Shown here: positions 1 through 64,000 of the stretch, piece by piece
How positions within the stretch are numbered: the stretch's first letter is position 1
Layout of the letters: the number at the start of each line of letters is the position of its first letter
From: an uncultured bacterium
Lineage (GTDB): Bacteria > Patescibacteriota > Minisyncoccia > UBA6257 > 2-01-FULL-56-20
NCBI GenBank assembly: GCA_963725235.1
Contig: CAVRXN010000002.1
Span: 186,902 to 250,901 of the forward strand
Direction: 5' to 3'
Length of the DNA: 64,000 bases
Made by a program: the position numbers and the translations under genes
Notes under the pieces: model-generated
The model's input: the letters and a program-made list of their open reading frames with translations, nothing else
Database searches by the model: none
Told to the model about the DNA's origin: nothing

Positions 1-1027
1 CGTGCGAAGCTCGAGTCGCTCGTACAGGAATATATTGATCGCTCGATCGCGTTGACAAAAGAAACCGTAACCGCGGCCGCACCAAAAGGCGCCGGTTTCC
101 AACTCGCGGACATTAACGAGATCATCATGGTCGGCGGCCAGACGCGCATGCCGGCGATCGTCGAAGCGGTCAAAAAGTTGTTCGGCAAAGATCCGCATCA
201 GGGCATCAATCCGGATGAAGTGGTCGCGATCGGCGCGGCGGTGCAGGCCGGCATCTTGCAGGGTGACGTCAAAGATATTTTGCTGCTCGACGTAACGCCG
301 CTGACGCTTGTCGATAGAAACATTCGGCGCGGTTGCGACGCCGATGATCCAAAAAAACACGACGGTGCCGACGGCGAAGACGCAGACGTTCTCAACCGCC
401 GCGGATAACCAAACATCCGTCGAAGTGCACGTCACGCAGGGCGAGCGCCCGATGGCAGCCGACAATAAAACCCTCGCGAGATTTTTGCTCGACGGCATTC
501 CGCCGTCGCCGCGCGGCGTCCCGCAAGTAGAAGTGACATTTGACATCGACGCGAACGGAATTTTGAACGTCTCCGCGAAAGACAAGGCGAGCGGAAAATC
601 GCAATCAGTAAAGATCGAGGCGAGCACGTCGCTGTCAAAAGACGACATTGAAAGGATGAAAAAAGAAGCGACCGAACACGCGGCGGAGGACGCGAAAAAG
701 AAAGAATTAATAGAGGCGCGGAACGGCGCGGAATCGTTAATCTACACAACGGAAAAAGCAATAACAGACGCAGGCGAAAAATTACCTGCGGATATAAAAG
801 CGTCAGTGGCCGAAAAGCTCGACACCCTGAAAAAGGCACAAGCCGGTGAAGACGCCGCCGCGATAGCTGCGGCAACACAAGCGCTGTCCACAGAAATACA
901 AAAAATAGGCCAGGCGGCGTATAATAAAGAGAATGGACCAACCAACCCAACCGACGCCCCCAGCAACCCCGGCAACTCCGGAACCGACACAGACGCCCCC
1001 GACCAAGCCGGGCCTCATCAGTCCTAG
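1..1027 (+). CDS. dnaK: Molecular chaperone DnaK (Hsp70), C-terminal ~340 codons. The 5' end lies upstream of the window. One apparent frameshift at ~308-311.
   Basis: Frame 1 from nt 1 reads [71 protein letters not shown]. The conserved continuation [72 protein letters not shown] is in frame 2 (ORF 308..1027). Confidence 0.9.
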
Positions 1028-2015
1028 TCACCTCTACCAGCCGCAATCTCAGCAAAATTTAATAAATCCGATAACGATCGTCGAGGAACATCCGGTCCGA
1101 ATTTGGAAAACGCTCATCTTCGACATCCTGACCGTTATCGCCGCCGGCGGATTCGGATATTCATTCGTGCGGTTCCTTGCCGGCGGATCGTTCTGGTGGG
1201 TCTCCGCCGCACTCCTCATCTGGTCAGCCGTTTCCGTTATCGTAGGGTTCATCCAAAAAGATGCGGGCCGGCGATTCTTGGTCGCCCTCCTCGAATCGAT
1301 CGCCATGGTCGCGTTCTTCTATACGCTCGCATGGCAAGCGCTCGCGGTAACCGCGCTCGTCGTTTTACTCTGCTTGCTCTGGGGATATTTTTCCATCCGC
1401 CGCGAACTGCGCAATACGATCGAGATCCGTTTTTTCACGGCGAGCGGCAAAATGGTTGGTAAGATTATCACCGCCGCGGTCGTTTTCGTAATTATTATGT
1501 ACGGATCGCTTGCGAATAATAACGGCAGCTTATTTGTTTCGCAAGGAGTTTTTAATTCATTCTTTAATTGGACCGGTGCGTTCGTCAATAAATTTTATCC
1601 AACCGTCCCGGTGACGGGCTCATTCGGCGATTTTGCACAAGCTATTGCAGAGATGCAGCTCGCAAATAATCCGGCATTCCAAAGCTTGCCGCCCGCCGAA
1701 CAAAACCAGGCGGTTGCGGATTCGGCCCAGCAATTCATGAATGGATTCACGACGTCGACGAGCGCAGCGACGATGCCGACGAGCAATGTTTTTTACGACT
1801 ATATAGTCCATCTGTTCGCGGATTTGCAAAACCGTTATAATGATTTCTTCATTGGTAGCTGGGGGTTGTTGCTGTTCTTGATTTTACGCAGCATTGGGAT
1901 TATCGTGGTGTGGGTCGGCCAGTTTGCGGCGGCCATCTTGTACGAGATCTTGCTTGCGACAGGATTTTTGAAGATCGCCGAACATCCGGCGACAAAGGAA
2001 ACTATTGAAATATAA
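933..2015 (+). CDS. Multi-pass membrane protein of unknown function with a Pro/Thr/Gln-rich N-terminus, sitting between dnaK and dnaJ
   Basis: 360-aa ORF with several long hydrophobic segments ([58 protein letters not shown]). The only ATG upstream of the first TM segment is at 933 and overlaps the dnaK 3' end, so the start is uncertain. Confidence 0.55.
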
Positions 2016-2023
2016 ATGGCACC

Positions 2024-3139
2024 ATGGCAAAAGATTATTACAACATTTTAGGCATCGGCAAAAACGCATCCGAAGACGATATCAAAAAAGCATATCGTAA
2101 ATTGGCGCACCAATATCATCCGGACAAGACCGGCGGTGATGATAAAAAGTTCAAGGAGATCAACGAAGCGTATCAGGTGTTATCCGACAAAAATCGGCGT
2201 ATGCAGTACGACCGGTTTGGGACGGCCGAACCGTTCGGCGCCGGCGGCGCGGGCGGTTTTCCTGGTGGCGGTTTTCCCGGCGGCGCGCAATGGGGCGGCT
2301 TCGGTTTCGATCCATCGCAATTCAACGGACAGTTCAACGGTGCCGATATGGGCGATCTCGGTGATATGATGGAAAGTATTTTCGAAGGATTCGGCGTTGG
2401 CCCACGGCGGAAGACATACGAGAAAGGCGCCGACCTCGAATTGCAGGAGCATATTACACTAGAAGAATCCTTCCGCGGGCTCGTGAAAAATATTAAATTG
2501 CGGACGCTCGTCGAATGCGCGAAATGCAAAGGCAAGGGCGCCGAGCCGGGCAGTGGTTTCGAAAAGTGCACGACCTGCGATGGGCGCGGCGAGATCCGCG
2601 AAGAGAAGCGCTCATTCTTTGGTAGTTTTTCCCAGGTGCGGACCTGTTCGAAATGCCATGGCACGGGCGAAATTCCGAAGAAGGCCTGCAACACATGCAA
2701 GGGCTCCGGCCGCGTCGAATCCGACCGCGACATTCGCCTCGAAATTTTGCCGGGCATCGAAGACAACCAGCTGATACAAATCCGCGGAGCCGGCGAAGCA
2801 GGTGAGCGTGGAACCGCAGCGGGCGATCTCTATATCCGCGTTCGCGTCAAACCGCATTCGGTTTTTGAACGCCATGGCGCGAACCTCGTCGTCGCGCGTG
2901 AATTGAACGTCGTCGATTTATTACTCGGCCGCAAGATCGAAGTGCCGACCATCGCTGGTGGCCATCTCGCAATCGATATTCCAGCTGGCTCCAATCTGAA
3001 AGAAAATTTCCGTATCGTGGGCGAAGGCATGCCGCATTTCAACTCCCGCGGCCGCGGCGACCTGTACGTTAACTTCATCATAAAAGCGCCGAAGAAACTC
3101 GACGGGAAGGCACGGAAAGCGTTGGAGGACGGGGAGTAG
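2024..3139 (+). CDS. dnaJ: Co-chaperone DnaJ (Hsp40)
   Basis: J-domain [35 protein letters not shown], a G/F-rich linker, and four CxxCxGxG zinc-finger repeats ([32 protein letters not shown]). Confidence 0.95.
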
Positions 3140-3171
3140 GGTTTGGAGATTAAAAAAGTATTAAACATTTT

Positions 3172-3201
3172 TTGACGGTAATTTAGGAAGTTTCATACAA
3201 T
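3172..3201 (+). promoter_or_regulatory. Sigma70-type promoter for hicBA: -35 TTGACG, 18-nt spacer, -10 TACAAT
   Basis: TTGACG at 3172-3177 and TACAAT at 3196-3201. The -10 box overlaps the first ATG (3200) of the ORF, which argues for the second ATG at 3236 as the true hicB start. Confidence 0.45.
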
Positions 3202-3469
3202 GAAACAAAGTCGCAAAAAAAATAAAAAAAAGACGATGTACCACTACAATATTGTGCTCCGGCCTGAACCGGAAGGTGGTTTTACTGCTATGGCGCCCGC
3301 GTTTCCGGGCTGCATAACATATGGGCGGACGCTCGACGAGGCAAAATCGTTAATCAAAGATGCCATAATTGGTTATATGACCAGCTTGGCAAAGCATAAG
3401 GAGCCGATTCCTACTGATACCGAGACGTTGGTTACCTCGCTTGATCTCGAGTATGCCAAAACTTCCTAG
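3200..3469 (+). CDS. hicB: HicB-family antitoxin; likely true start at 3236
   Basis: YHYNIVLRPEPEGGFTAMAPAFPGCITYGRTLDEAKSLIKDAI is the typical HicB N-terminal (RNase H-like fold) signature. It overlaps the downstream hicA by 29 nt. Confidence 0.8.
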   Translation: MKQSRKKNKKKTMYHYNIVLRPEPEGGFTAMAPAFPGCITYGRTLDEAKSLIKDAIIGYMTSLAKHKEPIPTDTETLVTSLDLEYAKTS

Positions 3470-3671
3470 TTTTCGACCACGCGAAATAATCAAATTTCTT
3501 ATGGCCAATGGATTCACTCTCGACCACGTAAGCGGCAGTCATTATATATTCTACAACCCGACCAATAAGCGTCGTGCCGTCGTTCCGCGCCATAATCATG
3601 ATATGCCGAAAGGGACGCTATTAGCGCTTTTGAAAGAGGCGGGATTTACCAAAGAAGATTTCTTGAGGTAA
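3441..3671 (+). CDS. hicA: HicA-family mRNA interferase toxin (YcfA/HicA)
   Basis: PREIIKFLMANGFTLDHVSGSHYIFYNP..RAVVPRHNHDMPKGTLLALLKEAGFTKEDF matches the HicA pattern. 76 aa, paired with hicB. Confidence 0.85.
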   Translation: MISSMPKLPSFRPREIIKFLMANGFTLDHVSGSHYIFYNPTNKRRAVVPRHNHDMPKGTLLALLKEAGFTKEDFLR

Positions 3672-4212
3672 GAATAAGCGTTACGATAGCGACAATAAAA
3701 ACAGCCGCTTCGAATGCCAGTTCCGGACTGCGCAAGTAATGCTTGACCCAATCCGGATCACCAAACTCTGCTGCGGCCTGTTTTTGCTCGCCCGGCGTCC
3801 ACGAAACGACAAATTGCCGAGCAGATTTCCCATCCTTACCCGCAAAGAATTTATAATATTTTTTTGAGAATGGATATAGCCAGCGAATACCCCAGCCGCC
3901 GCCTTTGGGAATGGAGTCGTGAAGAAAATGCCAGAATGATAGGGCCGCAAAGAGCCATGCGACGGCGATGCTCCAGAAAGATAATATGATGAATCCAATG
4001 CCAATAAAGATAATGGGATTATGTGTGATGTCGCGATGCTCGTGGGCGAACTCATCGAGCTGTTTTTCCTTGAAAAAATAAATAGCAAAATCTATATCAG
4101 GCAGGAGTGAGAATAAAATGGAGACCAGAAGAATGCGCCAATCGAGAGGGACGCTTTCGGCGTGGACAAAGATGATGGCTGCAAAGATTCCGATTCCAAT
4201 GTCGAGAGGCAT
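3646..4212 (-). CDS. Membrane-bound metal-dependent hydrolase (DUF457/YdjM-like)
   Basis: Multi-TM protein with LLPDIDF.. and HEHRDITHNPI motifs typical of DUF457. A TATAAT box (4219-4224, minus strand) lies 6 nt upstream of the ATG. Confidence 0.7.
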   Translation of the reverse strand: MPLDIGIGIFAAIIFVHAESVPLDWRILLVSILFSLLPDIDFAIYFFKEKQLDEFAHEHRDITHNPIIFIGIGFIILSFWSIAVAWLFAALSFWHFLHDSIPKGGGWGIRWLYPFSKKYYKFFAGKDGKSARQFVVSWTPGEQKQAAAEFGDPDWVKHYLRSPELAFEAAVFIVAIVTLILTSRNLLW

Positions 4213-4241
4213 AATGACATTATAGCAAGAAATGCTATTAT

Positions 4242-4871
4242 ATGACTATGAATTTGAAAGAACAGCTTACCCAAGCTAAGAAAACGCGATGGCTTGATAT
4301 TGGCAGTGGCGGGAATTTCGAAGATGGATTTTATTATCTTGATACTTTTCCGGAAGGGATGGTCGATGAACGTTTTCGAAAAAGATACTTTCGTGCCGAT
4401 CTTTTGAATAGTTCCGACTTGAAGTTGAAAGAATTAGGAACTTTTGATTTGGTGCGGTTGCAGCATACTTTCGAGCACTTTACTCCGGAAGAAGGCCTGC
4501 GTGTTTTGCAAACATGCGCAAGATTGTTGAATGATGGCGGTTATATTTTGATTAGTGTTCCAGATCTCAGGGTTCATATAGAGAAGTATAGAAATGGTGG
4601 TTATGCTGATTGGAAAGGGTTTAGATGGTGGGCGAATCAAAGAATTTCTGAGAATGCGCCGGATAGTTTTTACTTTTCGATTTTTGCTCATAGTATGCCA
4701 TATGAAGGTCATAAGTGGTGCTATGATAACGAGGGCTTGCAATTTCAACTAGAGCAAGCGGAAGTTTTTGTTGATATCCAAGAATTGAAATTGGACAACC
4801 CCCTATCTTCAACTCCATTTACACACAATCGTCCAGAAGAAGATGTTTGCTATCTTGCTCGGAAAAAATGA
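4242..4871 (+). CDS. Class I SAM-dependent methyltransferase; possible start at 4248
   Basis: LDIGSGGN (motif I-like), followed by LLNDGGYILISVPD (post-II/III motif). Stop TGA overlaps the next gene's ATG (ATGA at 4868-4871). Confidence 0.65.
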   Translation: MTMNLKEQLTQAKKTRWLDIGSGGNFEDGFYYLDTFPEGMVDERFRKRYFRADLLNSSDLKLKELGTFDLVRLQHTFEHFTPEEGLRVLQTCARLLNDGGYILISVPDLRVHIEKYRNGGYADWKGFRWWANQRISENAPDSFYFSIFAHSMPYEGHKWCYDNEGLQFQLEQAEVFVDIQELKLDNPLSSTPFTHNRPEEDVCYLARKK

Positions 4872-5281
4872 AGAAAGGTTCAATATTGATTTCATCCTCT
4901 AAAAATTTCATCCAGGCCGCCGAAGCGGCCGCACTTTACATCGAGCTTGGCTGGGGAACTGCGCGCGAGTACACAGCTGCAAAAATGCGCCGCTCGCTCG
5001 CGAATTGTGACATCGTCGTCGGCGCGCGGAATGAAGCCGGCGAATTAATCGGCATCGCGCGAGCGCTCAGCGACTTCGCCATCGAAACGAAAATCCTCGA
5101 CATGATTATCGCGCCGGAATATCAGCGGCAGGGGATTGGCGCGAAGCTGATGCGCGAGATCGAACGCCTCGCGAGCGGCACAAACATCTACTTCGAAACC
5201 GAGCCAAAAAATTTTGGGTTTGCGGCGAAGTGTGGCTATCGCAAGCGCAATGGCCTTGCCGTTTTCGTGAAAAAACGGTAA
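4868..5281 (+). CDS. GNAT-family N-acetyltransferase
   Basis: Acetyl-CoA binding motif QRQGIGAKLMREIERLA and a C-terminal GY..R segment. Start chosen at the ATGA overlap with the upstream gene. Confidence 0.8.
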   Translation: MKKGSILISSSKNFIQAAEAAALYIELGWGTAREYTAAKMRRSLANCDIVVGARNEAGELIGIARALSDFAIETKILDMIIAPEYQRQGIGAKLMREIERLASGTNIYFETEPKNFGFAAKCGYRKRNGLAVFVKKR

Positions 5282-5301
5282 AGTGGACTGCGTATCGACG
5301 A

Positions 5302-5373
5302 GCCCTCGTCGTTCAACGGATAGGACGTAAGATTGCGGATCTTATGATTGAGGTTCGATTCCTCACGAGGGCA
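5302..5373 (+). tRNA. tRNA-Arg (anticodon GCG)
   Basis: Manual cloverleaf: acceptor GCCCTCG/CGAGGGC, D arm GTTC..GGAC, anticodon stem TAAGA/TCTTA with loop TTGCGGA, T arm TGAGG-TTCGATT-CCTCA, discriminator A. 72 nt, no encoded CCA. Confidence 0.9.
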
Positions 5374-5383
5374 CAACGACAAT

Positions 5384-5851
5384 TTAAAATCTCAGCAGTT
5401 TCTCAATCGCCTCAATCAGCGTCGTCTGATGCTCGACCTCGCGCAGGATCAGTTTCAAATTCTTGCGGATCTCATCGAGCGCTTCCGCCGGCGCCAAAAT
5501 TTTTAATGGTGTCTTTAATTTGGCGCGAAAATTGAACGCGACCTCGGACCAGCCCTCGGTAAATTCCTCGGCGCTCCAACTTTCAAATTCTTTTAATGCG
5601 TGGTATTTATGCGCACCAACGGTCAACCCGCTGTCCGTCAATTCGAAATCTATCTCGCGCGGTTCACGGTTCGCCCACGTTATAACGAGGATCTCAGCGA
5701 CGACGACAAAAAAGCCAAACAGGAAATTGCGCTCCCAGACGGCGAAAGCGATAATGCAGGCGGCCGCGATAATCGAGATCCAGTACCACGAGACGGTTTT
5801 CTCACGATACTCGAACTCGGGTGCCTGCCAATGAATTTCAAATTGTGCCAT
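5384..5851 (-). CDS. Hypothetical two-TM membrane protein
   Basis: 155-aa ORF: N-terminal WYWISIIAAACIIAFAVW and LFGFFVVVAEILVITW hydrophobic helices, then a soluble tail. No recognisable family. Confidence 0.55.
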   Translation of the reverse strand: MAQFEIHWQAPEFEYREKTVSWYWISIIAAACIIAFAVWERNFLFGFFVVVAEILVITWANREPREIDFELTDSGLTVGAHKYHALKEFESWSAEEFTEGWSEVAFNFRAKLKTPLKILAPAEALDEIRKNLKLILREVEHQTTLIEAIEKLLRF

Positions 5852-5863
5852 AGTGAAAGTATA

Positions 5864-6589
5864 TCATGTTTTCGCAACGGCGAGCGCGACGATCCGGTCG
5901 GCGCCAGCGGCTTTCAAAACAAGCGCCGCTTCATAGAACGTCGAGCCGGTCGTCGAGACGTCGTCGATCAAAATAATATTTTTACCGAAGACGGTCGAGC
6001 GCGTGGCCCCGCTATCATCCGCAACCGCAAACACACCGCGAATATTCTCGCGCCGCTCGGCGACATCGCCGATGTCGCTCTGCGGCTTCGCGTGCCGCGA
6101 GCGAATTAATGTCGCAGTATCGAGCGGCAGCGACAATCGAGAAGCGAACCGCCGCGCGATGAGTTCGGCTTGGTTGTAGCCGCGCGATCGACGGCGCCGG
6201 CGCGACAGGGGAACGGGCATGACAACGAAATCCGAGAAGTCGACCGCGAAGTCGACCGGCAACCGCCGCGCGTAATTATAGAGGAGGTCGCCGAGCGGTT
6301 CGGCCGCGATGCTAATTGAGCGGAATTTTAGATGATGGATGAGCGACTGCAGGACACGATTTTCATACGGCGCCGCGCCGCCGAGCATAAACGGAAAATC
6401 GGGATGGCAAGGGCTCGCGGAGTCGCCCGCCGCCGTAACCACCCACGCATGACATGCCCCGCACATCAGCGCGTTATTCAATTCGATGCCAGCAAAACAC
6501 GTATCGCAAACAGCGCCACGCGCTATTCGCGCGCGGCAGGCGACGCAAACGGGTGGGAATAAAATGTTAGCAATAAAGTCGGCGGACAT
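5864..6589 (-). CDS. comFC: ComF-family competence protein / phosphoribosyltransferase (ComFC-like)
   Basis: N-terminal zinc-ribbon cysteines (CVACRARI..CDTC, CGACHAW) and the C-terminal PRTase motif NIILIDDVSTTGST. Start taken at MSADF (ATG 6589); the longer TTG-initiated ORF to 6757 would overlap pilM. Confidence 0.8.
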   Translation of the reverse strand: MSADFIANILFPPVCVACRARIARGAVCDTCFAGIELNNALMCGACHAWVVTAAGDSASPCHPDFPFMLGGAAPYENRVLQSLIHHLKFRSISIAAEPLGDLLYNYARRLPVDFAVDFSDFVVMPVPLSRRRRRSRGYNQAELIARRFASRLSLPLDTATLIRSRHAKPQSDIGDVAERRENIRGVFAVADDSGATRSTVFGKNIILIDDVSTTGSTFYEAALVLKAAGADRIVALAVAKT

Positions 6590-6632
6590 GGTAAAATAAG
6601 GGTAGGTAAATCTTGCGCTTATTTTTTCAGCT

Positions 6633-7718
6633 ATGCAAAATCCTTTTAATAATCTTTTTAACTTTGGCAGCAATTCATATCTTGCGGTCGATATTGGGAC
6701 GACATCTATTAAGGCGGTGGAAATAAAAACCGACAAGCGCGCGCCGCGGATTACCAATTACGGCGTGCTCGAATCGAGCGGCTATTTGGCGCGGGCGAAC
6801 CAGGCGCTCCAGACGAGCAGTTTGAAAATATTCGAAGGCGACGTTATCGAATTGCTAAAAACGTTGACCAAGCAGATGGGCGTGCAAACGTCTCAGGCGG
6901 TCGCATCACTCCCGCCGTTTTCGGCATTTACGACCGTCCTCGATTTTCCGAAGATGGATCCGAAGGAAATCGAGAAGGCCATGGTGTATCAGGCGAAGCA
7001 GTATGTCCCGCTACCGCTTTCCGAAGTAGCGCTCGATTGGCTCTTGATCGGCGAGTATCAGGATGATAAAGGATTCGAACACCAAAAAATTATGCTGATC
7101 TCCGTCCCGCAGGAGCAGATCCAAAAATATCAGCGGATTTTTAAAGGTGCGGGCCTCGACTTGAAAGCGCTCGAGATCGAAAGTCTAAGTATCGCGCGGA
7201 CGATGAGCGACGATCCGACGCCGACGCTCGTTATCGATATCGGCAGCCGATCGACGAATATCGTCTTCATGGAAGACGGCCGGTTTACGTTCAGCGGCCA
7301 GAGTGATTTCGGCGGCGCATCGCTTACCCAGGCGCTCGCGACGAGCTTAGGCATCAATCCGTTGCGAGCCGAGGAACTGAAAAAAGAGCGTGGCATCGTC
7401 GGCACCGGGCCGAACTACGAATTATCCACAATCATGCTTCCATTTTTAGATGCTATACTGAATGAGGTGAAGAAGGTCCAGTTTTTATACCAGCAACAGC
7501 TGCCGTCGGCAAGGAAAACCGAGCGCGTCGTACTCGCCGGCGGAGGAGCCAACCTCCTCGGCATCGAAAAGTATTTCGAACGGGAGTTCGGCATGCCGGT
7601 TGTAAAGGCTGCGCCGTTTCTGAAGTATGATCACCCGGCTTCCATCGAACCCTTCGTTTCGGAGCTCAATCCGGTTATGTCGATCGCGCTCGGCCTCGGC
7701 ATGAAGATTGCAAAATAA
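6633..7718 (+). CDS. pilM: Type IV pilus assembly protein PilM (actin-like ATPase fold)
   Basis: N-terminal LAVDIGTTSIKAVEIK phosphate-1 motif, LVIDIGSRSTNIVF, VVLAGGGANLLGIEKYFEREFGMPV. First gene of the pilMNO block. Confidence 0.85.
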   Translation: MQNPFNNLFNFGSNSYLAVDIGTTSIKAVEIKTDKRAPRITNYGVLESSGYLARANQALQTSSLKIFEGDVIELLKTLTKQMGVQTSQAVASLPPFSAFTTVLDFPKMDPKEIEKAMVYQAKQYVPLPLSEVALDWLLIGEYQDDKGFEHQKIMLISVPQEQIQKYQRIFKGAGLDLKALEIESLSIARTMSDDPTPTLVIDIGSRSTNIVFMEDGRFTFSGQSDFGGASLTQALATSLGINPLRAEELKKERGIVGTGPNYELSTIMLPFLDAILNEVKKVQFLYQQQLPSARKTERVVLAGGGANLLGIEKYFEREFGMPVVKAAPFLKYDHPASIEPFVSELNPVMSIALGLGMKIAK

Positions 7719-8301
7719 CAACGATATGCCACTTCCACAGCAGGTTATCAATCAGTTGTCCCGTGAACCGGCGGAAACGCCAGGATGGTCCACCGGGATC
7801 ATTTTCTTTTCCGGCGCATTGCTCGTTATCGTGCTCGCGGTCTATTTCGCGATGATATTATTTTTCGAACCGCATATCAACACGCAGATTTCGAACATCG
7901 ATAGCCAAGTACAAACCCTCAGCCAATCGATTTCGTCACAGGACCAAACGAATCTCCTGACGTTCTACTCCCAGATTTCCAATTTGCAATCGCTGTTGGC
8001 GCATCACGTCCTCTTCTCGCAATTTTTAACCTGGCTTGAACAAAACACGGAAACAAATGTTGCCTATACTTCGTTTTCATTCAGCTCCGGCAACCAGATC
8101 TCGCTGACCGCAACTGCGGCGAGCGAAGCGGATATTAACCAGCAGATCGCGATCTTCCAGGCATCGCCGGAAGTTGAGAATGTTGTGATATCGAACGTCA
8201 GCGCTGCATCAACCGGCGGCGGCTTCCAATTCTCGGCGACGCTGCTGATGAACCCATCCGTATTTATCGCGTCGGCAACCGCTTCAACAACCGCACCATG
8301 A
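7708..8301 (+). CDS. pilN: PilN-like bitopic pilus assembly protein (TTG start at 7708, or ATG at 7726)
   Basis: A single N-terminal TM helix (IIFFSGALLVIVLAVYFAMILFF) followed by a periplasmic-type domain. Called mainly from its position after pilM. Confidence 0.55.
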   Translation: MQNNNDMPLPQQVINQLSREPAETPGWSTGIIFFSGALLVIVLAVYFAMILFFEPHINTQISNIDSQVQTLSQSISSQDQTNLLTFYSQISNLQSLLAHHVLFSQFLTWLEQNTETNVAYTSFSFSSGNQISLTATAASEADINQQIAIFQASPEVENVVISNVSAASTGGGFQFSATLLMNPSVFIASATASTTAP

Positions 8302-8882
8302 AACAAACCTCCAAGCGATTAATGAGTATCGGGTCGGCATTGCTTTTTATCGTCGTTGCGCTCGTCGTACTCTTTGATTTGGTCCAGCCCGAATACGGAA
8401 ATTTCCAGACGTTGAAAGGGCAGCTCGCGGGTGAGCAGGCGTTTTTGCAAAGCGAGACGACGGCTGTTGCGCAGGCACAGACGCTGATCAGCCAGTATCA
8501 AGGGCAGAGCGCAAGCGCGCAAACCGCGGCGCTCGCCGTGCCAACCGGTGAAGATCTTGCGGGCGCACTCGCGCAGGTCTACGGGCTGGCAGCGAATAGT
8601 AAGGGTTTGGTGATACAAACCGTCGGCGTCAGCGCGCCGGCGCTCCAGTCGCAGACAGCATCGTCGACCCAATTGGTCCAGCCGCTCGGGACGATAACAT
8701 TTCAAATTTCCGCCATCGGCAGCTATGAAGCGTTGCAGGATTTTCTCTCTGGCCTCGAAACCAATGTGCGGATATTCGACATAAAGGGGTTATCGGTCGC
8801 CCCTGCGAACGGGGCGACAGGCAAGTCCCAGGATTTTTTCACGTATAATCTAACAGTAGCGACCTATTATCAAACACAGTAA
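8298..8882 (+). CDS. pilO: PilO-like bitopic pilus assembly protein
   Basis: N-terminal TM helix (IGSALLFIVVALVVLF), a coiled-coil segment, and ATGA overlap with pilN. Position-based call. Confidence 0.55.
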   Translation: MKQTSKRLMSIGSALLFIVVALVVLFDLVQPEYGNFQTLKGQLAGEQAFLQSETTAVAQAQTLISQYQGQSASAQTAALAVPTGEDLAGALAQVYGLAANSKGLVIQTVGVSAPALQSQTASSTQLVQPLGTITFQISAIGSYEALQDFLSGLETNVRIFDIKGLSVAPANGATGKSQDFFTYNLTVATYYQTQ

Positions 8883-9184
8883 TGGCTATTATTATCGAAG
8901 AAGAAAAAATTAATAAATCGAACGCCACGAACCTGCTCGGCTGGTTTGTTATCATCGTCGCGCTTGGCGCCGCTGCCTATTATCTTTTCTTCGTGAGCGC
9001 CGCGCCAACAATCATAACCCCCCCCGCCGGATTCAGTAATATCACCCCGATTACACAGATAACGATCAATCCGCAGGCCGTCATAGCCAGCCCCCAGTTT
9101 ACGTCTCTTACGCAGACCGTCGCCGAACCGACATCGACAGGACCCGCTGCGGTCGGCCGCCAAGACCCATTCCTCGTGCCATAG
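8882..9184 (+). CDS. Small bitopic membrane protein, pilus-locus accessory (function unknown)
   Basis: 100-aa ORF with one TM helix (LLGWFVIIVALGAAAYYLFFV). TAATG overlap with pilO. Confidence 0.45.
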   Translation: MAIIIEEEKINKSNATNLLGWFVIIVALGAAAYYLFFVSAAPTIITPPAGFSNITPITQITINPQAVIASPQFTSLTQTVAEPTSTGPAAVGRQDPFLVP

Positions 9185-9202
9185 GTGTGGTAAAATGTAA
9201 GT

Positions 9203-10933
9203 ATGAATGATGAACAGCTCCTCGCACAGCTGCAAGCACAAAATTTAGTCGACGCCGCGACGGCGACGCGTCTCAAGCGCGATGCTCTGATCGGTAGTGA
9301 ATCGATCGAGTCGCTGATTTCGCGGCAGCATATGGTTGACGACGTGCAGGTGGCGCAGATAAAGAGCGCGGCGCTGAAAGTGCCGTATAAGAAAGTCGAT
9401 CTAACAACGATCGATGCGAAACTGCTGCAAATGCTTCCCGAGGATACCGCGCGGACCTATGCGGCCATCCCGCTCTCATTCGATAACAACCTGCTCGTTA
9501 TCGGGATGGTCCATCCGGACGATGCAAAAGCGCAGGACGCAGTGAAATTTATCGCGCGGCAAAACCGCTGGAATCTCGGCGTGTATTTGATTTCATACGG
9601 CGACTGGCAGGATGCCCTGAAAAAATATTCGCCGTACCGGAACGAGATTGAAAAGGCGGTCGAATCGCTCAATATTAAAGAAGGCGACAACCAACGAAAG
9701 GTGGTACAGCTCGGCGCAATGGGCGGCGCCGAAGATGCGCCAATCATCCGGATCGTTTCCGACACGTTTCAGGAAGCGGTCGAGAGTAAAGCATCCGACA
9801 TCCATATCGAACCGCAGGAAAAATTCCTGCGCGTTCGTTTGCGTATCGACGGCGACCTTCGCCAAGTTGCATCGCTTCCGCCCGAGCTTGCCCAGCCAGT
9901 CGCGTCGCGCGTCAAAGTTATTTCAAATTTAAAAATCGACGAAACGCGTATCCCGCAAGACGGCCGCTTCCGTGCACGCATCTTTGACCGCGACATCGAC
10001 TTCCGCGTCGCAACATTCCCAACGCCGCTCGGCGAAAAAATCGCGATCCGCGTTCTCGACCCATCAAGCGGCCTGAAGGGATTCGATAATTTGCCATATT
10101 CCGACCATAACCGAAAAACGATAACCGAAGCACTCGACAAGCCGTTCGGCATGGTACTCGTAACGGGTCCAACCGGTTCCGGAAAAACGACGTCGCTCTA
10201 CGCAATTTTGCAAAAATTAAATACCGAAGACGTAAACATCGTTTCACTCGAAGATCCGGTCGAATATTTCGTAAGCGGTATTAACCAGTCGCAGGTCAGG
10301 CCGGAAATCGGCTACGATTTCGCATCCGGCCTCCGACAAATTCTGCGCCAAGACCCCGACGTCATCATGGTCGGCGAAATTCGCGACAGTGAAACTGCCG
10401 GCTTGGCCATTCAGGCAGCGCTGACCGGCCATATCGTTTTGTCGACGTTGCATACGAATAACGCCGCCGGCGTCATCCCGCGCTTGATCGATATGAAAGT
10501 TGAACCGTTCTTGATTCCGGTTTCATTAAATTTGATAGTCGCGCAGCGGTTGATCGGAACGCTTTGCCCCGATTGCAAACAGCCGGAAGAAGCATCCGCG
10601 CTGGTTCAGGAAATTATCGCCCGCGCAATCGACGATTTGCCCGAAGACGCCAAACCGGCGGTAACCGCGAAATATCAAGCGCCCTACAAGATCTACCACG
10701 CGAAAGGATGCAACACCTGCAAAGGCCGCGGCATTCTCGGCCGCAGCCAGATTCAGGAAGTGTTCCGGATGACGCCTGCAATCGAGCGCATCGTCGCCGA
10801 AGGCCCAACAATCGAGAAGCTGACCGCCGAAGCAAAGCGGCAGGGAATGGTCACACTGCGACAGGATGGCGTCGTAAAAGCACTCGACGGCCAGTTCTCA
10901 ATGGAGGATGTGTTGAGGGAGACGGAGGACTAA
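9203..10933 (+). CDS. pilB: Type IV pilus assembly (extension) ATPase PilB / GspE family
   Basis: T2SSE N-terminal domain, Walker A GPTGSGKTT, Asp box, Walker B DPDVIMVGEIRD, His box LTGHIVLSTLHTN, tetracysteine CPDC..C..C. Confidence 0.95.
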   Translation: MNDEQLLAQLQAQNLVDAATATRLKRDALIGSESIESLISRQHMVDDVQVAQIKSAALKVPYKKVDLTTIDAKLLQMLPEDTARTYAAIPLSFDNNLLVIGMVHPDDAKAQDAVKFIARQNRWNLGVYLISYGDWQDALKKYSPYRNEIEKAVESLNIKEGDNQRKVVQLGAMGGAEDAPIIRIVSDTFQEAVESKASDIHIEPQEKFLRVRLRIDGDLRQVASLPPELAQPVASRVKVISNLKIDETRIPQDGRFRARIFDRDIDFRVATFPTPLGEKIAIRVLDPSSGLKGFDNLPYSDHNRKTITEALDKPFGMVLVTGPTGSGKTTSLYAILQKLNTEDVNIVSLEDPVEYFVSGINQSQVRPEIGYDFASGLRQILRQDPDVIMVGEIRDSETAGLAIQAALTGHIVLSTLHTNNAAGVIPRLIDMKVEPFLIPVSLNLIVAQRLIGTLCPDCKQPEEASALVQEIIARAIDDLPEDAKPAVTAKYQAPYKIYHAKGCNTCKGRGILGRSQIQEVFRMTPAIERIVAEGPTIEKLTAEAKRQGMVTLRQDGVVKALDGQFSMEDVLRETED

Positions 10934-10980
10934 GAGACACCCAGACAAGGAGACAAAGATACACGGAGACAGAAGACAAG
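10933..10980 (+). repeat. GAGACA-type dispersed repeat, copy A (purine-rich strand on +)
   Basis: AGAGACACCCAGACAAGGAGACAAAGATACACGGAGACAGAAGACAAG. Shares GAGACAAAGA and ACACGGA with the reverse complement of copy B. It also shares TGTCTTCTGTCTCC and GTCTGGGTGT (as reverse complement) with the copy inside pilD. Confidence 0.7.
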
Positions 10981-10986
10981 CGACTG

Positions 10987-10995
10987 TGCTATAAT
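10987..10995 (+). promoter_or_regulatory. Extended -10 promoter element TGCTATAAT upstream of pilT
   Basis: A perfect TGnTATAAT lies between the two inverted repeat copies, 60 nt upstream of the pilT ATG. Confidence 0.5.
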
Positions 10996-11010
10996 TTTCT
11001 TGTAGATCTC

Positions 11011-11052
11011 CGGTCTCTTCGTATCCGTGTCTTTCTGTCTCTTTGTCTCTCT
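11011..11052 (+). repeat. GAGACA-type dispersed repeat, copy B (inverted relative to copy A)
   Basis: CGGTCTCTTCGTATCCGTGTCTTTCTGTCTCTTTGTCTCTCT. Its reverse complement GAGAGACAAAGAGACAGAAAGACACGGATACGAAGAGACCG aligns with copy A and with the ligA copy. Confidence 0.7.
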
Positions 11053-11055
11053 ACT

Positions 11056-12129
11056 ATGGACGACTTTAAAGCAAAACTTATCGACTTGCTGACGACGACG
11101 GCGAAGCAGAATGCTTCCGATTTGCATTTGGCGGTCGGACGGCGGCCGACGTTGCGTATCGATGGCGTACTCGTGCCGCTCCAGAAAGAGCCAATTACGA
11201 CGCCGGAAGTTGCGGAGGGGATTATCGGCGCGCTGATAACGGATGAGCAAAAGCAGAAATTGATCCGCGACCGGCAGGTGGACTTTGCCTACAGCTTCGA
11301 GGACAAAGCGCGCTTCCGCGTCAACGTATATTACCAGCGCGGCTATCTCGCAGCGGCGCTTCGCTTGGTTCCGAACCGCATCAAGACGATCGAAGAGCTC
11401 AACTTGCCGCCGCTCCTCCACGATCTCGCAAAGCTTTCGCAGGGATTCGTCCTCGTCGTCGGTCCCGCTGGCCACGGTAAGTCCTCGACCCTCGCCGCAA
11501 TTATCGACGAGATCAACCACACGCGCTCCGACCATATTATTACCATCGAAGACCCCGTCGAATATTTATTTACGCAGGACAAGTGCATCGTCTCCCAGCG
11601 CGAAGTCGGCAGTGACGCCGTCGGTTTCCATTCCGCGCTGCGAACGGTTCTCCGCCAAGACCCCGACGTCATCATGATCGGCGAAATGCGCGACGCCGTT
11701 TCGATCGGCACGGCGATGACCGCATCCGAAACCGGCCACTTGGTGTTATCGACGCTCCATACGAACTCCGCCTCGCAAACAATCGACCGCATCATCGACT
11801 CATTCCCAGCCGAACAGCAGGGCCAGGTGACATCCCAGCTCGCGGCGACGCTCGTCGCAATCATTTCCGAACGCTTGATGCCGCGCTTGTCCGGCGGCCG
11901 CATCCCGGCGATGGAAATCATGATCGTGAATCCCGCCATCAGGAACCTTATCCGCGAACGGAAAACATACCAGATCGACCTCGTGATCGAAACCAGTTTG
12001 CAGGAGGGGATGGTGACGCTCAACCGGTCGCTCGTAAACTTGGTGAAGAATAAAGAGATTTCACTCGAGAATGCCGAGCTGTATTCGCTGAATCCGGCGG
12101 AGTTGCGGATTCTTCTCGAAAGAACATAG
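11056..12129 (+). CDS. pilT: Twitching-motility (retraction) ATPase PilT
   Basis: MDDFKAKLIDLL..ASDLHLAVGRRPTLRIDG, Walker A GPAGHGKSST, DPDVIMIGEMRD, TGHLVLSTLHTNSA, AIRNLIRE motif. The 5' extension of ORF 10564 is a spurious overlap with pilB. Confidence 0.95.
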   Translation: MDDFKAKLIDLLTTTAKQNASDLHLAVGRRPTLRIDGVLVPLQKEPITTPEVAEGIIGALITDEQKQKLIRDRQVDFAYSFEDKARFRVNVYYQRGYLAAALRLVPNRIKTIEELNLPPLLHDLAKLSQGFVLVVGPAGHGKSSTLAAIIDEINHTRSDHIITIEDPVEYLFTQDKCIVSQREVGSDAVGFHSALRTVLRQDPDVIMIGEMRDAVSIGTAMTASETGHLVLSTLHTNSASQTIDRIIDSFPAEQQGQVTSQLAATLVAIISERLMPRLSGGRIPAMEIMIVNPAIRNLIRERKTYQIDLVIETSLQEGMVTLNRSLVNLVKNKEISLENAELYSLNPAELRILLERT

Positions 12130-12141
12130 TTTTGTTACGCA

Positions 12142-13360
12142 ATGAAATTCAAATATCAAGCCCGAACTAAACAAGGCGAGATGCAGGTTGGGTTCGTTGA
12201 GGCGGGCAGCCGCGACGGCGCAATCGGCATCCTGACGTCCCACGACCTGTTCGTCTTGAAAGTCGAGTCGTCGGAATCCGTCAGCCCGCTCGATCGCGTA
12301 AACGCTTTTCTCTCGAAGCCGCGCCGGAAAGATATGATCATCTTTTCACGCCAGCTCGCGACGCTACTCGAAGCGCGCTTACCGCTCAATAACGCACTGA
12401 AGATTCTTTCCCAGCAGACCAGAACAAGTCACTGCAAGGCGGCAATCGGGCAGGTGACGGAAGACATCGACGCCGGTTTATCATTTTCGCAGGCGATGGC
12501 GCGCCAGCCGAATATTTTTCCCGACTACTATGTCGAGATGATCCGCGCGGCGGAGGTGACGGGCAATATGAACGAGGTGTCGACCTTCCTCGCCGACTAT
12601 ACCGAGAAGGAAGCGGAGCTTTGCGAGCAAGGCGTCGTCGGCGCATGATCTATCCGGGCATCGTGCTCGCCGTGTTCTTTGTTGTCGCATTCATCTTGCT
12701 GACATTCGTTTATCCGGCGCTCGGCTCCGTCTTCGCCGAGAACGGTGTCACGTTGCCATGGTACACGAAAATACTGCTCGCAACCGGCAATTTCTTGGCG
12801 AAGTGGTGGCCGGTCGTTATCATCGCGATCGCCGCCCTCGGTTTCGTCATCGTCGATTACTTCGGAACTGACGAAGGCAAAGCGCTGCTCGATGACGCGA
12901 AGATAACGCTGCCGATCGTGAAGCAAGTCTACAATCCGGTCATCATGGCGCGCTTCGGTAACTCGGCCGCGCTCCTCGTCCACGGCGGCATCCCGATCGC
13001 GCAGTCGATGGAGATCATCGGCCATATGGTCGACAACGTTTTATATCGCGACGTCATCCACGATATCGCCGAAGACGTCCGGCAGGGCATTTTGCTGTCT
13101 GAAGCATCGCGAAGCATCCGCGTTTCTTCCCGTCGCTCGTCCCGCAGATGGTCGCCGTCGGCGAAACGACCGGCAAGGTAGAAGATATGTTCAACCGCCT
13201 CGCCACTATCTACACCCGCGACGCCGACAAGATAACCAATAACCTCGTCGACCTCATCCAGCCAATCCTCATCATCGGCATGGGTCTTATGGTCGGCCTG
13301 CTGTTCGCTTCGATCCTCATCCCGATCTATAGCTTGACGGCAAATGTCGGGAATGGGTAA
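12142..13360 (+). CDS. pilC: Type IV pilus platform protein PilC (GspF family), split over three frames by two apparent 1-nt indels
   Basis: ORFs 12142..12648, 12621..13181 and 13148..13360 together give a collinear PilC: IFSRQLATLLEARLPLNNAL.., MIYPGIVLAVFFVV.., FPSLVPQMVAVGETTGKVEDMF..IQPILIIGMGLMVG. Frame changes occur at the T-run 12620-12622 and at GAAG 13111-13114. Confidence 0.85.
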
Positions 13361-13415
13361 GGCGGGCGGCAGCGCCGAGTTTTCCACAGGTCTGCCGGTT
13401 GCCCCAGTCGCGGGA

Positions 13416-13424
13416 TGGTATACT
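13416..13424 (+). promoter_or_regulatory. Extended -10 element TGGTATACT upstream of the major pilin gene
   Basis: TGnTATACT about 50-60 nt upstream of the pilin start. The leader contains the purine-rich tract AAAGAAAGGGAAAGAGAAAGG (SD-like). Confidence 0.4.
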
Positions 13425-13476
13425 AAAAGTGACCTAAAGAAAGGGAAAGAGAAAGGTCGAGATACTTATTAAATAA

Positions 13477-13998
13477 ATGTTAAACGAAATGAAAGATTTC
13501 AACCGAAAGGGTTTTACGCTTATCGAAATCTTGATCGTCGTCGCAATCATCGCAATCTTGGCATCCATCGTTCTCGTCGGTCTCGGGCCCAGCCAACAGG
13601 CAGGCCGCGATGCGCGCCGATTGTCGGATTTGCATGAAATCCAGACCGGTCTCGAATTGTACTACAATGCCTGCGGATATTATCCAGGTACCGACACAAA
13701 AACGCCGTGTACTGGATATAAAAACTCAACAGGATTCGTAGCCCTAAAAGGCATTCTTACCGGATTTGCGAGTTTAGGTATCACCAGCGTTCCTGATGAT
13801 CCGACAGGAGGGAAGCATTATACTTATAGCACTGTTCCAGGTACAGGAACTTCGTATGTGTTGAGTGCTACTTTGGAAAATGCTAATAATACCGTTTTCA
13901 CGAGCTACACTCCTCCAAATAATGCAGCGGCTGCTACTGATGGAGATGGCAAGCAGACCTGTGCTGCGGCTGGTCCTCAGTATTGTATTTCTATCTAG
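13477..13998 (+). CDS. pilA: Major type IV pilin (prepilin with N-terminal cleavage/methylation motif)
   Basis: Leader ..NRKG followed by FTLIEILIVVAIIAILASIVLVGL (G/FTLIE class III signal, Glu5). A strong terminator lies immediately downstream. Confidence 0.85.
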   Translation: MLNEMKDFNRKGFTLIEILIVVAIIAILASIVLVGLGPSQQAGRDARRLSDLHEIQTGLELYYNACGYYPGTDTKTPCTGYKNSTGFVALKGILTGFASLGITSVPDDPTGGKHYTYSTVPGTGTSYVLSATLENANNTVFTSYTPPNNAAAATDGDGKQTCAAAGPQYCISI

Positions 13999-14030
13999 TG
14001 TAGTGTTAGGTTGGTGGAATCGTTTTCCCG

Positions 14031-14056
14031 AAAACCCCGCCTCGTGCGGGGTTTTT
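14031..14056 (+). terminator. Rho-independent terminator after the pilin gene
   Basis: AAAACCCCGC-CTCGT-GCGGGGTTTT: a GC-rich stem followed by a T-run. Confidence 0.7.
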
Positions 14057-14212
14057 GATTGTCGGCGAGCGCGGTGCAGCAAGGGGAGATTTCAGCAACT
14101 CAAAAACCGCCTTTTAGCGGTCTTTGATCGGGGTACTTTTGGCACCCAGCCTCCTCGCCAGATGATTATCATAATACCCCCGTTGTGTCGGGTTCTGCGC
14201 TATAATAAACCC

Positions 14213-15067
14213 ATGCTCTGGTTTCTTCTCTTTGTCTTCGGCGCAGCGATCGGGAGTTTTTTAAACGTCGTCGCGGTTCGGTATGACGGCGAAAAGTTTT
14301 TGTTCTCAACGAAAGCGATCGGCGGCCGCTCGCATTGTCCGCACTGCAAGAAAACCCTCCAGTGGTACGAACTGATCCCACTCGCCAGCTTCGCAATACA
14401 AGGCGGCAAGTGCCGAAACTGCAAAGCGCACATCTCATGGCGCTATCCGATTATGGAACTGCTCTCCGCCGCTATCTTTGTCTTCGTCCCATTCTTTCTG
14501 TCTTCTGTCTCCCTGTCTTCTTTGTCTTTTGTCTCCCTGTCTCTCGTCTGGGTGTTCGCATTCGAGCTCCTCCTCCTGATCGCCTACATCGACCTCTTGC
14601 TAACCATCATCCCGGATGAACTAAACATCGCCCTTGCCGTCGTCGCACTCGTCGAGATCATATTATCAATACACGCGTTCGGCGCCGCCAACCAATCATC
14701 CTTCGGCCCATTCGCAAGCGTCTTCGGCTTACAATCGAATATCTGGATCAACCACATAGTCGCCGCCGTGTTCGGCGTCGCGTTCTTCGGCGCGATCGTC
14801 GGCGCGACGCGTGGACGGGGGATGGGTATGGGCGACGCGAAGCTCGCGTTGCCGCTCGGCCTGCTCTTCGGCTGGCCCGATATCCTGATCATCGCCATGA
14901 TAGCGTTCGTCATCGGCGGCGCGTACGGGCTGATCGCGATAACGGCTGGCAGGAAGACGATGAAAAGCGCTGTGCCATTCGGACCATTCCTCGTCATCGC
15001 CTCGACCATCGCATTCTTCGCCGGCACCGGTTTATTTAACTGGTATTTCCATATGTTAGGATTATAG
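14213..15067 (+). CDS. pilD: Prepilin peptidase / N-methyltransferase PilD (A24 family)
   Basis: MLWFLLFVFGAAIGSFLNVV, zinc cysteines CPHC..C.NC, catalytic Asp motifs IDLLLTIIPDE and GMGMGDAKL. TATAAT at 14201-14206 is 6 nt from the ATG. The longer ORF from 13865 crosses the pilin terminator and is rejected. Confidence 0.9.
   Translation: MLWFLLFVFGAAIGSFLNVVAVRYDGEKFLFSTKAIGGRSHCPHCKKTLQWYELIPLASFAIQGGKCRNCKAHISWRYPIMELLSAAIFVFVPFFLSSVSLSSLSFVSLSLVWVFAFELLLLIAYIDLLLTIIPDELNIALAVVALVEIILSIHAFGAANQSSFGPFASVFGLQSNIWINHIVAAVFGVAFFGAIVGATRGRGMGMGDAKLALPLGLLFGWPDILIIAMIAFVIGGAYGLIAITAGRKTMKSAVPFGPFLVIASTIAFFAGTGLFNWYFHMLGL
14476..14557 (+). repeat. GAGACA-type dispersed repeat, copy C, embedded in frame in pilD
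   Basis: CTTTGTCTTCGTCCCATTCTTTCTGTCTTCTGTCTCCCTGTCTTCTTTGTCTTTTGTCTCCCTGTCTCTCGTCTGGGTGTTC. Contains the exact 14-mer TGTCTTCTGTCTCC and 10-mer GTCTGGGTGT found in the reverse complement of copy A. Translated as FVPFFLSSVSLSSLSFVSLSLVWVF. Confidence 0.7.
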
Positions 15068-15068
15068 T

Positions 15069-15728
15069 ATGTCGTTTCAAATAAATCGGCACTCGCGCGC
15101 CCGCGCCACCCGCGCGCATCGCCGCGCATTCACTCTTATCGAACTCCTGATCGTCGTCGCCATTTCAGCGATTTTTTCGACGCTCGCGATAACGTACTCG
15201 AGCGTCGGCCGCAATGCGACGACGCTGACTGTCGAGGAGGCGAAGATTTCACAATTCATACTACAAGCGAAGCAGCTCTCGCTTTCGACCTATACCGTCG
15301 GCAATGCGACGTCATCTTGCGCGTTCGGCATGACATTCGATTTGGCCGCAACACCGCAAACATATTCGATCTTTTCCTATGATCCAGGAACGCCCAACTG
15401 TCCATCCGACGATACGATTACAAATATTACGACCGATCAAGAAAAAGAATATACGAATGGAACATGGAAAGTGCCGGTTGCGCAGGGCGTTGTCTTGAAG
15501 TCGCAGGATAATAATGATGGCCTCGTGACGATTTTATTCTATCCGCCGGCGCCGGATGTATTTCTCTTGCGCGAAGCGGATATTAGTAATGGGGGTTCGG
15601 GGCCGCAAACATTCGGCAGCGGGCCAAATAATCCGGGAAGCGCGAGCGTCTATCTCGAAACAATTGACGGCAAAAATAGTGCAACATTTTCAGTCGACTC
15701 CGAAGGGCAAATTTCTTTCGCACAATGA
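15069..15728 (+). CDS. Minor pilin / pseudopilin with prepilin-type N-terminal motif
   Basis: ..HRRA-FTLIELLIVVAISAIFSTLAI. Position -1 is Ala rather than the usual Gly. Confidence 0.75.
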   Translation: MSFQINRHSRARATRAHRRAFTLIELLIVVAISAIFSTLAITYSSVGRNATTLTVEEAKISQFILQAKQLSLSTYTVGNATSSCAFGMTFDLAATPQTYSIFSYDPGTPNCPSDDTITNITTDQEKEYTNGTWKVPVAQGVVLKSQDNNDGLVTILFYPPAPDVFLLREADISNGGSGPQTFGSGPNNPGSASVYLETIDGKNSATFSVDSEGQISFAQ

Positions 15729-16312
15729 AACATTTTAGCAAAAAATCTGGCCGCCAATCCGGACAAACGCTCGTCGAGGTCATGGTCGCGCTGTTCGTTC
15801 TGACGACCGGTTTTCTCGGCATCGTAACGCTCCTCTCCCAGTCACTCTATATCAGCAAAAATATCAGCACCGAAACGACGGCAACCTATCTCGCCGCCGA
15901 AGGGATTGAGCTCGCGAAGAATATTATAGACCATGATGTATACCAGCATCTCGATTGCAACGTGCAAGGAACCGGATGGGCGCAGGGATCTCACGATACG
16001 GCGTTCACGGTCGGCCGCAGTTATCAACTCGACTACACGACATGCAACGATCTGGCGGGACGAGCAACGGATTGCGATCCTCAGCTCTACAACAATCAGA
16101 ATCAATTATTACTCGACCCAACGACTGGCCTCTACGGCTATCAAAGCGGCGCCCCGACGCCGTTTACGCGCGAAGTCCGAATATCCTCCGATCTATCAAA
16201 CGAAGAGCTGACCGTCCAATCGATCGTGACCTGGCATGTCGGCCTCGGCACGCAGAGCGTAACGCTCGAAGACGATTTCTATAACTGGCATCCATCAACC
16301 AGCTGCACATAA
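15725..16312 (+). CDS. Minor pilin, PilV-like
   Basis: ..RQSG-QTLVEVMVALFVLTTGFLGIV (Glu5 present). ATGA overlap with the upstream gene. Confidence 0.7.
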   Translation: MKHFSKKSGRQSGQTLVEVMVALFVLTTGFLGIVTLLSQSLYISKNISTETTATYLAAEGIELAKNIIDHDVYQHLDCNVQGTGWAQGSHDTAFTVGRSYQLDYTTCNDLAGRATDCDPQLYNNQNQLLLDPTTGLYGYQSGAPTPFTREVRISSDLSNEELTVQSIVTWHVGLGTQSVTLEDDFYNWHPSTSCT

Positions 16313-16316
16313 CATT

Positions 16317-16940
16317 ATGAAATTAAAAAAAGGATTCACTCTTATAGAATTGTTGGTCGCCATCGCGGTTTTTTCGATCGTCGTCGCGATCGGTGTCGGC
16401 GGCTTCGTACATGCGCTCCGCACCCAGCGCGAAGTTGCGGCGCTTATCGCAACCGAAACAAACGCTTCGACCGCACTCGAGCAGATGGCGCGCGAGATTC
16501 GAACGGGAGAGCTGTTCTGTACCAATGCTGGCAGCGATCCGGGAACGCCAGCGACGCAAAACGCTGCGTGCGCACCGGTGAATGGAATGGGCTGTTCAAT
16601 CAACGGCACCGTCTGGACCTGCAACAGCATCCTCGACTTCTACAACTCCGACGGCAACAACGTCGACTATGAATTGAACAACGGATCGCTCGGCCGAAGC
16701 CAGGACGGCATCGACGGCGACTTCACGCCGTTGACGAGCAACAACGTAAACGTCGTCAGCACGACCTTCATCATTTTCGGCAACACGGAAGGCGATAACT
16801 GGCCGCCGCGGATAACGATCGTGCTCCGCGTCGCACCGAGCTCGACCGACCCGGCGCTCGCAAACGACATCCTCGACTTCCAAACCACCGTCAGCGCCCG
16901 TGAAATCGACTGCACCCAGGGGCCAAGCGTCGAGTGTTGA
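16317..16940 (+). CDS. Minor pilin, PilW-like
   Basis: MKLKKG-FTLIELLVAIAVFSIVVAIGV class III signal. Confidence 0.75.
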   Translation: MKLKKGFTLIELLVAIAVFSIVVAIGVGGFVHALRTQREVAALIATETNASTALEQMAREIRTGELFCTNAGSDPGTPATQNAACAPVNGMGCSINGTVWTCNSILDFYNSDGNNVDYELNNGSLGRSQDGIDGDFTPLTSNNVNVVSTTFIIFGNTEGDNWPPRITIVLRVAPSSTDPALANDILDFQTTVSAREIDCTQGPSVEC

Positions 16941-16965
16941 CAAATTTTCCATAATACGCTATCAT
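16937..16965 (+). promoter_or_regulatory. Canonical sigma70 promoter (TTGACA, 17 nt, TATCAT) for the 17034 gene
   Basis: TTGACA at 16937-16942 and TATCAT at 16960-16965. Followed by a long leader and a strong SD GGGGGAG 3-4 nt before ATG 17034, which is unlike the neighbouring leaderless-style genes. Confidence 0.5.
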
Positions 16966-17033
16966 AAGGGCAGATTCGCACTTATCAGCTTTAGGTCGAA
17001 TTTGGTTCAAAAATTGCATATAAAGGGGGAGCT

Positions 17034-17903
17034 ATGAAACAGCTCTTTTTCGCTACGTTTTTGCTCGCGTTTTCGCACGTGAGTACATTGTTGGGGCAAT
17101 CAGAGCCGTCCATGGCTCGGGATCTTGAGATTTCTAGTCCGAACTTGGGCCTGGTCTATTCGTCTCCTTCGGGGAACTCCTGTATCACCTTGAGGGTCGC
17201 AATCGGAGACGCCAATGGGGTTCCGCTTGAAAAAGAACTCCAAGCGTTTGGCAGTCAGAGTTTCGGCGACGTCTCGTTCTGCCCGGGCGTCACGGTGAAA
17301 TTCTCGGTTGCCGACCTTCCGCCTGGAACATATCAGGTGCACGTCACGGATCCGACGAATGGGGCGATCGACCAGACGCTTAACCTTCCATTGAATGGCG
17401 CTGAAAATCGTCTCACCACCGAAAGCGAAAACTCGCAATCGGCCGCGATTATGGCTAGCCAAGCATTTTCGCCGGGGACGGGTTTTTTTGCATACGTATC
17501 GCCCGATGAGCAGCCGGCTGGCAGCACGGTCATCTATTTGACTGGCAACGGATATCCGTACAATAGGGCACCGAGGTACGTTCTCTCGCAGAAACAAGAC
17601 GATGGCACTTGGGTGACGTGGGAGGCCAGGCCCCAGGTTGGTCAGTACTCGGAGTTCTGCAACGAGGTCGATTACTTTCAGGCAGAATCGGGCGGCACGC
17701 TTGTAGAGAGAGATCTATGGGCGCAAACGCTGACGGTGCCGGTCCCGTATATTCGGGAGGATAGGCCAACGTATGCAACCATCATCGACGATAATCCCGA
17801 TGGTTATCGTGGCCAAAGCGTGACGATCGTTCTGATTTCGCTAGCCTCAATGCGCACCGCTTTCCCGGTATGCCATCCGGGCGGGCAGTTCTCATTCAAC
17901 TAG
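17034..17903 (+). CDS. Secreted protein of unknown function (signal peptide)
   Basis: N-terminal MKQLFFATFLLAFSHVSTLLGQ signal-like sequence. 289 aa, no recognisable domain. Confidence 0.6.
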   Translation: MKQLFFATFLLAFSHVSTLLGQSEPSMARDLEISSPNLGLVYSSPSGNSCITLRVAIGDANGVPLEKELQAFGSQSFGDVSFCPGVTVKFSVADLPPGTYQVHVTDPTNGAIDQTLNLPLNGAENRLTTESENSQSAAIMASQAFSPGTGFFAYVSPDEQPAGSTVIYLTGNGYPYNRAPRYVLSQKQDDGTWVTWEARPQVGQYSEFCNEVDYFQAESGGTLVERDLWAQTLTVPVPYIREDRPTYATIIDDNPDGYRGQSVTIVLISLASMRTAFPVCHPGGQFSFN

Positions 17904-17980
17904 CAACCGTAGCCGGTCCCAGTTCCTTGTAGGGGCTGTCGATATCCACATCGACGGCCCCTTTTATTAACCAATATGTT

Positions 17981-18529
17981 ATGATTATTCTAATGGAAAC
18001 AAGACGTGGTTCAGTCCTGATCATCCTCATTATCGTCGTCGTAATTATTATCGCCCTCGTTGCATGGTGGATTATTTGGCAACAGGGGATGGCCGAACAG
18101 GCCCCAACAACAACGGCGACCACTACGCCTTCGTCAACTATCAATTATTTATCCGACGATCAAACCCCGACCGGCATTCCGTCGGGTCTGCCAATAGATG
18201 CGAGTCCGGAAATTTTGCAAAATTCCCAGAGCAATTATCCGGTGTCCCGGCCGCAGCAAGCACTCTTCGAATATGTGACGGCGAAAACGGTGGAGCAAGC
18301 CTATGCCGACTATATGAATTATCTCCGACAAAATAATTGGATCGTCACTGCGTCGAGCACGGCGAGTGGCGTCGGCAGAATCTCCGCGCAAACGAAGTTC
18401 GTCGCCATGAGCGTGATTATTGGGACGAACACCGTGTTGAACCAGAATACCGTCACGATCGCGACGAACTATTACGCTCCGTCAACGGCACCGTTGAGCG
18501 AGACATCTACGGCGACAGGCAGGCCATAA
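17981..18529 (+). CDS. N-terminally anchored membrane protein of unknown function
   Basis: RRGSVLIILIIVVVIIIALVAWWIIW TM anchor followed by a Thr-rich linker and a ~130-aa domain. Confidence 0.55.
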   Translation: MIILMETRRGSVLIILIIVVVIIIALVAWWIIWQQGMAEQAPTTTATTTPSSTINYLSDDQTPTGIPSGLPIDASPEILQNSQSNYPVSRPQQALFEYVTAKTVEQAYADYMNYLRQNNWIVTASSTASGVGRISAQTKFVAMSVIIGTNTVLNQNTVTIATNYYAPSTAPLSETSTATGRP

Positions 18530-18536
18530 ATATTCA

Positions 18537-18899
18537 ATGAATAGATCATCAAAATTTATTATAATATCCGGGTTAATTTTTTCGGCTTTTATCGTGCTGG
18601 GCGGCTTTCAGCTCCATAGCGCAAAGGCAGTTAATGTGTCTTGTGTCGACGGTGACGTACTTTACTGTGCATCATGTAGGCCGGCCGTTCAAGGTCAATA
18701 TTCTTTTTCGTGCGGTGGACCGTATGATCCAGGAATTCCATTCGAGGATCCTACCACCGGAGGTTGTTATGTCCCGTATTACTGTGCTGATACTTGGGTT
18801 AATGGTGACGCCGTCGCCAGCTGTATTAATTTTGGCCCCGGCAGTGATGTATGCGGGTATTCTGCTGTTGCAGGTTCCTGCCAGGCAGATCTAGGGTAA
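18537..18899 (+). CDS. Small Cys-rich secreted/anchored protein, in frame with the following ORF across one TAA
   Basis: Signal/anchor FIIISGLIFSAFIVLGGF, then 9 Cys in ~90 aa. Stop TAA at 18897-18899 is followed directly by GTG 18900 in the same frame. Confidence 0.55.
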   Translation: MNRSSKFIIISGLIFSAFIVLGGFQLHSAKAVNVSCVDGDVLYCASCRPAVQGQYSFSCGGPYDPGIPFEDPTTGGCYVPYYCADTWVNGDAVASCINFGPGSDVCGYSAVAGSCQADLG

Positions 18900-20522
18900 G
18901 TGGGACCGGAAAATTTGCCGGTAGCATGCTCGAGCCTACAAGCTCCGACTTCGGCAACTCCTCCGGCCCCCCAGCCAACTTCTTCCGGTGTGCCCGACTT
19001 CACCCTTCAGCTTAATCCTACGACGCTTATCCCGGTTACCGCTGGCGATCCGGCGCCGACGTTAACGCTCACATTGACCCCGAACGGTAACTACAGCGGA
19101 GATACGACGCTGACGATAAACGGCATCGGCGGCACGTTATATTATCCGGGCAATGTTCCGGTTAACGGTCCGGTTCTTGTCACGGCAGGCACTGCTCAAA
19201 CATTTAAACTCATCCCTGACGACAATTCCGCAGGTAATTATCCTATCAGCGTAACTGGCGTCAGATTTGACGGCACGGTTCCCCGCAACAGCAATACGGT
19301 AACGTTCGTCGTAAATGCTGCGCCGGTGATCACGGGTGTTACTGTCAACTGCCCGTCGTCAGTGGTCATTAACCAAACCATTCCGTGCAATGCAGTGGTT
19401 AAGGGACACGGCAGTTTCGATTCGACGGTTGCATGGAGCGTTATTAGCCCAATTGGAGGAGGGTGGGGATCTTTCTCGCCGCTGACCACGACGAATGGCG
19501 TTGCAACGAATTATACGGCGCCTGGATCGGTCGGGAATGTGAGGGTGAGGGCGGTGAGTCCAAGCGGAAAATCGGGTACTGAGTGGATCCAGATCGTCGC
19601 CCCATCTCCCTGCACTCCATTGACTTATAGTGCCGCAACTTCCGGTTTCGCAACCTCGACAGCCGGTCCAACAAATCAGAATTCGATAACGCTCGCACCT
19701 ACCGACCAAGTATTCTATACGTACGTCGATTATGGCGAGCAGTATGCGGATTCAATTCAAGCGCCAACTGCTCCAAGCGCGCCGGCATGCACGTTCGATT
19801 CAGCGGATGGCACGAATGGATGGCTTGGCACGGTCGCAATCTTTAAATGCACGACGCCGACCGTCGGCAACTACACCTATAGCACCGGCGTAAACGGCGG
19901 AACGTCGGATAACGATTGTGCAGTTGGCTCGCAGCAGATCGGCGCGGCGAACGGCGTAACGGTATCGAATCCTCTCTCTGGCGGTCCGCCTTCGATATCC
20001 AATCCAAATCCGAATCCGGTTAATCCTGGCGAGGCGACGACGATAACGGCGGCTGGTGGCTGCGGCATCGACACGTGGACTACGAGCGGGAATAATGGCA
20101 CGATCACCGCTCCATCAAATACCGGCACTACATATTCTCCTACAGATTCTCAGCAGGACACTTATACGGTCACCGTTACGGATAGTTGCGGTCAAGCAAG
20201 TACAATGGTGAACGTCTGGAGTCCTATATGTACTCTCGGGGCAAATCCTGAAGTCGTTACCCCACCACAGAGTTCAGATCTTTCGTACACGTGTTTGTAT
20301 GCCGCATTCTGCGAGATAACGGGGAAAGATGTGAACGGGGCGATTGATTACACGAGCAATCAGCTTCCTTCTGCAATGAACGGAGTAGTCACGGTTACAC
20401 CATCGAAGACAACGAATTACACGCTCGTCTGCAACGGCAATGGTTCCGGTCCAGGCAATACTACCCAAAACACCGCCACGGTTAGCGTCTCCGGCTCCAA
20501 CATCCACGAAACGAATCCATGA
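18900..20522 (+). CDS. Large Thr/Gly/Asn-rich surface protein with Ig-like beta-sandwich style repeats (candidate pilus-associated adhesin); no signal peptide of its own
   Basis: 540-aa ORF starting at GTG. Repeated ..TPNGNYSGDTTLT.., ..VTVNCPSSVVINQTIPCNAV.., ..TVSVSG.. segments. Same frame as the upstream Cys-rich ORF. Confidence 0.55.
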   Translation: MGPENLPVACSSLQAPTSATPPAPQPTSSGVPDFTLQLNPTTLIPVTAGDPAPTLTLTLTPNGNYSGDTTLTINGIGGTLYYPGNVPVNGPVLVTAGTAQTFKLIPDDNSAGNYPISVTGVRFDGTVPRNSNTVTFVVNAAPVITGVTVNCPSSVVINQTIPCNAVVKGHGSFDSTVAWSVISPIGGGWGSFSPLTTTNGVATNYTAPGSVGNVRVRAVSPSGKSGTEWIQIVAPSPCTPLTYSAATSGFATSTAGPTNQNSITLAPTDQVFYTYVDYGEQYADSIQAPTAPSAPACTFDSADGTNGWLGTVAIFKCTTPTVGNYTYSTGVNGGTSDNDCAVGSQQIGAANGVTVSNPLSGGPPSISNPNPNPVNPGEATTITAAGGCGIDTWTTSGNNGTITAPSNTGTTYSPTDSQQDTYTVTVTDSCGQASTMVNVWSPICTLGANPEVVTPPQSSDLSYTCLYAAFCEITGKDVNGAIDYTSNQLPSAMNGVVTVTPSKTTNYTLVCNGNGSGPGNTTQNTATVSVSGSNIHETNP

Positions 20523-20974
20523 TGAGGCGTAGCCGTAAGCGCGAGCGCAGCCATAGCCGCGGGCGCGACGGCCAAGCCATGCTCATCGCCATCCTCACGC
20601 TCGGCGGCGCGATTTTAGGCGCAACATCGCTCGCCGGTTTGCTGCTACTGTACCAAATCCGCTCGACAACCGATACCGAGAATTCCGCAAAAGCAATCTT
20701 CGCGGCGGACACCGGCGCAAACTGGGCACTCTATACATACTTCAATTCGCCGCAGCAGGGGACCGGCCCGGGCATCAACAAGAATGGAGCGCTTGATGAC
20801 GACGAGTCCGTTGCGATAACCTGTTATGCTGCGGATGGGGCGACTCTCGCAGCATGTGATGATCAAGATAATAATCCCGCAACGACGTCGTACGCTATTG
20901 CCGAGGGCTTATCCGGCGGCGCACGGCGTGCGTTTTGGCTCGGCTTGGCTACCGCGACCGGAACGGTGCCTTAG
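20519..20974 (+). CDS. PilX-N-like pilus assembly protein
   Basis: Basic N-terminus, then GQAMLIAILTLGGAILGATSLAGLLLLY, resembling the PilX N-terminal hydrophobic segment. ATGATG overlap with the upstream gene. Confidence 0.5.
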   Translation: MMRRSRKRERSHSRGRDGQAMLIAILTLGGAILGATSLAGLLLLYQIRSTTDTENSAKAIFAADTGANWALYTYFNSPQQGTGPGINKNGALDDDESVAITCYAADGATLAACDDQDNNPATTSYAIAEGLSGGARRAFWLGLATATGTVP

Positions 20975-21031
20975 GTGTGCGACATCCGCGTGCCGCTCCA
21001 AAAAGGCCGCAGGCGGGTATAATAGAAAGGT

Positions 21032-23128
21032 ATGACGAAGGCCGCCGCCCGCGAGCGCATTGAACAGTTGAAAAAACTGATTGCCAAATACCGCTCCTCG
21101 CGGCTGACTTTTAATAAAGAATTAATTTCACCCGAAGCCGAGGATGCGCTCAAAAAAGAATTGTTCGATCTCGAAACGCAATTTCCGGATTTGGTAACTG
21201 CGGATTCGCCGACCCAGCGGATCGGCGGGGCGCCATTAAAAGAATTTAAAAAAGTTCACCACACCGAGCGGATGACGTCGTTTAACGATGCGTTCAGCGA
21301 GGATGATATGCGCGCGTGGTTCAAGCGGTTGGAGGATTATTTAGGCAGAGAGCGCAGGAGAGAAAGAGAGCAGAGAGTGGAATTTTACTGCGAGCTAAAA
21401 ATCGATGGTCTCGCGATCGAGCTCGAATATGAGAACGGTGTTTTCGTTCGCGGGTCGACGCGCGGGGATGGGATGGTCGGCGAAGATGTTACCCAGAATC
21501 TGAAAACCATCGAAGCGATTCCGCTGCAGATTTCGGGCGACGGTTTGCCGCGCGGGATCAAGATGCCGCAGCGTTTGATCGTCCGCGGCGAAGTTTTTTT
21601 AACCAAGCGCGAGTTTGCGCGCATCAACCGCGAGCTCGCCGCGCGCGATGCGAAGACCTACGCGAATCCACGCAACGTCGCCGCCGGCTCAATTCGCCAG
21701 CTCGATCCGCGCATCACGGCCTCGCGCCGTCTCGATTCGTTCCAGTATGACATCGTGACCGACCTCGGCCAGAAGACACACGAAGAGGAACACGAACTCC
21801 TCGCCGCGATGGGTTTTCGGACGAATCCGAACAATCGGTTAGTTCACTCACTCGAGGAAGTTTTTAAGTTTCGCGACTATTGGGGTGAACACGAACGGCG
21901 CGAGAAAATCGACTACGAATATGACGGCATCGTCGTTATTGTTAATGATAATTTAATTTTCGAGCGCGGCGGCATTATCGGCAAAGCGCCGCGCGCCGCG
22001 ATGGCGTACAAATTTTCACCGCGCGAGGCGACGACGATTGTCGAAGACATCAAAGTCCAGGTCGGCCGAACCGGCGCGCTGACGCCGGTTGCCGTCATGC
22101 GGCCCGTTAATGTCGGCGGCGTAACGATAACGCATGCGTCGCTGCATAACGCCGACGAGATTGAACGACTCGGCCTGAAGATTGGCGATACGGTCATTGT
22201 TCAGCGTGCAGGCGATGTCATTCCGCAGATTACTCGCGTGTTGCCGGAGCTGCGGACGGGTCGCGAACGGGCGTTTAAGATGCCGACGCGTTGTCCGGTC
22301 GATGGATCGCCGGTTGTTCGCGACGCCGACGGCGCAATCTCGCGCTGCTCGTCACGCCAGTGTGCCGCCCAACATCGTGAACAGCTCTCTCATTTCGTCT
22401 CGCGCGCCGCGTTTAACATCGAGGGCCTCGGCCCAAAAATCATCGACAAGTTCCTCGACGAAGGATTGATCGCCGATGCCGCAGATTTTTTCTCGCTGCG
22501 CGCCGGCGACATCGCCGCACTCGAGCGATTCGGCGAGAAGTCGGCGGAGAATATTGTTAGCGAAGTTGCTGCGAAACGGCGCGTGACGCTGCCGCGGTTT
22601 TTGTATGCGCTTGGGATTTTGCACGTCGGTGAGGAAACGGCGGTGGCGTTGGCGAGAAATACTGACTTTGGACAAAGGGACAAAGAAACAGGGAAACACG
22701 GAAATATACACATTAAGGATATATTAAAAATGTTTCGCGAACTCTCACTCGACGACTTGCAAAAAATCCCCGACATTGGCCCGAAAGTTGCGCAGAGTAT
22801 TTATGATTGGTTTCATGAGTCACGCAACGCGAAGTTGCTCGAGCGGCTCGAGAAGGCGGGAGTCGAAGTAGAAATCCCGGCCGGAGTTACCGCGCGAGGA
22901 AAGCTCGCCGGACAATCGTTCGTTATCACCGGCAGCTTGGAGTCCATGAGTCGCGAGGAGGCGAAGGAAAAAATTCGCGAGCAAGGCGGTGATGCATCCG
23001 AATCCGTATCGGGCAAAACCAGCTATCTCGTCGCCGGCAGCGAGCCCGGATCGAAGTTCGAGAAGGCGAAGAAGCTTGGCGTGAAGGTGATTGGGGAGAA
23101 GGAATTTCTAAAATTGATTGGACAATAA
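21032..23128 (+). CDS. ligA: NAD-dependent DNA ligase LigA
   Basis: Adenylation motif CELKIDGLA, OB fold, Zn-finger CPVDGSPV..C..C, HhH motifs, C-terminal BRCT (GQSFVITGSLESMSREEAKEKIREQGG). Confidence 0.95.
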   Translation: MTKAAARERIEQLKKLIAKYRSSRLTFNKELISPEAEDALKKELFDLETQFPDLVTADSPTQRIGGAPLKEFKKVHHTERMTSFNDAFSEDDMRAWFKRLEDYLGRERRREREQRVEFYCELKIDGLAIELEYENGVFVRGSTRGDGMVGEDVTQNLKTIEAIPLQISGDGLPRGIKMPQRLIVRGEVFLTKREFARINRELAARDAKTYANPRNVAAGSIRQLDPRITASRRLDSFQYDIVTDLGQKTHEEEHELLAAMGFRTNPNNRLVHSLEEVFKFRDYWGEHERREKIDYEYDGIVVIVNDNLIFERGGIIGKAPRAAMAYKFSPREATTIVEDIKVQVGRTGALTPVAVMRPVNVGGVTITHASLHNADEIERLGLKIGDTVIVQRAGDVIPQITRVLPELRTGRERAFKMPTRCPVDGSPVVRDADGAISRCSSRQCAAQHREQLSHFVSRAAFNIEGLGPKIIDKFLDEGLIADAADFFSLRAGDIAALERFGEKSAENIVSEVAAKRRVTLPRFLYALGILHVGEETAVALARNTDFGQRDKETGKHGNIHIKDILKMFRELSLDDLQKIPDIGPKVAQSIYDWFHESRNAKLLERLEKAGVEVEIPAGVTARGKLAGQSFVITGSLESMSREEAKEKIREQGGDASESVSGKTSYLVAGSEPGSKFEKAKKLGVKVIGEKEFLKLIGQ
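22671..22709 (+). repeat. GAGACA-type dispersed repeat, copy D, in frame inside ligA
   Basis: GACAAAGGGACAAAGAAACAGGGAAACACGGAAATATAC aligns with the reverse complement of copy B (GACAAAGAGACAGAAAGACACGGATAC). Encodes part of DFGQRDKETGKHGNIHIK. Confidence 0.6.
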
Positions 23129-23220
23129 TAGTTGAAATCGATTTTCATTTGTCAAAAAGTTTTTAATAATTTTTTAATGTGAGTGTGCTTTGATTAGATT
23201 GGGCGATAGAGCCCTATCTA

Positions 23221-23898
23221 ATGCCGATCTATAAAACCGTAAATCAGGATTTCTTCAAAACGTGGTCGAGCGATATGGCGTATGTACTCGGGTTTTTTGC
23301 TGCGGATAGGAATATGAGTAAAAACAAAAGAGGCGGATGCTATATTGATTTTGGCATAACAGACCTCGAGTTGCTCGAAGATATCAGGAAAGCATTCGGT
23401 TCTAATAATAAAATTTCAGCACGCGATAGGGGAGCAATTTGGAAAATACTCTATCGCTTGCAGATTGGTAGTAAAAATATGTATAACGATCTTATCGCGC
23501 TTGGTTTTACGCCTCGCAAAAGCTTAACTATCAAGTTCCCATCCATTCCAAAAAAGTATCTTGCAGATTTTGTGCGAGGGTATTTCGATGGAGACGGCTG
23601 TGTGCATTTTGGAAAATATTGGAGGAAAGATCGTCAAGAGTGGAAATTACAGTTGAGCGTTCATTTTATATCAGGCAACAGAGATTTTCTAGAAAAGCTA
23701 TGGAAGGGGTTAAGACCGCTTGTAGCGGGTGGGCATATTTCGAGCAAAAAAGGCGGATATGAGCTTGTATTTGGCCAGCACGATAGTGTTGCATTATTCC
23801 ATTTTATGTATGATAATAGTTCAGAATTGTTCTTGAAGCGCAAATATGAAAAATTTCTATTTGCATTTAAGGAACTAGGAGTTGCGGTCGTGGTGTAG
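23221..23898 (+). CDS. Free-standing LAGLIDADG homing endonuclease (two-motif, single-chain type)
   Basis: Two LAGLIDADG-like motifs: YVLGFFAADRN and FVRGYFDGDGCV. The 3' end overlaps the first 15 nt of tRNA-Asp. The surrounding region is AT-rich. Confidence 0.8.
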   Translation: MPIYKTVNQDFFKTWSSDMAYVLGFFAADRNMSKNKRGGCYIDFGITDLELLEDIRKAFGSNNKISARDRGAIWKILYRLQIGSKNMYNDLIALGFTPRKSLTIKFPSIPKKYLADFVRGYFDGDGCVHFGKYWRKDRQEWKLQLSVHFISGNRDFLEKLWKGLRPLVAGGHISSKKGGYELVFGQHDSVALFHFMYDNSSELFLKRKYEKFLFAFKELGVAVVV

Positions 23899-23958
23899 CC
23901 TGGTTAACATGTCTCCCTGTCACGGAGAAGATCGCCGGTTCAAATCCGGTCGGCCGCG
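23884..23958 (+). tRNA. tRNA-Asp (anticodon GTC)
   Basis: Acceptor GCGGTCG/CGGCCGC (one G-U pair), anticodon stem TCTCC/GGAGA with loop CTGTCAC, T arm GCCGG-TTCAAAT-CCGGT, discriminator G. 75 nt, no CCA. Confidence 0.9.
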
Positions 23959-23983
23959 CAGCTGAATTTTTCATGCTAAAAAC

Positions 23984-24005
23984 CCTTATCCCATAAGGAT
24001 TTTTT
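23984..24005 (+). terminator. Rho-independent terminator after tRNA-Asp
   Basis: CCTTAT-CCC-ATAAGG followed by ATTTTTT. Confidence 0.6.
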
Positions 24006-24049
24006 CGGTTCAAACATTTTGTGAAATCGGTTCAAGTCCGACAGGGAAG

Positions 24050-24274
24050 ATGTGCTATTATCAATCTATGGATCGAAAGGGCTTTTCGTCTCTTATCGTA
24101 ATTGGCATTATTGTCGTTGTTATTATCGTCGGTGCCATTGGATATTTTGCATGGAGGCAATCTTCACAGACATCTGAGGTTTCGCCCGTATCGGTAGCCA
24201 CTGACGGGATGTTCCAATGGCGTGCCGCAGGAATTACTTTCCAGTATCCAAATGGATGGAACGGCCTCTCGTGA
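24050..24274 (+). CDS. N-terminally anchored protein, 5' part; ends at an in-frame TGA
   Basis: TM anchor FSSLIVIGIIVVVIIVGAIGYFAW. Same reading frame as ORF 24353..24700, with no other stop between them. Confidence 0.55.
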   Translation: MCYYQSMDRKGFSSLIVIGIIVVVIIVGAIGYFAWRQSSQTSEVSPVSVATDGMFQWRAAGITFQYPNGWNGLS

Positions 24275-24352
24275 GAGCCGTCAGACCTTCAAGATAGTTC
24301 ACGAATAGAATTAATTTCGCCGATTGGTGCGAACGGAACAGGATATTTTTGT

Positions 24353-24700
24353 ATGGAATTGGATTTGGATTCCGCCACTTCTTCACCGCTGAATTCTAGG
24401 TATTATAAATTGGACGACGGAATCACAATCGGATCTATTTTGAATGGACTCGAACTATATCAACAAAAATATAAGTACAGTTCGACGAAAAATATTTTGC
24501 GAACGTATATTACTGACAATCAGCAATTCAGCGAGGTGCAGTTGCCGAATGGAAAAGAGCTTTTTGCGAATATCTCTTATAGTTGTACCGGGGGATCTAT
24601 TGAGACAGCAACGCTGACTTACGACCAACAACAAGAAAGCTCTGATTATCAAACCGCACTCAAAACTTTTGAATCTTTTAAATACATCCAGTCGCCATAA
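24353..24700 (+). CDS. Hypothetical protein, probably the 3' part of the 24050 gene
   Basis: The frame is open from 24275 to 24700 and matches the frame of 24050..24274. No signal peptide or promoter of its own was recognised. Confidence 0.5.
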   Translation: MELDLDSATSSPLNSRYYKLDDGITIGSILNGLELYQQKYKYSSTKNILRTYITDNQQFSEVQLPNGKELFANISYSCTGGSIETATLTYDQQQESSDYQTALKTFESFKYIQSP

Positions 24701-24791
24701 AATTTGGAATAAAGATTTTACCCTCATTTCTCATGAAATAGGTTCTAACATCGTCCGTCACCCCGCGCAAAATAAAATAAGCTCACAAAAT

Positions 24792-24818
24792 AAAAAACCG
24801 CACGATTCGTCGCGCGGT
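24792..24818 (-). terminator. Rho-independent terminator of the minus-strand 26848->24857 transcription unit
   Basis: On the minus strand: ACCGCGCGA-CGAA-TCGTGCGGT followed by TTTTTTATTTT. Confidence 0.65.
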
Positions 24819-24856
24819 CTAATAGCGATTCGATTGAGCGGACATGCCGGACGAGC

Positions 24857-25279
24857 CTAGCGTACAATCTTTTGGTCCCGACTTCTTGCCACCTGTTCGC
24901 GCGGAGTTTTCAGATCCATAGGATCCGCTCCGACATGGATAAGAGCCCATTCCCCGACAATGCTTTTATCACCATCCTGCTGGACGATGTCGAGACCCTT
25001 CACGAGGATCCTATACCCCAGCTTCAAGCCATCGTAACGCTTCTTCGCGCTTCTCATACTCGTAAAACTTTCCACCGAACGACGAATCGTGGGTTTTCTA
25101 TATCTCGTCTTTGTTGGATAAAACCAGATGATACTAAAGGCATCATGTGGGGATGTCGTTCGCGCGACTTCGGCGAGGCCTTCCCGGACCCTAGGGTTCT
25201 CCCCGAGAAAACGACCAGCGTTCTTATACATTATTTCCTTCTCCTCCCTCACGAGATGATTATCTTTTTTAGGAGGCAT
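24857..25279 (-). CDS. Hypothetical protein
   Basis: 140-aa ORF immediately downstream of the RnfD-like/FNR gene. No recognisable motifs. Confidence 0.5.
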   Translation of the reverse strand: MPPKKDNHLVREEKEIMYKNAGRFLGENPRVREGLAEVARTTSPHDAFSIIWFYPTKTRYRKPTIRRSVESFTSMRSAKKRYDGLKLGYRILVKGLDIVQQDGDKSIVGEWALIHVGADPMDLKTPREQVARSRDQKIVR

Positions 25280-25285
25280 GTCAAG

Positions 25286-26848
25286 CTACGCAAACCCCGG
25301 GAAGAAATCCGTCTTGATATGCCCTCGTGGAACGCCGAGCTCACGCAAAATCTTTTCGAACGAGACGACCATCGCGTGCGTGCCCGAGATGTAGAACGTC
25401 CGTTCGCGGTAGTCGGGGATCTCGCGCTCGACGCGCGCCCCGTCGAGCCGCCCATCGGTTTCGGTATTTACATAAATAGTTTTCAAATCGATCGTCCGCG
25501 CGGCTTCATCAAACACGTCGCGGTAGGCAACCTCGGACGCCGAGTGGTTGGAATATAAAAGAATAATATCGGGGCCGGGGGCGCCGGCGTTTTCGCCCGC
25601 GCGGTCACTGAGAAATTTTATCATGCTGCGGAACGGTGTTATGCCAATACCACCGGCGACGAAAACAAGTTTTTTCGCAACGCTGCTCGTGGCACCGCTC
25701 GCGCCAAAATCCCGCGGCAATGTAAAGTCGCCAGCGAGCTGGCCGGCCATCATCTGATCACCTGGCTGGAGCGCCAGCATTTTCTGTTTGAACGTGCTCG
25801 ATGGTATGTAGAACTTCACGCCGAGATGAAATTCCGATTCGGTCGGGGATGAGGCGACCGTAAAGTAGCGGCGGTTGCCGCGGCCATCGGCGCCGTCGCT
25901 CGGCAACGTGAACTCCATATATTGCCCCGGCGCGAACTTCATAATTTTTTCATTATTGGAACGCGCGTCCGTCGCGCCGTCCGGCGCAAACGTAAAGTCA
26001 TACATATCGCCACCGATCACGCGCTTCTCGCGGAACGTCAAGGCATATTTCGTTTTCGGGCTGACCGCGTATGATAAAATATTTCCGACGACGAGGGCGA
26101 GTTCCGGCGTCGAGTAGATCGAGCCGACATGGATCAGGGGCGAGAAGAGCGCGCCGACAATCGCGCCGTACGCGATGCGAAACCCGCGCGTCGGCGGCGT
26201 GGTCAGCGGCTCCGTGAGCATGATGAACGCGACGAACAACAACGAAGTATGGACAAACACCTTTTGAACGATTGCAAGCGGGTCGGCCGGAAAATTCGTA
26301 ACAACGCAGCTCGCGAACGCGGCAACAAAAAACGAAATGACGAGATCGAAGCGCTGAATTTTGCGCACGACGAGCAGGCCGCCGATCAGCACGAAAGCCA
26401 GCAATGGCAGGTTGCCACCGGCCCACCAGCTTGCATATTGGCCGAAGATGAATGCGGTCAGGGCGACCGCAATCGCGGCAGGATTAAAAATATGTTTGCG
26501 GTTGATCGCGAGAATATATTTTGAAGCCATCGCGAACGCTCCGGCCAAAACGAGAAACGCGATGTTCGCGGCGGACAAGCCGGGCGAGATGATGAGCGTG
26601 AGGATGAGCGACGTTATGTAAACCGATTCGACGTTCGCCGGGACACGGAAAATTTTTGCGAACGCGAAGTTCGCGGCCCAGCACGCGGCGAGGAGGATGA
26701 GTCCGGAGGCGATGAGCGTTATCGGATCGATCGCCATCCATCCGACGGCACCGAAGATCGCCGCGACCGCAACGAGAATTATTAAAAAATACATCACGAG
26801 GCGGTACATCGTGATGCGGTTCAGGAGGTTGTCGATAAACGTCAGCAT
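25286..26848 (-). CDS. Fusion protein: RnfD/NqrB-like polytopic membrane domain plus C-terminal ferredoxin-NADP reductase-type FAD/NAD(P)-binding domain
   Basis: The N-terminal ~250 aa are polytopic (..NRKHIFNPAAIAVAL.., ..MLTEPLTTPPT..). The C-terminus carries FNR motifs RRYFTVASSP (RxYS-type FAD site), LVFVAGGIGITPFRSM (NAD site) and FYISGTHAMV. Confidence 0.7.
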   Translation of the reverse strand: MLTFIDNLLNRITMYRLVMYFLIILVAVAAIFGAVGWMAIDPITLIASGLILLAACWAANFAFAKIFRVPANVESVYITSLILTLIISPGLSAANIAFLVLAGAFAMASKYILAINRKHIFNPAAIAVALTAFIFGQYASWWAGGNLPLLAFVLIGGLLVVRKIQRFDLVISFFVAAFASCVVTNFPADPLAIVQKVFVHTSLLFVAFIMLTEPLTTPPTRGFRIAYGAIVGALFSPLIHVGSIYSTPELALVVGNILSYAVSPKTKYALTFREKRVIGGDMYDFTFAPDGATDARSNNEKIMKFAPGQYMEFTLPSDGADGRGNRRYFTVASSPTESEFHLGVKFYIPSSTFKQKMLALQPGDQMMAGQLAGDFTLPRDFGASGATSSVAKKLVFVAGGIGITPFRSMIKFLSDRAGENAGAPGPDIILLYSNHSASEVAYRDVFDEAARTIDLKTIYVNTETDGRLDGARVEREIPDYRERTFYISGTHAMVVSFEKILRELGVPRGHIKTDFFPGFA

Positions 26849-26963
26849 CGTGCTTCTATTTTAATATAGATTTAACATTTGACGAAATTGCAGATTTGAA
26901 ATATGATGTTGGTGGCTCTCAACGGATGCAAATCTGGAGAGTACATTACAGCAGAGGTGAACT

Positions 26964-27662
26964 TTGAAAACTCATTTGAGCAGAATCCTTGCGGTTTTGG
27001 TTCTGATCATGGGCGTGGCAATTGCGACAAATGTCGCGATGGCAAGCCCGATCACAACCACAACGTACGACGCAGATGCGCCGGGCGGGTGGTACAACGG
27101 CACCGGTCCGGTCGATGGCGGTTTTGCTGTCGTTACGACGGACTATGGCGACGGAGATGTATTGAACCTATTCCTTCGCGTTCAGCAACGCGGCGTAGGG
27201 CCGATCGATCCGACGGTTGAAAACTTTTACCAAGTTCCAGCTGGAGACGTCTTCAATATCGATTTCGGTGAACAAACCATCGGCTCGACGGTTGCGAATT
27301 ATGTCGAGCAAAACGTCACGATCGACGATACGACCACCAATAAATCGTTTTCGTTCGATCCAACGTCAATATCTGACAATGCGACGATGACGAGTGGCGG
27401 ACAAGAAGTCGGGTTCGAGAACTCGGAGCAAATTATTTACTTTGCGAGTGTTCTCGGGTACAACCCCGGCGACAATCTCACGGTGAATTTCAGCGCGTAT
27501 CCCGGTGTCGCTCCAGCAGAAGATCCAAGTGATCTCATCAATATTGCTACTAGCGCCCTCACCCCAACCCCCGAACCGTCAACCTACGGATTCCTCGGTA
27601 TCGGCCTCGTCGGCATGGCCTTCTTCGCCCGCCGGCGCAAACAGACGGTGCAAAACCAGTAA
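26964..27662 (+). CDS. Secreted protein with PEP-CTERM-type C-terminal sorting signal (TTG start)
   Basis: Signal peptide ILAVLVLIMGVAIATNVAMA. The C-terminus TPTPEPSTYGFLGIGLVGMAFFARRRK has a PEP motif, a hydrophobic helix and a basic cluster. Confidence 0.65.
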   Translation: MKTHLSRILAVLVLIMGVAIATNVAMASPITTTTYDADAPGGWYNGTGPVDGGFAVVTTDYGDGDVLNLFLRVQQRGVGPIDPTVENFYQVPAGDVFNIDFGEQTIGSTVANYVEQNVTIDDTTTNKSFSFDPTSISDNATMTSGGQEVGFENSEQIIYFASVLGYNPGDNLTVNFSAYPGVAPAEDPSDLINIATSALTPTPEPSTYGFLGIGLVGMAFFARRRKQTVQNQ

Positions 27663-27719
27663 CCCTCCTTCAGCAGTTCCTTCCCGCCGCGGCGGATCCT
27701 TTCAAGGGTCTGACCGCGG

Positions 27720-28538
27720 TTATTTTTTTAACCATTTTTTAAATCCGCTCGTCATTGTCGCAATCCCGCGCGCGTCGATCATATACGCTTCGAGCTGCGC
27801 CGTCTTCGGGAGTGACTCGATAAACTGAATGCCGGCCGCACCCATCGCGAACGCCGCCGTTGCAAAGCGGTCAGCTTCATAGATGTTCGGCCCGATGATG
27901 GTTAAGCTGAGAATTTTATTTTCGCCATCGTTCGCGCCGCCGCCGGACCCGCCCGCCGCCGCGCCAGTTTTGGGATTATAAATATGCTCGCCGCGGATGT
28001 AAGTGCCGGATGTTGCGACGCCAAAACCGCCGACCGGCGCGTAAATCGTTTTCACGATCTCGGATTGCTTTAACGGATTTTTAATACCAACACTCCACGG
28101 TTCGCCATCGCCATTCACGCCACCCGTCTGGATATCGCCGCCTGCGTCGACATAAAAGTTGGCAAAGCTGCGATCGCGAATCAAACCGGCCGCATTCCAA
28201 ATTGCCCAGCCCTTCACGAGGCCAGACGGGTCGAGTAAGCCATCCGCGCCATCGCGGCCCGGCCGCCGAATATCAAAAAATCCGCCCGTGCGTTGCTTCG
28301 TTTCCTCCGACACCATTAAAACAATTCGCATGTCATCGCTCCACTCACTCTCCGCAAGCTCACCACGATTGATCCGCATCATCTCACTGTCCGGTTTGTA
28401 CGTGCTGAACTTTTTGTCGATATACGTGAAGTAATCAAAAACCGCAGCGATGGCGGCAGCAAGATCTTCCGGCGCGGACGTGCCGTCTGCAATTTCAACC
28501 GTCACCGGCATGCCCATCAGAACCCGCGTCTCTTTCAT
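27720..28538 (-). CDS. apbE: FAD:protein FMN transferase ApbE
   Basis: MGMPVTVEI.., SEMMRINRG, LDPSGLVKGWA, YVDAGGDIQTGG, WSVGIKNP, VATSGTYIRGEHIYNPKTG, EADRFATAAFAMG are all ApbE family hallmarks. Start taken at MKETRV (28538). Confidence 0.85.
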   Translation of the reverse strand: MKETRVLMGMPVTVEIADGTSAPEDLAAAIAAVFDYFTYIDKKFSTYKPDSEMMRINRGELAESEWSDDMRIVLMVSEETKQRTGGFFDIRRPGRDGADGLLDPSGLVKGWAIWNAAGLIRDRSFANFYVDAGGDIQTGGVNGDGEPWSVGIKNPLKQSEIVKTIYAPVGGFGVATSGTYIRGEHIYNPKTGAAAGGSGGGANDGENKILSLTIIGPNIYEADRFATAAFAMGAAGIQFIESLPKTAQLEAYMIDARGIATMTSGFKKWLKK

Positions 28539-28560
28539 ATTCGTGTTTCGCCGCGCATGG

Positions 28561-29049
28561 CTAGCCCTTCGCCTGTGCAAGTGCCGCCGCGAGTCCCTGC
28601 TGGAACGCCTCGCTCGTTTGTGTCGCACCGGAAACAATATTCACGTTCGCGTTCTGCGCCGCAATCGTTTCCTGTTCGAGCGTCGGCAACGCGGCCGTGT
28701 TGACCTGAATCGTGTGGCCTGCCGTGTTCGGATAAACCGGCCATGCGACCGCCGTGATCATGCCGCCGCTGACGGTTATATTCAGTTGGAGGTTGCCATA
28801 GATCGCATTTTCAACCGGACTCGTGTAGGTGCCATCGCTATATTGTCCCATCACCATGCCGCCCATGTCGCCGCTGCTCGCATTGCCAGCCGTTGAAGTC
28901 GTGTCGGTTCCCGTGCCAGTCGTGTCGCCGCCGGTGTTCGTCGCGGTTTGTGTCGCGCTTGAGTTCGAACCCGATCCGCTAAAAATAATATACGCGCCAA
29001 TCGCGACCACTATTACGAGCCCAACAATCCATCCCCAGATTTTTTTCAT
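28561..29049 (-). CDS. Membrane-anchored extracytosolic FMN-binding domain protein (predicted ApbE substrate)
   Basis: N-terminal TM anchor, Thr/Gly-rich linker, FMN_bind-like domain with the flavinylation motif VSGATQTS ([S/T]GA[S/T]). Confidence 0.75.
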   Translation of the reverse strand: MKKIWGWIVGLVIVVAIGAYIIFSGSGSNSSATQTATNTGGDTTGTGTDTTSTAGNASSGDMGGMVMGQYSDGTYTSPVENAIYGNLQLNITVSGGMITAVAWPVYPNTAGHTIQVNTAALPTLEQETIAAQNANVNIVSGATQTSEAFQQGLAAALAQAKG

Positions 29050-29110
29050 ATAATTTATTTTCTCTTATGATACCACAGTATACGACTTGAGCGGGGGATT
29101 TGTTGCGTTG

Positions 29111-29181
29111 TGGACCCACCGGGAATCGGACCCGGCCTTCGTCCATGCCATGGACGTGTAATACCACTTTACTATGGGCCC
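29111..29181 (-). tRNA. tRNA-Ala (anticodon GGC)
   Basis: Minus strand GGGCCCATAGTAAAGTGGTATTACACGTCCATGGCATGGACGAAGGCCGGGTCCGATTCCCGGTGGGTCCA. G3:U70 identity pair, anticodon loop ATGGCAT. The T loop TCCGATT is slightly atypical. Confidence 0.75.
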
Positions 29182-29235
29182 TCCTTTATTAATCCGATGA
29201 GAACGATTATAGTATAAAAACTGAAAGTTGGGAAC

Positions 29236-29310
29236 GTCCCCGTAGTTCAACGGATAGAACGGCTCACTCCTAACGAGTCGATCGAGGTTCAATTCCTCGC
29301 GGGGACACCA
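29236..29310 (+). tRNA. tRNA-Arg (anticodon CCT), CCA encoded
   Basis: Acceptor GTCCCCG/CGGGGAC, D arm GTTC-AACGGATA-GAAC, anticodon loop CTCCTAA, T arm CGAGG-TTCAATT-CCTCG, ACCA tail. The 3' half is overlapped on the opposite strand by the recombinase ORF. Confidence 0.85.
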
Positions 29311-30757
29311 CGCTTGAGTTAGTCCCCTCAGATGTCGAGATAGTGTTGAAAAGACGGCCCATCTGAGCGGTTCGAATATTTCCATTCAAAAATCCGGCCG
29401 GAAGAAGAAGACGATTGAACCGCTGGCGGAAGCTCGGTTTGAGCGACTCCCAAGTCGCGCGGAGTTTGCCCAAGGGCGCACTGATTTCGGTCAAGTGTTT
29501 GCGAGTGTGCTCGGCATTTATCACTCGGCACTTTTTCCCTTCGATAACCTCCTGTCGCTCAAGGATTGTTCTCTTCTGGCGCACGTACTCCTCGTCCGTA
29601 ATTAGACCTTTGGAACGCATACTGATCAGTTCATCCACTTCCCGATCTAGGTTGCGGGCGCGTTCTCGACTGCGCCGGAGCGACGCTCGTCCATCCGTCT
29701 CCCGATCGTGGGCTTCCGCGAGAACAGCGTCTCGGAGCTTTTGCAGCGCCTCCTGCGTTGGTGCGACCTGATCAAGAAAGGCCATGAAGTCCGCATATGG
29801 ACGGTCGATTGGAACGCTCTTGCCATATTTTGTGCACGCCTTGAACCGGCATACGTAATAAGGATAGAGACGGCTTCTGCCGCGTGAAGAACCGCCAGTC
29901 ATGTAGTGGGAACACGAATCGCATCGGATAAGGCCGCGCAGCGGAAACAAGGAATTCACTTTTTGGTGGGCTACCGAATGGTTCCGGCGAGCGATCACGC
30001 GTTGCACGCGCAGAAACTCATCCCGCGTTACCATCGGAGCTTGTTTTCCCTCGTACTCTTCACCGCTCCAAGGATCAACAAGGATTCCCACGTAGTATTT
30101 GTTCGTGAAGAGGAGTGACAGGAATTGTGGGCTGAATGCACCGTTGCCATGGGGGCTCGTAAGGCCACGCGACACCATAAGCCGACCGATTTCAGCCTGC
30201 GTGTAGGCGCCGGTCGCGAAATCTCTCCATGCCCGTTGCAGTAATCCAAAAGTCGGCTGGTCCGGCAGATCGGGAAACAGTTTCTTTTCCTTCTTCGTGA
30301 CAGAACTCTTGTACCCGAGCGGCGGCCCCCAAGGGAAGATACCCTCCTGGAGTTTTCGCCGCATTCCCTGCACCGTCCGCGCCGCACGGATGTCATTATC
30401 AAATTGCGCGAATCCGGCCAGGATCGTTTCCATCAGCTTGCCTTCCGGATTGGCATCGATTGGTTCAGTAACCGACATGATGCGCACGCCGTACTTTGCG
30501 AGCGTGGCTTTCACGCTGAAGTGATCCGCCACGTTCCGCGCGAATCGGTCAACTTTCCACACGAGAAGCGCTTGGACTGTGCCTTTGTTCTCTCGACAAA
30601 AATCGATCAGTTCGATGAGCTGCGTCCGGTCAGCGAATTTCGCGGATTCGCCTTGTTCGATAAATGCTTTCAATACGCGAATGTCCTTCGAGCGGGCATA
30701 TTCCTGGCACGCCGCCTGCTGCGATTCGAGGCTGGTGCCTTCTATTTGCTCCTTTGA
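29270..30757 (-). pseudogene. Large serine recombinase, 5'-truncated (catalytic-Ser N-terminus missing)
   Basis: Homology runs from ..SKEQIEGTSLESQQAACQEYARSKDIRVLKAFIEQGESAKF..LLVWKVDRFARN (resolvase domain) through the recombinase and zinc-ribbon domains (CDSCSHYM..YYVCR) and a coiled coil. No start codon or beta1/Ser motif exists upstream. The last 41 nt are antisense to tRNA-Arg. Confidence 0.75.
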
Positions 30758-30905
30758 TGGAGGCGGGAGTAATGCAGGAAGTACGTAAGGCCATCATGGG
30801 CCATTCAAGCGGCGAAGACGTGAACTCCATTTACACCCATGTCGAATTACCGGCGAAGCGTGCAGCGATCCGGAAGCTCGAAGCATGGGTGCGTGAACAA
30901 CAACT
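30742..30905 (+). pseudogene. Tyrosine recombinase (phage-integrase family), C-terminal fragment only
   Basis: ..LMEAGVMQEVRKAIMGHSSGEDVNSIYTHV.. is the LGH..Y(T)H C-terminal catalytic box. Nothing corresponding to the N-terminal ~250 aa is present. Confidence 0.6.
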
Positions 30906-30934
30906 ACAACTTGAGCGCGAAGGAGGCGCATCAG

Positions 30935-31150
30935 ATGACCGCACAGAAAAAGACGGAGGCGGTACCGCCGCCAGCCGAAACGGACAAAGCCGAACGGAAG
31001 CCGTGGAAGAAGAGAACCCCGGTGGAAATCGTGCTTGACCAGATCCAAAAAGTGAAGGACGACGTGGCGAAGAAGGAAGACGAACTGAAAATCGCACGAC
31101 GCCAACTCCAAAAACTCGAAGAGGCGCGAAAGCTCCTCGAAACGATCTAG
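30935..31150 (+). CDS. Small basic coiled-coil protein
   Basis: Canonical SD AGGAGG (30921-30926) 8 nt before the ATG. 71 aa with a heptad-like KVKDDVAKKEDELKIARRQLQKLEEARKLLE segment. Confidence 0.5.
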   Translation: MTAQKKTEAVPPPAETDKAERKPWKKRTPVEIVLDQIQKVKDDVAKKEDELKIARRQLQKLEEARKLLETI

Positions 31151-31225
31151 CACATTTATCTTGAGCTTGCCCATCGGGCAGGCTCTTCTTTTGGTTGACC
31201 GAGAGGAATGAACGGGAGAGTAACC

Positions 31226-31772
31226 ATGAACGACATGAATCGCGACGACGCCATCATGAACGCAGGAATCGGTTTCGGAGCCGAGGCTGTCCGCGAAGAT
31301 TTCCGAAGACCAAGGCTATTTCGGTGAACGCATTGCGGCTGCTCGGCGCGAGGTCATTCGAACGTGGCATGATCGGGCTGGGAAGCTCAAGCCCAACGCT
31401 CGCGGCACGGACATCATGGGAGCGCTACTCCTCGCCGATCAGTTGTTCAGCCGCGTTCCGGCTGGCACGAAGAAGTATCTCTACGTCTTTTCCGACATGC
31501 GCCACGTCACGCGAGGATTGAACCTTGAGCTCCCGCATATCGTTGCAGCGGATACGCTCCTCGCGACCGCAGCGCGGCGTCGCCTAATCGCGAATCTACC
31601 CGGGGTTACTGTGCATGTGTTGGGAGCCGACGCCGAGGGAATGCCCGTCGCGGCATGGGATGACCTGCGGCGGTTTTGGGGGGCCTATTTCAAGAAGGCC
31701 GGAGCGAATCTAGTCAGTTACTCATCGCTCTCCGAACCGGAGATGTTGCCGCAAGCGGCTTCCGTCCAGTGA
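31226..31772 (+). pseudogene. Degraded gene, possibly vWA-like, with a frameshift near 31260-31325
   Basis: ATG 31226 follows GGGAGAG. That frame stops at ~31325, while the other frame continues ..ARGTDIMGALLLADQLF..KKYLYVFSDMRH.. (vWA-like T-D..G and hydrophobic-S/TD strand). The family call is weak. Confidence 0.3.
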
Positions 31773-32107
31773 GACGTGTTCGCCAGCACTCATGGTGTAG
31801 ATTCGCAAATGGAACAAAGGATCAAGCTTTGACAGACGATGCTCTATATAGAGGAGCTCGAAGCTCAGCGGAGCCTTATGGTTGCCGTCGCAACCGGGGG
31901 ACCGCGAATTCAGCAAGTCAACGACGAATATTCTATCCACAGAGCTTCTTGATAACAGGGCCCGTTAGCTCTATAGTTAAGGCTAAGGCGTTGTCCCGCC
32001 TTCTTCAAACTCAACACTCCTTTCGTGCATCATTCCGACCCACTTAACCAAAGATGTGGGCCGCAACCAGAGCTTCAAGGTTCTAAGATCTCGCTTTCCA
32101 TCTGCAC

Positions 32108-33346
32108 ATGAGAAAAGGTTTTACCCTCATCGAGCTTCTGGTCGTAATCGCTATCATCGCGATACTTTCTGTCGTCGTGATCTTCGCGCTCAATCCGGTC
32201 GTACTCCTCGAGCAGGGGCGGGATTCGTCGCGTATGTCGGACATGGCGGTCCTCAACAACAACATCAATTTTGCGAGTGAGGTAGGCAGCGGAGGCGGGA
32301 TATCCCTCGGCTCGCCCGACACCGTCTATATTTCCATCCCTGATCCCGTTGCAACATCCACTGCCGGTGATCAGTGCCAGGGTCTCGGACTCGGAACGCT
32401 TCCCTCGGGCTGGGCCTATCACTGCGCCGCATCATCCACCTATCACAATGTAAATGGCACGGGCTGGGTGCCGATCAACTTCACCATCCTCCCGGGAGGT
32501 AGCCCATCGGGTGCGTTGCCCGTTGATCCCGTGAACCAAACTTCAACGTTCCTCTATTACACCTACGTCATGAATTCGAGCTACCAGTACCAGCTCTATG
32601 CCCACTTCGAGTCGCCGAGTTACCAAGCCCAGGAATCGACGGAAGGCACGCCGGGGATAGACCCCGAGACCTACAAGATAGGGACGAACGTGGATATCGC
32701 TCCCTTTGCCGGAGGGATGGCCGGCTATTGGCCATTTACGGAAGGAAATGGAGCGACAACAGGTGACCTTTCTGGATATGGAAATACGGGTACGCTAACT
32801 AATGTCTCTTGGATCACCGGAACTCATGGCGCGGCTCTCAGTTTTAATGGGAATAATAGTATCGTCACTCTCTCCAACGCCGATGTCATAGGTTCGGGGC
32901 CGTTTACTTTCATTGCATGGGTTAATGCGACGACATCACCGGATCTTGAAATTCTCTTTACGACTGGCTATACCGGTTGCACGATTGTCGCCGCCTGGGC
33001 TCCGGGAGCCAATTTTGATTGTACTAATACTAATTATGCAAATGTCGCAACTGCTGGTAGCAACGGGTCATACACATCGTATTTGGGTCACTGGACGCAA
33101 GTGGCAGCGGTCCGGAACATAAATGGGGCGTACACCCTTTATATAAATGGCAGTCAGGTAGGCTTCGCTAATCAGAATGCCGGACCTGTGACCGGTGGCG
33201 GCGGATACACCGTGATCGGATGTGGTGGGTATAGCCCTCCTTGCGCGCCCAATGGAGATTTTAGCGGGGAGATGAATGACATCTTTTTATATAGTCGTCC
33301 GCTTAGCGCAACAGAGATTGCAGCCATCTACAATGCGACACAATGA
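32108..33346 (+). CDS. Type IV pilin-like protein fused to a LamG/concanavalin-A-like lectin domain
   Basis: MRKG-FTLIELLVVIAIIAILSVVV class III signal. The C-terminal half has LamG_3-like features (GYWPFTEGNG..DLSGYGNTGTL..HGAALSFNG.., FTFIAWVN, YTLYINGSQV, FSGEMNDIFLYSRPLSATEI). Confidence 0.75.
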   Translation: MRKGFTLIELLVVIAIIAILSVVVIFALNPVVLLEQGRDSSRMSDMAVLNNNINFASEVGSGGGISLGSPDTVYISIPDPVATSTAGDQCQGLGLGTLPSGWAYHCAASSTYHNVNGTGWVPINFTILPGGSPSGALPVDPVNQTSTFLYYTYVMNSSYQYQLYAHFESPSYQAQESTEGTPGIDPETYKIGTNVDIAPFAGGMAGYWPFTEGNGATTGDLSGYGNTGTLTNVSWITGTHGAALSFNGNNSIVTLSNADVIGSGPFTFIAWVNATTSPDLEILFTTGYTGCTIVAAWAPGANFDCTNTNYANVATAGSNGSYTSYLGHWTQVAAVRNINGAYTLYINGSQVGFANQNAGPVTGGGGYTVIGCGGYSPPCAPNGDFSGEMNDIFLYSRPLSATEIAAIYNATQ

Positions 33347-33563
33347 TGAGAAATGTATGTGGCGTTTCAGGCCATATTCACTATTGTTATGTTATAATTA
33401 GGATGATATCAATGGGCAAGTTTTCATTATTATCTCGTCTTGGATGCGCCTCGGTTGCGCTCGTAGCAATGCTCATGTTTTTGGCTCTTTCTCCGAATGC
33501 GCATGCGGCGATTTCTTTTGTGAGTGCAACTAGCACACCCGTAACAGATGGCACTCTCATAAG

Positions 33564-34567
33564 CTGTGAATTACGAAATTCCCTTTTTCATATGAATACG
33601 GAGAACGCAAAGGAACCGCAGTGGTCTGCGGATTTCAAGTTTTTTGAACAGGACCCATCAAACACACAAAAGAAAGTTACTTGCTGAGCACAAAGGAACA
33701 GACAGCGTTCGCGTAGTTCGCGAGGTAGCCGTCAACGGAACGCGGCAGCGACGTCACGAGGCCGTAGAACAGTTTCATGGAGCGGAAGTCGAATTCGATC
33801 TGGAACCTCGACCGGTAGAGCTTCAACTGCCAGGGCAGGGCGAGCTTCTTCATGCTCCTGAGCGGGCGGATCATGACCCACCGCTTGCCATCGATGTTCA
33901 TATCCTTCTCCAGTTGCTTCGAGACATAGCCCGCATCGGCAACGATGACACCGTTAATATCTTTGTTCACGGAACGGAAAAGGTCGCGGTCATTCTTCGT
34001 CGCATCCGAGAACCGGATGCCGAGGATGTTTCCGTCCGCATCCCGCGTCATCGTCATTTTGAGCCCGTAATACCAGCCTTTCGAGCTCCTGCCGAGGGAT
34101 GCGAACGCTTTCATCACCCGGTGGGAATCGGCATTCTTCTTGAGGCAGACCGGAAGGTCGGTCGCATCCGTGTACTTCACGAGATGCCCATGGGCCTTTC
34201 CCCATTGCATGATGATCGCGAGGATCTTCATCGCGAAAACGCCGGCACGGTTCATGGCAACGACAAGCGTCTTGTATGAGCAGGCGAGCCCATCCTTGAA
34301 ATCCTCGTATACGGACTTCTTCGTAGCCCGTGTGCTCGCATGCTGGTAGAGGGCTAATGCCACCGCATCCAGATTTTCAATTTTCAGAGGTCGACCTTGG
34401 GGATTCTTTTTGTGTGTCAGATTGAGCTTGAATGATGTTACAATATCAGTGATCCTGTTCTTGAGATTTCTCAAGATGGGTGAATTCATTTTGTCGTGAG
34501 AGGCGCCTTCGGGCGCCTTTTGCATTATGCCGTATTCATATGAAAAAGGGAATTTCGTAATTCACAG
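33564..34567 (-). mobile_element. IS982-family insertion sequence, 1004 bp, with perfect 38-bp terminal inverted repeats and an 8-bp target-site duplication
   Basis: IR CTGTGAATTACGAAATTCCCTTTTTCATATGAATACGG at 33564-33601, with its exact reverse complement at 34530-34567. Direct repeat CTCATAAG at 33556-33563 and 34568-34575. Confidence 0.9.
33677..34525 (-). CDS. IS982-family DDE transposase
   Basis: DDE triad contexts YTDATDLPVC, VIVADAGYVS, RSRFQIEFDFRSMK. 282 aa, filling the IS. Confidence 0.8.
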   Translation of the reverse strand: MQKAPEGASHDKMNSPILRNLKNRITDIVTSFKLNLTHKKNPQGRPLKIENLDAVALALYQHASTRATKKSVYEDFKDGLACSYKTLVVAMNRAGVFAMKILAIIMQWGKAHGHLVKYTDATDLPVCLKKNADSHRVMKAFASLGRSSKGWYYGLKMTMTRDADGNILGIRFSDATKNDRDLFRSVNKDINGVIVADAGYVSKQLEKDMNIDGKRWVMIRPLRSMKKLALPWQLKLYRSRFQIEFDFRSMKLFYGLVTSLPRSVDGYLANYANAVCSFVLSK

Positions 34568-36304
34568 CTCATAAGCAGTGACACAAAACAGTTTGCGATC
34601 AACGCCACTGACCTCGTTTTGGTAACCTGTCAGTTTATTGGCGGCGGTACAGGAACTGCCGTCACTTCAACCGTAACTGACACCCTCGGCAACACCTACA
34701 CCAACTTCGGGGGAGCACAGATCAATGGGGGTGACAACTCTGAAGTTCAGATGTTCTACGCCATCAGTTCGAGCACCAATGCTTCCGACGCCATAGCATG
34801 CAACTATGCAACTAGCTCTAACTTCGCTGTGGTTGGGATAGATCAGTACGGCGGCGTTGTTCAGACAAATCCATTGGACGTCTCAAATACCACCCAATGG
34901 TTTTTCGGGACCGGCGCAACGTCAACTGCATTTACGACCACGAACGCCAACGATGTAATTGTCGCCGCCGTCGGCGATGATACTAATCAAACTCATACTG
35001 CCGGAACAAATTACACGATGCGCCTTACAGGGTCGGTTCAAAATCCTTTCGAAGATTGGATAGCCACCTCAACTCAAACGAATGCGACGGCAAACATGTC
35101 CGGACCAGGCAATACCCATGCCGTGATGGTTATAGGGGCCTTCAAAGCGGCCGACCTCACCCCTCCCTCCGTTACCATCGTCTCTCCCACCTCAGGCTCT
35201 ATAGTTTCTTCTACCATCACTCTTTCCGTTTCTTCCACTGATAATGTAGGTGTCGCAGGCGTCCAATTCCAGATAGATGGAACAAATCTCGGATCAGAGG
35301 TAACCGCCACCTCAGGCCCCACTATATATAGCACCACCTGGAACACAGCCTCTTCTACCGATAGCTCTCATACAATCTCCGCCATCGCCTATGACTCCTC
35401 GAACAACAGTTCGACCGCTACCTCCAGCGTCACCGTCCACAACGCCCTCTTGAACGTCACGACCTCCACATCCCTCAGCTTCTCTGCTACCTCAGGGGAT
35501 ACCGCAACTTCTTCCCAAGTTATCGTCATCCAAAACACCGGTACGGCATCCAGCACCCTCTCCTGGACATCCACATCCACCCAATCCTGGCTTACCCTCT
35601 CATCTACCTCAGGTTCTCTTGCGGGTAGCACCACGTCGTCTCTTCTCCTCATTGCCGATCCCTCAGGTCTCTCCGCCGCCACCTATACCGCAACGGCCAC
35701 CATCACCGATTCAAATCTCTCAAGCTCCTATCTCTCTCTTCCCATAACATTTACGATCGCCGCAAGTTCCACGCCCGCTCCAGAGACCCTCCCTGCCGTT
35801 GGCGTCGCCTCCGCTTACGGCATCCCCACCTATTGGCTGCTCCCGAGTTCCACAGACCCAACCTCAGGAGACACTGCGGCATCCTCATCGCCTGCGTCAT
35901 CTCCCACATCACTCGCTTCCCTCCAGGCCACCCTCGCATCTCTTGAAGCCAAGCTCCAATCCCTCCTTGCAGAAGCAGAAAGCCAAGGCATCACGATACC
36001 GAACCTCCCGGCCTCAGTATCTTCTCCCCAAACTCCCTTCTCCTTCACCCGAAATCTCTCCCTCTGGGACCAGGGATCTGATGTAGAAGCTCTCCAGCAA
36101 TTCCTCGTCACCCAGAACACCGGACCCCATGCACAAAAGCTCAAATCCCATGGCACAACCCAATTCTTTGGCTTCCTTACGCACAACGCCCTCAAGGAAT
36201 ACCAAGCGAGCGTGGGTCTTCCTGCCACGGGATACTTTGGGGAGATGACGAGGAACCATCTGCATTCTCAAGCAGGAAATACAAAATAATATCATGAAAT
36301 CATA

Positions 36305-39300
36305 ATGAAAAAATACATCCTCGTTCTGGTTGGTTTTTTCATCTTTCTCTCCTTCATCTCACAAACTCACGCTGCAATCTCCTTTGTAAGTGCCGCCAAC
36401 ACAGCACAAGGGAATGGCACACTGGCCACGAACTCATCCCTTACCGCCTCCGTCTCCTCAGGTAATCTCCTCGTCGTGGTTTGTGATTACTATGGCGGCG
36501 GCACGGGAGTCGCTGTCACTTCGTCCGTGACCGACACTATCGGCAATACTTTTACCAACTTTGGCGGTGGCTTGTTGAACTCCGGCGCCAATAGCGAGGA
36601 GCAGATGTTCTATTCCATCAGTTCCGGCAGTAATGCAGCCGACAATATCAGTTGTAACTACGCCACGAACTCCAATTACGCCTCTATGGCTGTTGCTCAA
36701 TACAATGGCGTTACCACGTCGAGTCCTCTTGATGCTTCGAACATAACCCAGTGGTACTTTGCTCCCAACGTCACCTCGACTCCTTTCACCACCACCCAGG
36801 CCAATGAGGTCATCGTCGCGGCTGTTGGAAGTGCCGCCGTAGGATATACGTTCATTCCCGGAACCAACTACATCCTCCGCACTACGGCAACCAACCCCGA
36901 TGCCATCGAGGATTGGATCACGGGTTCAATGCAAACCAATCAGGTTGCTGGCATGAGCGTGAGCAGCGGGGATACGAGGGGCGTGATGGTGGTAGGAACG
37001 TTCAAACTTGCCTCTGGCGGTAGTGGTTTAGCCACGTCTACCTTCACCCTCACAAATGGCGGTGGTGGGTCGGTTACCAGCAATCCTGCCGGCATCAATT
37101 GCGGCAGTATCTGTTCCATGACTGTGAATAATGGTACAAGTATCACGCTCATCGCAACACCAAACTTGGGATACACGACGAGCTGGAGTAATTGTGGCGG
37201 TACGACGAGTGGCGGCACATGCACTCTTATAGTGAACGCCGATACTACGGTCAGCGTTGTCTTCAACGCCCCCGACACCACTCCTCCTTCCATTCCGAAC
37301 AGCCTTAGCGCTAATGCCGTCTCCTCCTCGCAAATCAATCTATCTTGGACCGCGTCCACGGACAATATCAGCGTCACGGGTTATAACATCTACCGCAACG
37401 GTTCCAAAATCGGTACGACCGCAAACACTGCGTACAGCGATACTGGCTTGTCCGCCTCAACTCAATACACCTACACGATCTCCGCCTATGACGCCGCAGG
37501 CAACACTTCATCCCAGTCGACTAGTGCGAGCGCGACAACCTTGGCTAGCGAAGGCGGAAGTGGAGGCAGTCCTCTGGCCGCAGGGATTATTGACCCATCC
37601 CGTGACGTTGATTGGAGCCAAGCTGGCATCCCCGGGGGCATTCCGAATCGAACCACCCAATGCGGCGCGACTATCGCAGCGTACGGGACAAGTGCTTCTC
37701 CGGCATCTCCCGCAACCATCAACAACGCGGTTGCCAGTTGTCCAGCAGGACAATTCGTCTCACTCGGAGCGGGTACTTTCTATCTGAATGCCGGCTTATG
37801 GTTTGGCGGGAACAATAACATCACCCTCCGTGGACAAGGAGCTGATCAGACCGACCTTGTCTTTAGTGGCCATTTTGGCTGCAATGGACCTTGGGCGTCT
37901 GTATGTATGGCCGGCGGTGTCAATTCTCCTGGATACGAAGATAATGTTTGCGATTGGGCCGCCGGATACGCAAGGGGCTCTACTCAGATCACTCTTGCGA
38001 ACTGTGGAACGACGCTGCCTAATAAAGGGAGTCTATCCAATCTCAAGGTAGGCAGTATGTTGACCTTGGACCAAGTAGATGAGACAGCTGATACTGGACA
38101 CATTTGGAATTGCGCTGCAGGCACGGCATGCGACGATGGACTGCAAGGTGGGTTTGGACGAACCGATGGTCCGAGCGTCAACGGTACTAATATTCGATCC
38201 CAGCAACAAGTAGTAACTGTCACTGCTATCAACGGCAACCAGGTCACGATTTCCCCAGGTCTTTACATGTCGAATTGGAGAAGTTCGCAGGCGCCACAGG
38301 CTTGGTTTGCAAATCCAAACGGTCAAGTTCAAGGGGAAGGATTAGAAAATCTTTCCCTGAATCAAACCACCAGCAATGGCGCCGACGCCGTTGAAATTAT
38401 GAACTGTAACGGATGTTGGGTGAAGGGCATCCGTTCGATTGATCCGGCGCGGGCCCATATACAACTCTTAGTCGACACTCATTCCGTGGTCGAGGATAGT
38501 TACTTCTATCAGGGCCAATCTCATCAGGCGGTCAGTTATGCGACCGAGTTCGATACCGTAGGAGACTCTTTGTTTCAAAATAATATTTGTCAGCAAGCGA
38601 CAGATAGTTGCCCAAACAACAACGGAGGAGCTGAGGGCAATGTCTGGGCATATAACTTTGCTATTGACGACGTATTTCTTGCTAATGGATGGTTTGTGCA
38701 AAGCGCTTTCGAGCATGCCGCCGGTGGCGCTATGAATCTCTGGGAAGGGAATATAGGTCCCGGATATAGTTCGGATGATATTCATGGAACACATCATTTC
38801 GAGACCATATTCCGCAATTATTTTCCGGGAGACCAGGCGGCTGGATGCGGGAGTGCCGGTGATAATGTCTGCAATGCCCAAACGACACCAATGATTCTGG
38901 CTGCGGGCTCTCGTTATTTTAATATCATCGGGAATGTGCTCGGCGATCCAGGGTATCACGGCACGTACACCTATTCGTCTGCGTCAACAGGAGCAACGCA
39001 CGGTGGCAGTACGTATTCCATTTACACGCTTGGCTATATTGAAAATGATGGTTGGTCGACGGATTCAAATATCACTGGCTTCTGCCTTTCTCCTTCGTGC
39101 ACGACCACGGGCGATTATGATCCGCAGGTTGGAAATTATCTTTTCCGCTGGGGTAACTGGGATGTGGTGAATGATTCTACTCAGTGGAATCCGTCTGAAG
39201 TCCCCACTAATATAGGTCCCTATTCGAATCCCGTCCCTTCTGGCGAAACTCTCCCTCCTTCTCTCTATCTGACCGACAAACCTTCTTTTTGGGACAGCAT

Positions 39301-41143
39301 GCCTTGGCCTGGTATCGGTCCCGACGTCACAGGTGGTACTGTGACCGGATCGTCGCTCGGACTTGCAGCTTCAGGTCCTGCGACCAACCTCGGTGGCCAC
39401 ATCTACATGAATCCTGCCATGAATTGCTTCTTGAATACTATGGGCGGGCCCGTCGATGGCACCGGCAATGTCCTTAGTTTCAATGCTGCCACCTGTTATC
39501 CTGGTGACTATCCTTCCGGCGGCTCCAATCCTCCTCCCGACACCACCCCTCCGACCACCAGCATCACTTCTCCTACCAACAACGCCACCGCCTCCGGCAC
39601 CCTCGCCGTCACCGCCACTGCCTCAGATAATGTGGGCGTCACCTCCGTCCAGCTTTACGTGGACGGCTCTCTCGGAGGGAGGGACACCACTGCTCCCTAT
39701 ACCTTCTCCCTTGATACGACCTCTCTTTCAAATGGCATCCATACCCTCGCAACCAAGGCCTCTGACGCCCCAGGGAACATAGGAAGTTCTCCCAACATAT
39801 CTATCACCGTATCAAACACCACCTCCACCTCAACCCCCGAGACCCTCTCTGCCAATCTCTCCGCATCCTTCCTCTCGGGAACTGCCCCTCTCACCATCAA
39901 TCTTTCCGCCGCCGCCGCCGGCACCGCCCAAGGCACCATCAATTACATCTTTTACTGCAATAGGCCTGATACCGGCACCAATATCACGAGTCCTGCCGAC
40001 CTCACGATCAACGCCACGAACCAGAATCCTTACGTAGCAAGCAACCTCTGCACCTACCAATCCGCAGGCACCTACACCTCCAAGGTCATCATTGAGCAGG
40101 GAAGCGCCCCACCCGCACAGGTACAACAAACCATCACCGTCTCAGCCCCCAGTTCGGGAGGAGGGACGTCTGGTGGAGGGGGCGGCGGTTCTTCAGGGGG
40201 CGGAAGCACCGGAGGTGGCGGATCTTCCTCTGGCGGAGGTGGTGGAGGCGGATCATCTGGCGGAAGTGGAAGTACAGGTGGCGGCTCCTCTTCTGGAGGT
40301 GGCACCGGCCCCGCCTTCTCGCTCGGCATCACGGTCGCGACCTCAACCACAACCTCGGCCAAGATCACGGTAACGACGTCCGTTCCCGCACAGACCCAGC
40401 TCTTCTACGGCACCAACCCCAGCTATGGATCAACCACGCTCCTCTCCTTGCCTCTCACGACGAGCTATTTCAACCTCCCGAACCTTGTGCCGAACACTAA
40501 GTACTATCTGAAGGCCGTGTCGCTTGCGGGCGGGCAAACCGTCTCCCAAAGCATTACCTTCATTCCGGGTCAAGGCATCCCTGCGCCTGTAGCTTCATCC
40601 TCAACCGCGCCCCTCCCTCCCTTCACGAGGAACCTCACGATTGGATCGGAAGGATCAGATGTCCTTGAGCTCCAGGAGTTTCTCAACCAATGGGGCTATA
40701 CGATAGCTCCCCAAGGACCTGGTTCCAAAGGAAACGAAACAACGCATTTCGGTTCCCTTACCACGAAAGCCGTCCAAAAGTTCCAATCGGCGGAACAGAT
40801 CACTCCTGTCTCTGGCTATGTAGGACCTCTTACCCGAGCGAAGCTCAACCAATTGATCGGAGGTAGTCAAACAACGACGCCCGCCCCGACACCTTCAGCT
40901 TCAGGATCTCTTACTGAGAATCTCTCAGTAGGATCGACCGGAGCTCAAGTGATCGAGCTCCAAAACCTCCTTACCAAAGACGACGACTATGCTGGACCCG
41001 TCACCGGATACTACGGAACCCTTACCAAACAAGCCGTTCAAGCCTTCCAATCCAAGTACGGCATCATCTCTTATGGCACGCCTGACACCACAGGCTATGG
41101 TGCTGTGGGGCCGAAGACGAGAAATCAATTGGAAATGCTATAG
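36305..41143 (+). CDS. Giant (1612 aa) secreted multidomain surface protein. Domains in order: paralog-specific N-domain, FN3, right-handed beta-helix (pectate-lyase/tailspike-like) region, Ig-like, PKD-like, Gly/Ser linker, FN3-like, and two peptidoglycan-binding domains.
   Basis: Signal peptide ..ISQTHA. FN3 PDTTPPSIPNSLSANAVSSSQINLSWTAS..YNIYRNG..YTYTISAYDAAGN. Beta-helix entry motif INNAVASCPAGQFVSLGAGTFYL..ITLRGQGADQTDLVF. Ig-like TSPTNNATASGTLAVTATASDNVGVTSVQLYVDG. Two C-terminal PG_binding_1-like repeats (GSDVLELQEFLN.., GAQVIELQNLLT..). Confidence 0.8.
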   Translation: MKKYILVLVGFFIFLSFISQTHAAISFVSAANTAQGNGTLATNSSLTASVSSGNLLVVVCDYYGGGTGVAVTSSVTDTIGNTFTNFGGGLLNSGANSEEQMFYSISSGSNAADNISCNYATNSNYASMAVAQYNGVTTSSPLDASNITQWYFAPNVTSTPFTTTQANEVIVAAVGSAAVGYTFIPGTNYILRTTATNPDAIEDWITGSMQTNQVAGMSVSSGDTRGVMVVGTFKLASGGSGLATSTFTLTNGGGGSVTSNPAGINCGSICSMTVNNGTSITLIATPNLGYTTSWSNCGGTTSGGTCTLIVNADTTVSVVFNAPDTTPPSIPNSLSANAVSSSQINLSWTASTDNISVTGYNIYRNGSKIGTTANTAYSDTGLSASTQYTYTISAYDAAGNTSSQSTSASATTLASEGGSGGSPLAAGIIDPSRDVDWSQAGIPGGIPNRTTQCGATIAAYGTSASPASPATINNAVASCPAGQFVSLGAGTFYLNAGLWFGGNNNITLRGQGADQTDLVFSGHFGCNGPWASVCMAGGVNSPGYEDNVCDWAAGYARGSTQITLANCGTTLPNKGSLSNLKVGSMLTLDQVDETADTGHIWNCAAGTACDDGLQGGFGRTDGPSVNGTNIRSQQQVVTVTAINGNQVTISPGLYMSNWRSSQAPQAWFANPNGQVQGEGLENLSLNQTTSNGADAVEIMNCNGCWVKGIRSIDPARAHIQLLVDTHSVVEDSYFYQGQSHQAVSYATEFDTVGDSLFQNNICQQATDSCPNNNGGAEGNVWAYNFAIDDVFLANGWFVQSAFEHAAGGAMNLWEGNIGPGYSSDDIHGTHHFETIFRNYFPGDQAAGCGSAGDNVCNAQTTPMILAAGSRYFNIIGNVLGDPGYHGTYTYSSASTGATHGGSTYSIYTLGYIENDGWSTDSNITGFCLSPSCTTTGDYDPQVGNYLFRWGNWDVVNDSTQWNPSEVPTNIGPYSNPVPSGETLPPSLYLTDKPSFWDSMPWPGIGPDVTGGTVTGSSLGLAASGPATNLGGHIYMNPAMNCFLNTMGGPVDGTGNVLSFNAATCYPGDYPSGGSNPPPDTTPPTTSITSPTNNATASGTLAVTATASDNVGVTSVQLYVDGSLGGRDTTAPYTFSLDTTSLSNGIHTLATKASDAPGNIGSSPNISITVSNTTSTSTPETLSANLSASFLSGTAPLTINLSAAAAGTAQGTINYIFYCNRPDTGTNITSPADLTINATNQNPYVASNLCTYQSAGTYTSKVIIEQGSAPPAQVQQTITVSAPSSGGGTSGGGGGGSSGGGSTGGGGSSSGGGGGGGSSGGSGSTGGGSSSGGGTGPAFSLGITVATSTTTSAKITVTTSVPAQTQLFYGTNPSYGSTTLLSLPLTTSYFNLPNLVPNTKYYLKAVSLAGGQTVSQSITFIPGQGIPAPVASSSTAPLPPFTRNLTIGSEGSDVLELQEFLNQWGYTIAPQGPGSKGNETTHFGSLTTKAVQKFQSAEQITPVSGYVGPLTRAKLNQLIGGSQTTTPAPTPSASGSLTENLSVGSTGAQVIELQNLLTKDDDYAGPVTGYYGTLTKQAVQAFQSKYGIISYGTPDTTGYGAVGPKTRNQLEML
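40151..40309 (+). repeat. Low-complexity GGN/AGY tract encoding a ~53-aa Gly/Ser linker
   Basis: Encodes SSGGGTSGGGGGGSSGGGSTGGGGSSSGGGGGGGSSGGSGSTGGGSSSGGGTG inside the giant protein. Confidence 0.8.
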
Positions 41144-41179
41144 GGTTTGGGGCCCAGGAAACTTGCTACTATCGGCTAG

Positions 41180-41431
41180 ATGCCGACAGAACATATCCTT
41201 GCGCTTTTGATCCAGGAACGAGACAAGCTCAATCGAGCCATTGCTGCGCTCCAAGAAGGCGTGAAACGCAGGGGCAGGCCTCCTAAAAATCCTCTGCTTG
41301 GTGGATCGCCGGCCTCGACCACGGTTCTTAAAACTGGGGTGCGGAAAAAACGGAATTGGAGCGCCTCCCGAAAACGAGAGCAGGCAAAGCGGATGAAAGA
41401 ATATTGGGCGAAGAAGCGAAAGCAGAAGTGA
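41180..41431 (+). CDS. Small basic protein with AT-hook-like motif (candidate DNA-binding protein)
   Basis: 83 aa. KRRGRPPKNP contains the GRP AT-hook core. Lys/Arg-rich C-terminus. Confidence 0.5.
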   Translation: MPTEHILALLIQERDKLNRAIAALQEGVKRRGRPPKNPLLGGSPASTTVLKTGVRKKRNWSASRKREQAKRMKEYWAKKRKQK

Positions 41432-41463
41432 TTGTTTCTGACGAGCTCTGAAATCTTCCGCCT

Positions 41464-41987
41464 TCACCCTCTCATTGCGCGGGCCGAATTCTGGGTGGTG
41501 TGCAGCGTCGTCCTCGGCATTGTATCAATGGCGATAGCTGGCGTTTCGAGACCAAGCCGAAACTCCTCATTGAATCGCTCCGTCCAGTCGTGGAGCGCTT
41601 GAGCAGCCTCGCGGTAAGGCCAGTCACTAGCTGAGAGAACGTGCTCTTTCAATTCGTCATTGATCGGCTCGCCTGCAGGGCATATTCCAGACGCGGGCTG
41701 CTTAGACCCGTTCGGCACATTTGAAGTCGCTGCTTGAGGTTTAAACCACACGGCCTTCACCATGTCAGCCACCACCTTCCGAGTCGCTCGCCGAATGCCA
41801 GCAAGTTGCCATGCAGGCGATTCATCACTGACCGATAACATTGAAAACACAATTCATGATCTCGGTCGAAACGAACTCGGCCGCCATATTTATACAGGGC
41901 TTTACGCACGCGGCAGCAAACGCAGAGTTTCCGTTCGGCTTTGTGGTTGCGGCGAGCAGGGCTGGTCGTGGCCCGTGGCAAGTCCAC
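41464..41987 (-). CDS. Hypothetical zinc-ribbon protein, either frameshifted or two overlapping ORFs
   Basis: ORF 41757..41987 carries CVCC..(27 aa)..CFQC. ORF 41464..41850 overlaps it by 94 nt in another frame. The start lies 15 bp from the IS481-like element. Confidence 0.35.
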
Positions 41988-42001
41988 TGCGGAAGATGAG
42001 A

Positions 42002-43088
42002 TACATCGGTGACACTCTGGTGTTGCCCGATGACCTACAAACTACGGATCAAAAATAGCGGCAAAACGAGGTATGCTGGGCACAACATGCCTACCTCCCA
42101 TATCCTGCCGGGGGCGATGGAACTCGCCCGCATTCCAACCCTCAGCCGCGAAGCCAAGAAGCGTCTGGACTGGTTTGATTTCTACCGGGCAAACAAAGAG
42201 AATGCGGCGTTGACCTGCCGCCACTTCGGCATCAGCCGGGAATGTTTTTACGAATGGAAGCGGAGATATGATCCATTCAACCTCTCATCACTCGAGGAGA
42301 AAAGCCGTGCGCCCAAGAAGACGCGAACGTGGGAAGTGTCACGAATTGAAGAGTTCCGCATCCTGCGTCTGCGTCGCGCCCACATCCGCTGGGGCAAGAT
42401 GAAGCTCAGGATTCTGTACGGGCAGGAATATGGCACGCCCATCTCGTCGTGGAAAATCCAGCGAGTGATCGAAAAGCATCAGCTGTATTTCCATCCGGCG
42501 AAGAACGAGAAGCTTGCCAAGAAACGTAAGCAGAACCAGCCCAAAAAACGCATCACGGAGCTCAAGAAGGAGCAACGTGCGGGATTTCTCGTGGCACTCG
42601 ACACCGTCGTGCGGCATACGGCCGGACTCAAGCGATATATCCTCACGGGGATCGACGTCCACTCGAAAATCGCCTTTGCGCGGATGTATCCGGGGCACGG
42701 GTCGAACCATGCGGCTGATTTCCTGAAGCGGATCAATTACCTGTTTGATGCGAAGATCGAGAATCTCCAGACGGACAATGGCAGCGAGTTTGCAAAATAT
42801 TTCCGGGAGGCAGCTGCAGAACTTTCGTTGCCGCATTACCATTCGCGTCCGAGAACGCCCAAAGACAATCCCGTGGACGAACGGTTCAATGGCACCATCG
42901 AGCGGGAATTTCTCCAGCTGGGCAACATGAGTACCGACTGCGATGCCTTCAATCGAAAGATGACCGAGTGGCTGATCGAATACAATTTCAAGCGTCCCCA
43001 TCAGACCCTTGGCTACGAGGTACCGGTCGAGTACCATTACAAGAACCAGAAAGTGTCACCGATGTACCCGTCCAGCACATCCACTTGA
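42002..43088 (+). mobile_element. IS481-family-like insertion sequence (boundaries approximate)
   Basis: Single rve-type transposase ORF. Imperfect inverted repeats TACATCGGTGACACTCTGGT (42002-42021) and ACCAGAAAGTGTCACCGATGTA (43045-43066). No clear target duplication was seen, and the ORF stop lies 22 nt beyond the right repeat. Confidence 0.55.
42009..43088 (+). CDS. IS481-family DDE transposase/integrase (HTH + rve core); probable start at 42087
   Basis: HTH region CRHFGISRECFYEWKRRY. DDE contexts LVALDTVV, LQTDNGSEF, PKDNPVDERFNGTIEREF. C-terminal YNFKRPHQTLGY. Confidence 0.8.
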   Translation: MTLWCCPMTYKLRIKNSGKTRYAGHNMPTSHILPGAMELARIPTLSREAKKRLDWFDFYRANKENAALTCRHFGISRECFYEWKRRYDPFNLSSLEEKSRAPKKTRTWEVSRIEEFRILRLRRAHIRWGKMKLRILYGQEYGTPISSWKIQRVIEKHQLYFHPAKNEKLAKKRKQNQPKKRITELKKEQRAGFLVALDTVVRHTAGLKRYILTGIDVHSKIAFARMYPGHGSNHAADFLKRINYLFDAKIENLQTDNGSEFAKYFREAAAELSLPHYHSRPRTPKDNPVDERFNGTIEREFLQLGNMSTDCDAFNRKMTEWLIEYNFKRPHQTLGYEVPVEYHYKNQKVSPMYPSSTST

Positions 43089-43363
43089 CTTTCTAGGTGG
43101 ACGGGAGTATTGGTTAGATTGTAAATATCTGAATCTAATATGTTTACTTGGGTTGTAAGACGTGATCTGTTCGGCATCGTACGTTCTTTCCGATGTTGAA
43201 CAGGTGCCCGTCTCACAACGGGCGGCCCCATTTGGATGGTGGAACATCCGGTGGGGCTTACTTTTAGTTAAGGCCACTGTCCAACACCTACGCTAGTTCC
43301 AGTGTTGGCACTAAGGTATTGAAAGTACAGTAGTTCGTGGCAGTTCTATGTAGCTACGCCCAG

Positions 43364-44167
43364 CTACGCAAGAGGTGACAGGCCAGCGTTCCTGAGGCAT
43401 TCGAGCCGCTTGCTACGCCACCGGGGGTGAACGTCTTCGGGAAGTGCATCTCGCATGGCAGCGAGCCAAAGATCTTCGAATGCATTCTTGAAAAATCGAT
43501 AACCAGCCCCGTTATCCTCCACGCCCATGATAAGCGCCGGGCGGTGGTCGGTCGATCCACACTCGTGAAAGCATGCCCCGGTTCGGTTGAAGGGGAGCAA
43601 CTCTACTTTTAAATATCGGTCGTTGCAGATTGCTTGCATTGTCGGAACCGAGGTGTAGCGGTACACCTCAACGTAATCCTTTGCGTCCTGGACCTCCCTC
43701 CACCCCGACCAGGCGCTCTCTACGTTCGCTCGCACGCGTGCAGGTTTCTCGGCCGCGTTATCCGCCCAATTTGCCAGAGCCTCTTCCGAGGGCGGCCACC
43801 AGGTCAACACGCGAAAGTGTTTCGTCTGGACTACACCTTCATCGAACCACGATCTGATACGGTCGAGAGTATGGCATGAGCTTATGCTTGCGAAGAGGAC
43901 ACTGCTTGATTCTTCCTGCAAAATGGTTTCAAGCCAATCGCCTTTGCGATTCGCAAGGCTGAGCTGCACCTGGACGTTTTCTTCCGTCGGTCGGTTGAGC
44001 ACGATTAAGCGGTAGCCATCCTCCTCGGTGACAATTTCGAAGGTGACCCCCTCACCGGGATAATAGTTGTGGTAGGAAGGAATCTTCAATCGAATATCCT
44101 GAATTACACTGCGGACATTATTCTTACTCTTCTCGCCGTAGTTATCTCCCATTGGCAGTTCAAGCAT
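43364..44167 (-). CDS. Hypothetical protein with an OmpR/PhoB-type winged-helix-like N-terminal segment and an uncharacterised C-terminal domain
   Basis: NNVRSVIQDIRLKI...FEIVTEEDGYRLIV resembles the Trans_reg_C pattern (..I..LR.KI....I.TVRG.GY.L). The remaining ~190 aa are unassigned. Confidence 0.45.
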   Translation of the reverse strand: MLELPMGDNYGEKSKNNVRSVIQDIRLKIPSYHNYYPGEGVTFEIVTEEDGYRLIVLNRPTEENVQVQLSLANRKGDWLETILQEESSSVLFASISSCHTLDRIRSWFDEGVVQTKHFRVLTWWPPSEEALANWADNAAEKPARVRANVESAWSGWREVQDAKDYVEVYRYTSVPTMQAICNDRYLKVELLPFNRTGACFHECGSTDHRPALIMGVEDNGAGYRFFKNAFEDLWLAAMRDALPEDVHPRWRSKRLECLRNAGLSPLA

Positions 44168-44169
44168 TT

Positions 44170-44852
44170 TTGCTAGGTCGGACGACGACGGGTATTACGC
44201 TGAGGAGATCAACCAATTAAAGGAGCGATACGGTAGCCTCCGGAACATTTTGGCCCAAGCTCGTCCTGAGGATTTCCCAGCGAGATCAAGACGGCGCAGA
44301 GTCTGCGAGCGCATTGAGGAACTGCGAGGGTTTTTGGCGGTGCGTGCTCAGAATCCTGATCCCGCTACCTTGCTCGACGAATTGTTTCCACGCGAGAACG
44401 AAGGCACTAGGGCGATGCGGCTGATTTTTGACGGATTGTTCGAAGACGACGATACCCCAGCGTCGTTGTACGGCAAATATATCGATTATGCGAGATCTGT
44501 GCCGCAAGCCGCGAATACGGTAAGGATCATGAGCCTCATGGCATCCAAAGGTCTCCAAGCCGAGCACGTGTATATCATGGGATGCAATAGTGGCAATATC
44601 CCCGGCGCGAATAGATCGGTTCACTTAACGGATGCCGAGCATCGGCAAGAACAGCTTCGTTTTCTGTATGTTGGCTTCACGCGTGCGACGCGGTCCCTTA
44701 CGGTCAGTTGGGCACGAGAAATCCCCTTCAGCCAAGCGATGGGCCAACACACTCCCGGTGTGCGAACCCTTCGAAGGCGCGGTCAGCAACCAACGTCCGA
44801 GGTTGGAATATCCGAGCTTCTCCAGGCTCTCAACGTCGATTGGGAGACATAA
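44170..44852 (+). pseudogene. UvrD/Rep/PcrA-type superfamily-1 helicase, C-terminal fragment only
   Basis: VRIMSLMASKGLQAEHVYIMG (motif V/VI region, compare TiH.sKGLEf..V) and EQLRFLYVGFTRATRSLTVSW (RLlYVa.TRA motif). The N-terminal ATPase motifs are absent. Confidence 0.65.
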
Positions 44853-44988
44853 TTATAAGATCACTCCTGGTTCAACTTTCGCCAGCGGAGTCTATTTCGA
44901 TGACTATTATCGAACCGGCTTTCTCGGGGTCGCTCCGGCTCATCATCGCCGTTCATGATCTCCCAGAATGCTTGTATTTCAAGGATGG

Positions 44989-45020
44989 CGCGGTTCAACT
45001 CTTCGCTAGCGAGGGACACA
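44989..45020 (+). repeat. Candidate degenerate copy of the tRNA-Arg(CCT) 3' end (possible right-hand att remnant of the island)
   Basis: CGCGGTTCAACTCTTCGCTAGCGAGGGACACA versus tRNA CGAGGTTCAATTCCTCGC-GGGGACACCA. That is 14/17 matches, a ~5-nt insertion, then 8/10 matches. Could be chance. Confidence 0.3.
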
Positions 45021-45047
45021 TGCCAGGCACCAAAATTTTCGTTTCCG

Positions 45048-45056
45048 TGGTATAAT
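45048..45056 (+). promoter_or_regulatory. Extended -10 element TGGTATAAT, 7 nt upstream of the ABC ATPase ATG
   Basis: TGnTATAAT at 45048-45056; ATG at 45064. Confidence 0.5.
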
Positions 45057-45063
45057 CTCCCAT

Positions 45064-45807
45064 ATGGTCGAGTTTTCCCATTTAACGAAGCTCTATAAAA
45101 AACGCAAGGCGGCGGTGGATGATTTTTCGTTGACGGTTGGTGTGCCGATTTTTGGTTTTCTCGGACAGAACGGTGCGGGAAAAACGACGATAATGAAAAT
45201 GATTGTCGGTCTACTCGAACCAACAGAGGGGACGATTATGATCGACGGTGTGCCATCGACGGCGCTCGCTGCAAAAAAGAAAATGGGCTATATGCCTGAG
45301 ACACCATATTTTTACGAACGTATGAAGGGGATTGAGTTTCTAAAATTCTGCGATGAACTTGACGGGCGAGCAGCGGCCGGCGGCCATGGCACTGCGCACC
45401 GCACGGCGCATTATGAAAAACTCCTTAAACGCGTCGGCATTTTCGATGCACGCAATTTTGAGATCCGGACATATTCGAAGGGCATGCGCCAGCGGCTCGG
45501 CTTCGCGCAGGCGCTCGTAAACGACCCTGAATATTTATTTCTCGACGAACCGCTCGACGGACTCGATCCGATTGGCCGGCGCGAGATGAAAGAGGTGATG
45601 CTCGGGTTACGCGCAGAAAACCGGCGCATTTTTCTCAACACACACATCCTCGCCGACGTCGAAGAAATTTGCGATGAGGTCGGCATCATCCATGCCGGAA
45701 AATTGCTCTATGCCGGCAGCGTGCAAAAGTTCTGCAATGGCAAACCGCTCGAGGAGCGTTTTATGGAAACCGTCGGGCAACATGAAAAAAACATTAAACT
45801 TTCATGA
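45064..45807 (+). CDS. ABC transporter ATP-binding protein (ABC-2 subfamily style)
   Basis: Walker A GQNGAGKTT, signature YSKGMRQR, Walker B LFLDEPLDGLD, H-loop NTHIL. Confidence 0.9.
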   Translation: MVEFSHLTKLYKKRKAAVDDFSLTVGVPIFGFLGQNGAGKTTIMKMIVGLLEPTEGTIMIDGVPSTALAAKKKMGYMPETPYFYERMKGIEFLKFCDELDGRAAAGGHGTAHRTAHYEKLLKRVGIFDARNFEIRTYSKGMRQRLGFAQALVNDPEYLFLDEPLDGLDPIGRREMKEVMLGLRAENRRIFLNTHILADVEEICDEVGIIHAGKLLYAGSVQKFCNGKPLEERFMETVGQHEKNIKLS

Positions 45808-46586
45808 ACAATATCCTCACCATCGCGAAAAATACCTTCACGCTCGAGGTCCGCGACCGCATCATCATCGGTATCCTGATCTTCGCGCTCGGCTATCTTT
45901 TGATAACGCTTTTCCTCGCGGACCTGGTACTGAAAGAGCTCCCAATGGTGAAAAGTTTCGGCCTGACCGGCATATATTTTTTCAACGCGATAACGGCGCT
46001 CTTCCTCGGCACAACCTCATTCTTTAAAGATGTTGACCGTAAAGTGGTGTATTTCATCCTTTCTAAACCAGTTTCACGTGCACAGTTCCTGCTCGGCAAA
46101 TTCTTTGGCCTCTGCGCGGTCCTGTTGCTGACGAGCGCGATCCTCGGCGTCGTGTATCTCGGCGTCGTCGCATATGAAAGTGCGGCAGGCGGAACCGGCG
46201 CGATAATCGACTGGCTCGGCCTGCTCGCGATCGCAATGCAGTTTCTCGAGATGGGACTCTTCCTCGCGTTCGCGATTTTCGTTTCAACGTTCTCCAGCTC
46301 ACTGCTCTCGATCGTCTACACGTCGGCAATATTCTTCATGGGCCATATCGTGAGCTCGCTCGTAACCGACGCGCAGGCGGTCGGCCTCGGCGGCATAAAA
46401 TTATTCCTCGTAAAAGTACTCTATTATATATTCCCGAACCTCGAAAAATTCGACATACGAAGTATAGCCATCTATAACGTCAGCGAACCGTTTTCGATGT
46501 TCGCGCTCGCGCTCGTTTACGCCGTCGTCTACGTCGTCTTACTTTTGTCCGCTGCGGTTTGGATATTCGACAAGAAAGAAATTTAA
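45804..46586 (+). CDS. ABC-2 type transporter permease
   Basis: 260-aa, six-TM-type hydrophobic protein. ATGA overlap with the ATPase gene. Confidence 0.75.
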   Translation: MNNILTIAKNTFTLEVRDRIIIGILIFALGYLLITLFLADLVLKELPMVKSFGLTGIYFFNAITALFLGTTSFFKDVDRKVVYFILSKPVSRAQFLLGKFFGLCAVLLLTSAILGVVYLGVVAYESAAGGTGAIIDWLGLLAIAMQFLEMGLFLAFAIFVSTFSSSLLSIVYTSAIFFMGHIVSSLVTDAQAVGLGGIKLFLVKVLYYIFPNLEKFDIRSIAIYNVSEPFSMFALALVYAVVYVVLLLSAAVWIFDKKEI

Positions 46587-46596
46587 TGCATTTTTA

Positions 46597-47454
46597 ATGC
46601 GCACGTTACATCTCAATCGCTCGCTCAGATTTCTCTCCGTCGTCGCGTTGCTGGCTACAATCGCCGGAACACAGTTTTTATACGATGCCGTCAGCGTTCC
46701 GCCGCCTGCCGGTGAAGGTGCCGGCTTGTCGCCGGAAGTCGTCCGCATGCTCGACATGGGCTTCCATTCAACCGTCGCGTCATTCCTCTGGGTCGCGACG
46801 ATGCCTGACATTCTCGATCTGTTCCGAGACAAAACCGAATATCTCGGGCAAGTCGCATACCTAAACCAAGTCGATCCGCGCCTCAGCTATCCGTACGCGT
46901 TCTCCGTCATAACGCTGCCAGCCGTGCCGACATCGACGGGCTATACGACGGGCTTGCAAGATGCGCAGGCGATCGGCTTGCGTGGCATCGCGAATGCAAA
47001 TCCTGATTGGCGTATTCCGTATTACATGGCGTTTAATTATTATCTCGAGCTGAACGATGTAAAAGATGCGGCAATCTATTTCGATAAGGCGGCGCAAACG
47101 CCCGGCGTTCCGTATTACGCACAGCGGTTCGCGGAAAATTTCGGCGGTCAGGAAAGCCAGCGTGACACGACGATCGATCTTTGGACGACAATCCGCGATT
47201 CGACGAATGATCCCGATACGAAAGCGCGTGCGCAGGCATACATTGACCACTTCGAACTTTGGGATTATCTCCAATCCGCCGCCGACCAATACAAAAAGCA
47301 GTACGACACGGAGCCGACTGCTTTAGGTGATCTCATTACGAAAGGGATCATTCCTGGAATTCCGGAGGATCCATTCGGTTATCTCTTCGAGATCGACAGT
47401 GGAACGGTTGAGTTGAATCTTACGGCGACGTCATCGTTGTCGACGACACCGTAG
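46597..47454 (+). CDS. N-terminally anchored protein of unknown function (helical-repeat/TPR-like)
   Basis: TM anchor FLSVVALLATIAG. Segments such as YYMAFNYYLELNDVKDAAIYFDKAAQ resemble TPR-like helices. Confidence 0.5.
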   Translation: MRTLHLNRSLRFLSVVALLATIAGTQFLYDAVSVPPPAGEGAGLSPEVVRMLDMGFHSTVASFLWVATMPDILDLFRDKTEYLGQVAYLNQVDPRLSYPYAFSVITLPAVPTSTGYTTGLQDAQAIGLRGIANANPDWRIPYYMAFNYYLELNDVKDAAIYFDKAAQTPGVPYYAQRFAENFGGQESQRDTTIDLWTTIRDSTNDPDTKARAQAYIDHFELWDYLQSAADQYKKQYDTEPTALGDLITKGIIPGIPEDPFGYLFEIDSGTVELNLTATSSLSTTP

Positions 47455-48268
47455 TCGTTGATCCATTCGCCGCGTTGAGCGCATTGAACTGGGCGATCAG
47501 CTGCGAGATAAGTGTTTCAATTTGAACGATCTCGGCTTGCAAACCAGCCATACTAGTTGTGGTTTCGGCAGTCGTGCTTTTGCTCGTGCCGTTACCCGTT
47601 ACGGTCGTAACACTCGTGATGGTCCCGATGCCGACGACCGGCTTCGAAGTGTCGCGGACAATCTGCGCTTGGATCATATCCGCGCCATCGAAATAGCCAA
47701 AGACATTGATCGTGTCACCCGGCGTGATGTTCCCAAGTGCGGCACTCGTACGATCATTCAGCAGGAGCTGCGTCGCATTCGTCACATTTATTTGGAACGT
47801 GCTTGATGCCGTCGATGGTATCGGGCAATCGATCGCGGTTCCCGTGTCGGCAAATTCAGTCGCATACGAAACGCAGGAAACTGTACCCGATGCCATTGCG
47901 TCGATCGTCGTTGGCAACATAACCGAGCCAATGCTATTTACCACCAGGCCGTTGAACTGGATGAAACCAGCCGCCGGATTCACGCTGGCCGGCGGCGTTA
48001 TCGTCGTTGTTACGACGATCGTCGGCGATGGCAACGAGGAAGATGACGTGCTCGATGTCGAAGAGGTAGCGGCTATCGTATTCATGCTGGTCGCTGTTGC
48101 CGCCATTGCCGGCGTAGTCGTGCCCACGACTGAAGTCGAGGCTGTCGTTGTTGTTGCGCCGTACGTGAAGAGCTGCGCGTTTGCGAACGGCACCGCCAGG
48201 ATTCCCGCCGCGAGCATTCCGGTTGCGGCGAGCGCCACCGCGGCCGCTGCTATTCTTTTCATGTTCAT
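47420..48268 (-). CDS. Secreted Thr/Ser-rich protein of unknown function
   Basis: Signal peptide MNMKRIAAAAVALAATGMLAAGILAVPFANA. Long T/S-rich tracts. Confidence 0.55.
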   Translation of the reverse strand: MNMKRIAAAAVALAATGMLAAGILAVPFANAQLFTYGATTTTASTSVVGTTTPAMAATATSMNTIAATSSTSSTSSSSLPSPTIVVTTTITPPASVNPAAGFIQFNGLVVNSIGSVMLPTTIDAMASGTVSCVSYATEFADTGTAIDCPIPSTASSTFQINVTNATQLLLNDRTSAALGNITPGDTINVFGYFDGADMIQAQIVRDTSKPVVGIGTITSVTTVTGNGTSKSTTAETTTSMAGLQAEIVQIETLISQLIAQFNALNAANGSTTTVSSTTMTSP

Positions 48269-48442
48269 GGTTTTTCATTAAATTTTAATTTTTATAATTT
48301 ATGACCTTTGTGGTGCGAGCAGGCGATCATTGCAATGTGTGGCGTCCCGGCGCCACCTGCGTCGCCGGTAGCCACAGTTATTGCTACGGGGTGGGGTGGG
48401 GAATTATTACAAAGAGCTGAAATATGCTACACTCTCCTTCAT

Positions 48443-49465
48443 ATGAAGCTCTCTCTCGGCATCGTCGGCCTCCCGAACGTCGGCAAGTCGACGCTGTTTA
48501 AAATTCTCACCAAACAGGATATCACGATCGCGAATTATCCCTTTGCGACGATCGATCCGAACGTCGGCGTCGTCGCGGTTCCGGATGAGCGAGTCGACAA
48601 ACTCGCGGCGCTTTCGAAGTCCCGCAAAAAAATTCCCGCAGTTGTCGAATTCTACGACATCGCTGGTTTGGTCAAAGGCGCGAACAAAGGTGAAGGCCTC
48701 GGCAACCAATTTTTAGCGCATATCCGTGAAACACAGGCGATCGTTTTGGTATTGCGAATTTTTCCCGCACCCGAAATCATCCACGTCGAAAATTCCGTCG
48801 ACGCCGCGCGCGACCTCGATATCATCATGAGTGAGTTGATGCTGAAGGATTTGGACGCGGTTGAGAAGCGGCTCGCGCGCGCCGAAGCGGAAGCGCGGAC
48901 AGGCATTAAAACAGCGATCGGTGAGCGCGACGAATTAACCCGTATTAAAAATTTATTAAATGCCGGCCAGCCGGCGGATGCTGTCGCAGCAGACAAAAAT
49001 TTGAGCGATTTAAATTTATTGACGGCGAAGCGCCGGATATTTTTGTTGAACGGCGTCGAAAGCGATATCCCAGCGGGGCTGATCGAAAAATTGAAAGCGC
49101 TCGGCGGGGAATATATTACGATCGATTTAAGCCAAGCTGAAGACGCCAGCGCCGGCGGCGAAAGCGCATCCGTCGCCGCGCTAATCAAAAAAGCGTACGA
49201 CGTGCTCGGCCTCGCGAGCTTCTTCACGACGGGCGAAGATGAAACGCGCGCGTGGACCATCGAACGCGGCACGCTCGCCCCGCAAGCCGCCGGCGTCATC
49301 CACACCGATTTCGAAAAAAAGTTCATCCGCCTCGAAGTCGTCGCAGCCGACAAACTGCTCGAAGCCGGCGGCTGGGCCGCAGCGAAACAAAAGGGCTGGG
49401 TGCGCGTCGAAGGGAAGGAGTATGAGGTCAAAGATGGGGACGTGATGGTCGTGCGGCATGGGTAA
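48443..49465 (+). CDS. ychF: Ribosome-binding ATPase YchF (Obg-like)
   Basis: MKLSLGIVGLPNVGKSTLF (G1), DIAGLVKGA (G3), C-terminal TGS-like WTIERGTLAPQAAGVIHTDFEKKFIR. The longer ORF from 48308 is rejected. Confidence 0.9.
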   Translation: MKLSLGIVGLPNVGKSTLFKILTKQDITIANYPFATIDPNVGVVAVPDERVDKLAALSKSRKKIPAVVEFYDIAGLVKGANKGEGLGNQFLAHIRETQAIVLVLRIFPAPEIIHVENSVDAARDLDIIMSELMLKDLDAVEKRLARAEAEARTGIKTAIGERDELTRIKNLLNAGQPADAVAADKNLSDLNLLTAKRRIFLLNGVESDIPAGLIEKLKALGGEYITIDLSQAEDASAGGESASVAALIKKAYDVLGLASFFTTGEDETRAWTIERGTLAPQAAGVIHTDFEKKFIRLEVVAADKLLEAGGWAAAKQKGWVRVEGKEYEVKDGDVMVVRHG

Positions 49466-49520
49466 AGGCGACTGAAACATATTTTGTCCGGCGGTATAGT
49501 CGGGTGGTATACTGGAGGCA

Positions 49521-50537
49521 ATGAAATTCCCTCGCTCGAAAAAGCTTATTTTCGTGAATAATAAAGGCGGCGTCGGCAAGACGACTCTGGCTTTTAATTG
49601 TGCGGTTTCGTTCGCGGAACAGGGCTATAAGACGGCACTTATTGATCTTGATCCGCAGTGTAACCTGACGCGTCTCGCGATGGGAGAAACCTTTTACCTG
49701 AAAAATCTTTTTTCCGGCAGCGAGAAAACGGTCTACGATGTTTTGCGCGGCGTGATTGAAGGCGGGAGCGATGTCGATTTGGGCGTTGCCTTTTTGCCAG
49801 TTCAGGCGAACAAAAACTTGTCCCTCCTAAAAGGCGATATCCGCTTGTCGCTCTACGAAAATATTTTAACAACCGCATACGGTTCGGCAGCTGCAGGCCA
49901 ACCACTCGGTTATTTCCAGACGAGTGCTATCGATCGGTTTTTGCGCGAGAAGGGGTTAAGCGAGCAAATCGATATTTTTGTCATTGATACTTCGCCGAGC
50001 TTGGGCTTGTTGAATCAGATGATTTTTCTCGGCGCGGATTATTTCGTCGTGCCGATGATGCCGGATGCGTTTAGCGTACAGGGGATTGAGAACTTAGGGA
50101 TCATCTACGAGCAATGGAAAACCCAGTGGCGCAACACGGCGAAAGCGTTATCCGGAAATACGGAAACCCGGCTTGTGTTGGGGGGTGATCCGCTGTTTAT
50201 CGGTTACATCGTCAATTCGTATAACGTGTACGGCAAGCAGCCGATCGCCGACCATCGCGCGTGGATGGAGCGCATCCCTGATCGCGTGCGCCAATATCTT
50301 TCGGAAAAACATGGCCGTAATGGCCTTGTCCGACAAAGCTGGGAAACGCCATTGCAGATCGTACAAGATTACGGACGCATTCCTTCAAAATGCCAGGAGT
50401 TGGGCGTTGCGATTTTCGATCTCGATCCATCGCTTGTCGCCGACAACCAGCAGGGGACGAAAGATAATATTGAAAAGGCACGTGAAGAATTCACGCATCT
50501 TTCGGGAGCGATTTTGAAGACGCTTGCGGCGTATTGA
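49521..50537 (+). CDS. ParA/MinD-family P-loop ATPase, unusually long (338 aa), no adjacent parB
   Basis: Deviant Walker A NNKGGVGKTT, LIDLDPQCNLT, VIDTSPSLG. Confidence 0.75.
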   Translation: MKFPRSKKLIFVNNKGGVGKTTLAFNCAVSFAEQGYKTALIDLDPQCNLTRLAMGETFYLKNLFSGSEKTVYDVLRGVIEGGSDVDLGVAFLPVQANKNLSLLKGDIRLSLYENILTTAYGSAAAGQPLGYFQTSAIDRFLREKGLSEQIDIFVIDTSPSLGLLNQMIFLGADYFVVPMMPDAFSVQGIENLGIIYEQWKTQWRNTAKALSGNTETRLVLGGDPLFIGYIVNSYNVYGKQPIADHRAWMERIPDRVRQYLSEKHGRNGLVRQSWETPLQIVQDYGRIPSKCQELGVAIFDLDPSLVADNQQGTKDNIEKAREEFTHLSGAILKTLAAY

Positions 50538-50578
50538 GCGTGCCGTGCAGCCGCTTATAAAAATTTTGAAACAAAAAA

Positions 50579-50603
50579 CGGCGCGGAGGGTAAGTCCGCG
50601 CCG
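50579..50603 (-). terminator. Rho-independent terminator for the minus-strand PRTase gene
   Basis: Minus strand: CGGCGCGGA-CTTACCC-TCCGCGCCG followed by TTTTTTGTTT. Confidence 0.65.
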
Positions 50604-50624
50604 GGGAGAAGGTAAAAATGAGCG

Positions 50625-51407
50625 TTAAGTTTTGCCGGTCAGCTCCGCCCAGTTCTGTTTCGGTCGGAGTCGTTGCGATCCTGCCTTACAGAGCGGGCAG
50701 TCTTTCGGATCCCAAACGAAGATATCGTAATGCGCCAGATAAACAACGGGCGCACCCTCGATCTCGTAAACATCGGAGCGATGGACGAGAACTCCGACCA
50801 CAGGAGCGAACGCAACCGGATTAGGATTGCCCGTTCGAATTCCTTCGCGTACTGCCAAGAGTGTTCCTGCCGTGGCCATCAGTTCCTCAACTTGGAGAAC
50901 AGATTCGCCTGGATGAATAGCGAAGCGTTTCCAGCCCTGCTGCTTCCCATCTGGGCCACCCTTCTCGGTGAAGTCATGTTTACAGCCGAGCCACCGAGCA
51001 ACGTCATGAGAGAAATCTGCGCTCGCATGATCAGAGCCGACGACCCACCCGATTTCACGATATAGAGCCGTGAGCGCATCTTCGCTGTTCTCGATTTTGT
51101 CGAGTTCGGCCTCGATGGCATGGGTCATATGGTATGCAAGGATGTCGCAGACATTCGTATAGCGCAAAGCGCGAAGAACATCCACGAATCCATTGCTGCG
51201 TTCGCCCCCAGTGAGTTCAGCGTGTGGATCTTTCGGATCGCCGGAATGAAGCCACAACGCCTCACATAACTTCAGGATGTGGGTCACTCCTTCTTGTGTT
51301 AGAGTGTCATGCGTTTGGGCGAGCCAAGTTGTTGCGACGCTGCCCATAAATCGATTCAACTCAGCGAGAGTTGGGATCGAGAGAATGCGATCTTCAGTTG
51401 CTGTCAT
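50625..51407 (-). CDS. Phosphoribosyltransferase, PyrE-like (orotate PRTase-like subfamily)
   Basis: HAELTGGERSNGF resembles the H(F/A).L.SG.HS..Y motif of PyrE-like PRTases. PRPP-binding-type loop VLQVEELMATAGT. C-terminal CPLC. Confidence 0.55.
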   Translation of the reverse strand: MTATEDRILSIPTLAELNRFMGSVATTWLAQTHDTLTQEGVTHILKLCEALWLHSGDPKDPHAELTGGERSNGFVDVLRALRYTNVCDILAYHMTHAIEAELDKIENSEDALTALYREIGWVVGSDHASADFSHDVARWLGCKHDFTEKGGPDGKQQGWKRFAIHPGESVLQVEELMATAGTLLAVREGIRTGNPNPVAFAPVVGVLVHRSDVYEIEGAPVVYLAHYDIFVWDPKDCPLCKAGSQRLRPKQNWAELTGKT

Positions 51408-51478
51408 TATGACCTGTCTTTCTTTGTAAATTATACCGCTGTCGCCACTATATCCCGCTGGCGTGTTAAAATCAATAC

Positions 51479-52024
51479 ATGCATGAATATGTGACCAAGG
51501 CAGTGGTGCTCGACAAACAGACGCGCGGCGGCGAGGCGGATGCGCGGTATTCCTTTTTCACGGAGCGGTATGGAAAAATCCGTGCAAAAGCGACGAGCTC
51601 GCGCAAGATCGTGTCGAAACTCGCCGGCCATCTCGAGCCGGGAACGCTCGCGGCGGTCAGAATCATAGAGCAGCATGGGACGAAGGTTGTTGACGCGCTG
51701 AAAGTTACACACGTGGGAATACCGATGCGCAGCTTGGCGGCGCTGAACGAACTGTTAGGGGAGTGGGAGCCGGATCGAGAGCTTTGGGATCTATTGAGTC
51801 GTTCGGCGCCCAGTAGGTCATCGTTCTCCTGGGCAAACGCACTCGCGATCCTCGGCTGGGATCCAGAGGGCGCGGTCTGCGCAAACTGCAACGGGACGAA
51901 AGGCCGCGAGGCCCGCTATTTCTCCATCCCGCGCCAGGAATTTTTCTGCACTGGATGCGCCACGCAATTCGCCGCCGCTTCCCGGTATTCTAAAAGCATC
52001 CAGAATCATTTAATATTAGTTTAA
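51479..52024 (+). CDS. recO: DNA repair protein RecO (short form)
   Basis: N-terminal OB-fold pattern AVVLDKQTRGGEADARYSFFTERYGKIRAKA and a C-terminal zinc motif CANC..C.GC. TGTTAAAAT lies 6 nt upstream of the ATG. Confidence 0.7.
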   Translation: MHEYVTKAVVLDKQTRGGEADARYSFFTERYGKIRAKATSSRKIVSKLAGHLEPGTLAAVRIIEQHGTKVVDALKVTHVGIPMRSLAALNELLGEWEPDRELWDLLSRSAPSRSSFSWANALAILGWDPEGAVCANCNGTKGREARYFSIPRQEFFCTGCATQFAAASRYSKSIQNHLILV

Positions 52025-53763
52025 TGGAACCAAAAACCTCGCGCGGGCCACTATGGTTCGGCATCGGCCTCGTCGTTATCATCATCGGCATCGTCGGCTG
52101 GATCTATTTCCTTCAGCCGCCCGCCGGATTAAATTTTGGCATACAGCTTACGACCAATCAGGCGAACGTGTATGTTGGTTCTCCGTTTGCGCTGTCGGTC
52201 GTCGTGACGAACGATTCCGGCTCGGCGATGCAAACCTCGTCAATCGCGCTCGTCCTCCCGCAGGATGTGGTTTCGGCCGACGACCCCGGCGCACGCGTCG
52301 TAACCCTCCCAGTCGGCACGATCGAAAATGGCGGCGTCAGCCATCAAACATTCAACTTGGTCGTCGTCGGCACGCAAAACACCGTCGAAGATTTTACCGC
52401 GAACGTCCTCTATAACGTTGCCGGCTCGAGTGCGCAATTCCAAAACAGTGGAACGCTCACGCTCCCCATCGGCCAGCCCGCGGTCGGCATAAACGTTTCG
52501 GCACCGGCGAGCGTATACAGCGGGCAAAATTTTCCCGTGACAGTCAGCTACAACAATAATACGAGTGAGCCGGTTCCGAATTTTTCGATCGCGATGCAGT
52601 ATCCACCGGCGTTTTCGACGAGCGCCACCAGCAGTTCGTGGAATTTAGGCATGCTCGCGCCGAACGCGACGGGGACGATAACGATTAATGGAAATTTAAT
52701 AGGCCCGAACAATGCGTCATATCCGATCGCCGCAACCCTCGCTGAAAATGTTGGCGGCCAAAGTTATACGATCGCCAATCCTGCAGCGAACGTTGTCCTC
52801 GCGACATCGCCGTTGTCATTCGCCGTCACCGTAAACAACTCATCAACCTATGTTTCGAATACGAACGATTCTCTTAATTACCTTTTAACATTTACCAATA
52901 ACTCATCGGTCGCATTCCAAAACATTGCGATCAGCGCAAAATTCAGCGGCAGCATGCTCGATTTCTCGACACTCCAAGCGAACGGCGGTTCATTTAATTC
53001 CGTCAACGATACGGTTAGCTGGAATGGCGCCGGCGTTCCGCAGCTTCTGTCGCTCGCACCCGGGCAATCCGGTTCGGTAAATGTTTACGTGCATACAAAA
53101 AGCGCATTCCCGATCCGTCTGCCGAGCGATAAGGATTATACGGTCGGCGTGAGCGCGAGGATTTCTTCGCCGACGGTTCCGCCGGGAACGACAGCGAGCA
53201 CGACGATTTCCGTCGCGGGGTTGACGACGAAGCTCGGCGGTGCAGATCGTGCTCTCGACGACGGCGTATCAGAAAGATCCGACGGGGGTCTGCGGCTACG
53301 GCCGGGGCCAGCGGAACGGCAATACAGGTCCATATCCGCCGATCGTAAACAAAGCGACACAGTATACGATCCATTGGCTGATAACGAACTATGCAACCGA
53401 CGCGGACAATGTTACGATTTCGGCGTATCTGCAATCGGGGACGACGTGCACGGGCGTGACGAGGGCGCCGGCGTCATCGACGTTCGTCGTGCGATCCGTC
53501 GAACGGACGAGGTGACGTGGCCGATCCCGGTCGTGCCGGCGACAACGGGCATAACCGGCAAGCCGCTCGAAGCTGTCTTCCAAGTCACGAACACGCCGGC
53601 GGTAAACCAGGTCGGCCAGGACGTAACGCTGATTGGCCCGGCGACTTGACCGCGACCGATGGTTTACCGAGCTGCCGCAATGCAATCGTCCGTACAGCCA
53701 GTGACGACCGAACTGCCGAATGATACGAGTGTGTCGACGAAGCAGAGGGAGGTAACGCAATAA
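52024..53763 (+). CDS. Large N-terminally anchored surface protein with beta-sandwich (DUF11/CARDB-like) repeats; the 3' third is broken by several frame changes
   Basis: TM anchor LWFGIGLVVIIIGIVGWIYF. The collinear protein can be followed through frames 1, 2, 0, 1, 0, 2, 1 between ~53235 and 53763 (e.g. QIVLSTTAYQKDPTG..PYPPIVNKATQYTIHWLITNYATDADNVTISAYLQSG in ORF 53240..53515). Confidence 0.6.
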
Positions 53764-53775
53764 TTAAATTAAATC

Positions 53776-55106
53776 ATGAAACCATACGGACAAAGTGAAA
53801 ATTTAATGGAAAAAATTGTTTCGCTTTGTAAGCGGCGTGGTTTTGTTTTCCCCGGCTCGGAAATCTATGGCGGATTCGCGAATTCATGGGACTACGGGCC
53901 GCTCGGCGTCGAGCTGAAAAATAATATCAAAAAAGCGTGGTGGGACGGTTCATACATCGGCGGGACGATATGGTTGGTATCGATGCGGCCTTGATCATGA
54001 ATCCAAAAGTATGGGAAGCGAGTGGACATTTGAATGAGTTTCACCGATCCGCTTGTTGAATGCAAAAATTGTCATGAGCGTTTTCGCGCAGACCAAATTG
54101 ATCTAAAGGCGCCATGTCCGAATTGTGGCAAGAAAAATACATTCACTGAAGCGAAGCAATTTAATTTAATGTTGAAGACGTTTCTCGGACCTGCTGAAGA
54201 GAAAGCGAATGAGGTATATTTCCGTCCTGAAACGGCGCAGGCGATGTTCGTCGATTTTAAAAATGTTTTAGATACTTCGCGAAAGACATTGCCGTTCGGT
54301 ATCGCGCAAATCGGAAAAGCATTTCGCAACGAGATAACGCCGGGCAATTTCATTTTCCGCACGCGCGAATTCGAACAGATGGAAATCGAATATTTCATTC
54401 CCGTCGCCCGCGAACGAAGGGGATTGGCAAGACGCATTTCGAATATTGGCGGAAGGAAATGTCGACATGGATGAAGAATGACCTTGGCATTGATAAGGAG
54501 CATGTCCACGAGCTGAATTGCGGAAGGCGAGCTAGCTCATTATTCGAAACGAACGATCGACTTCGAATACGATTTTCCGTTCGGTCAGAAAGGAGTTATA
54601 CGGCCTCGCGTATCGGACCGATTTCGATTTAAAGAGTCATTATAAAGAGCCGCCATATAAGGATCCGTCAGACGGGCGAGGTGAGCTGGCCGCATACGAT
54701 CGAGCCAACATTGGGCCTCGATCGCTCGGTGCTCGCAGTTTTGGCGAATGCTTACACCGAAGAATCCGACGGCAAAGATGGCACGCGCATCTACCTGAAA
54801 CTGCCGCCAGCGCTCGCGCCGTACAAAGCCGCCATTTTCCCGTTGCTCGCGAACAAACCCGAACTCGTCGCCCGCGCGCGTGAAGTCTATGAAACGCTCC
54901 GCAAAAAATATTTCGTTGCATGGGATGATCGCGGCAATATCGGCAAGCGCTATTATTCACAAGATGAAATCGGCACACCATTCTGCATCACCATCGACTT
55001 CGATACGCTCGAGAACGATACTGTCACCGTCCGCGACCGTGACACGGCAACGCAGGAACGTGTTGCGATCGATGGTCTTGGAGGATACCTGTGGGCCAAA
55101 TTATAA
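53776..55106 (+). CDS. glyQS: Glycine--tRNA ligase (class II, dimeric GlyQS type), broken by at least six frame changes
   Basis: Collinear GlyRS segments lie in alternating frames: [46 protein letters not shown] / [32 protein letters not shown] / [43 protein letters not shown] / [18 protein letters not shown] / [21 protein letters not shown] / [15 protein letters not shown] / [39 protein letters not shown]. Confidence 0.85.
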
Positions 55107-55142
55107 ATAGGATGAAATGACGCGGCACCGCGGCGCGCGAAA

Positions 55143-55169
55143 TAAAAAGCACGGACCGAATGGCCGTGC
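55143..55169 (-). terminator. Rho-independent terminator for the small minus-strand gene
   Basis: Minus strand: GCACGG-CCATTCGGT-CCGTGC followed by TTTTTATTT. Confidence 0.5.
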
Positions 55170-55253
55170 CGATGAAAATACCACAGTACCGACTTAGAAC
55201 TTCACGGTCTTGATGTTGTCGAATTCTTGTTGTCGACAGGAATTTTCGTCCAG

Positions 55254-55448
55254 CTATATTTCAACGTAACATTCATAAACGTTTACGATCCGACCATCAA
55301 TGACTGTTCCGTCGTCCAGCGTGAACCGAGGATAGTGGCTGGAGCCCTCCTCCTGCTCGTGTTGCAGGTCGATGAGCTTCCGTCGAAGGCTTTCATGCGA
55401 AATTGAGTGTGCGTGAACGGTTGTGAAAAGAGTTGTGGGTAGTGTCAT
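55254..55448 (-). CDS. Small hypothetical protein (64 aa)
   Basis: Start chosen at the second ATG, because TGGTATCAT (an extended -10) overlaps the first ATG at 55490. Confidence 0.4.
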   Translation of the reverse strand: MTLPTTLFTTVHAHSISHESLRRKLIDLQHEQEEGSSHYPRFTLDDGTVIDGRIVNVYECYVEI

Positions 55449-55540
55449 GTCAGTCCATTTCAGCTTGCCGGATGATACCACGATCCGCAAAATTTTGGAA
55501 ATACTTCCAAATCTGCTAAATTTATAGGGCTATCAAATCT

Positions 55541-56860
55541 ATGAAATTCATCATCCACGGCGGCAAGCCGCTGTTCGGCGAAATAGCATTAAGTGGTGCC
55601 AAAATGGGGGCGCCCAAACTGATGGTTGCATCGTTACTGACCAACGAACCGTGCTTTTTGGAAAATTATCCTCACATTGGTGATACCTCTATCACTGCAG
55701 AATTGTTGGAAAACATTGGTAGTCAAATTGACATCGCGGGTTCGGTGGCAAAAATAAGTACCCCCGAAATTAAGAACAATCATGTTTTACAACTTACCCG
55801 CAAGAACCGTATTCCGATTCTTGCGTTGGCTCCGCTTCTGGCGCGCACTGGAGAAGCGGAAGTCCCGGTTTTGGGCGGAGATAAAATCGGGGCGCGTCCT
55901 GTCGATATCCATCTTGAAGCATTAACTAAGCTTGGCGTACAGATCCAAATTACAAAAAATAGCTATCACGCATGGGCAAGAAATGGTCTGCGTGGCGCTG
56001 AGATTGAATTAAGATTTCCGAGTGTCGGTGCAACAGAGAATACCATTTTGGCTGGAGTATTGGCCGAAGGGAAAACTGTTATAAAGAATGCCGCACTCGA
56101 ACCGGAAATTATCGAACTCATTAAGATGCTTCAAAAGATGGGCGCGATTATCGAACTTTGTCCACCGCGAGTGATCACGATTGAAGGTGTCAAGAAGTTG
56201 CATGGCGTCACGCACCGCATAATTCCTGATCGTAATGAAGCAGTTTCATTCGCGGCGCTCGCGATCGCAACGAACGGGAAGATTTTATTAAAAGGGGCCG
56301 AGCAGGAACATTTAATAACTTTTTTAAACTCTGTGCGGCGGATGGGTGCGGAATACGAAGTGACGCCGGATGGGATTTCGTTTTTTCGGGCGCCGAGCGA
56401 AGCCGATCCAGATATTAAAAATCCATTAAAAGCTTTGGCGATCGAAACAGCAACCCATCCCGGCTTCATGACCGACTGGCAGCAGCCGTTTTGCGTCGCG
56501 ATGACACAGGCGACGGGCATTTCGACGATCCACGAAACAATTTACGAAGACCGGTTCGCGTATGCGCATGATCTGAACGAGATGGGCGCGAAGATTCGCG
56601 TTTCGATGGAGTGCCCCGAAGGAGAGCTGTGCCGGTTTAATGGAAAAAACTTTTATCACACTGCAACCATCGAAGGCCCAACCGAATTGACGAGCGCCAA
56701 GCTGACCGTCCGCGACCTACGCTCCGGGATGGTCGACATCATCGCCGCACTCGTCGCGCGCGGCGTTTCCGAAGTCGACGGCGTCGACGAGATCGACCGC
56801 GGCTATGAGCGGATCGACGAACGCCTGCGCGATTTGGGCGCGGACATCACGCGGGTGTAA
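55541..56860 (+). CDS. murA: UDP-N-acetylglucosamine 1-carboxyvinyltransferase MurA
   Basis: EPSP-synthase-fold family. GGDKIGARPVDIHL with the active-site loop, FPSVGATENTILAGVLAEG, and a C-terminal IDRGYERIDERLRDLGA. Confidence 0.9.
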   Translation: MKFIIHGGKPLFGEIALSGAKMGAPKLMVASLLTNEPCFLENYPHIGDTSITAELLENIGSQIDIAGSVAKISTPEIKNNHVLQLTRKNRIPILALAPLLARTGEAEVPVLGGDKIGARPVDIHLEALTKLGVQIQITKNSYHAWARNGLRGAEIELRFPSVGATENTILAGVLAEGKTVIKNAALEPEIIELIKMLQKMGAIIELCPPRVITIEGVKKLHGVTHRIIPDRNEAVSFAALAIATNGKILLKGAEQEHLITFLNSVRRMGAEYEVTPDGISFFRAPSEADPDIKNPLKALAIETATHPGFMTDWQQPFCVAMTQATGISTIHETIYEDRFAYAHDLNEMGAKIRVSMECPEGELCRFNGKNFYHTATIEGPTELTSAKLTVRDLRSGMVDIIAALVARGVSEVDGVDEIDRGYERIDERLRDLGADITRV

Positions 56861-56889
56861 AACGACCGCGGCGGGTGTAGAATATAAGC

Positions 56890-57177
56890 ATGAAGCTCGC
56901 GCTCGCCATCGTCCTCTTTATCGTACTTGTCTTTGTCGGTTGGCAGGCTTTTGGTTTTTGGCGGCAAGAAAGTTCGTTGAACGCGAGTTTATCCGATGTT
57001 CAATCGCGACTCGCGACGGCGCAGTCGAATGAGGCCGACCTGCAAGCCGAAACGCAGTACCTCGCAGACCCGGCAAATCTCGAAAAAGAATTACGTGCAC
57101 AATTTAATTATAAGAAGCCGGGCGAGACGATGATTATTATCGTGCCGGATCAGAGCCAAAGTTCGACGAACCCGTAG
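56890..57177 (+). CDS. ftsB: Septum formation initiator FtsB/DivIC-like
   Basis: N-terminal TM helix, coiled coil (..LQAETQYLADPANLEKELRAQFNYKKPGE..), 95 aa. Confidence 0.7.
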   Translation: MKLALAIVLFIVLVFVGWQAFGFWRQESSLNASLSDVQSRLATAQSNEADLQAETQYLADPANLEKELRAQFNYKKPGETMIIIVPDQSQSSTNP

Positions 57178-57658
57178 CTATTTCTTTTTTGTGCGTGGGT
57201 TTCCCCTCCAACCGTTCCGAAACATTCAGCTTCCGCAAGAAATATAAAACGAGTGTGATAAGTAATGCCGCGACGGTTGCGAATAAACACAATCCGATCC
57301 CGACGAGCGCACCGATCGCGGCGGTCGTCCAGACAAGTGCCGCGGTCGTTACGCCGTACGCATGGTCGCCGTCGTGGATGATCAAACCAGCGCCGAGGAA
57401 GCCGATGCCGACAACAATGTTCGCGATGACGGCGACGGCCGCATTGACGGTCGACGCGTCGGGCAATGCGCCGATCCCGGCGGCGGTAATATAGGGGAGC
57501 GTGATGCCAATCATCGCAAAAATTGCCGCTCCACCTGCGACAAGCATTTCCGTCCGGACACCCGCTTCTTTTTTCACGAGCTCGCGTTCGACGCCCAGGA
57601 TCGCGCCAAGCGCGAGTGCGATCACGAGCCGCGTGAGCATTTGCTCAAAAGTTAACAT
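57137..57658 (-). CDS. MgtC/SapB-family membrane protein
   Basis: LTRLVIALALGAILGVERE.. is the MgtC family signature. Start taken at MLTFEQ (57658). TGCTAATAT lies 7 nt upstream. Confidence 0.75.
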   Translation of the reverse strand: MLTFEQMLTRLVIALALGAILGVERELVKKEAGVRTEMLVAGGAAIFAMIGITLPYITAAGIGALPDASTVNAAVAVIANIVVGIGFLGAGLIIHDGDHAYGVTTAALVWTTAAIGALVGIGLCLFATVAALLITLVLYFLRKLNVSERLEGKPTHKKEIATGSSNFGSDPAR

Positions 57659-57681
57659 TGTTTTAATATTAGCATACTGAT

Positions 57682-59112
57682 ATGAGCTTAGAAGAGAGAA
57701 CATACATCGGAGACCTCGGCGCTTCGATCGGGAAAGAAGTAACGATCATGGGGTGGGTCGACGTTCGCCGCGATCAGGGCAAGCTCATTTTTTTTGATTT
57801 CCGCGACATGACGGGTTACGTCCAAGGCGTCATTTTGCCCGCCGCGGCCGAGGCGCATGCGGTCGGCGAAAAAATTCGCGCAGAATATGTTGTTGAAGTT
57901 ACGGGCAAAGTAAACCAGCGGCCGGAGAAAAATATTCAAAAAGAAAAACAGAACGGCGATATCGAGCTTGAAATCTTGGCGATAACGATTCTGAACGAAG
58001 CGGAAACGCCGCCGTTTGATGTTCGCGACGACGGGATGGATATCAATGAAGAAGTTCGCATGAAATATCGTTATCTCGATCTGCGACGTCCGCGTTTGCA
58101 AAAAAATATTCGCATGCGCGACAAGATTATTTCGTTCTTCCGCGATTATATGCATCGCCACCATTTTGTCGAAATCGAGACGCCGATCTTGATGAAGGGA
58201 ACGCCCGAGGGTTCGCGGGAGTATATCGTCCCATCGCGTCTCGAAAAAGGTAAGTTCTATGCATTGCCACAGTCGCCGCAGCAGTTTAAGCAGCTGTCGA
58301 TGGTTGCCGGATTTGAGCGCTATTTCCAAATCGCCCGTTGTATGCGCGACGAAGATCTACGCGGCGATCGCCAGCCGGAATTCACGCAGCTCGACTTCGA
58401 AATGTCGTTTGTAACGCAGGAAGATATTTTGCAATTTACGGAGCCGATGTTTATCGAACTTGTAAAAACGCTTTTCCCCGAAAAAACTATCTCGCAAATC
58501 CCATTCCCGCGCATTACATTCCGCGAGTCGATGGAGGGGTATGGAAATGACAAGCCGGATCTGCGGAAAGATAAAAATGATCCGAATGAATTGGCGTTTG
58601 CATGGATCGTCGACTTCCCGATGTTCGAGAAAGACAAAGAGGGGAATATCCAGACGGCGCATCACCCATTTTGCTCGATAAAAGACGAAGATGTCGACAA
58701 GTTTATGAAAAGCGAAGATCTGATGTCGATCCGGGCAAATTCGTATGACTTGATATTAAATGGTTACGAACTGAGTTCTGGCAGTATTCGTATTCATAAG
58801 GCGGATATGCAGCATAAGGTTTTTGAATTGTTAAATATTGATGCGGCGACCCAGCAAAAAAAGTTTGGCCATATGCTCGAAGCATTTAAATTCGGCGCCC
58901 CGCCACATGGTGGCTTCGCTCCCGGCATCGACCGAATCGTCATGCTCCTGATGGGCGAGCCGAACATCCGTGAGGTGATTGCATTCCCGAAGACCGGCGA
59001 AGGAAAGGACCTCCTGATGGGGTCGCCCGCGGAAGCGGACAAGAAGCAGTTGGACGAATTGGGCATTCAGGTGATACAATCGGCGAAGGAGAAAACTGGG
59101 GACAAAAAATAA
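57682..59112 (+). CDS. aspS: Aspartate--tRNA ligase, short form lacking the bacterial GAD insertion domain
   Basis: OB-fold anticodon-binding N-domain, class II motifs (FFRDYM..FVEIETP, FQIARCMRDEDLR, GGFAPGIDRIVML). DKPDLR is followed directly by ..FAWIVDFPMFE with no ~100-aa insertion. 476 aa. Confidence 0.9.
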   Translation: MSLEERTYIGDLGASIGKEVTIMGWVDVRRDQGKLIFFDFRDMTGYVQGVILPAAAEAHAVGEKIRAEYVVEVTGKVNQRPEKNIQKEKQNGDIELEILAITILNEAETPPFDVRDDGMDINEEVRMKYRYLDLRRPRLQKNIRMRDKIISFFRDYMHRHHFVEIETPILMKGTPEGSREYIVPSRLEKGKFYALPQSPQQFKQLSMVAGFERYFQIARCMRDEDLRGDRQPEFTQLDFEMSFVTQEDILQFTEPMFIELVKTLFPEKTISQIPFPRITFRESMEGYGNDKPDLRKDKNDPNELAFAWIVDFPMFEKDKEGNIQTAHHPFCSIKDEDVDKFMKSEDLMSIRANSYDLILNGYELSSGSIRIHKADMQHKVFELLNIDAATQQKKFGHMLEAFKFGAPPHGGFAPGIDRIVMLLMGEPNIREVIAFPKTGEGKDLLMGSPAEADKKQLDELGIQVIQSAKEKTGDKK

Positions 59113-59130
59113 TTAAACAAAAATAAAACT

Positions 59131-59733
59131 ATGGCACATCCAAAAATGGAGCGAACGCTGGTGATGGTAAAACCTGACGGCATCCAGCGGACATTAATAG
59201 GCGAAATAATCAAACGCTACGAGCAAAGCGGTTTGAAGCTCGTGGGGATGAAGATGTTAGTACCGACGGAAGAAATGATCGATAAGCATTACCTGCTCGA
59301 TCCGGAATGGCGTGTGAAAACGGGTTTGAAAACGATTGAATCATATAAGAAAAAAGGGAAGAAGCCACCGTCAGAGGATCCGTTGGAGATAACGGCCGTC
59401 ATATTAAAAAATCTTAAAAAGTATATGACGAAAGGGCCGGTAGTGGCGATGGTCTGGCAGGGCATTCATGCTGCAGCTATCGTCAAAAAAATAACCGGCG
59501 GCACCGAACCGTTGACCTCCGATATGGGAACGATTCGTGGTGATTATACGATTGACTCGTATGAAGTTTCTGATGTCGATAGTCGCGCGGTACGAAACCT
59601 CGTCCATTGCTCCGGCAACGCACAAGAAGCGGCCCAAGAAGTTGATCTTTGGTTTAAACCGCACGAATTGATCGATTATCGTTTGATCAACGAAGCGATG
59701 CTGTATGATCCCGAGATAAGCAATATTCTCTAG
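59131..59733 (+). CDS. ndk: Nucleoside-diphosphate kinase with an internal ~50-aa insertion
   Basis: ERTLVMVKPDGIQRTLIGEIIKRYEQSGLKLVGMKM and GTIRGDY..N.VHCSG (catalytic His). 200 aa versus ~140 typical. Confidence 0.85.
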   Translation: MAHPKMERTLVMVKPDGIQRTLIGEIIKRYEQSGLKLVGMKMLVPTEEMIDKHYLLDPEWRVKTGLKTIESYKKKGKKPPSEDPLEITAVILKNLKKYMTKGPVVAMVWQGIHAAAIVKKITGGTEPLTSDMGTIRGDYTIDSYEVSDVDSRAVRNLVHCSGNAQEAAQEVDLWFKPHELIDYRLINEAMLYDPEISNIL

Positions 59734-59736
59734 GCG

Positions 59737-60207
59737 ATGCCCGATCTCGACCCACGTCTTCATTTCGTTGCAGTGACGTGCATTATCGAACGTGACGGTA
59801 AATTTTTAATCACGAAGCGAGCGCCTACCGAAAAAGCATGGCCAAATAAATGGACGGTGCCGGGCGGTAAATTTGTCTACACCGAATATAAAGATTTGCC
59901 GCGAAGCGCGGTGAATGAGCTTCAGTGGTACGACGTTATGGATTTTGTGCTTCGGAAAGAAGTTCGCGAAGAGGTCGGATTGGAAGTTGAAAAGCCGGAT
60001 TATGTTACCAATCTTGTCGGCGTCCGACCGGATGGATATCCAGTGGTCGTATTTTCATTTTGGGCGCGATATAAGAGTGGTGAGGTTAAGTTGAGCGATG
60101 AGATGACTGATTTCGCCTGGGTGACTGCGGAAGAGTCAAAAAAGTACGACATGATTGCCGGCATCCCGGATGAGCTTGAGCAAGTCGAGAAATCGCTGGC
60201 GAAATAA
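59737..60207 (+). CDS. NUDIX hydrolase
   Basis: Nudix box GGKFVYTEY....VLRKEVREEVGLEV (GX5EX7REUXEEXGU-like). Confidence 0.8.
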   Translation: MPDLDPRLHFVAVTCIIERDGKFLITKRAPTEKAWPNKWTVPGGKFVYTEYKDLPRSAVNELQWYDVMDFVLRKEVREEVGLEVEKPDYVTNLVGVRPDGYPVVVFSFWARYKSGEVKLSDEMTDFAWVTAEESKKYDMIAGIPDELEQVEKSLAK

Positions 60208-60208
60208 C

Positions 60209-60928
60209 TTACTTAAACGCTTTAACAATCGGCTCCATATCCCCGTCGAGGATTTTTTCGATGTTGTGCCACTTCTTGCCGATGCGGTGGTCGGTGATGC
60301 GGTCGTCGGGGAAGTTATAGGTCCGGATCTTTTCCGAACGGTCGGCGGTGCCGATTTGCTCTCGCCGGATATCGCCGCGATTGCCGACGGCCCGGAGTTG
60401 TTCGATCTCGTAGAGCTTGGCGCGGAGAACGTCCATGGCTTTTTCCCGGTTCGCGTTCTGCGACCGCTCCTCGCGTGAACCGACGACGATGCCGGTCGGC
60501 TTGTGCAAAATCCGGACGGCGGTTTCAACTTTATTAACATTCTGGCCGCCAGGACCGCCGGCACGAGAGAACGTAACCTCTAAGTCATTCGGGGAAATCG
60601 TAACCTCGCGCGCTTCGACGATCGGCAAAACCGCAACCGACGCGGTCGACGTATGTACGCGGCCCGATTTCTCGGTCTTCGGCACGCGCTGGACGCGATG
60701 GACGCCTGACTCGTTGCGGAATGCTTCATAGACGCCTTCGCCGCGCGCTTCGGCTGTTAATGACTTATAGCCCTCAAGCGAGGTTTGGTTCGAATCGAGG
60801 ATAGAAAACGTCCAGCCGCGGCGGGCTGAATAGCGTTGGTACATGCGCGCCAAATCGCCGGCAAAAATAGCGGCCTCATCGCCGCCCGCGCCCGCCCTGA
60901 TTTCCACAATGATCTTGTTGGTCGTCAT
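60209..60928 (-). CDS. prfA: Class I peptide chain release factor, RF1-type, lacking the N-terminal domain 1 (239 aa)
   Basis: Starts at [25 protein letters not shown] (equivalent to ~residue 105 of E. coli RF1). RF1-type tripeptide context [17 protein letters not shown]; GGQ motif [13 protein letters not shown]. The upstream flank is a divergent + strand gene. Confidence 0.8.
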
Positions 60929-60954
60929 GAATATGCTATACTAACATTAAATCC

Positions 60955-61344
60955 ATGCCAGACCAACCCCTTATTTTGCTGGTTGACGATGAGGCCGACT
61001 TTCGCGAGATTTTCAGCATGAAATTGAAGCAGGCAGGTTTTCGCGTCGAAACAGCGGAGAATGGCCAACAGGGCGTCGATAAAGCGAAGGCGTTGATGCC
61101 GAACTTGATATTGATGGACGTCAAAATGCCGGTGATGGATGGCGCGACCGCAGTTCTAAAACTTCGTGAGGATCCGGCGACGAAGGATATTAAAGTCGCA
61201 TTCCTGACAAGCTTGGGCGATCCGCACGCCGAGATGCAGGCCGTGAATGCGAAATTTTCCGAGGACTTTGGCGCGCAGGGATATTTGAAAAAGACCGACG
61301 ACCTTGATTCACTCGTGGAAAAAATAAAAGGGTTTTTGAAATAA
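60955..61344 (+). CDS. Single-domain response regulator (CheY-like receiver)
   Basis: LLVDDE, phospho-acceptor context LILMDVKMPVMDG, and a conserved T/K (FLTSLGD.., GYLKK). 129 aa, no output domain. Confidence 0.85.
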   Translation: MPDQPLILLVDDEADFREIFSMKLKQAGFRVETAENGQQGVDKAKALMPNLILMDVKMPVMDGATAVLKLREDPATKDIKVAFLTSLGDPHAEMQAVNAKFSEDFGAQGYLKKTDDLDSLVEKIKGFLK

Positions 61345-61364
61345 ATTGGCGCCACCCCGTTCCG

Positions 61365-61757
61365 ATGCGTGAAAAACCGCTCATCCTGCTTGTCGACGAC
61401 GAAGCGAACTTTCTCGAGATAATCTCGACGAAGCTTGGCGCTGCAGGTTTTGAAGTTGTTGCGGCGCATAACGCCGACCAAGCGATCGCTGCCGCTCGGA
61501 AAATTATGCCGGACCTTATCCTGATGGATGTCATGATGCCCGGCGAAACGGGAACCGACGCAGCGGTTGCGATAAAACAGGATCCGGCGATGAAAGATAT
61601 TAAGATTGCGTTCCTGAGCAATATGAAAGATCCGTGGCCGCGCACGGCGACGCCGCGCGATGAGCTCGCGAAGGTACTCGGCGCGGAAGAATTTATCGAC
61701 AAGTCCGGCGACCTCGACACGATCGCGACGCGAGTGAAAGAAATTCTTGCGAGATAA
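61365..61757 (+). CDS. Single-domain response regulator (CheY-like receiver), tandem paralog
   Basis: LLVDDEANF, LILMDVMMPGETG, FLSNMKD. 130 aa. Confidence 0.85.
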   Translation: MREKPLILLVDDEANFLEIISTKLGAAGFEVVAAHNADQAIAAARKIMPDLILMDVMMPGETGTDAAVAIKQDPAMKDIKIAFLSNMKDPWPRTATPRDELAKVLGAEEFIDKSGDLDTIATRVKEILAR

Positions 61758-61795
61758 AAAAGGCGCCGCACCGTGAGCGGTATGGCGCCGGATAG

Positions 61796-62455
61796 TTATT
61801 CTTCGGGCTCAAAAGACGTCCCGAGCGTGATGATATCAGATAGCCGCCGTGCTCTCTTATAGACCCAGAAAATGATTGGCATTACAAACGGCAAGATGTA
61901 GCTGAGGTATTGCAAGTGTTGTCGGAACTCAGGTACATTCATTGCAAACGCGAATGCGATCCCGTAGCAGATACCCTTGATCGTGTTTCCGACAAGAGCG
62001 AGATAGAGCGTTTTGAGCGGAACAAAATCAAGGAACTCGGCCATCATGAATGTTCCCCAAACACCACCACTCGGGATGCAGCAGAGCAACGGTATTGCGC
62101 GGTATCCCCATTGGTAGCGCCAGCTTTTGAGCTCTGCGCCAGTCGGTTTTTGGTGCCAGAGCCACGGTATCCGCCGCTGCACAGCTGGATAACGTTCGAG
62201 AAAGTGCCTGAGCTCCTTCATGCCAAAAAACACGAACGCCCACCAGTGGCAATCGGCGAAATTGCCAATCACGGTGGCGATAAGCGTTGCAAGCCATGCT
62301 GGGTAGCCGAGCGTTATCCATGAGCCGATCAACCACTCGCTCCCTAAAAAAGTTCGGCATAGGATTCTTCCGGTGCCGCCGGCGTGAAATAGGAGAAGTA
62401 ATATACTTCCCAAGAGCACGCCATAAATCAGTGCAAATGTGAGTCGTTTATTCAC
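61796..62455 (-). CDS. Polytopic membrane protein of unknown function
   Basis: 219 aa with 5-6 hydrophobic segments and several Trp/Cys-rich loops. No family recognised. Confidence 0.5.
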   Translation of the reverse strand: MNKRLTFALIYGVLLGSILLLLFHAGGTGRILCRTFLGSEWLIGSWITLGYPAWLATLIATVIGNFADCHWWAFVFFGMKELRHFLERYPAVQRRIPWLWHQKPTGAELKSWRYQWGYRAIPLLCCIPSGGVWGTFMMAEFLDFVPLKTLYLALVGNTIKGICYGIAFAFAMNVPEFRQHLQYLSYILPFVMPIIFWVYKRARRLSDIITLGTSFEPEE

Positions 62456-62553
62456 GATCAGCCGCCCGTATGAAAGATTAAGTTGCTATTTTCAAGCTAT
62501 CAAGAATCCCATATTTTGTCGAGCGAATAGTAGTGGAATGGAAGCCAAAACCA

Positions 62554-62562
62554 TGCTATAAT
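62554..62562 (+). promoter_or_regulatory. Extended -10 element TGCTATAAT upstream of gyrB
   Basis: Perfect TGnTATAAT, 15 nt upstream of ATG 62578. Confidence 0.5.
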
Positions 62563-62577
62563 GAAGCATACTTAACC

Positions 62578-64000
62578 ATGGCAAAAGAACCTAAAAACGA
62601 GACGAAAAAAGAGCAAAAAACCCCTGAGGCGAAGACCTCAAACAAAGGCAGCGCTACCTACGGCGCGAAGGATATTTTTGTTTTGGAAGGTCTCGAGCCG
62701 GTGCGGAAGCGGCCCGGCATGTACATCGGTACGACCGGTCCGGATGGTTTGCATCACCTGATCCGCGAAGTCGTCGACAACTCGATCGACGAAGCGATGG
62801 CTGGCTATGCGACGGAAGTGACCGTCGAGCTATTGCCAGACAACGTCGTTGCCGTTACCGATAACGGCCGCGGTATTCCGGTTGAAATTCACCCGCAGAC
62901 AAAGAAGTCGACGCTCGAAACCGTTTTGACAATCCTTCACGCGGGCGGCAAATTCGGCGGTGAAGGCTATAAAGTGTCCGGCGGTTTGCACGGCGTCGGT
63001 GTGTCTGTCGTCAACGCGCTTTCCGAATGGATGAAAGCAGAAATCCATATCGACGGCGGTATTTATGTACAAGAATACAAGCGAGGCGTGCCGCAGGGTA
63101 AAGTGAAAAATATCGGCAAGCTGAAACCGGGCGCACCAACCGGAACAAAAATTACATTCTCACCTGACCCGCAAATTTTCCCTGTCATGGGATTTAATGA
63201 CAAACAAATCCTCGACCGCTTGCGCCAACAGGCATATTTGACGAAGGGGATTCGCATTAACTTTTTCGATCGTCGTGGGGCAGCGCCCGGCGCATCCACT
63301 CCGGCCGTTCCGGTTTTCTACGGCTTCTATTTCGAAGGCGGTTTATTGTCGTTCGTAAAATATCTCGCTCGAAATAAAAATCGGCTCCATGAAGACATTT
63401 TTTATGTCGAGAAGGAGGTTAACAAGACGGATATCGAAGTCGCGTTTTTATATATCGACGATACGCATGTCCACGAAATGAGTTTTGCCAACACGATCTA
63501 TACGCCGGATGGTGGTACGCAGCTGACCGGTTTCCGCTCGGCGCTGACGCGATCGCTTAATAACTTTGCCCGCGCCGAAGGATACTTAAAAGAGAAGGAG
63601 GAGAATTTGACGAGCGATGACGTTCGCGAAGGTTTGGTTGCTATCGTTTCGGTAAAGCTGAGGGATCCGCAGTTCGAAGGCCAGACGAAAAATCGCCTCG
63701 GCAATCCGGAGGTGCAGACGGCGACGCAGGCCGTCGTCGGTGAAGCGCTAAAAGAGTTTCTCGAGAAGCATCCGCAGGAAGCCCGCGCGATCATCGCAAA
63801 AGTTGTTCTGACTGCAAAAGCGCGGCTCGCGGCGAAAGCGGCGCGCGATACCGTGTTGCGGAAAGGTGCGTTTGAAGGGCTGACCCTGCCCGGCAAGCTG
63901 GCGGATTGTACGTCGAAAAATCCCGCAGAATCGGAACTATTTCTGGTGGAAGGCGAATCGGCCGGTGGTACGGCGCGAACGGGAAGGGATCGGCATACAC
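62578..64000 (+). CDS. gyrB: DNA gyrase subunit B, N-terminal ~474 codons (runs off the window)
   Basis: My own translation from ATG 62578: ..LEGLEPVRKRPGMYIGTTGPDGLHHLIREVVDNSIDEAMAG..TDNGRGIPV..LHAGGKFGG..YKVSGGLHGVGVSVVNALS.. (GHKL ATPase). Later QTKNRLGNPE and the start of TOPRIM LFLVEGESAGG. Not in the ORF track because no stop occurs before the window end. Confidence 0.9.
   Translation, partial: MAKEPKNETKKEQKTPEAKTSNKGSATYGAKDIFVLEGLEPVRKRPGMYIGTTGPDGLHHLIREVVDNSIDEAMAGYATEVTVELLPDNVVAVTDNGRGIPVEIHPQTKKSTLETVLTILHAGGKFGGEGYKVSGGLHGVGVSVVNALSEWMKAEIHIDGGIYVQEYKRGVPQGKVKNIGKLKPGAPTGTKITFSPDPQIFPVMGFNDKQILDRLRQQAYLTKGIRINFFDRRGAAPGASTPAVPVFYGFYFEGGLLSFVKYLARNKNRLHEDIFYVEKEVNKTDIEVAFLYIDDTHVHEMSFANTIYTPDGGTQLTGFRSALTRSLNNFARAEGYLKEKEENLTSDDVREGLVAIVSVKLRDPQFEGQTKNRLGNPEVQTATQAVVGEALKEFLEKHPQEARAIIAKVVLTAKARLAAKAARDTVLRKGAFEGLTLPGKLADCTSKNPAESELFLVEGESAGGTARTGRDRHT

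Follow-up and report, generated by a model that had tools for sequence, protein, structure and literature searches.

A quasi-palindrome of simple-sequence arrays around the putative pilT promoter in a Patescibacteria pilus operon: possible origin and consequences

Described systems of similar architecture

The STRR (short tandemly repeated repetitive) hairpins of heterocystous cyanobacteria are made of specific heptamer units and reach a high genome-wide copy number. One of them, built of 7-bp units, lies between hupS and hupL; its function is unknown, with suggestions that it stabilises the transcript or couples translation (PMC2670836). Vioque (1997) also places STRR in heterocystous cyanobacteria. 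These hairpins are the closest described analogue of the element analysed here, which fills the pilB-pilT spacer of a type IV pilus operon in a 64-kb stretch of Patescibacteria DNA (the window). Both have tandem short units in one arm and their complements in the other, are intercistronic and hairpin-forming, use lineage-specific units, and have arrays that also occur inside functional genes; the element here runs from stop to start. However, the unit here is a GAGACA-type sequence of ~8 nt rather than 7 bp, the host is not a heterocystous cyanobacterium, and the high copy number of the STRR heptamers is not found in the 64 kb. Degenerate units, three arrays in 64 kb (all in one operon) and a promoter in the loop are features of this locus.

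Correia (CREE/NEMIS), ERIC, RUP and RPE elements resemble the spacer in being small non-coding palindromic units next to genes. CREE can supply promoter elements and mRNA hairpins that are cut by RNase III (PMC2649163), and RPE are also found in frame inside protein genes (PMC2229807). CREE occur at least 100 times per genome; their terminal repeats of 24-26 bp are conserved, their ends are TA and their targets are duplicated, whereas this locus has one palindrome with an ancestral host loop and simple-repeat arms, and no family. The 26-bp Correia repeat ends, core, IHF site and Neisseria host that define CREE (PMC2649163) are absent, since the sequence is unrelated and comes from a Patescibacteria MAG. 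The spacer does have the size and inverted repeats of a MITE (118-122 nt, with 44-nt arms that are 70% complementary), but not the structure of a single inserted unit (PMC2229807): there are two added blocks, the flanking CTA is only 3 nt and the pilB stop is ancestral.

Template switching is a mutational mechanism and not an element family. A single event of this kind can both create a stem and lengthen it (PMC8794818), and a further account describes quasi-palindrome stems that are made or extended in this way (PMC13100816). The products are inverted copies of nearby sequence, with extended or homogenised stems, and are also found next to promoters. For this spacer the switch points are not reconstructable because there is no close outgroup and the arms have diverged. 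MetJ-type ribbon-helix-helix repressors read 8-bp tandem met boxes, AGACGTCT, which are palindromic 8-mers present in 2-5 copies and bound by the Gammaproteobacteria repressor. The spacer arrays share the 8-bp tandem periodicity, the AGAC core and the position at a promoter; unlike in the MetJ system, neither a repressor of this type nor a palindromic unit was observed, and the likeness is a lead only.

The pilB-pilT spacer

The window encodes a type IV pilus assembly ATPase, pilB (9203-10933, plus strand, 576 aa, Pfam T2SSE at 1e-126 plus MshEN), and a retraction ATPase, pilT (11056-12129, plus strand, 357 aa). The pilT gene is intact, matches Pfam T2SSE and has 97.5% identity to the PilT of relative L082 (tblastn; related loci carry L numbers). 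The downstream gene pilC is frameshifted. The pilB TAA lies at 10931-10933 and the pilT ATG begins at 11056, leaving a spacer of 122 nt (10934-11055). This length and a 48-nt unit at 10933-10980 are exactly as the initial annotation gave them in coordinates and sequence, and the imperfect inverted copy it described is real.

The left arm (10933-10980, plus strand) consists of ~6 degenerate octamers NNNAGACA and is purine-rich (37 of 48 bases, counted by reading), with a profile match of 38.8 bits. The right arm (11007-11052, plus strand) contains ~5 inverted octamers GTCTCNNN, is pyrimidine-rich, matches the profile on the minus strand at 37.2 bits and ends 3-5 nt ahead of the pilT ATG. Tandem Repeats Finder calls period-8 tandem arrays in both arms, which share an invariant AGAC(A) core. 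Both motifs said to be common to the arms are present: GAGACAAAGA occurs once per arm, and ACACGGA was found in the two arms by reading. Aligned as 10933-10976 and 11007-11050, the arms are 44 nt each and 70% complementary, with inner registers at 77-82%. The ends form 7 perfect terminal base pairs (AGAGACA/TGTCTCT), and a 3-nt direct repeat, CTA, flanks these termini at 10930-10932 and 11051-11053 (by reading). The window has 18 inverted repeats of 16 nt or more, and this one exceeds all others in length by a wide margin.

Folding of the spacer RNA, a check that had been proposed, gave -47.3 kcal/mol (z = -4.63). None of 200 dinucleotide shuffles reached this stability, which indicates strong pairing potential. 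The sense and antisense strands fold equally well (-47.3 vs -47.4). A DNA cruciform at the promoter was also considered and rejected, with DNA-parameter folds of only -23.5 and -21.9 kcal/mol; a 30-nt spacer and imperfect arms make such a structure unlikely. The stem is followed by CUCUACUAUGG with no U-tract, and the scan for intrinsic terminators lists none at 10931-11055. A canonical terminator with a GC stem and U-tract occurs elsewhere in the window, within 17895-17990.

The repeats extend into the end of pilB. The last codons, GGAGACGGAGGAC (10918-10930, plus strand), form a direct repeat with 10965-10977 (85%), and a period-24 array called by Tandem Repeats Finder at 10920-10979 covers them. 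In a longer fold (10860-11120), the pairing partner of GGAGACGGAGGAC is the 3' portion of the right arm. The C-terminus of PilB (RETED, then stop) aligns with those of relatives (RETEE or RETEEA, then stop), and GAGAC/GGAC motifs are already within the conserved pilB 3' end, ...GGGAGACGGAGGACTAA. GGAGACGGAGGAC is a possible seed of the array.

Between the arms is the loop core TGTGCTATAATTTTCTTGT (10984-11002, plus strand). It contains, as an exact motif, the perfect extended -10 box that the initial annotation had placed at 10987-10995, TGCTATAAT. As sequence, this box fits the sigma-70 extended -10 consensus TGnTATAAT, and orthologous TGnTAnAAT boxes are present in L082, L084, L004, L207, L081 and L083. 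The last full unit of the left arm (10966-10971, GAGACA) resembles a -35 hexamer and is separated from the -10 box by 18 nt. Together with TATAAT and the upstream TG it makes the best promoter-like site in 6-16 kb of the window, with 10 of 12 matches in the promoter scan. Transcription would probably start near 11002. The 54-nt leader that would follow has the right arm without the left one; it is predicted to be unusually unstructured (z +1.69) and lacks an SD motif. The genome is of leaderless type and seldom uses SD motifs (17 vs 3 of 44 genes). An N-terminal extension of PilT through the spacer was rejected: although no stop interrupts the pilT frame from 10564 onwards, the N-terminus MDDF lines up with those of relatives.

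Related spacers and other copies of the unit

L084, L082, L004 and L207 have spacers that are homologous over their full length to the loop TGTGCTATAATTTTCTTGT. The whole spacers of the closest relatives are 18-22 nt long and carry a leaderless-type pilT promoter (L084 taaATGTGATATAATTTTTGTatg; L082 tagAAAATATGTTATAATTTTCATatg), and the homology of the loop persists despite a dS of 0.7-1.2 to the nearest relative. GAGACA arms are in none of the relatives' spacers that were read (23, plus L207 and L205/L206), and a profile search of 504 kb of Patescibacteria loci found none in relatives. When 24 pilB-pilT spacers were compared all against all, only the promoter cores matched, and therefore there is no alignment in which to look for compensatory changes. 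The initial annotation had suggested comparing orthologous spacers; these hold unrelated sequences at the site instead of filled and empty versions of one family. The PilT homologue search showed a single representative for each 90% cluster, and no listed protein exceeded 94% identity; in this set no PilT is closer than those of L081/L082. L081-L083 are from JGI samples 3300081485 and 3300078418. No exact match to the window PilT is on record.

The length of the pilB-pilT spacer tracks its folding. Of the 11 spacers that measure 100 nt or more, nine have a fold with z <= -2.9, whereas most of those of 41-82 nt lack a significant fold (7 of 9 have z > -1; the other two are at -3.1 and -3.3). 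Tandem-unit hairpins made of other units were observed nine times in related loci vs 0.25 expected, all of them in candidate-phyla-radiation (CPR) loci. The perfect 36-nt stem of L003 includes the native pilB end GAGGAGGGATAA, and the stem of L019 includes AGTGA; stems that hold the native pilB 3' end point to local inverted duplication and not transposition. L005 and L009 have a whole-spacer hairpin with the promoter in the loop and unrelated arm sequences. A TTTAGRA arm is near-identical in L018 and L030, whose PilT proteins have 60% identity. The alignment of this arm, which has two sequences only, contains 1 double change, too few to be informative, and the arm had no match in the viral scan. 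In L018 a match between the PilD loop and an intergenic arm recurs. Among 38 structured co-directional spacers, which are not limited to the tandem-unit ones, there is no sense-strand bias (19 vs 19, p = 0.83).

Three further copies of the unit had been reported in the window. One is strong and lies inside pilD (14499-14544, minus strand, 83% over 47 nt; profile 32.6 bits, E 4e-8); the match in ligA (22671-22702) is weak and non-significant at 11.1 bits (E 0.32), and the rest are isolated 10-mers. The pilD copy belongs to a third GAGACA array (14490-14550), which reads TGTCTYY x7 on the plus strand and encodes FFLSSVSLSSLSFVSLSLV. It replaces a variable loop between two PilD domains, with flanks near-identical to L081/L082, and forms a duplex with the left arm of -60.8 kcal/mol. 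Homology of the left arm and pilD array beyond the common core was rejected, as agreement between the individual spacers does not clearly exceed chance (an estimate).

The pattern AGACAN{2,4}AGACA has 10 matches in the window against 0.14 expected, all in the spacer or the pilD array. The profile search recommended in the initial annotation covered 504 kb of Patescibacteria loci and returned three copies only, the two spacer arms and the pilD array, all in this operon. The complete palindrome has no second copy in the 64-kb window or the 504 kb of related loci; single arms recur, in this operon only. A metagenome scan with the four-unit pattern gave at least 120 matches, almost all of them microsatellites of the type (AGAC)n/(AGAGACAG)n from contigs that look eukaryotic, and these matches are uninformative on family membership. 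Rfam was searched with the spacer at an E-value threshold and with the window and 8 loci at the gathering threshold. Three tRNAs were found, and the spacer gave sub-threshold miRNA-like hairpin matches only, in agreement with the earlier view that it is not a described family.

Origin of the arms and their effect on pilT

On balance, we lean towards the view that the spacer element is a lineage-specific quasi-palindrome that arose from simple-sequence arrays and was not transposed. Since the loop is homologous to the entire spacers of relatives, the arms appear to have been added on both sides of an older promoter. In the ancestral state, the pilB stop would have been followed within ~20 nt by an extended -10 promoter located 6-8 nt before the pilT ATG, a leaderless design. 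A degenerate GAGACA-type octamer array would have grown directly 3' of the pilB stop in this lineage, and an inverted copy of it would then have been placed between the promoter and the pilT ATG. The most likely route would be replication slippage with template-switch inverted duplication, and a third GAGACA-type array would have overwritten the PilD variable loop. We infer this mechanism from the pattern only. Because the arms are 70-82% complementary, no fresh switch junction is readable, save a CTTGT microhomology at the loop/right-arm border. Phase variation by slippage was rejected, as degenerate, non-identical units are a poor slippage substrate.

Some observations run against this explanation. 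The dS to the nearest relative is near 1, and selection may act on pairing. The promoter-in-loop layout of L005 and L009 could mean that the architecture is selected, and the near-identical arm of L018 and L030 could mean either such selection or mobility of some arrays. The CTA flank repeat resembles a target-site duplication.

The changes may have consequences for expression. Transcripts from the loop promoter would now bear a 54-nt pyrimidine-rich, unstructured leader without an SD motif, and thus pilT probably changed from leaderless to leadered. Both arms would be present only in RNA that reads through from pilB, where they would form an imperfect hairpin of ~45 bp. This possible hairpin, predicted from sequence, would begin at the pilB stop, end 5 nt ahead of the pilT AUG and mask the pilT start as long as no ribosome terminating on pilB opens its base. 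A hairpin in the pilB read-through transcript was also the alternative that the initial annotation named, and it may exist. The leader and the masking are considered tolerated by-products rather than proven adaptation.

The initial annotation described the spacer as MITE-like, with an element that may have delivered the pilT promoter. An insertion of this kind between pilB and pilT, of the Correia or ERIC type and with its own promoter, would agree with the imperfect terminal inverted repeats and their 7 perfect terminal base pairs, the CTA repeat, the size below 200 bp without an ORF and the fact that the pilB-pilT junction is a hot spot for insertions in this clade; promoters and hairpins cut by RNase III do arise from Correia elements (PMC2649163). 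However, the blocks are separate and surround a promoter that predates them, since the loop is the ancestral spacer with homology to L084/L082. The pilB stop is at its ancestral position, which an insertion would need to recreate. Neither the 64 kb nor the 504 kb of relatives contains a second full copy, it is single arms that recur and not the palindrome, a 3-nt flank repeat is expected by chance 1 in 64, and the stems of relatives hold inverted host coding sequence, which transposition does not produce. A mobile origin is slightly the less probable of two remote readings, the other being an operator array whose octamers are sites for a protein that reads 8-bp tandem repeats and represses or loops the promoter. 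The strict 8-bp periodicity with its invariant AGAC(A) core, the position of the arrays on either side of the -10 box and across the -35 position, the confinement of the unit to the pil operon and the recurrence of GAGACA-octamer arrays in phage contigs suggest such sites. Yet the window yielded no candidate regulator, one of the arrays is within the pilD coding sequence, the units are degenerate, and quite different units at the same place in other genomes imply no conserved site; we regard the operator as very improbable. It is scarcely credible that the arms resemble each other by chance low complexity without a real relationship. For arrays with a common 5-nt core and a period of 8 nt, an identity of ~75% in register is expected (an estimate), so the 83% identity of the left arm and pilD array is alone no proof of common descent. 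But shuffling controls contradict chance (fold z -4.6), the four-unit pattern has 3 matches vs 0.00 expected and the two-unit pattern 10 vs 0.14, and no inverted repeat among the 18 of at least 16 nt in 64 kb is longer.

A selected RNA element, in which the hairpin is maintained for action in the polycistronic pil mRNA, is unlikely but deserves more weight than these. It could couple pilT translation to pilB termination, with stop and start brought together and the start masked; it could serve as a site of RNase III processing or stabilise the 3' end of pilB mRNA; or it could be a terminator lacking a U-tract that insulates pilT, which has its own promoter in the loop. The stem starts at the pilB stop codon and ends 5 nt short of the AUG, L005 and L009 have the same whole-spacer, promoter-in-loop layout with unrelated arms, long pilB-pilT spacers are nearly always hairpins, and the unstructured leader with the right arm only gives two transcript states. 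Transcript stability or translational coupling was also proposed for STRR hairpins (PMC2670836). Against this, neither the window element nor the structured spacers of relatives as a group show sense/antisense asymmetry, the U-tract is absent although the genome has canonical terminators, complementarity is only 70-82%, and the element was found in no relative. The GAGACA unit is also in the PilD coding loop, which points to a mutational source, and the frameshift in pilC suggests that the pil operon may be under relaxed selection.

It is also conceivable, although we consider it quite improbable, that Patescibacteria carry undescribed, genome-specific, self-propagating tandem-unit palindromes that colonise operon spacers and permissive protein loops, and that the three GAGACA arrays here are a functional set. 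In that case the left arm could pair with the right arm (predicted at -43 kcal/mol) or, more stably, with the pilD array (-60.8), which lies 3.5 kb downstream in the same transcript; such pairing would tie the expression of the prepilin peptidase to that of the pilus motor. Another possibility is a lineage-specific protein that recognises the three arrays by their 8-bp periodicity. The first signs of such a class would be the recurrence between PilD loop and arm in L018 and the TTTAGRA arm of L018 and L030.

On the favoured reading of a quasi-palindrome from simple-sequence arrays, the locus shows how a spacer is rebuilt in a tiny genome with leaderless mRNAs, where a promoter that abutted the start is now enclosed in a 45-bp simple-repeat hairpin. 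It extends the STRR type of repeat-built hairpin from cyanobacteria to the candidate phyla radiation, in which such hairpins make up most long pilB-pilT spacers. For annotation, shape alone is insufficient for calling palindromes MITEs or regulatory RNAs. If the hairpins are selected, they would offer a handle on the ratios of pilus proteins in organisms that rarely use SD motifs.

The pilB-pilT spacer and its ancestral promoter

The source organism is an uncultured member of the Patescibacteria (Paceibacteria/Parcubacteria), the group of MAGs that gives the best genome matches of the window PilT. The window has a type IV pilus cluster at 6633-15067, confirmed with Pfam, which contains pilM, pilN, pilO, a 100-aa ORF, pilB (9203-10933), pilT (11056-12129), pilC and a pilin gene, and pilD (14213-15067). 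The spacer between pilB and pilT is 122 nt long (10934-11055). Its left arm (10933-10980) reads AGAGACA CCCAGACA AGGAGACA AAGATACA CGGAGACA GAAGACA AG, about six degenerate octamers with an AGACA core and 37 purines in 48 positions, as counted by reading. The right arm (11007-11052) is the inverted counterpart, GGTCTC TTCGTATC CGTGTCTT TCTGTCTC TTTGTCTC TCT. Tandem Repeats Finder gives a period of 8 in both arms, and a repeat finder aligns 44 nt of them at 70% complementarity (77-82% in the inner registers). This is by a wide margin the longest inverted repeat of the 64-kb window. The predicted fold of the spacer RNA is a single long, imperfect 45-pair stem of -47.3 kcal/mol, a stability that none of 200 dinucleotide shuffles attains (z = -4.63). 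The inverted GAGACA-type pair described in the initial annotation is therefore confirmed, and the feature is real and not a chance artefact. The extended -10 box TGCTATAAT also lies between the arms (10987-10995) as described; combined with the final GAGACA unit, which lies 18 nt upstream, it ranks first among the sigma-70-like sites of a promoter scan from 6 to 16 kb.

No U-tract follows the 3' side of the spacer stem. Ordinary terminators are in use in this genome: a canonical intrinsic terminator lies within 17895-17990, with a 13-bp stem (GGGGCUGUCGAUA...UAUCGACGGCCCC) followed by UUUUAUU, and a small one follows the pilin gene at 14100-14130.

The spacer was compared with 80 loci around PilT homologues from species-representative genomes and with metagenome contigs of the closest PilB/PilT homologues. 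In the nearest relative, L082, PilT is 97.5% and PilB 90.6% identical, with a dS to the window of 0.7-1.2. The spacers of the close relatives are short: 18 nt in L084 (taaATGTGATATAATTTTTGTatg), 21 nt in L082 (tagAAAATATGTTATAATTTTCATatg), 22 nt in L207 (with TGTTACAAT) and 45 nt in L081. In these four, 6-8 nt separate an extended -10 box from the ATG, a layout predicted to give a leaderless mRNA. Sequence similarity between the window loop, TGTGCTATAATTTTCTTGT (10984-11002), and these short spacers takes in the T-rich run 3' of the box, which is absent from the other promoters of the window. Since the loop matches the relatives' whole short spacers, it is the ancestral spacer, kept although synonymous divergence is saturated. 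Flanking it, the arms are additions of 51 and 53 nt, one from stop to promoter and the other from promoter to ATG. None of the orthologous spacers carries the element, and at the pil junction none of the loci has a GAGACA array or such a cluster of AGAC. In 504 kb of Patescibacteria DNA, a sequence profile of three arms (left, right and pilD) found only those three source arms.

Related arrays in the window and in other genomes

Three further copies in the window had been proposed, of which one, in pilD, is strong. It lies on the minus strand at 14499-14544 and is 83% identical to the left arm over 47 nt in a unit-by-unit alignment. The resemblance in ligA (22671-22702) is weak and non-significant, and nothing else qualifies. 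All ten matches to AGACAN{2,4}AGACA in the window fall in the spacer or pilD (0.14 expected), and a four-unit pattern matches exactly three arrays, the left arm, the right arm and pilD (0.00 expected). Since about 75% identity is already expected for two arrays sharing a 5-nt core in an 8-nt period, the 83% identity is no proof of common descent. What needs explaining is the confinement of the unit to three sites within a single operon. RNA of the left arm is predicted to pair with the pilD array at -60.8 kcal/mol and with the right arm at -43.0 kcal/mol.

The pilD array encodes a loop between two Pfam domains, which is RFSTVAYFATAAATGAPQMAALIGVSAI in L081 and L082 versus FFLSSVSLSSLSFVSLSLV in the window. 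The latter is encoded by seven TGTCTYY units, and the codons on either side are nearly unchanged. Across all relatives, the loop differs in both length and sequence, which marks it as a permissive site. A variable LigA loop (22664-22716) also derives from a period-8 purine array, GGACAAAG twice followed by GAAACAGG and GAAACACG, where L082 has a (CG)n-like run at the orthologous position. Permissive protein loops seem often to undergo low-complexity turnover in this lineage. In a second genome, L018, the PilD loop (8460-8488) likewise corresponds to the arm of an intergenic hairpin in its own pilus cluster (2453-2481; 93% over 29 nt, within-locus E 2e-7). L004 offers a weaker example, with a GC-rich PilD loop that resembles the GC palindrome of its spacer.

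Spacer length between pilB and pilT ranges from 1 to 1753 nt among the loci, and the junction is an insertion hot spot. Larger insertions include three ORFs without a Pfam match (L206, 2748-4500), a 105-aa ORF that by reading only is a putative membrane protein (L205, 4002-4500) and a tRNA-Ser(TGA) (L001, 4605-5000). Of the 11 spacers that are 100 nt or longer, nine fold at z <= -2.9. Most of those of 41-82 nt show no significant folding, with seven of nine at z > -1 and the remaining two at -3.1 and -3.3. Among the intergenic gaps of the window and L001-L036, 64 of 213 are at z < -3. Several of these hairpins have arms of tandem 7-8-mers with units other than GAGACA, namely TTTAGRA/CTAAAYY (L018, L030, L009), GCGAAT (L008, L014, L017, L021), CAACAAC (L014) and TAGCCAC (L005). 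Strict tandem-unit hairpins, with at least three exact 5-mers in one arm and at least three reverse complements in the other, number nine in 881 kb against 0.25 expected from local shuffling; all nine are in candidate-phyla-radiation (CPR) loci and none in non-CPR loci. L005 and L009 have the exact window layout, with an extended -10 box in the loop and arms running from stop to start, and their arm sequences are unrelated.

The GCGAAT/ACGAAT hairpins (L008 3071-3178, L014 7352-7476, L017 4430-4534, L021 9402-9491) occupy differing intergenic positions of the pilus cluster in four species-level genomes. The TTTAGRA-heptamer hairpins of L018 (4840-4997) and L030 (3912-4065) lie directly 5' of pilT and are homologous over 160 nt, and further copies occur in L018 (2925-3096, 7274-7365, 9800-9870) and L009 (4839-4949). 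GAGACA-octamer hairpins are also found on unrelated IMG/VR phage contigs of 65-67% G+C: L213 (5640-5770; -69.9 kcal/mol, z -8.7) and L222 (12490-12620; -62.3 kcal/mol, z -4.95), with match sequence identical to that of L222 in L220 (about 220-340) and L224 (about 9000-9120). Thus, the octamer unit and the hairpin architecture occur in unrelated genomes.

Origin of the spacer element

The initial annotation saw a MITE-like architecture in the spacer; on present evidence it is not a MITE. Size and inverted ends agree with MITEs, but the element is not a single-unit insertion, and no second whole copy turned up in the 64-kb window or in 504 kb of related loci. A CTA triplet adjoins each of the two perfect 7-nt termini, AGAGACA and TGTCTCT (10930-10932, 11051-11053), and resembles a target site duplication; however, such a repeat has a chance expectation of 1 in 64 and does not fit a pilB stop whose position is conserved. 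A local origin at the DNA level is favoured by four results. With an ancestral loop, a single insertion cannot explain the structure of the spacer. In L003, a perfect 36-nt stem begins inside the native 3' end of pilB, where GAGGAGGGATAA encodes the conserved ...EEG stop, and is closed by an inverted copy of GAGGAGGGATAA; the stem of L019 takes in AGTGA of pilB, and both stems include the pilB stop codon. Inverted copies of host flank are not known to be carried by transposons. Template switching does produce inverted copies of flanking sequence (PMC8794818). The conserved end of the window pilB, GGAGACGGAGGAC, is similar to a GAGACA-type unit and belongs with the left arm to a direct repeat of period 24, and CTTGT is common to the loop end and the complement of the left-arm end. 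The 38 structured co-directional spacers divide evenly, 19 being stabler as the sense strand and 19 as the antisense strand (p = 0.83, Wilcoxon test), and the window element folds at -47.3 versus -47.4 kcal/mol. Since a selected RNA family is expected to favour the transcribed strand, this lack of sense bias argues for a DNA-level origin. The TTTAGRA arm adjoining pilT points away from a purely local origin, as L018 and L030 share 39 of its 41 nt despite a PilT identity of only 60%; some arrays are therefore strongly constrained or horizontally spread. The window element itself is most likely a template-switch quasi-palindrome.

Perfect or near-perfect stems of 36, 28, 28 and 30 nt occur in L003 (4790-4961), L019 (4450-4530), L083 (3553-3780) and L205 (4355-4474), respectively, right after pilB or an inserted gene and followed by a leaderless pilT promoter.

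Possible function and significance

A TAnnnT box ends 5-10 nt upstream of the ATG in 17 of 44 ATG genes of the window, and an SD-like motif precedes three. The organism seems to depend on leaderless transcripts and on initiation independent of SD motifs. Most genes leading a transcription unit have the box, often as TGnTAnAAT (gene starts 933, 4212-, 9203, 14213, 21032, 45064, 51479 and 56890, for example). Genes 3646-4212 (-) and 4242-4871 (+) are separated by 29 nt, and here (4185-4245) two divergent promoters of the leaderless type, with TGCTATAAT on each strand, overlap to make a small palindromic control region.

The promoter core of the spacer is conserved and the arms are able to pair. 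A transcript predicted to start about 7 nt after the box (near 11002) has the right arm only, and of 200 shuffles of this leader (MFE -12.2 kcal/mol, z +1.69), 192 are more structured. Folded with more flanking sequence, the stem takes in the final codons of pilB and stops 5 nt short of the AUG. The element may thus have converted pilT from a leaderless to a leadered gene. Transcripts from the promoter in the loop would expose the pilT start in an open CU-rich leader, which would suit SD-less initiation. In pilB read-through transcripts, the leader would be sequestered unless a ribosome terminating at UAA melts the stem base. The arrays could also act as an 8-bp-periodic operator of the MetJ type, which is a lead only.

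In the comparison with L082, pilC is the sole broken gene of 20, with at least three indels, and the other 19 are intact. It is spread over three reading frames (12142-13360) relative to L081 and L082, with +1 insertions near 12618 and 12643 and a further shift near 13105. Either pilC is a pseudogene here or the assembly is locally wrong. A broken pilC just downstream fits relaxed selection on the pil operon. The single window element is probably a tolerated by-product.

The element is a member of no described family, as first supposed. Its closest described analogue is the hairpin of the cyanobacterial short tandemly repeated repetitive sequences (STRR), usually 7-bp repeats able to form a hairpin loop, with suggested roles in transcript stability or translational coupling (PMC2670836). 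The architecture is common to both, but phylum, unit, period and copy number all differ. Among MITE-like elements, Correia elements also create promoters and RNase III hairpins (PMC2649163; PMC2229807). The window element is a repeat-built intercistronic hairpin in a CPR pilus operon, wrapped around an ancestral leaderless promoter. The sharing of a unit between the promoter flanks and the PilD loop merits attention, and the class-level excess of hairpins in Patescibacteria pil clusters merits attention genome-wide.

Follow-up and report, generated by a model that had tools for sequence, protein, structure and literature searches.

The prepilin peptidase gene pilD described here contains an in-frame, pyrimidine-rich repeat tract that is a real feature of the gene; by its DNA matches, the tract shares its origin with two arms of repeat (copies A and B) lying in the spacer between pilB and pilT of the same pilus cluster and, judged against the relatives, it is lineage-specific and has replaced older sequence. 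As for how it came to be there, the tract (copy D) would represent a local copying scar particular to this lineage, made by non-reciprocal copying together with slippage and a 24-nt duplication, and tolerated at an unconstrained loop of the protein; this is a reading that we hold with a confidence only slightly above even.

The window, meaning the whole 64-kb stretch of DNA that was analysed, holds a type IV pilus cluster composed as follows:

9203-10933, pilB
11056-12129, pilT
12142-13360, pilC
13477-13998, pilin gene
14213-15067, plus strand, pilD, encoding the prepilin peptidase; intact, with its ATG at 14213 and 284 aa plus stop
3' of pilD, three pseudopilin genes

PilD has 5314 homologues, the best named ones being from Candidatus Paceibacterota, and on this homology the source organism is a candidate-phyla-radiation bacterium. 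The nearest homologues (P0002 and P0003) have 79% and 77% amino acid identity, and their contigs, L001 and L003, are in full synteny with the window. In this assembly, pilC has three indels (about 12620, 12645, and 13106), which makes uncertain the view of the preliminary description that the enzyme is essential for the pilus.

The repeat tract and its parts are:

14476-14557, plus strand, copy D, the in-frame pyrimidine-rich tract, pilD codons 89-115
14492-14559, plus strand, the longest adenine-free run of the window, 68 nt (about 34 expected)
14499-14522 and 14523-14546, plus strand, two tandem 24-nt units, 19/24 identical, 8 aa each

Copy D is translated as FVFVPFFLSSVSLSSLSFVSLSLVWVF, and in the 64 kb it alone contains a 40-mer of 85% pyrimidine or more. 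The adenine-free run makes a stop codon impossible in any forward frame; the same run and the pyrimidine content of at least 85% mean that copy D, a single pyrimidine arm, cannot pair with itself. The basic unit of the repeat is a TGTCT core followed by 2-4 bases, and each 24-nt unit contains three such cores, spaced by 7, 8, and 9 nt; the two units encode the peptides LSSVSLSS and then LSFVSLSL. Tandem Repeats Finder assigned copy D periods of 7-8 nt, and the tandem units were read directly from the sequence.

Regarding the kinship of copy D with the spacer, the preliminary description had pointed to a 14-mer and a 10-mer shared with the reverse complement of copy A; both matches are exact, and each word occurs at exactly two sites in the 64 kb. 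The 14-mer TGTCTTCTGTCTCC is found at 14499-14512 (+) and 10965-10978 (-), with a further one-mismatch copy at 14523, 24 nt on, and the 10-mer GTCTGGGTGT at 14546-14555 (+) and 10937-10946 (-), with 0.01 expected. The TCTTCGT...TTTCTGTCT pattern, also attributed there to copy B and pilD, is collinear in the two, its spacer being 7 nt long in pilD and 9 nt long in B. The best match to copy D is the reverse complement of copy A (gapped alignment of 47 columns, score 50); the pair 10933-10978 and 14499-14544 is the second-longest inverted repeat of the window, and the only clusters of TGTCT/AGACA in the window are those of the pilB-pilT spacer and of pilD.

The Smith-Waterman score of copy D against the spacer is 46, versus at most 31 for the rest of the window (3174 windows). 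This score was never reached by sequences encoding the same peptide and resampled with the local codon usage (0/3000; mean 22.6), and it was reached by 3/3000 codon-order shuffles of the pilD segment; likewise, no dinucleotide shuffle of copy D attained a score of 50 against arm A (0/3000). Synonymous-codon permutation inside copy D reached the observed score in 243/3000 cases (8%), because the codon set of the tract is already skewed: TCT, the rarest Ser codon in the 37 ORFs of the window, accounts for 6/8 of the Ser codons of copy D, versus a genome-wide figure of 10.4% counted over those ORFs (p about 3e-5). The outcome of codon resampling and the skewed use of TCT indicate that the DNA repeat dictates the peptide, and not vice versa. 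As for the other pairs, B scores 38 against the reverse complement of A (6/3000 shuffles) and 37 against D (26/3000). When each of the four copies known (A, B, D, and the one in ligA described below) was left out in turn from an nhmmer profile, the bias-corrected E values of the copy left out were 8.2 for D, 0.33 for ligA, 0.036 for B, and 0.017 for A, and the bias correction weakens the support of this test for the four copies. The assignment of the tract to the same repeat family as the intergenic copies A and B, made initially by inspection, agrees with both controls, the codon-resampled versions and the dinucleotide shuffles.

The comparison with the relatives gives the polarity of the change. 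The pilD flanks in L001 and L003 are about 85-90% identical to those of the window at the DNA level, and 14476-14557 is essentially unalignable; it measures 30 nt (10 aa) less than the corresponding stretch of these two contigs, which agree with each other there. This fits the earlier suggestion that a loop or transmembrane segment had been replaced and not added, and it corrects the view of length that went with it, the tract being shorter than in the closest relatives, not longer. The alignment of orthologues finds the segment to be lineage-specific, and orthologues without the intergenic copies are also without the peptide. Similarly, the pilB-pilT spacer measures 122 nt in the window versus 45, 21, and 22 nt in L001, L003, and L071, respectively; in L073, three extra genes lie between pilB and pilT, and the same -10-type box is retained. 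In the relatives, a TGnTAnAAT box stands 7-9 nt 5' of the pilT ATG, a leaderless-type arrangement. At pilB-pilT, none of the four relatives compared (L001, L003, L071, and L073) has a TGTCT cluster or arm A, and copy B is absent from their spacer as well. Other lineage-specific inserts of this locus (in the pilin-pilD spacer, in the pilT-pilC spacer, and as an N-terminal extension of a pseudopilin) have no source copy in the window.

The position of the tract within the protein is well established. PilD contains PF06750 (A24_N_bact) at residues 8-92 (E = 2e-28) and PF01478 (Peptidase_A24) at residues 117-240 (E = 1e-9), both above the gathering score, and thus has the two domains required of a type IV prepilin peptidase (MEROPS A24 / PilD); copy D is situated between them. 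The role of the catalytic Asp pair and of the four-cysteine motif in A24 peptidases is established for the family, and the corresponding residues of PilD, D127, D208 (GMGD), C42, C45, C67, and C70, are invariant in an alignment of 36 sequences. The reading frame and all these residues are intact despite the repeat tract, so the enzyme is plausibly functional; the preliminary description was right on the intact ORF, on the presence of both Asp motifs, and on the in-frame translation of the tract ahead of the first of them. The stretch from the near-invariant Pro93 to the invariant Trp113 is unconserved and varies from 3 to 40 aa with a median of 20 (113 homologues), a value close to the 19 aa of the window protein. 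Its composition is unusual: it has neither Gly nor Pro, its Ser+Leu fraction is 0.68 versus at most 0.50 in all other loops of more than 3 aa among the homologues, and a similar loop occurs in 0/119 homologues. The AlphaFold2 model, built with 36 homologues, has a mean pLDDT of 83.8 and a pTM of 0.84; it predicts a helix at 77-97, a five-residue turn SVSLS at 98-102, and a helix at 103-130, and the 10-residue blocks spanning 81-120 have pLDDT values of 89-96. On this helix-turn-helix model, copy D is predicted to code for the last part of TM2 and the first part of TM3, with a very short turn joining them, 12 residues ahead of the first catalytic Asp.

The pilB-pilT spacer has the following organization:

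10919-10933, plus strand, native 3' end of pilB, stop codon included (GAGACGGAGGACTAA); probable seed unit (u0)
10934-10981, plus strand, copy A, a purine-rich arm in which a 16-nt unit with GAGAC at its start occurs three times in tandem
10982-11003, plus strand, the ancestral pilT promoter core, TGcTATAAT, in the hairpin loop; -10 box at 10990-10995
11004-11052, plus strand, copy B, a pyrimidine-rich arm that is the pilT leader and ends 3 nt before the pilT ATG (11056)
10916-11052, plus strand, an imperfect 137-nt hairpin in which the pilB end and copy A are paired with copy B

The pilB ending GAGACNGAGGAG is conserved in L001, L003, and L071, and the units of copy A, with periods of 8, 16, and 24 nt according to Tandem Repeats Finder, directly continue the native pilB terminus; u0 matches unit u3 of arm A at 11/15 positions. 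The third unit of arm A together with the promoter aligns with the pilB end and promoter of L003, which suggests that arm A arose via tandem duplication of the pilB end. As for the promoter, the core sequence TATAATTTTC is common to the window and L003; the core of the relatives persists in the window (TGcTATAATTTTC), having gained block A upstream and block B downstream. Since it is the ancestral promoter that occupies the loop of the hairpin, A and B would be two separate additions and not one insertion. A promoter scan identified GAGACA, an 18-nt spacer, and TATAAT, that is, 10/12 matches with a TG extension, and the -35-like GAGACA is supplied by a repeat unit; the pilT transcript is predicted to start near 11002. 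The hairpin RNA folds with -54 kcal/mol (z = -3.3), and 0/200 shuffles fold as well. The pilT promoter, of a leaderless type in the relatives, now lies within the 137-nt hairpin and is followed by a CU-rich leader of 60 nt, a change that may alter the expression of the pilus motor.

The mechanism of copying, its direction, and the neutrality of the product are inferred as follows. A simple repeat in which a TGTCT/AGACA core returns at intervals of 7-9 nt would have arisen beside pilT; most likely the native 3' end of pilB was first duplicated in tandem, in steps of 16 nt, to give arm A, and an inverted duplicate beyond the promoter would have given arm B. A-like sequence would then have been copied, inverted, into pilD, 3.5 kb downstream, by ectopic gene conversion or by a microhomology-primed template switch in replication or repair, so that about 112 nt of the coding sequence for the TM2-TM3 loop would have been overwritten by about 82 nt; the 24-nt (8-codon) tandem duplication would have occurred later, in place. 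The survival of the gene may be ascribed to the lack of adenine and hence of stops, to a length change that is a multiple of three, to a site that tolerates almost any sequence, and to a Ser/Leu/Val/Phe peptide able to extend both membrane helices; the peptide itself would be a by-product of the DNA repeat, without selected function, neutrality being assumed. A similar event probably overwrote the linker of ligA.

The 3' junction of the tract, TCTGG-GTGT-TCGC, has the form expected of such an exchange: GTGT corresponds to the A arm (TCTGGGTGTCTC) and TCGC to the relatives (TCTGGATCATCGCC), and TCTGG, within which lies the invariant Trp codon, is the microhomology common to the A arm and the relatives. 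Read in this way, the junction is a signature of recombination or template switching at microhomology. Transfer from A to D is favoured over the reverse, since the origin of A can be placed locally, at the pilB terminus; the 10-mer covers the codon of the invariant Trp113, so this piece could equally have moved from pilD to arm A. The A-D exchange looks the most recent one, because the D-A score of 50 exceeds those of A-B (38) and D-B (37). With a nearest relative only 79% identical in PilD and no intermediate genome, the order of the events is a reconstruction. The tract is also mosaic: for parts of it B or other units are a closer match than A, a pattern compatible with one copying event and equally with repeated slippage.

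Templated mutation, by quasipalindrome correction or microhomology-mediated replication restart, and ectopic gene conversion are known mechanisms of sequence change. The pilD tract resembles their products, being a clustered replacement that is the reverse complement of nearby DNA, with the TCTGG microhomology and a clean switch from donor to recipient sequence. It differs from typical quasipalindrome events, for which an inverted template switch over the 3.5 kb separating donor and recipient is unusually long, and in the remodelling of the tract by the 24-nt duplication. A further parallel is the antigenic variation of Neisseria pilE/pilS, in which a type IV pilus gene receives, non-reciprocally, copies of non-coding DNA from the same locus; unlike in Neisseria, the recipient is a peptidase and not a pilin, there is one low-complexity donor and no cassette library, and pilD gives no sign of ongoing switching. 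In-frame repeats and templated loop replacement are phenomena already known, on which the pilD case is a variation. If the copying reading is right, it is a clean natural case of non-coding repeat DNA copied into the turn between two membrane helices of a gene that survives, it illustrates the extent to which prepilin peptidases tolerate rewriting of their TM2-TM3 connection, and it hints that local templated repair, beside point mutation and transposition, drives loop turnover in the small genomes of the candidate phyla radiation. At present it is a single-lineage curiosity, for which any function would be conjectural.

A probable fourth copy of the repeat was recognised on similarity outside the pilus cluster:

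22660-22712, plus strand, purine strand of the repeat, in frame in ligA, peptide GQRDKETGKHGNIH

Its coding strand is GGACAAAGGGACAAAGAAACAGGGAAACACGGAAATATACAC, which includes GGACAAAG twice in perfect form. Its Smith-Waterman scores against A, B, and D are 29-34, values reached by 1-3/3000 dinucleotide shuffles, and it is the best background match to the spacer apart from pilD. The patch replaces a variable linker, with a net change of +3 nt, and the LigA of L003 has in the same place an unrelated GC-rich patch of almost equal length. It is rated as probable only, owing to the weak bias-corrected profile support (E = 0.33). The four known copies thus lie within 12 kb of the 64-kb window, in which nhmmer with a profile of all four detected no further one; the window is part of a source contig of roughly 511 kb. 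In a genome collection that does not include the source genome, the 18-nt core TGTCTTCTGTCTCCNTGT had 66 single matches, spread over unrelated phyla, with about 70 expected by chance on a rough estimate; a metagenome scan with the 26-base A/D core returned one eukaryote-like low-complexity contig, which is irrelevant. The term "dispersed", used at first for this family, finds no support in four copies in 12 kb that left no sign in public genome and metagenome scans.

Among the explanations that compete with copying, the one that survives best, and which we still regard as unlikely, is independent slippage at each locus from native GTCTC seeds (GAGACG in pilB, GGCGTCTCTGC in pilD), the resemblance being a convergence of low-complexity sequence. 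Native CGTCTC is indeed present at both loci, tandem periodicity of 8, 16, and 24 nt is found at every copy, including the perfect doublet of ligA, most of the signal is lost under the nhmmer bias correction, and within-tract synonymous permutations reach the score in 8% of cases. Intragenic tandem repeats and low-complexity expansions also share with copy D the 8- and 24-nt periods, the hypervariable linker, and the maintenance of the frame. However, slippage alone leaves unexplained the collinear, opposite-strand match to a second locus: the D-A score is attained by none of the 3000 dinucleotide shuffles, the two sequences share the order of the units TGTCTTC, TGTCTCCS, TGT(A/CT)TCTT, and the GGG-containing 10-mer, this 10-mer deviates from the simple unit, and relatives that have the same seeds are without the expansion.

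A genuine mobile mini-element, similar to Rickettsia palindromic elements (RPEs) or to MITEs, is less probable again: A and B would be a full palindromic copy, and the copies in pilD and ligA would be partial or decayed. RPEs and other MITEs lying in frame inside ORFs have been reported, with the short repeat found both between genes and in frame in conserved housekeeping genes, at tolerant sites of the protein, free of stop codons, and with the host ORF intact (PMC10969869); the same traits are seen in the repeat described here. In line with such an element, two of the four related copies in 12 kb are in frame at variable sites of conserved genes, the repeat is free of stop codons in both orientations, A and B fold as the 137-nt hairpin, and the genome carries an active-looking IS. 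An RPE, however, is inserted as an entire palindrome of ~100-150 bp and lengthens its host protein by tens of residues, and a genome carries tens of them, whereas the genic copies described here are single 50-80-nt arms without self-complementarity that replace or shorten host sequence (a net change of -30 nt for pilD and of +3 nt for ligA), and four copies are known. Neither terminal inverted repeats nor target-site duplications, the hallmarks of MITEs, were found around copy D or the ligA copy, the ancestral promoter in the hairpin loop makes A and B separate additions, tandem duplication of the pilB terminus accounts for arm A, and the 64 kb contain no further copies; in addition, the matches of the 18-nt core to unrelated taxa are at the level of chance and the longer core found one unrelated eukaryote-like contig. 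Nothing among these four copies points to mobility of the repeat. The likeness to mobile elements is not supported, and the comparison with RPEs drawn in the preliminary description fails as a mechanism, the tract being a single non-folding arm that shortens the protein and has neither terminal repeats nor a target duplication. REP/BIME, ERIC, and Correia elements are comparable for the long imperfect hairpin between two operon genes; unlike the high-copy REP and ERIC families, only one such palindrome exists in the 64 kb, and, unlike in all of these elements, its arms are made of tandem 8/16-nt units derived from the end of the upstream gene and its loop is a resident promoter.

A broader version of the copying reading is also doubtful, to about the same degree as the mobile element: a mini-repeat free of stop codons would spread by templated patch repair, not by transposition, overwriting loops of PilD and LigA and remodelling promoters. 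If true, it would constitute a replacement-type counterpart of RPEs, and loop turnover in reduced genomes would have a route that had not been described before.

A role of the repeats as functional cis-elements is very improbable, whether as an array of sites for a pil-specific regulator that binds DNA or RNA or through long-range RNA pairing, in which A would pair either with B, thereby covering the pilT start, or alternatively with copy D, and so link expression across the operon. This explanation draws on the arms flanking the pilT promoter, on the repeat unit that provides the -35-like GAGACA, on the end of the hairpin 3 nt before the pilT ATG, on the location of every copy except that of ligA within one pilus gene cluster, and on a predicted A:D duplex of -70.3 kcal/mol, stronger than the -51.6 kcal/mol of A:B. 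Conversely, no relative conserves either feature, the 8-nt spacing mismatches helical phasing, the ligA copy is outside the operon, local A:B pairing is kinetically favoured over an interaction across 3.5 kb, and the stronger A:D complementarity is what recent copying is expected to give.

There is little room for the possibility that the peptide itself matters, through selection for a Ser/Leu-rich TM2-TM3 hairpin or a divergent pilD allele, with an incidental match at the DNA level; the confident predicted helix-turn-helix packing and the status of the loop as a hotspot of variation in the family are in its favour, but the codon choice is anomalous, versions with normal codons never match the spacer, and the loop has no counterpart in composition among the homologues. 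Least credible of all is an artefact of assembly or a chimera, suggested by a homopolymer indel at 57185 versus a Logan contig and by the three indels of pilC, since an independent, separately assembled Logan contig (run ERR11523662) is 100% identical over 13591-16468 (2878 nt), tract included, and the reading frame and the invariant residues are intact.

Some other resemblances have different explanations. The weak match at 23893-23922, considered as a further copy, is a tRNA (Rfam; anticodon GTC by eye) that shares a 12-mer with D, where ~0.5 are expected. The word TCTTTGTCTTCG, which TM1 shares with the beginning of the tract, is accounted for by common Phe-Val-Phe codons (about 10% chance); the TM1 copy is ancestral and identical in L001, and two 9-mers, at 58632 and 62897, are isolated. 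A DNA uptake sequence was discarded, TGTCT and AGACA not being over-represented (27 and 35 in 64 kb), as was a diversity-generating retroelement, in view of A-D mismatches that are not adenine-specific (CCC/GGG swaps and indels) and of the inverted orientation of the copies. The resident IS at 33556-34575 was rejected as a source, its terminal repeats being unrelated. As for this IS, it is the sole one of the window, it is active-looking, and its terminal repeats measure 46 nt.

Regarding the integrity of the pilus cluster, pilC is interrupted in the window:

12142-13360, pilC, in three ORFs (12142-12648, 12621-13181 and 13148-13360)

The gene is split in this way because, compared with L001, one of the two syntenic contigs that carry the closest PilD homologues, it has two 1-nt insertions near 12620-12645 and one 1-nt deletion near 13106; the amino acid identity of all the pieces is still 85-91%. 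Either pilC is a very recent pseudogene, or it carries a set of assembly indels; in the first case, selection would be relaxed on the entire pilus cluster, pilD included. As for the assembly, an independent Logan contig, L074, has a single mismatch to the window across 3.5 kb, a T6 versus T5 homopolymer at 57185, which alters the called length of an MgtC-like ORF on the minus strand and may be an assembly indel.

In the relatives, a TGnTAnAAT box lies 7-9 nt before the pilT ATG (2935-2958 in L003, the other syntenic contig; ~2015-2039 in L071 and ~2067-2091 in L073, from further relatives), and this layout suggests that their pilT mRNA would be leaderless. The same layout occurs at pilD in the window (14196-14215), with TATAAT at 14201-14206 and the ATG at 14213. 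The pilT of the window has a CU-rich leader of ~60 nt, devoid of a Shine-Dalgarno sequence, which is the product of the repeat arms flanking the promoter. Upstream of pilD, the pilin-pilD spacer (14060-14200) exceeds its L001 counterpart by ~130 nt; the conserved terminator hairpin at 14028-14060 is retained, with 94% identity to L001, and the extra DNA has no match elsewhere within the 64-kb window.

The distance from the last pseudopilin gene to ligA is ~4 kb in the window (16950-21015) but only 96 nt in L003, and it includes two ORFs:

17034-17903, ORF with no Pfam match
18900-20522, ORF with no Pfam match

A purine content of 85% or more is reached by a single 40-mer of the window, at 21342-21383 in ligA. 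This stretch codes for ERRREREQR, in place of the N-LHEKNGAG of L003, and represents the second low-complexity replacement found in ligA, not obviously a member of the TGTCT repeat family.

Two further elements were noted:

23884-23958, tRNA (Rfam; anticodon GTC, read by eye)
33556-34575, compact insertion sequence with 46-nt terminal inverted repeats, 96% complementary

The tRNA, probably tRNA-Asp from its anticodon, has in its anticodon arm the 12-mer TGTCTCCCTGTC, which also occurs in each of the two 24-nt units that make up the tandem repeat in pilD; this match was judged to be due to chance, with ~0.5 such matches expected. Finally, the terminal repeats of the insertion sequence enclose a minus-strand gene for a DDE transposase of 282 aa, which matches Pfam DDE_Tnp_1_3.

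Follow-up and report, generated by a model that had tools for sequence, protein, structure and literature searches.

The block of DNA that follows tRNA-Arg(CCT) in the 64,000-nucleotide stretch analysed here (the window) is a foreign island, now decayed, in a CPR (Paceibacterota-like) bacterium, and comparison with relatives confirms that positions 29309–45019 (15,711 bp) are an insertion. We consider it highly probable (roughly 85%) that this insertion is the decayed remnant of a circular element that integrated through an attP situated inside the open reading frame of its own large serine recombinase (LSR). Within the open-access literature we found no description of a bacterial serine integrase whose gene is split by its own integration.

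The left boundary lies in tRNA-Arg(CCT) (29236–29310, plus strand, identified with ARAGORN), the neighbour of tRNA-Ala(GGC) (29110–29181, minus strand). This tRNA gene is host-derived up to ...GGGGACAC (29308); it supplies the B-arm of attB and constitutes the left junction, attL. It shares 73 identical nucleotides with the tRNA of two related CPR contigs, L004 and L176 (marker protein 73 and 62% identical, respectively), and divergence from both begins directly past 29308. The order in these relatives is tRNA-Ala, tRNA-Arg(CCT) and, 40–60 nucleotides 3' of the tRNA, the ABC transporter; they represent the empty site and do not conserve the island gene order, as would be expected of the genomic island proposed in the preliminary description. 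The host flank on the right (45020–45807, plus strand), comprising the attB B' arm, the promoter TGGTATAAT and the ABC-transporter ATPase gene (45064–45807), is collinear with L004 and L176, where its counterpart sits directly downstream of tRNA-Arg. With 29309–45019 removed, the window aligns with L004 at 88% identity (250/284), and in this empty-site alignment 44989–45019 takes the exact place of the tRNA 3' end. A third relative, L174, has a neighbourhood that differs from the empty arrangement. Both junctions are spanned by independently assembled Logan contigs that run from host genes into island genes; no excised circle, circular contig or read-level evidence of mobility was found for the element.

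The island opens with the body of the LSR gene (29270–30700, minus strand; ORF 29270–30673), assigned by a Pfam Resolvase match and homology to relatives. The ORF does end inside the tRNA, as had been noticed from the DNA alone, its final 41 nucleotides being antisense to tRNA-Arg(CCT). Homology to full-length relatives begins near residue 12 and continues up to the junction (..NSSVV), after which 11 codons (SPRGIEPRSTR) and the stop are antisense tRNA. The window LSR is 69% identical to the 548-residue P0122 and its catalytic N terminus is absent: the Resolvase match begins at profile position 37 of 145, and the start reads ..ALLPPPSKEQ as against MNGVIYCRVSSKEQ in relatives. Homology stops exactly at the tRNA end, and the lost tail lies on the same strand at the other end of the island, where 52 codons (VSLASEELNRAILEIQAFWEIMNGDDEPERPRESRFDNSHRNRLRWRKLNQE) and a stop (44861–45019, minus strand) are identified by in-frame reconstitution, LSR alignment and a tail HMM (E 1.3e-8). 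This tail, which terminates in ..KLNQE, shows 50–65% identity to the tails of relatives well past its tRNA-like part, and joining the island ends gives an in-frame LSR of 528 residues that aligns to its stop with relatives of 525–550 residues. On the coding strand the C-terminal part comes first and the N-terminal part after it, an order that a simple insertion into a resident gene could not produce. Since the joined ends restore the reading frame, we conclude that a circular element recombined with the tRNA 3' terminus via an attP inside the LSR ORF. The ORF running into the tRNA and the tRNA-like sequence at the right end are two halves of one gene, and the former is a direct consequence of integration splitting that gene, not a coincidence of ORF extension. 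In an AlphaFold model (pLDDT 80.8) the junction falls in a low-confidence linker (residues 485–500) that is followed by a helix (residues 502–514).

The right end (44989–45020) had been described as a degenerate copy of the tRNA 3' end and a possible right att remnant. It is indeed the right junction, attR, but it is not a decayed tRNA duplicate; that reading is rejected, as the sequence encodes the LSR C terminus and is the island's own attP arm. Its similarity to the tRNA has a Smith-Waterman score of 23, attained by 11 of 2000 local shuffles and matched or exceeded at several other sites in the window, so that the alignment to the tRNA 3' end is by itself at the window-wide chance level and gains significance only from where exactly it lies in the empty-site alignment and from what it encodes. 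The two junctions have in common a 7-nucleotide core, GGGACAC (29302–29308, second copy at 45013–45019), which contains the crossover; attL consists of GCGGGGACAC joined to CACGCTTGAG and attR of GCGAGGGACAC joined to ATGCCAGGC. The P-arm of attP corresponds to the first ~28 nucleotides of the detached tail (44992–45019).

Counted from the junction, the window has TTGAACC at nucleotide 22 of the attP arm and at nucleotide 17 of the tRNA arm. In 9/9 loci these are also the two start positions of the heptamer T[CGT]G[AC]A[CT][CT]. The 9 loci are not independent, as conservation applies both to tRNA geometry and to the tail motif, and they therefore amount to one family-level feature; the heptamer also occurs at nucleotide 22 in 20 of 24 full-length LSR genes and in L005. 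The distance from the junction to the motif TNGAAYC is thus exactly 5 nucleotides greater in attP than in the tRNA, in agreement with the offset published for attP and attB of serine integrases: for the LI integrase the ZD motif is shifted 5 bp inward in attB relative to attP (PMC3783163). The residue encoded here varies between S, W and L (TCG, TGG and TTG), suggesting that the constraint acts on the DNA. We infer that the conserved (S/W/L)-N codons of the family spell TNGAACC as a mimic of the antisense T-loop that is set 5 bp more distally than its tRNA counterpart, the spacing that the zinc-ribbon-domain motif would be expected to show in an LSR attP when compared with attB. The first two codons of the tail would similarly mirror the final nucleotides of the target tRNA. 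Inspection of attP and attB identified no symmetric second half-site motif.

The same architecture recurs among the 80 best-scoring GTDB loci, mostly CPR, from an LSR alignment search. In at least 41 of these the LSR ORF ends in an antisense tRNA (tRNA-Met, -Glu, -Ala, -Leu or -Tyr): the stop codon lies within an opposite-strand tRNA in 33, and 8 more have antisense-tRNA tails. The ORF enters the tRNA by 33–74 nucleotides, with a mode of 40–43 (41 in the window), and metagenome contigs with the same arrangement add tRNA-Val and tRNA-Ile. Of 36 tRNA-fused loci, 34 have the catalytic motif Y.RVS(S/T)..Q and the other two have RVSD; in these 34 integrated copies the ORF is unbroken to the junction. 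Detached tails were located on the LSR strand at the far island end in L077, L044, L046 and L065, with weaker cases in five further loci; in the control, minus-strand hits appeared only at E>0.6. The closest named relatives of the LSR, at 50–60% identity, belong to Acidobacteriota and mostly carry a full-length gene on large chromosomal contigs with no adjacent tRNA, so a full-length gene is no proof of an episomal state, and not every family member may use an intragenic site. Phage and plasmid collections yielded no close relative (identity ≤32% with partial coverage).

This recurrence bears on the possibility that the region is a classical tyrosine-integrase tRNA island, its right end a displaced and decayed 3' part of the tRNA and the LSR a passenger truncated by chance deletions. 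Such an origin would suit the target, as tRNA 3' ends are typical of tyrosine integrases (Islander paper), and the identical 7-nucleotide core would also fit the overlap region of a tyrosine recombinase. The island even holds a C-terminal fragment of a tyrosine integrase (..MGHSSGEDVNSIYTHV..; approximately 30745–31038, plus strand), which adjoins the truncated 5' end of the LSR and matches the phrog_1 integrase (E 7.9e-8, profile positions 406–476 of 611) and, weakly, Pfam Phage_integrase (positions 140–168 of 172, E 0.23). Decay of a tRNA duplicate would not, however, create an open in-frame continuation of the LSR at the right end, and dozens of LSR loci share this junction codon although their tRNAs differ. 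By Pfam, no tyrosine integrase is present inside the elements L077 and L044, and the 5-nucleotide motif offset is a property of LSRs. We regard a tyrosine-integrase origin as unlikely.

The contents of the island agree with the change after tRNA-Arg(CCT) that had been reported, as the recombinase remnants, both IS elements, the gene fragments and the pilin-LamG fusion were all found. A small coiled-coil ORF (30935–31150, plus strand) gave no family hit in searches including Pfam and PHROGs, and is followed by a putative vWA-like gene fragment (31195–31772, plus strand; VWA_2 positions 67–106 of 107, E 0.23) and by a 412-residue fusion of a type IV pilin-like N_methyl signal to a LamG/ConA-like domain (32108–33346, plus strand; Pfam N_methyl E 1.6e-7, Laminin_G_3 E 3.8e-17). 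The two giant surface proteins of the preliminary description are paralogous (47% identity over 248 residues), but only one is giant, a secreted protein of 1612 residues (36305–41143, plus strand; fn3, Big_7 and two PG_binding_1 domains by Pfam) whose best long-coverage relatives are in CPR genomes (33–44% identity over 46–78% of the query). The other, of ~640 residues, is cut by an IS982-family element into a 5' piece with the signal peptide region (33343–33563, plus strand; 46% identical to residues 6–42 of the 1612-residue protein) and a 3' piece with Big_7, BACON-like and PG_binding_1 domains (34576–36289, plus strand). This IS (33564–34567, minus strand; transposase 33677–34525, DDE_Tnp_1_3 E 1.7e-23) has 46-nucleotide inverted repeats and an 8-bp target duplication, CTCATAAG, at 33556–33563 and 34568–34575; a Logan contig breaks at 33591. 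Farther on are a small basic ORF with an AT-hook-like RGRPPK motif (41180–41431, plus strand; AT_hook E 0.032), a possible rve-type transposase fragment (41464–41850, minus strand; weak, rve_3 E 0.11) and an IS481-like element (42002–43066, plus strand; transposase ORF 42009–43088 with rve, rve_3 and HTH_28) that has 15-nucleotide perfect inverted repeats and no target duplication seen in its flanks, and at which a Logan contig starts (~43050). A 267-residue protein (43364–44167, minus strand) is without assigned function, having no hit in Pfam, PHROGs or PADLOC, and the C-terminal fragment of a UvrD-like (GajB-like) helicase (44250–44852, plus strand; UvrD_C positions 284–349 of 350, GajB E 5e-10) precedes the detached LSR tail. 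The surviving cargo is CPR-type cell-surface proteins and the pilin-LamG fusion. As judged from the sequence, the copy of the element in the window is defunct: its LSR, with the catalytic serine deleted, is catalytically dead, two IS elements have inserted and several genes are fragmentary.

The qualitative impression that the island is poorer in CpG and in NCG codons was borne out. CpG observed/expected is 1.57 ± 0.17 in the host (47 1-kb windows) and 1.09 ± 0.15 in the island (15 windows; Mann-Whitney p 2e-8), a strong break that a blind two-breakpoint segmentation placed at 31.8–44.3 kb, and the NCG share of NCN codons falls from 0.51 in host genes to 0.25 in island genes. The canonical Shine-Dalgarno sites are also present, AAGGAGG 7 nucleotides 5' of the ATG at 30935 and GGGAGAG ahead of the ATG at 31225; in host genes TATAAT-like boxes often stand immediately 5' of the ATG. 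This compositional difference argues against a region that is ancestral and was deleted in relatives, or a chimeric assembly of CPR and foreign DNA, either of which we consider very improbable. The comparison covered only two relatives that have an empty site, L174 differs, and the closest named LSR relatives belong to another phylum; yet the same precise empty site is found in two relatives at different distances, separately assembled Logan contigs join host to island genes at both ends, the cargo proteins are CPR-like, and the circular permutation of the LSR gene requires that integration took place. That the LSR ORF merely runs to the first stop in the tRNA and that 44989–45019 resembles it by chance would fit the equal or better Smith-Waterman scores elsewhere in the window, but is effectively refuted by the in-frame reconstitution, the LSR alignment, the tail HMM, the exact empty-site position and the recurrence of the pattern, which at least 41 of the 80 loci show.

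We propose that a circular integrative element entered at the 3' terminus of tRNA-Arg(CCT), with its own LSR as the probable catalyst and its attP in a flexible linker ~50 codons ahead of the LSR stop. Recombination at GGGACAC kept the tRNA intact and partitioned the gene: ~1.4 kb at the left end reads into the antisense tRNA and stops there, and the last 52 codons are stranded 15.7 kb away, just 5' of the host ABC-transporter promoter. In the subsequent decay the LSR start with the catalytic serine and most of the neighbouring tyrosine integrase were lost by deletion, the IS982-family element struck one surface-protein gene, the IS481-like element inserted, and vWA-like and helicase fragments were left over; the island is now fixed.

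Like Islander-type tRNA islands, the window has an intact adjoining tRNA, recombinase genes, IS elements and cargo of atypical composition. It differs in that the crossover falls at the extreme end of the tRNA, so that there is neither a regenerated tRNA segment nor a displaced piece of the tRNA; its "fragment" is an attP mimic with a 5-nucleotide spacing difference, and the enzyme is a serine and not a tyrosine integrase. The filamentous phage phiRSM likewise pairs a serine-family recombinase with part of a tRNA gene (tRNA-Ser) as attB (PMC4471427), but that enzyme is of the small resolvase/invertase type, and attP is intergenic, between orf14 and orf15, so that no gene is partitioned. The family shares with phiC31, Bxb1 and Listeria A118/LI integrase the order of its domains, a resolvase-type catalytic domain, a recombinase domain and a zinc ribbon with a long coiled coil, and with phage/ICE large serine integrases in general short att arms and a recognition motif 5 bp nearer the centre in attB than in attP (PMC3783163). 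It departs from the latter in targeting the 3' terminus of tRNA genes and in having attP inside the integrase ORF, which is split on integration.

The mycobacteriophages BPs and Brujita also carry attP in the 3' part of a coding sequence, so that episomal and integrated forms differ in their C termini; in their integration-dependent immunity an ssrA-like degradation tag marks the episomal form (PMC8092301). In those phages it is the repressor gene that is split and the integrase is of the tyrosine type, whereas here the serine integrase itself is split. By analogy, the LSR tail might act as a degron; among 111 full-length LSRs, 27 have a C-terminal -AA and 8 a C-terminal -AV. The closest analogue is the SSV-type ("suicidal", type I) integrase of archaeal viruses and plasmids (SSV1, pTN3, pT26-2), which likewise has attP within its ORF, targets tRNAs and leaves its N and C parts at opposite island ends. 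[quoted passage not shown] Whereas the SSV-type split yields two inactive stumps, the LSR family loses only its last ~25–55 residues.

The foreign island that the preliminary description placed directly after tRNA-Arg(CCT) (29236–29310, plus strand; ARAGORN) is real, and its limits were drawn essentially correctly: it occupies 29309–45019 and ends ahead of a host ABC-transporter gene at 45064–45807. The tRNA has tRNA-Ala(GGC) (29110–29181, minus strand; ARAGORN) as its neighbour. The named homologues of a 520-aa Rnf/NAD-binding protein encoded nearby come from Paceibacterota or Minisyncoccia and the flanks carry genes for LigA, PilB, MurA, AspRS and YchF, which together identify the host as a CPR bacterium; exact-protein look-ups with the flanking host proteins returned matches only in the same organism. 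Taken alone, it would be no more than a decayed island of the ordinary tRNA-associated kind. Its interest is the probable route of integration, by a serine integrase that targets the 3' end of a tRNA gene and has its attachment site in its own gene, and this arrangement recurs widely in CPR bacteria.

Synteny between tRNA-Arg and the ABC transporter, proposed earlier as a check, revealed the empty site in two relatives. The order at L004 (a locus whose marker protein is 73% identical) is FMN_bind, tRNA-Ala, tRNA-Arg(CCT), ABC transporter, and the same order is found at L176 (62% identical), where the transporter ATG lies 38 nt past the tRNA. The tRNA-Arg is identical in the window, L004 and L176 up to ...GGGGACAC. 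With 29309–45019 removed, the window aligns with L004 at 88% identity (250/284), and when it is left unaltered divergence sets in right after 29308. Both junctions are crossed by Logan contigs, assembled separately from the same sample; these contigs break at both IS elements, suggesting that each IS occurs in more than one copy in the genome. The encoded CCA end of the tRNA-Arg was created by the integration, as window positions 29306–29310 read ..GGGGACACCA and both relatives read ..GGGGACACAA. The spacer between tRNA-Ala and tRNA-Arg is 54 nt in the window and about 140 nt in L176; in L004 it is filled by two small ORFs of 60 and 97 aa (6980–7452).

The serine recombinase ORF at the left end (29270–30673, minus strand) ends within the tRNA as had been noted, its last 41 nt being antisense to tRNA-Arg. 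Its relatives are 525–550 aa long, the best being P0122 (the closest full-length relative, 69% identical), and comparison with them shows the window gene to be truncated on its 5' side as well as on its 3' side. The first ~11 residues are absent, including the catalytic serine (MNGVIYCRVS is missing), so that relatives begin MNGVIYCRVSSKEQ where the window protein reads ..ALLPPPSKEQ; the match to the Resolvase profile begins at position 37, and the domain is still detected with E 9e-23. The 5' break lies at ~30700, adjoining a tyrosine-integrase fragment. The Pfam domains Recombinase (E 1e-3) and Zn_ribbon_recom (E 8e-5) both fall below their curated cut-offs, and the window gene has the recombinase and the zinc ribbon with coiled-coil insertion that define the large serine recombinase (LSR) family; in the model of P0122, beta-hairpins occupy residues 296–325 and long helices residues 344–415. 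The gene in the window thus belongs to the LSR family but is disabled.

On the 3' side, homology to the relatives extends as far as ..NSSVV and ceases precisely at the end of the tRNA, and the final 11 codons (SPRGIEPRSTR) are antisense tRNA. The missing C-terminus is found on the minus strand at the opposite end of the island, from 45019 down to 44861 (VSLASEELNRAILEIQAFWEIMNGDDEPERPRESRFDNSHRNRLRWRKLNQE), where an HMM of the LSR tail matches it with E 1.3e-8. Joining 29309 to 45019 yields an in-frame protein of 528 aa that can be aligned with its relatives to its stop. Read along the coding strand, the C-terminal part thus comes first and the N-terminal part lies downstream of it, a circular permutation for which the only explanation is the opening of a circular element within the gene.

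The two junctions have a 7-nt core in common, GGGACAC: attL reads GCGGGGACAC followed by CACGC.. and attR reads GCGAGGGACAC followed by ATGCC... From these, the attP junction is predicted to be ...GCTAGCGAGGGACAC joined to CACGCTTGAGTTAG..., and the empty attB ...CCTCGCGGGGACAC joined to ATGCCAGGCACC.... The similarity at 44989–45019 that had been described as a degenerate copy of the tRNA is in fact coding sequence for the LSR C-terminus, and it stands as an att site, being the attP arm. Aligning the tRNA 3' half, the check proposed for it, did not by itself establish the right att site, as the Smith-Waterman score of 23 was not unique across the window. By eye, no convincing dyad-symmetric second half-site motif was seen in attP or attB. 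In the AlphaFold model of P0122 (pLDDT 80.8), the junction falls in a low-confidence linker (residues 485–500) followed by a helix at 502–514; the att site thus occupies a tolerant stretch of the protein.

To place this gene in its family, GTDB species representatives were scanned with the LSR alignment and the 80 best-scoring loci were taken. In 33 of these 80 the LSR reading frame terminates within a tRNA on the opposite strand (Met 18, Glu 8, Ala 6, Tyr 1), with an overlap between ORF and tRNA of 33–74 nt (mode 40–43), and in 8 further loci the LSR ends in a G(I/F)EP-type tail of antisense tRNA. The pattern appears again in metagenome contigs, with tRNA-Val and tRNA-Ile as additional targets. 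The hosts are mostly CPR (Saccharibacteria, Paceibacterota, Yanofsky-, Doudna- and Taylorbacteria), the others being Bdellovibrionales, Multivoradales, Thermoanaerobaculia, Limnocylindria and one Gammaproteobacteria bin. Throughout the tRNA-fused loci the junction falls at one alignment position, immediately after S.xV. The catalytic motif is matched in 34/36 tRNA-fused loci, the other two having RVSD, so the window copy is unusually decayed.

Detached tails were then sought with a 26-residue tail HMM, for which matches on the minus-strand control reached only E>0.6. Tails on the LSR strand were found at the far end of four LSR elements: in L077 at ~9.9 kb from the tRNA, in L044 at 9.1 kb, in L046 at 9.2 kb and in L065 at 4.1 kb, with weaker matches at five further loci. 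The first 4–7 nt of every detached tail are the antisense end of the target tRNA, for example V-A (GTTGC..) for tRNA-Met and V-D (GTGGAC) for tRNA-Ala. Pfam searches of L077 and L044 found no tyrosine integrase, leaving the LSR as the sole recombinase found and hence the only candidate catalyst in these two elements; nor were phage structural or conjugation genes found there, the Pfam domains being only of unknown or general function. Terminal repeats indicative of circular forms were absent from every contig available whole. Searches of phage and plasmid collections gave no LSR match above 32% identity and IMG/VR gave a single match at 30%; with nothing close in viral, phage or plasmid collections, the elements cannot be assigned as phages or plasmids.

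The closest named relatives of the LSR are from Acidobacteriota (50–60% identity), many members of which carry a full-length gene on chromosomal contigs with a tRNA nowhere near. Extra detached tails were observed downstream of the full-length LSR in two Acidobacteriota loci, L024 (12737 and 14208, near-identical) and L029 (12783), each starting exactly at the junction codon, and in locus L072 a detached tail at 16262 lies ~2 kb ahead of a second tRNA-Met; these extra tails may be tandem, nested or repeated integrations. In L005, the contig of P0122, the full-length LSR is 5.6 kb from tRNA-Pro(TGG), which is adjoined by a tyrosine integrase, and a PemK toxin, a small resolvase and a second integrase fragment are also nearby. 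The same tRNA-Pro(TGG) lies 6–9 kb from the LSR in L029 and in a further locus, L012.

Comparison of the attachment sites revealed a heptamer, T[CGT]G[AC]A[CT][CT]. Counted from the junction, it starts at nt 22 of the attP arm and at nt 17 of the tRNA arm in every one of the nine loci with both arms known (9/9), the offset being assessed on one arm of each site only. The heptamer was used since the antisense of the T-loop holds two overlapping GAAYC matches, which give inconsistent offsets. It is at nt 22 in 20/24 full-length genes and also in L005. The residue preceding the invariant Asn is Ser, Trp or Leu (TCG, TGG, TTG), and what is conserved is a DNA word mimicking the antisense T-loop TCGAACC, rather than an amino acid. 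In the Listeria LI integrase, the motif for the zinc-ribbon domain lies 5 bp nearer the centre in attB than in attP (PMC3783163). The 5-bp shift of the distal motif between attB and attP, characteristic of LSRs, is present here, and the offset equals the LI integrase rule. Since tRNA geometry is conserved, as is the tail motif, the nine loci are not independent and count as one family-level feature. The identical core between junctions across the family is 4–7 nt.

These features recall the SSV-type suicidal integrases, in which, as here, attP lies in the integrase ORF, tRNAs are the targets and the gene is parted to both ends of the island. However, the SSV-type enzyme is an archaeal tyrosine recombinase, described in 2020 as "so far restricted to archaea" (PMC7253208), whereas the LSR is a resolvase-type serine recombinase of bacteria, mainly CPR and Acidobacteriota. 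They may also differ in the state of the two halves: both are inactive in the SSV type, and at the other LSR loci the N part after integration keeps the catalytic motif within an ORF that stays open as far as the junction. As to the Islander signature, the intact tDNA is present but a displaced tDNA fragment is not: the far end has only the 7-nt identical core and an offset T-loop-like motif, with no true tDNA duplicate. A documented exception to the avoidance of tRNAs by serine integrases is phiRSM, with a small resolvase-type integrase and an intergenic attP (PMC4471427); Durrant et al., in the main text of their large survey of LSRs, make no mention of tRNA. In the open-access papers searched we found no description of a serine integrase with an intragenic attP, of the suicidal type or in Saccharibacteria/Patescibacteria, although an earlier one may exist elsewhere.

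The remaining content of the island was called nearly throughout as Pfam, PHROGs and PADLOC now confirm it. The tyrosine integrase is present only as a ~95-aa C-terminal fragment (phrog_1, E 8e-8), the vWA-like fragment is weak, and a pilin N_methyl + LamG fusion is present. Two paralogous surface proteins carry Big_7 and PG_binding_1 domains; both had been taken as giant, and only one is (1612 aa), the other being about 640 aa and split by IS982. The best long-coverage relatives of the 1612-aa protein are in CPR genomes (33–44% identity over 46–78% of the query), and pilin-LamG and PG_binding_1 proteins are common among the CPR loci examined. The IS982-family element (33564–34567) has a DDE_Tnp_1_3 transposase, terminal inverted repeats and a short target duplication of 8 bp, CTCATAAG. 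The IS481-like element has rve and HTH_28 domains and 15-nt inverted repeats; a target duplication was looked for and none was found. A UvrD_C helicase fragment (44250–44852) best matches the C-termini of Gabija GajB models (E 5e-10) and may be what is left of a defence gene, for which no GajA-like partner turned up; a reading as a defence island is not supported, since PADLOC gave nothing beyond this fragment. The loss of the catalytic serine, the insertion of two IS elements and the reduction of several genes to fragments show that the island is now immobile.

Composition bears out the early impression of CpG-poorer, less NCG-rich island genes. The observed/expected ratio of CpG is 1.57±0.17 in the host (47 1-kb windows) and 1.09±0.15 in the island (15; Mann-Whitney p 2e-8), and the NCG share of NCN codons falls from 51% in host genes to 25% in island genes, with the minimum in the genes for the two surface proteins. 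Segmentation with two breakpoints, run unsupervised, delimits the CpG-poor block to 31.8–44.3 kb; G+C content is unchanged across the island. The Shine-Dalgarno sites named for island genes are present, and TATAAT-like boxes lie directly 5' of the ATG in many host genes.

Elsewhere in the window, an ORF at 23221–23898 (plus strand) with a weak Pfam flag for LAGLIDADG_3 ends at or inside tRNA-Asp (23884–23959), within a low-GC stretch (0.41–0.43) at 23–25 kb directly past LigA; a similar ORF is present in L004 and absent from the related locus L003. A second low-GC (0.42–0.47), lower-CpG stretch at 3000–5000, with ORFs at 3646–4212 (minus) and 4242–4871 (plus), precedes tRNA-Arg(GCG) at 5302–5374 and may be another small foreign segment. 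The aspartyl-tRNA synthetase (57682–59112) is just 476 aa, matches the bacterial model in two stretches and appears to be without the usual insertion domain.

The parting of the LSR gene might itself serve as a switch of integrase stability or directionality. Among the 111 full-length LSRs in alignment A3 (which includes those of loci L104, L106, L113 and L125), 27 end in -AA and 8 in -AV, and these ends recur despite very different tail lengths and sequences; the window's own tail has no -AA end. Such ends, lost on integration, look like ssrA-type degrons by their sequence. There is a precedent in the integration-dependent immunity of mycobacteriophages, where attP falls within the 3' portion of the gene for the repressor and integration removes an ssrA-like tag (PMC8092301). 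The episomal LSR would have a C-terminal helix and often a degron-like -AA end; integration would exchange helix and tail for a short tRNA-encoded peptide, and this exchange would shift the stability or directionality of the LSR with no need for a separate directionality factor. Our joint reading, tentative and with a probability of roughly one in three (about 0.35), is that these are widespread, undescribed serine integrases of bacteria, directed to tRNA 3' ends by an attP in their own ORF, that the split acts as a built-in switch, and that the target can be reprogrammed via two or three linker codons.

For this organism, the island is ~3% of the 511-kb (510,887 bp) source contig and is fixed foreign DNA that supplies surface proteins and a pilin, the kinds of gene expected to matter in an epibiotic lifestyle. 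The short, tRNA-directed and apparently codon-programmable att sites would be attractive for genetic tools in CPR bacteria and possibly for integrase engineering. Island finders look for a direct repeat, which LSR islands do not have, and the integrase ORFs are annotated as ordinary 490–500-aa proteins entering tRNAs; a class of mobile elements common among CPR bacteria (Saccharibacteria, Paceibacterota and others) has therefore probably been missed or mis-bounded. The targeting of tRNAs by LSRs runs against the working assumption that tRNA genes are not targets of serine integrases and the partition of integrase genes would be extended to serine recombinases and to bacteria.
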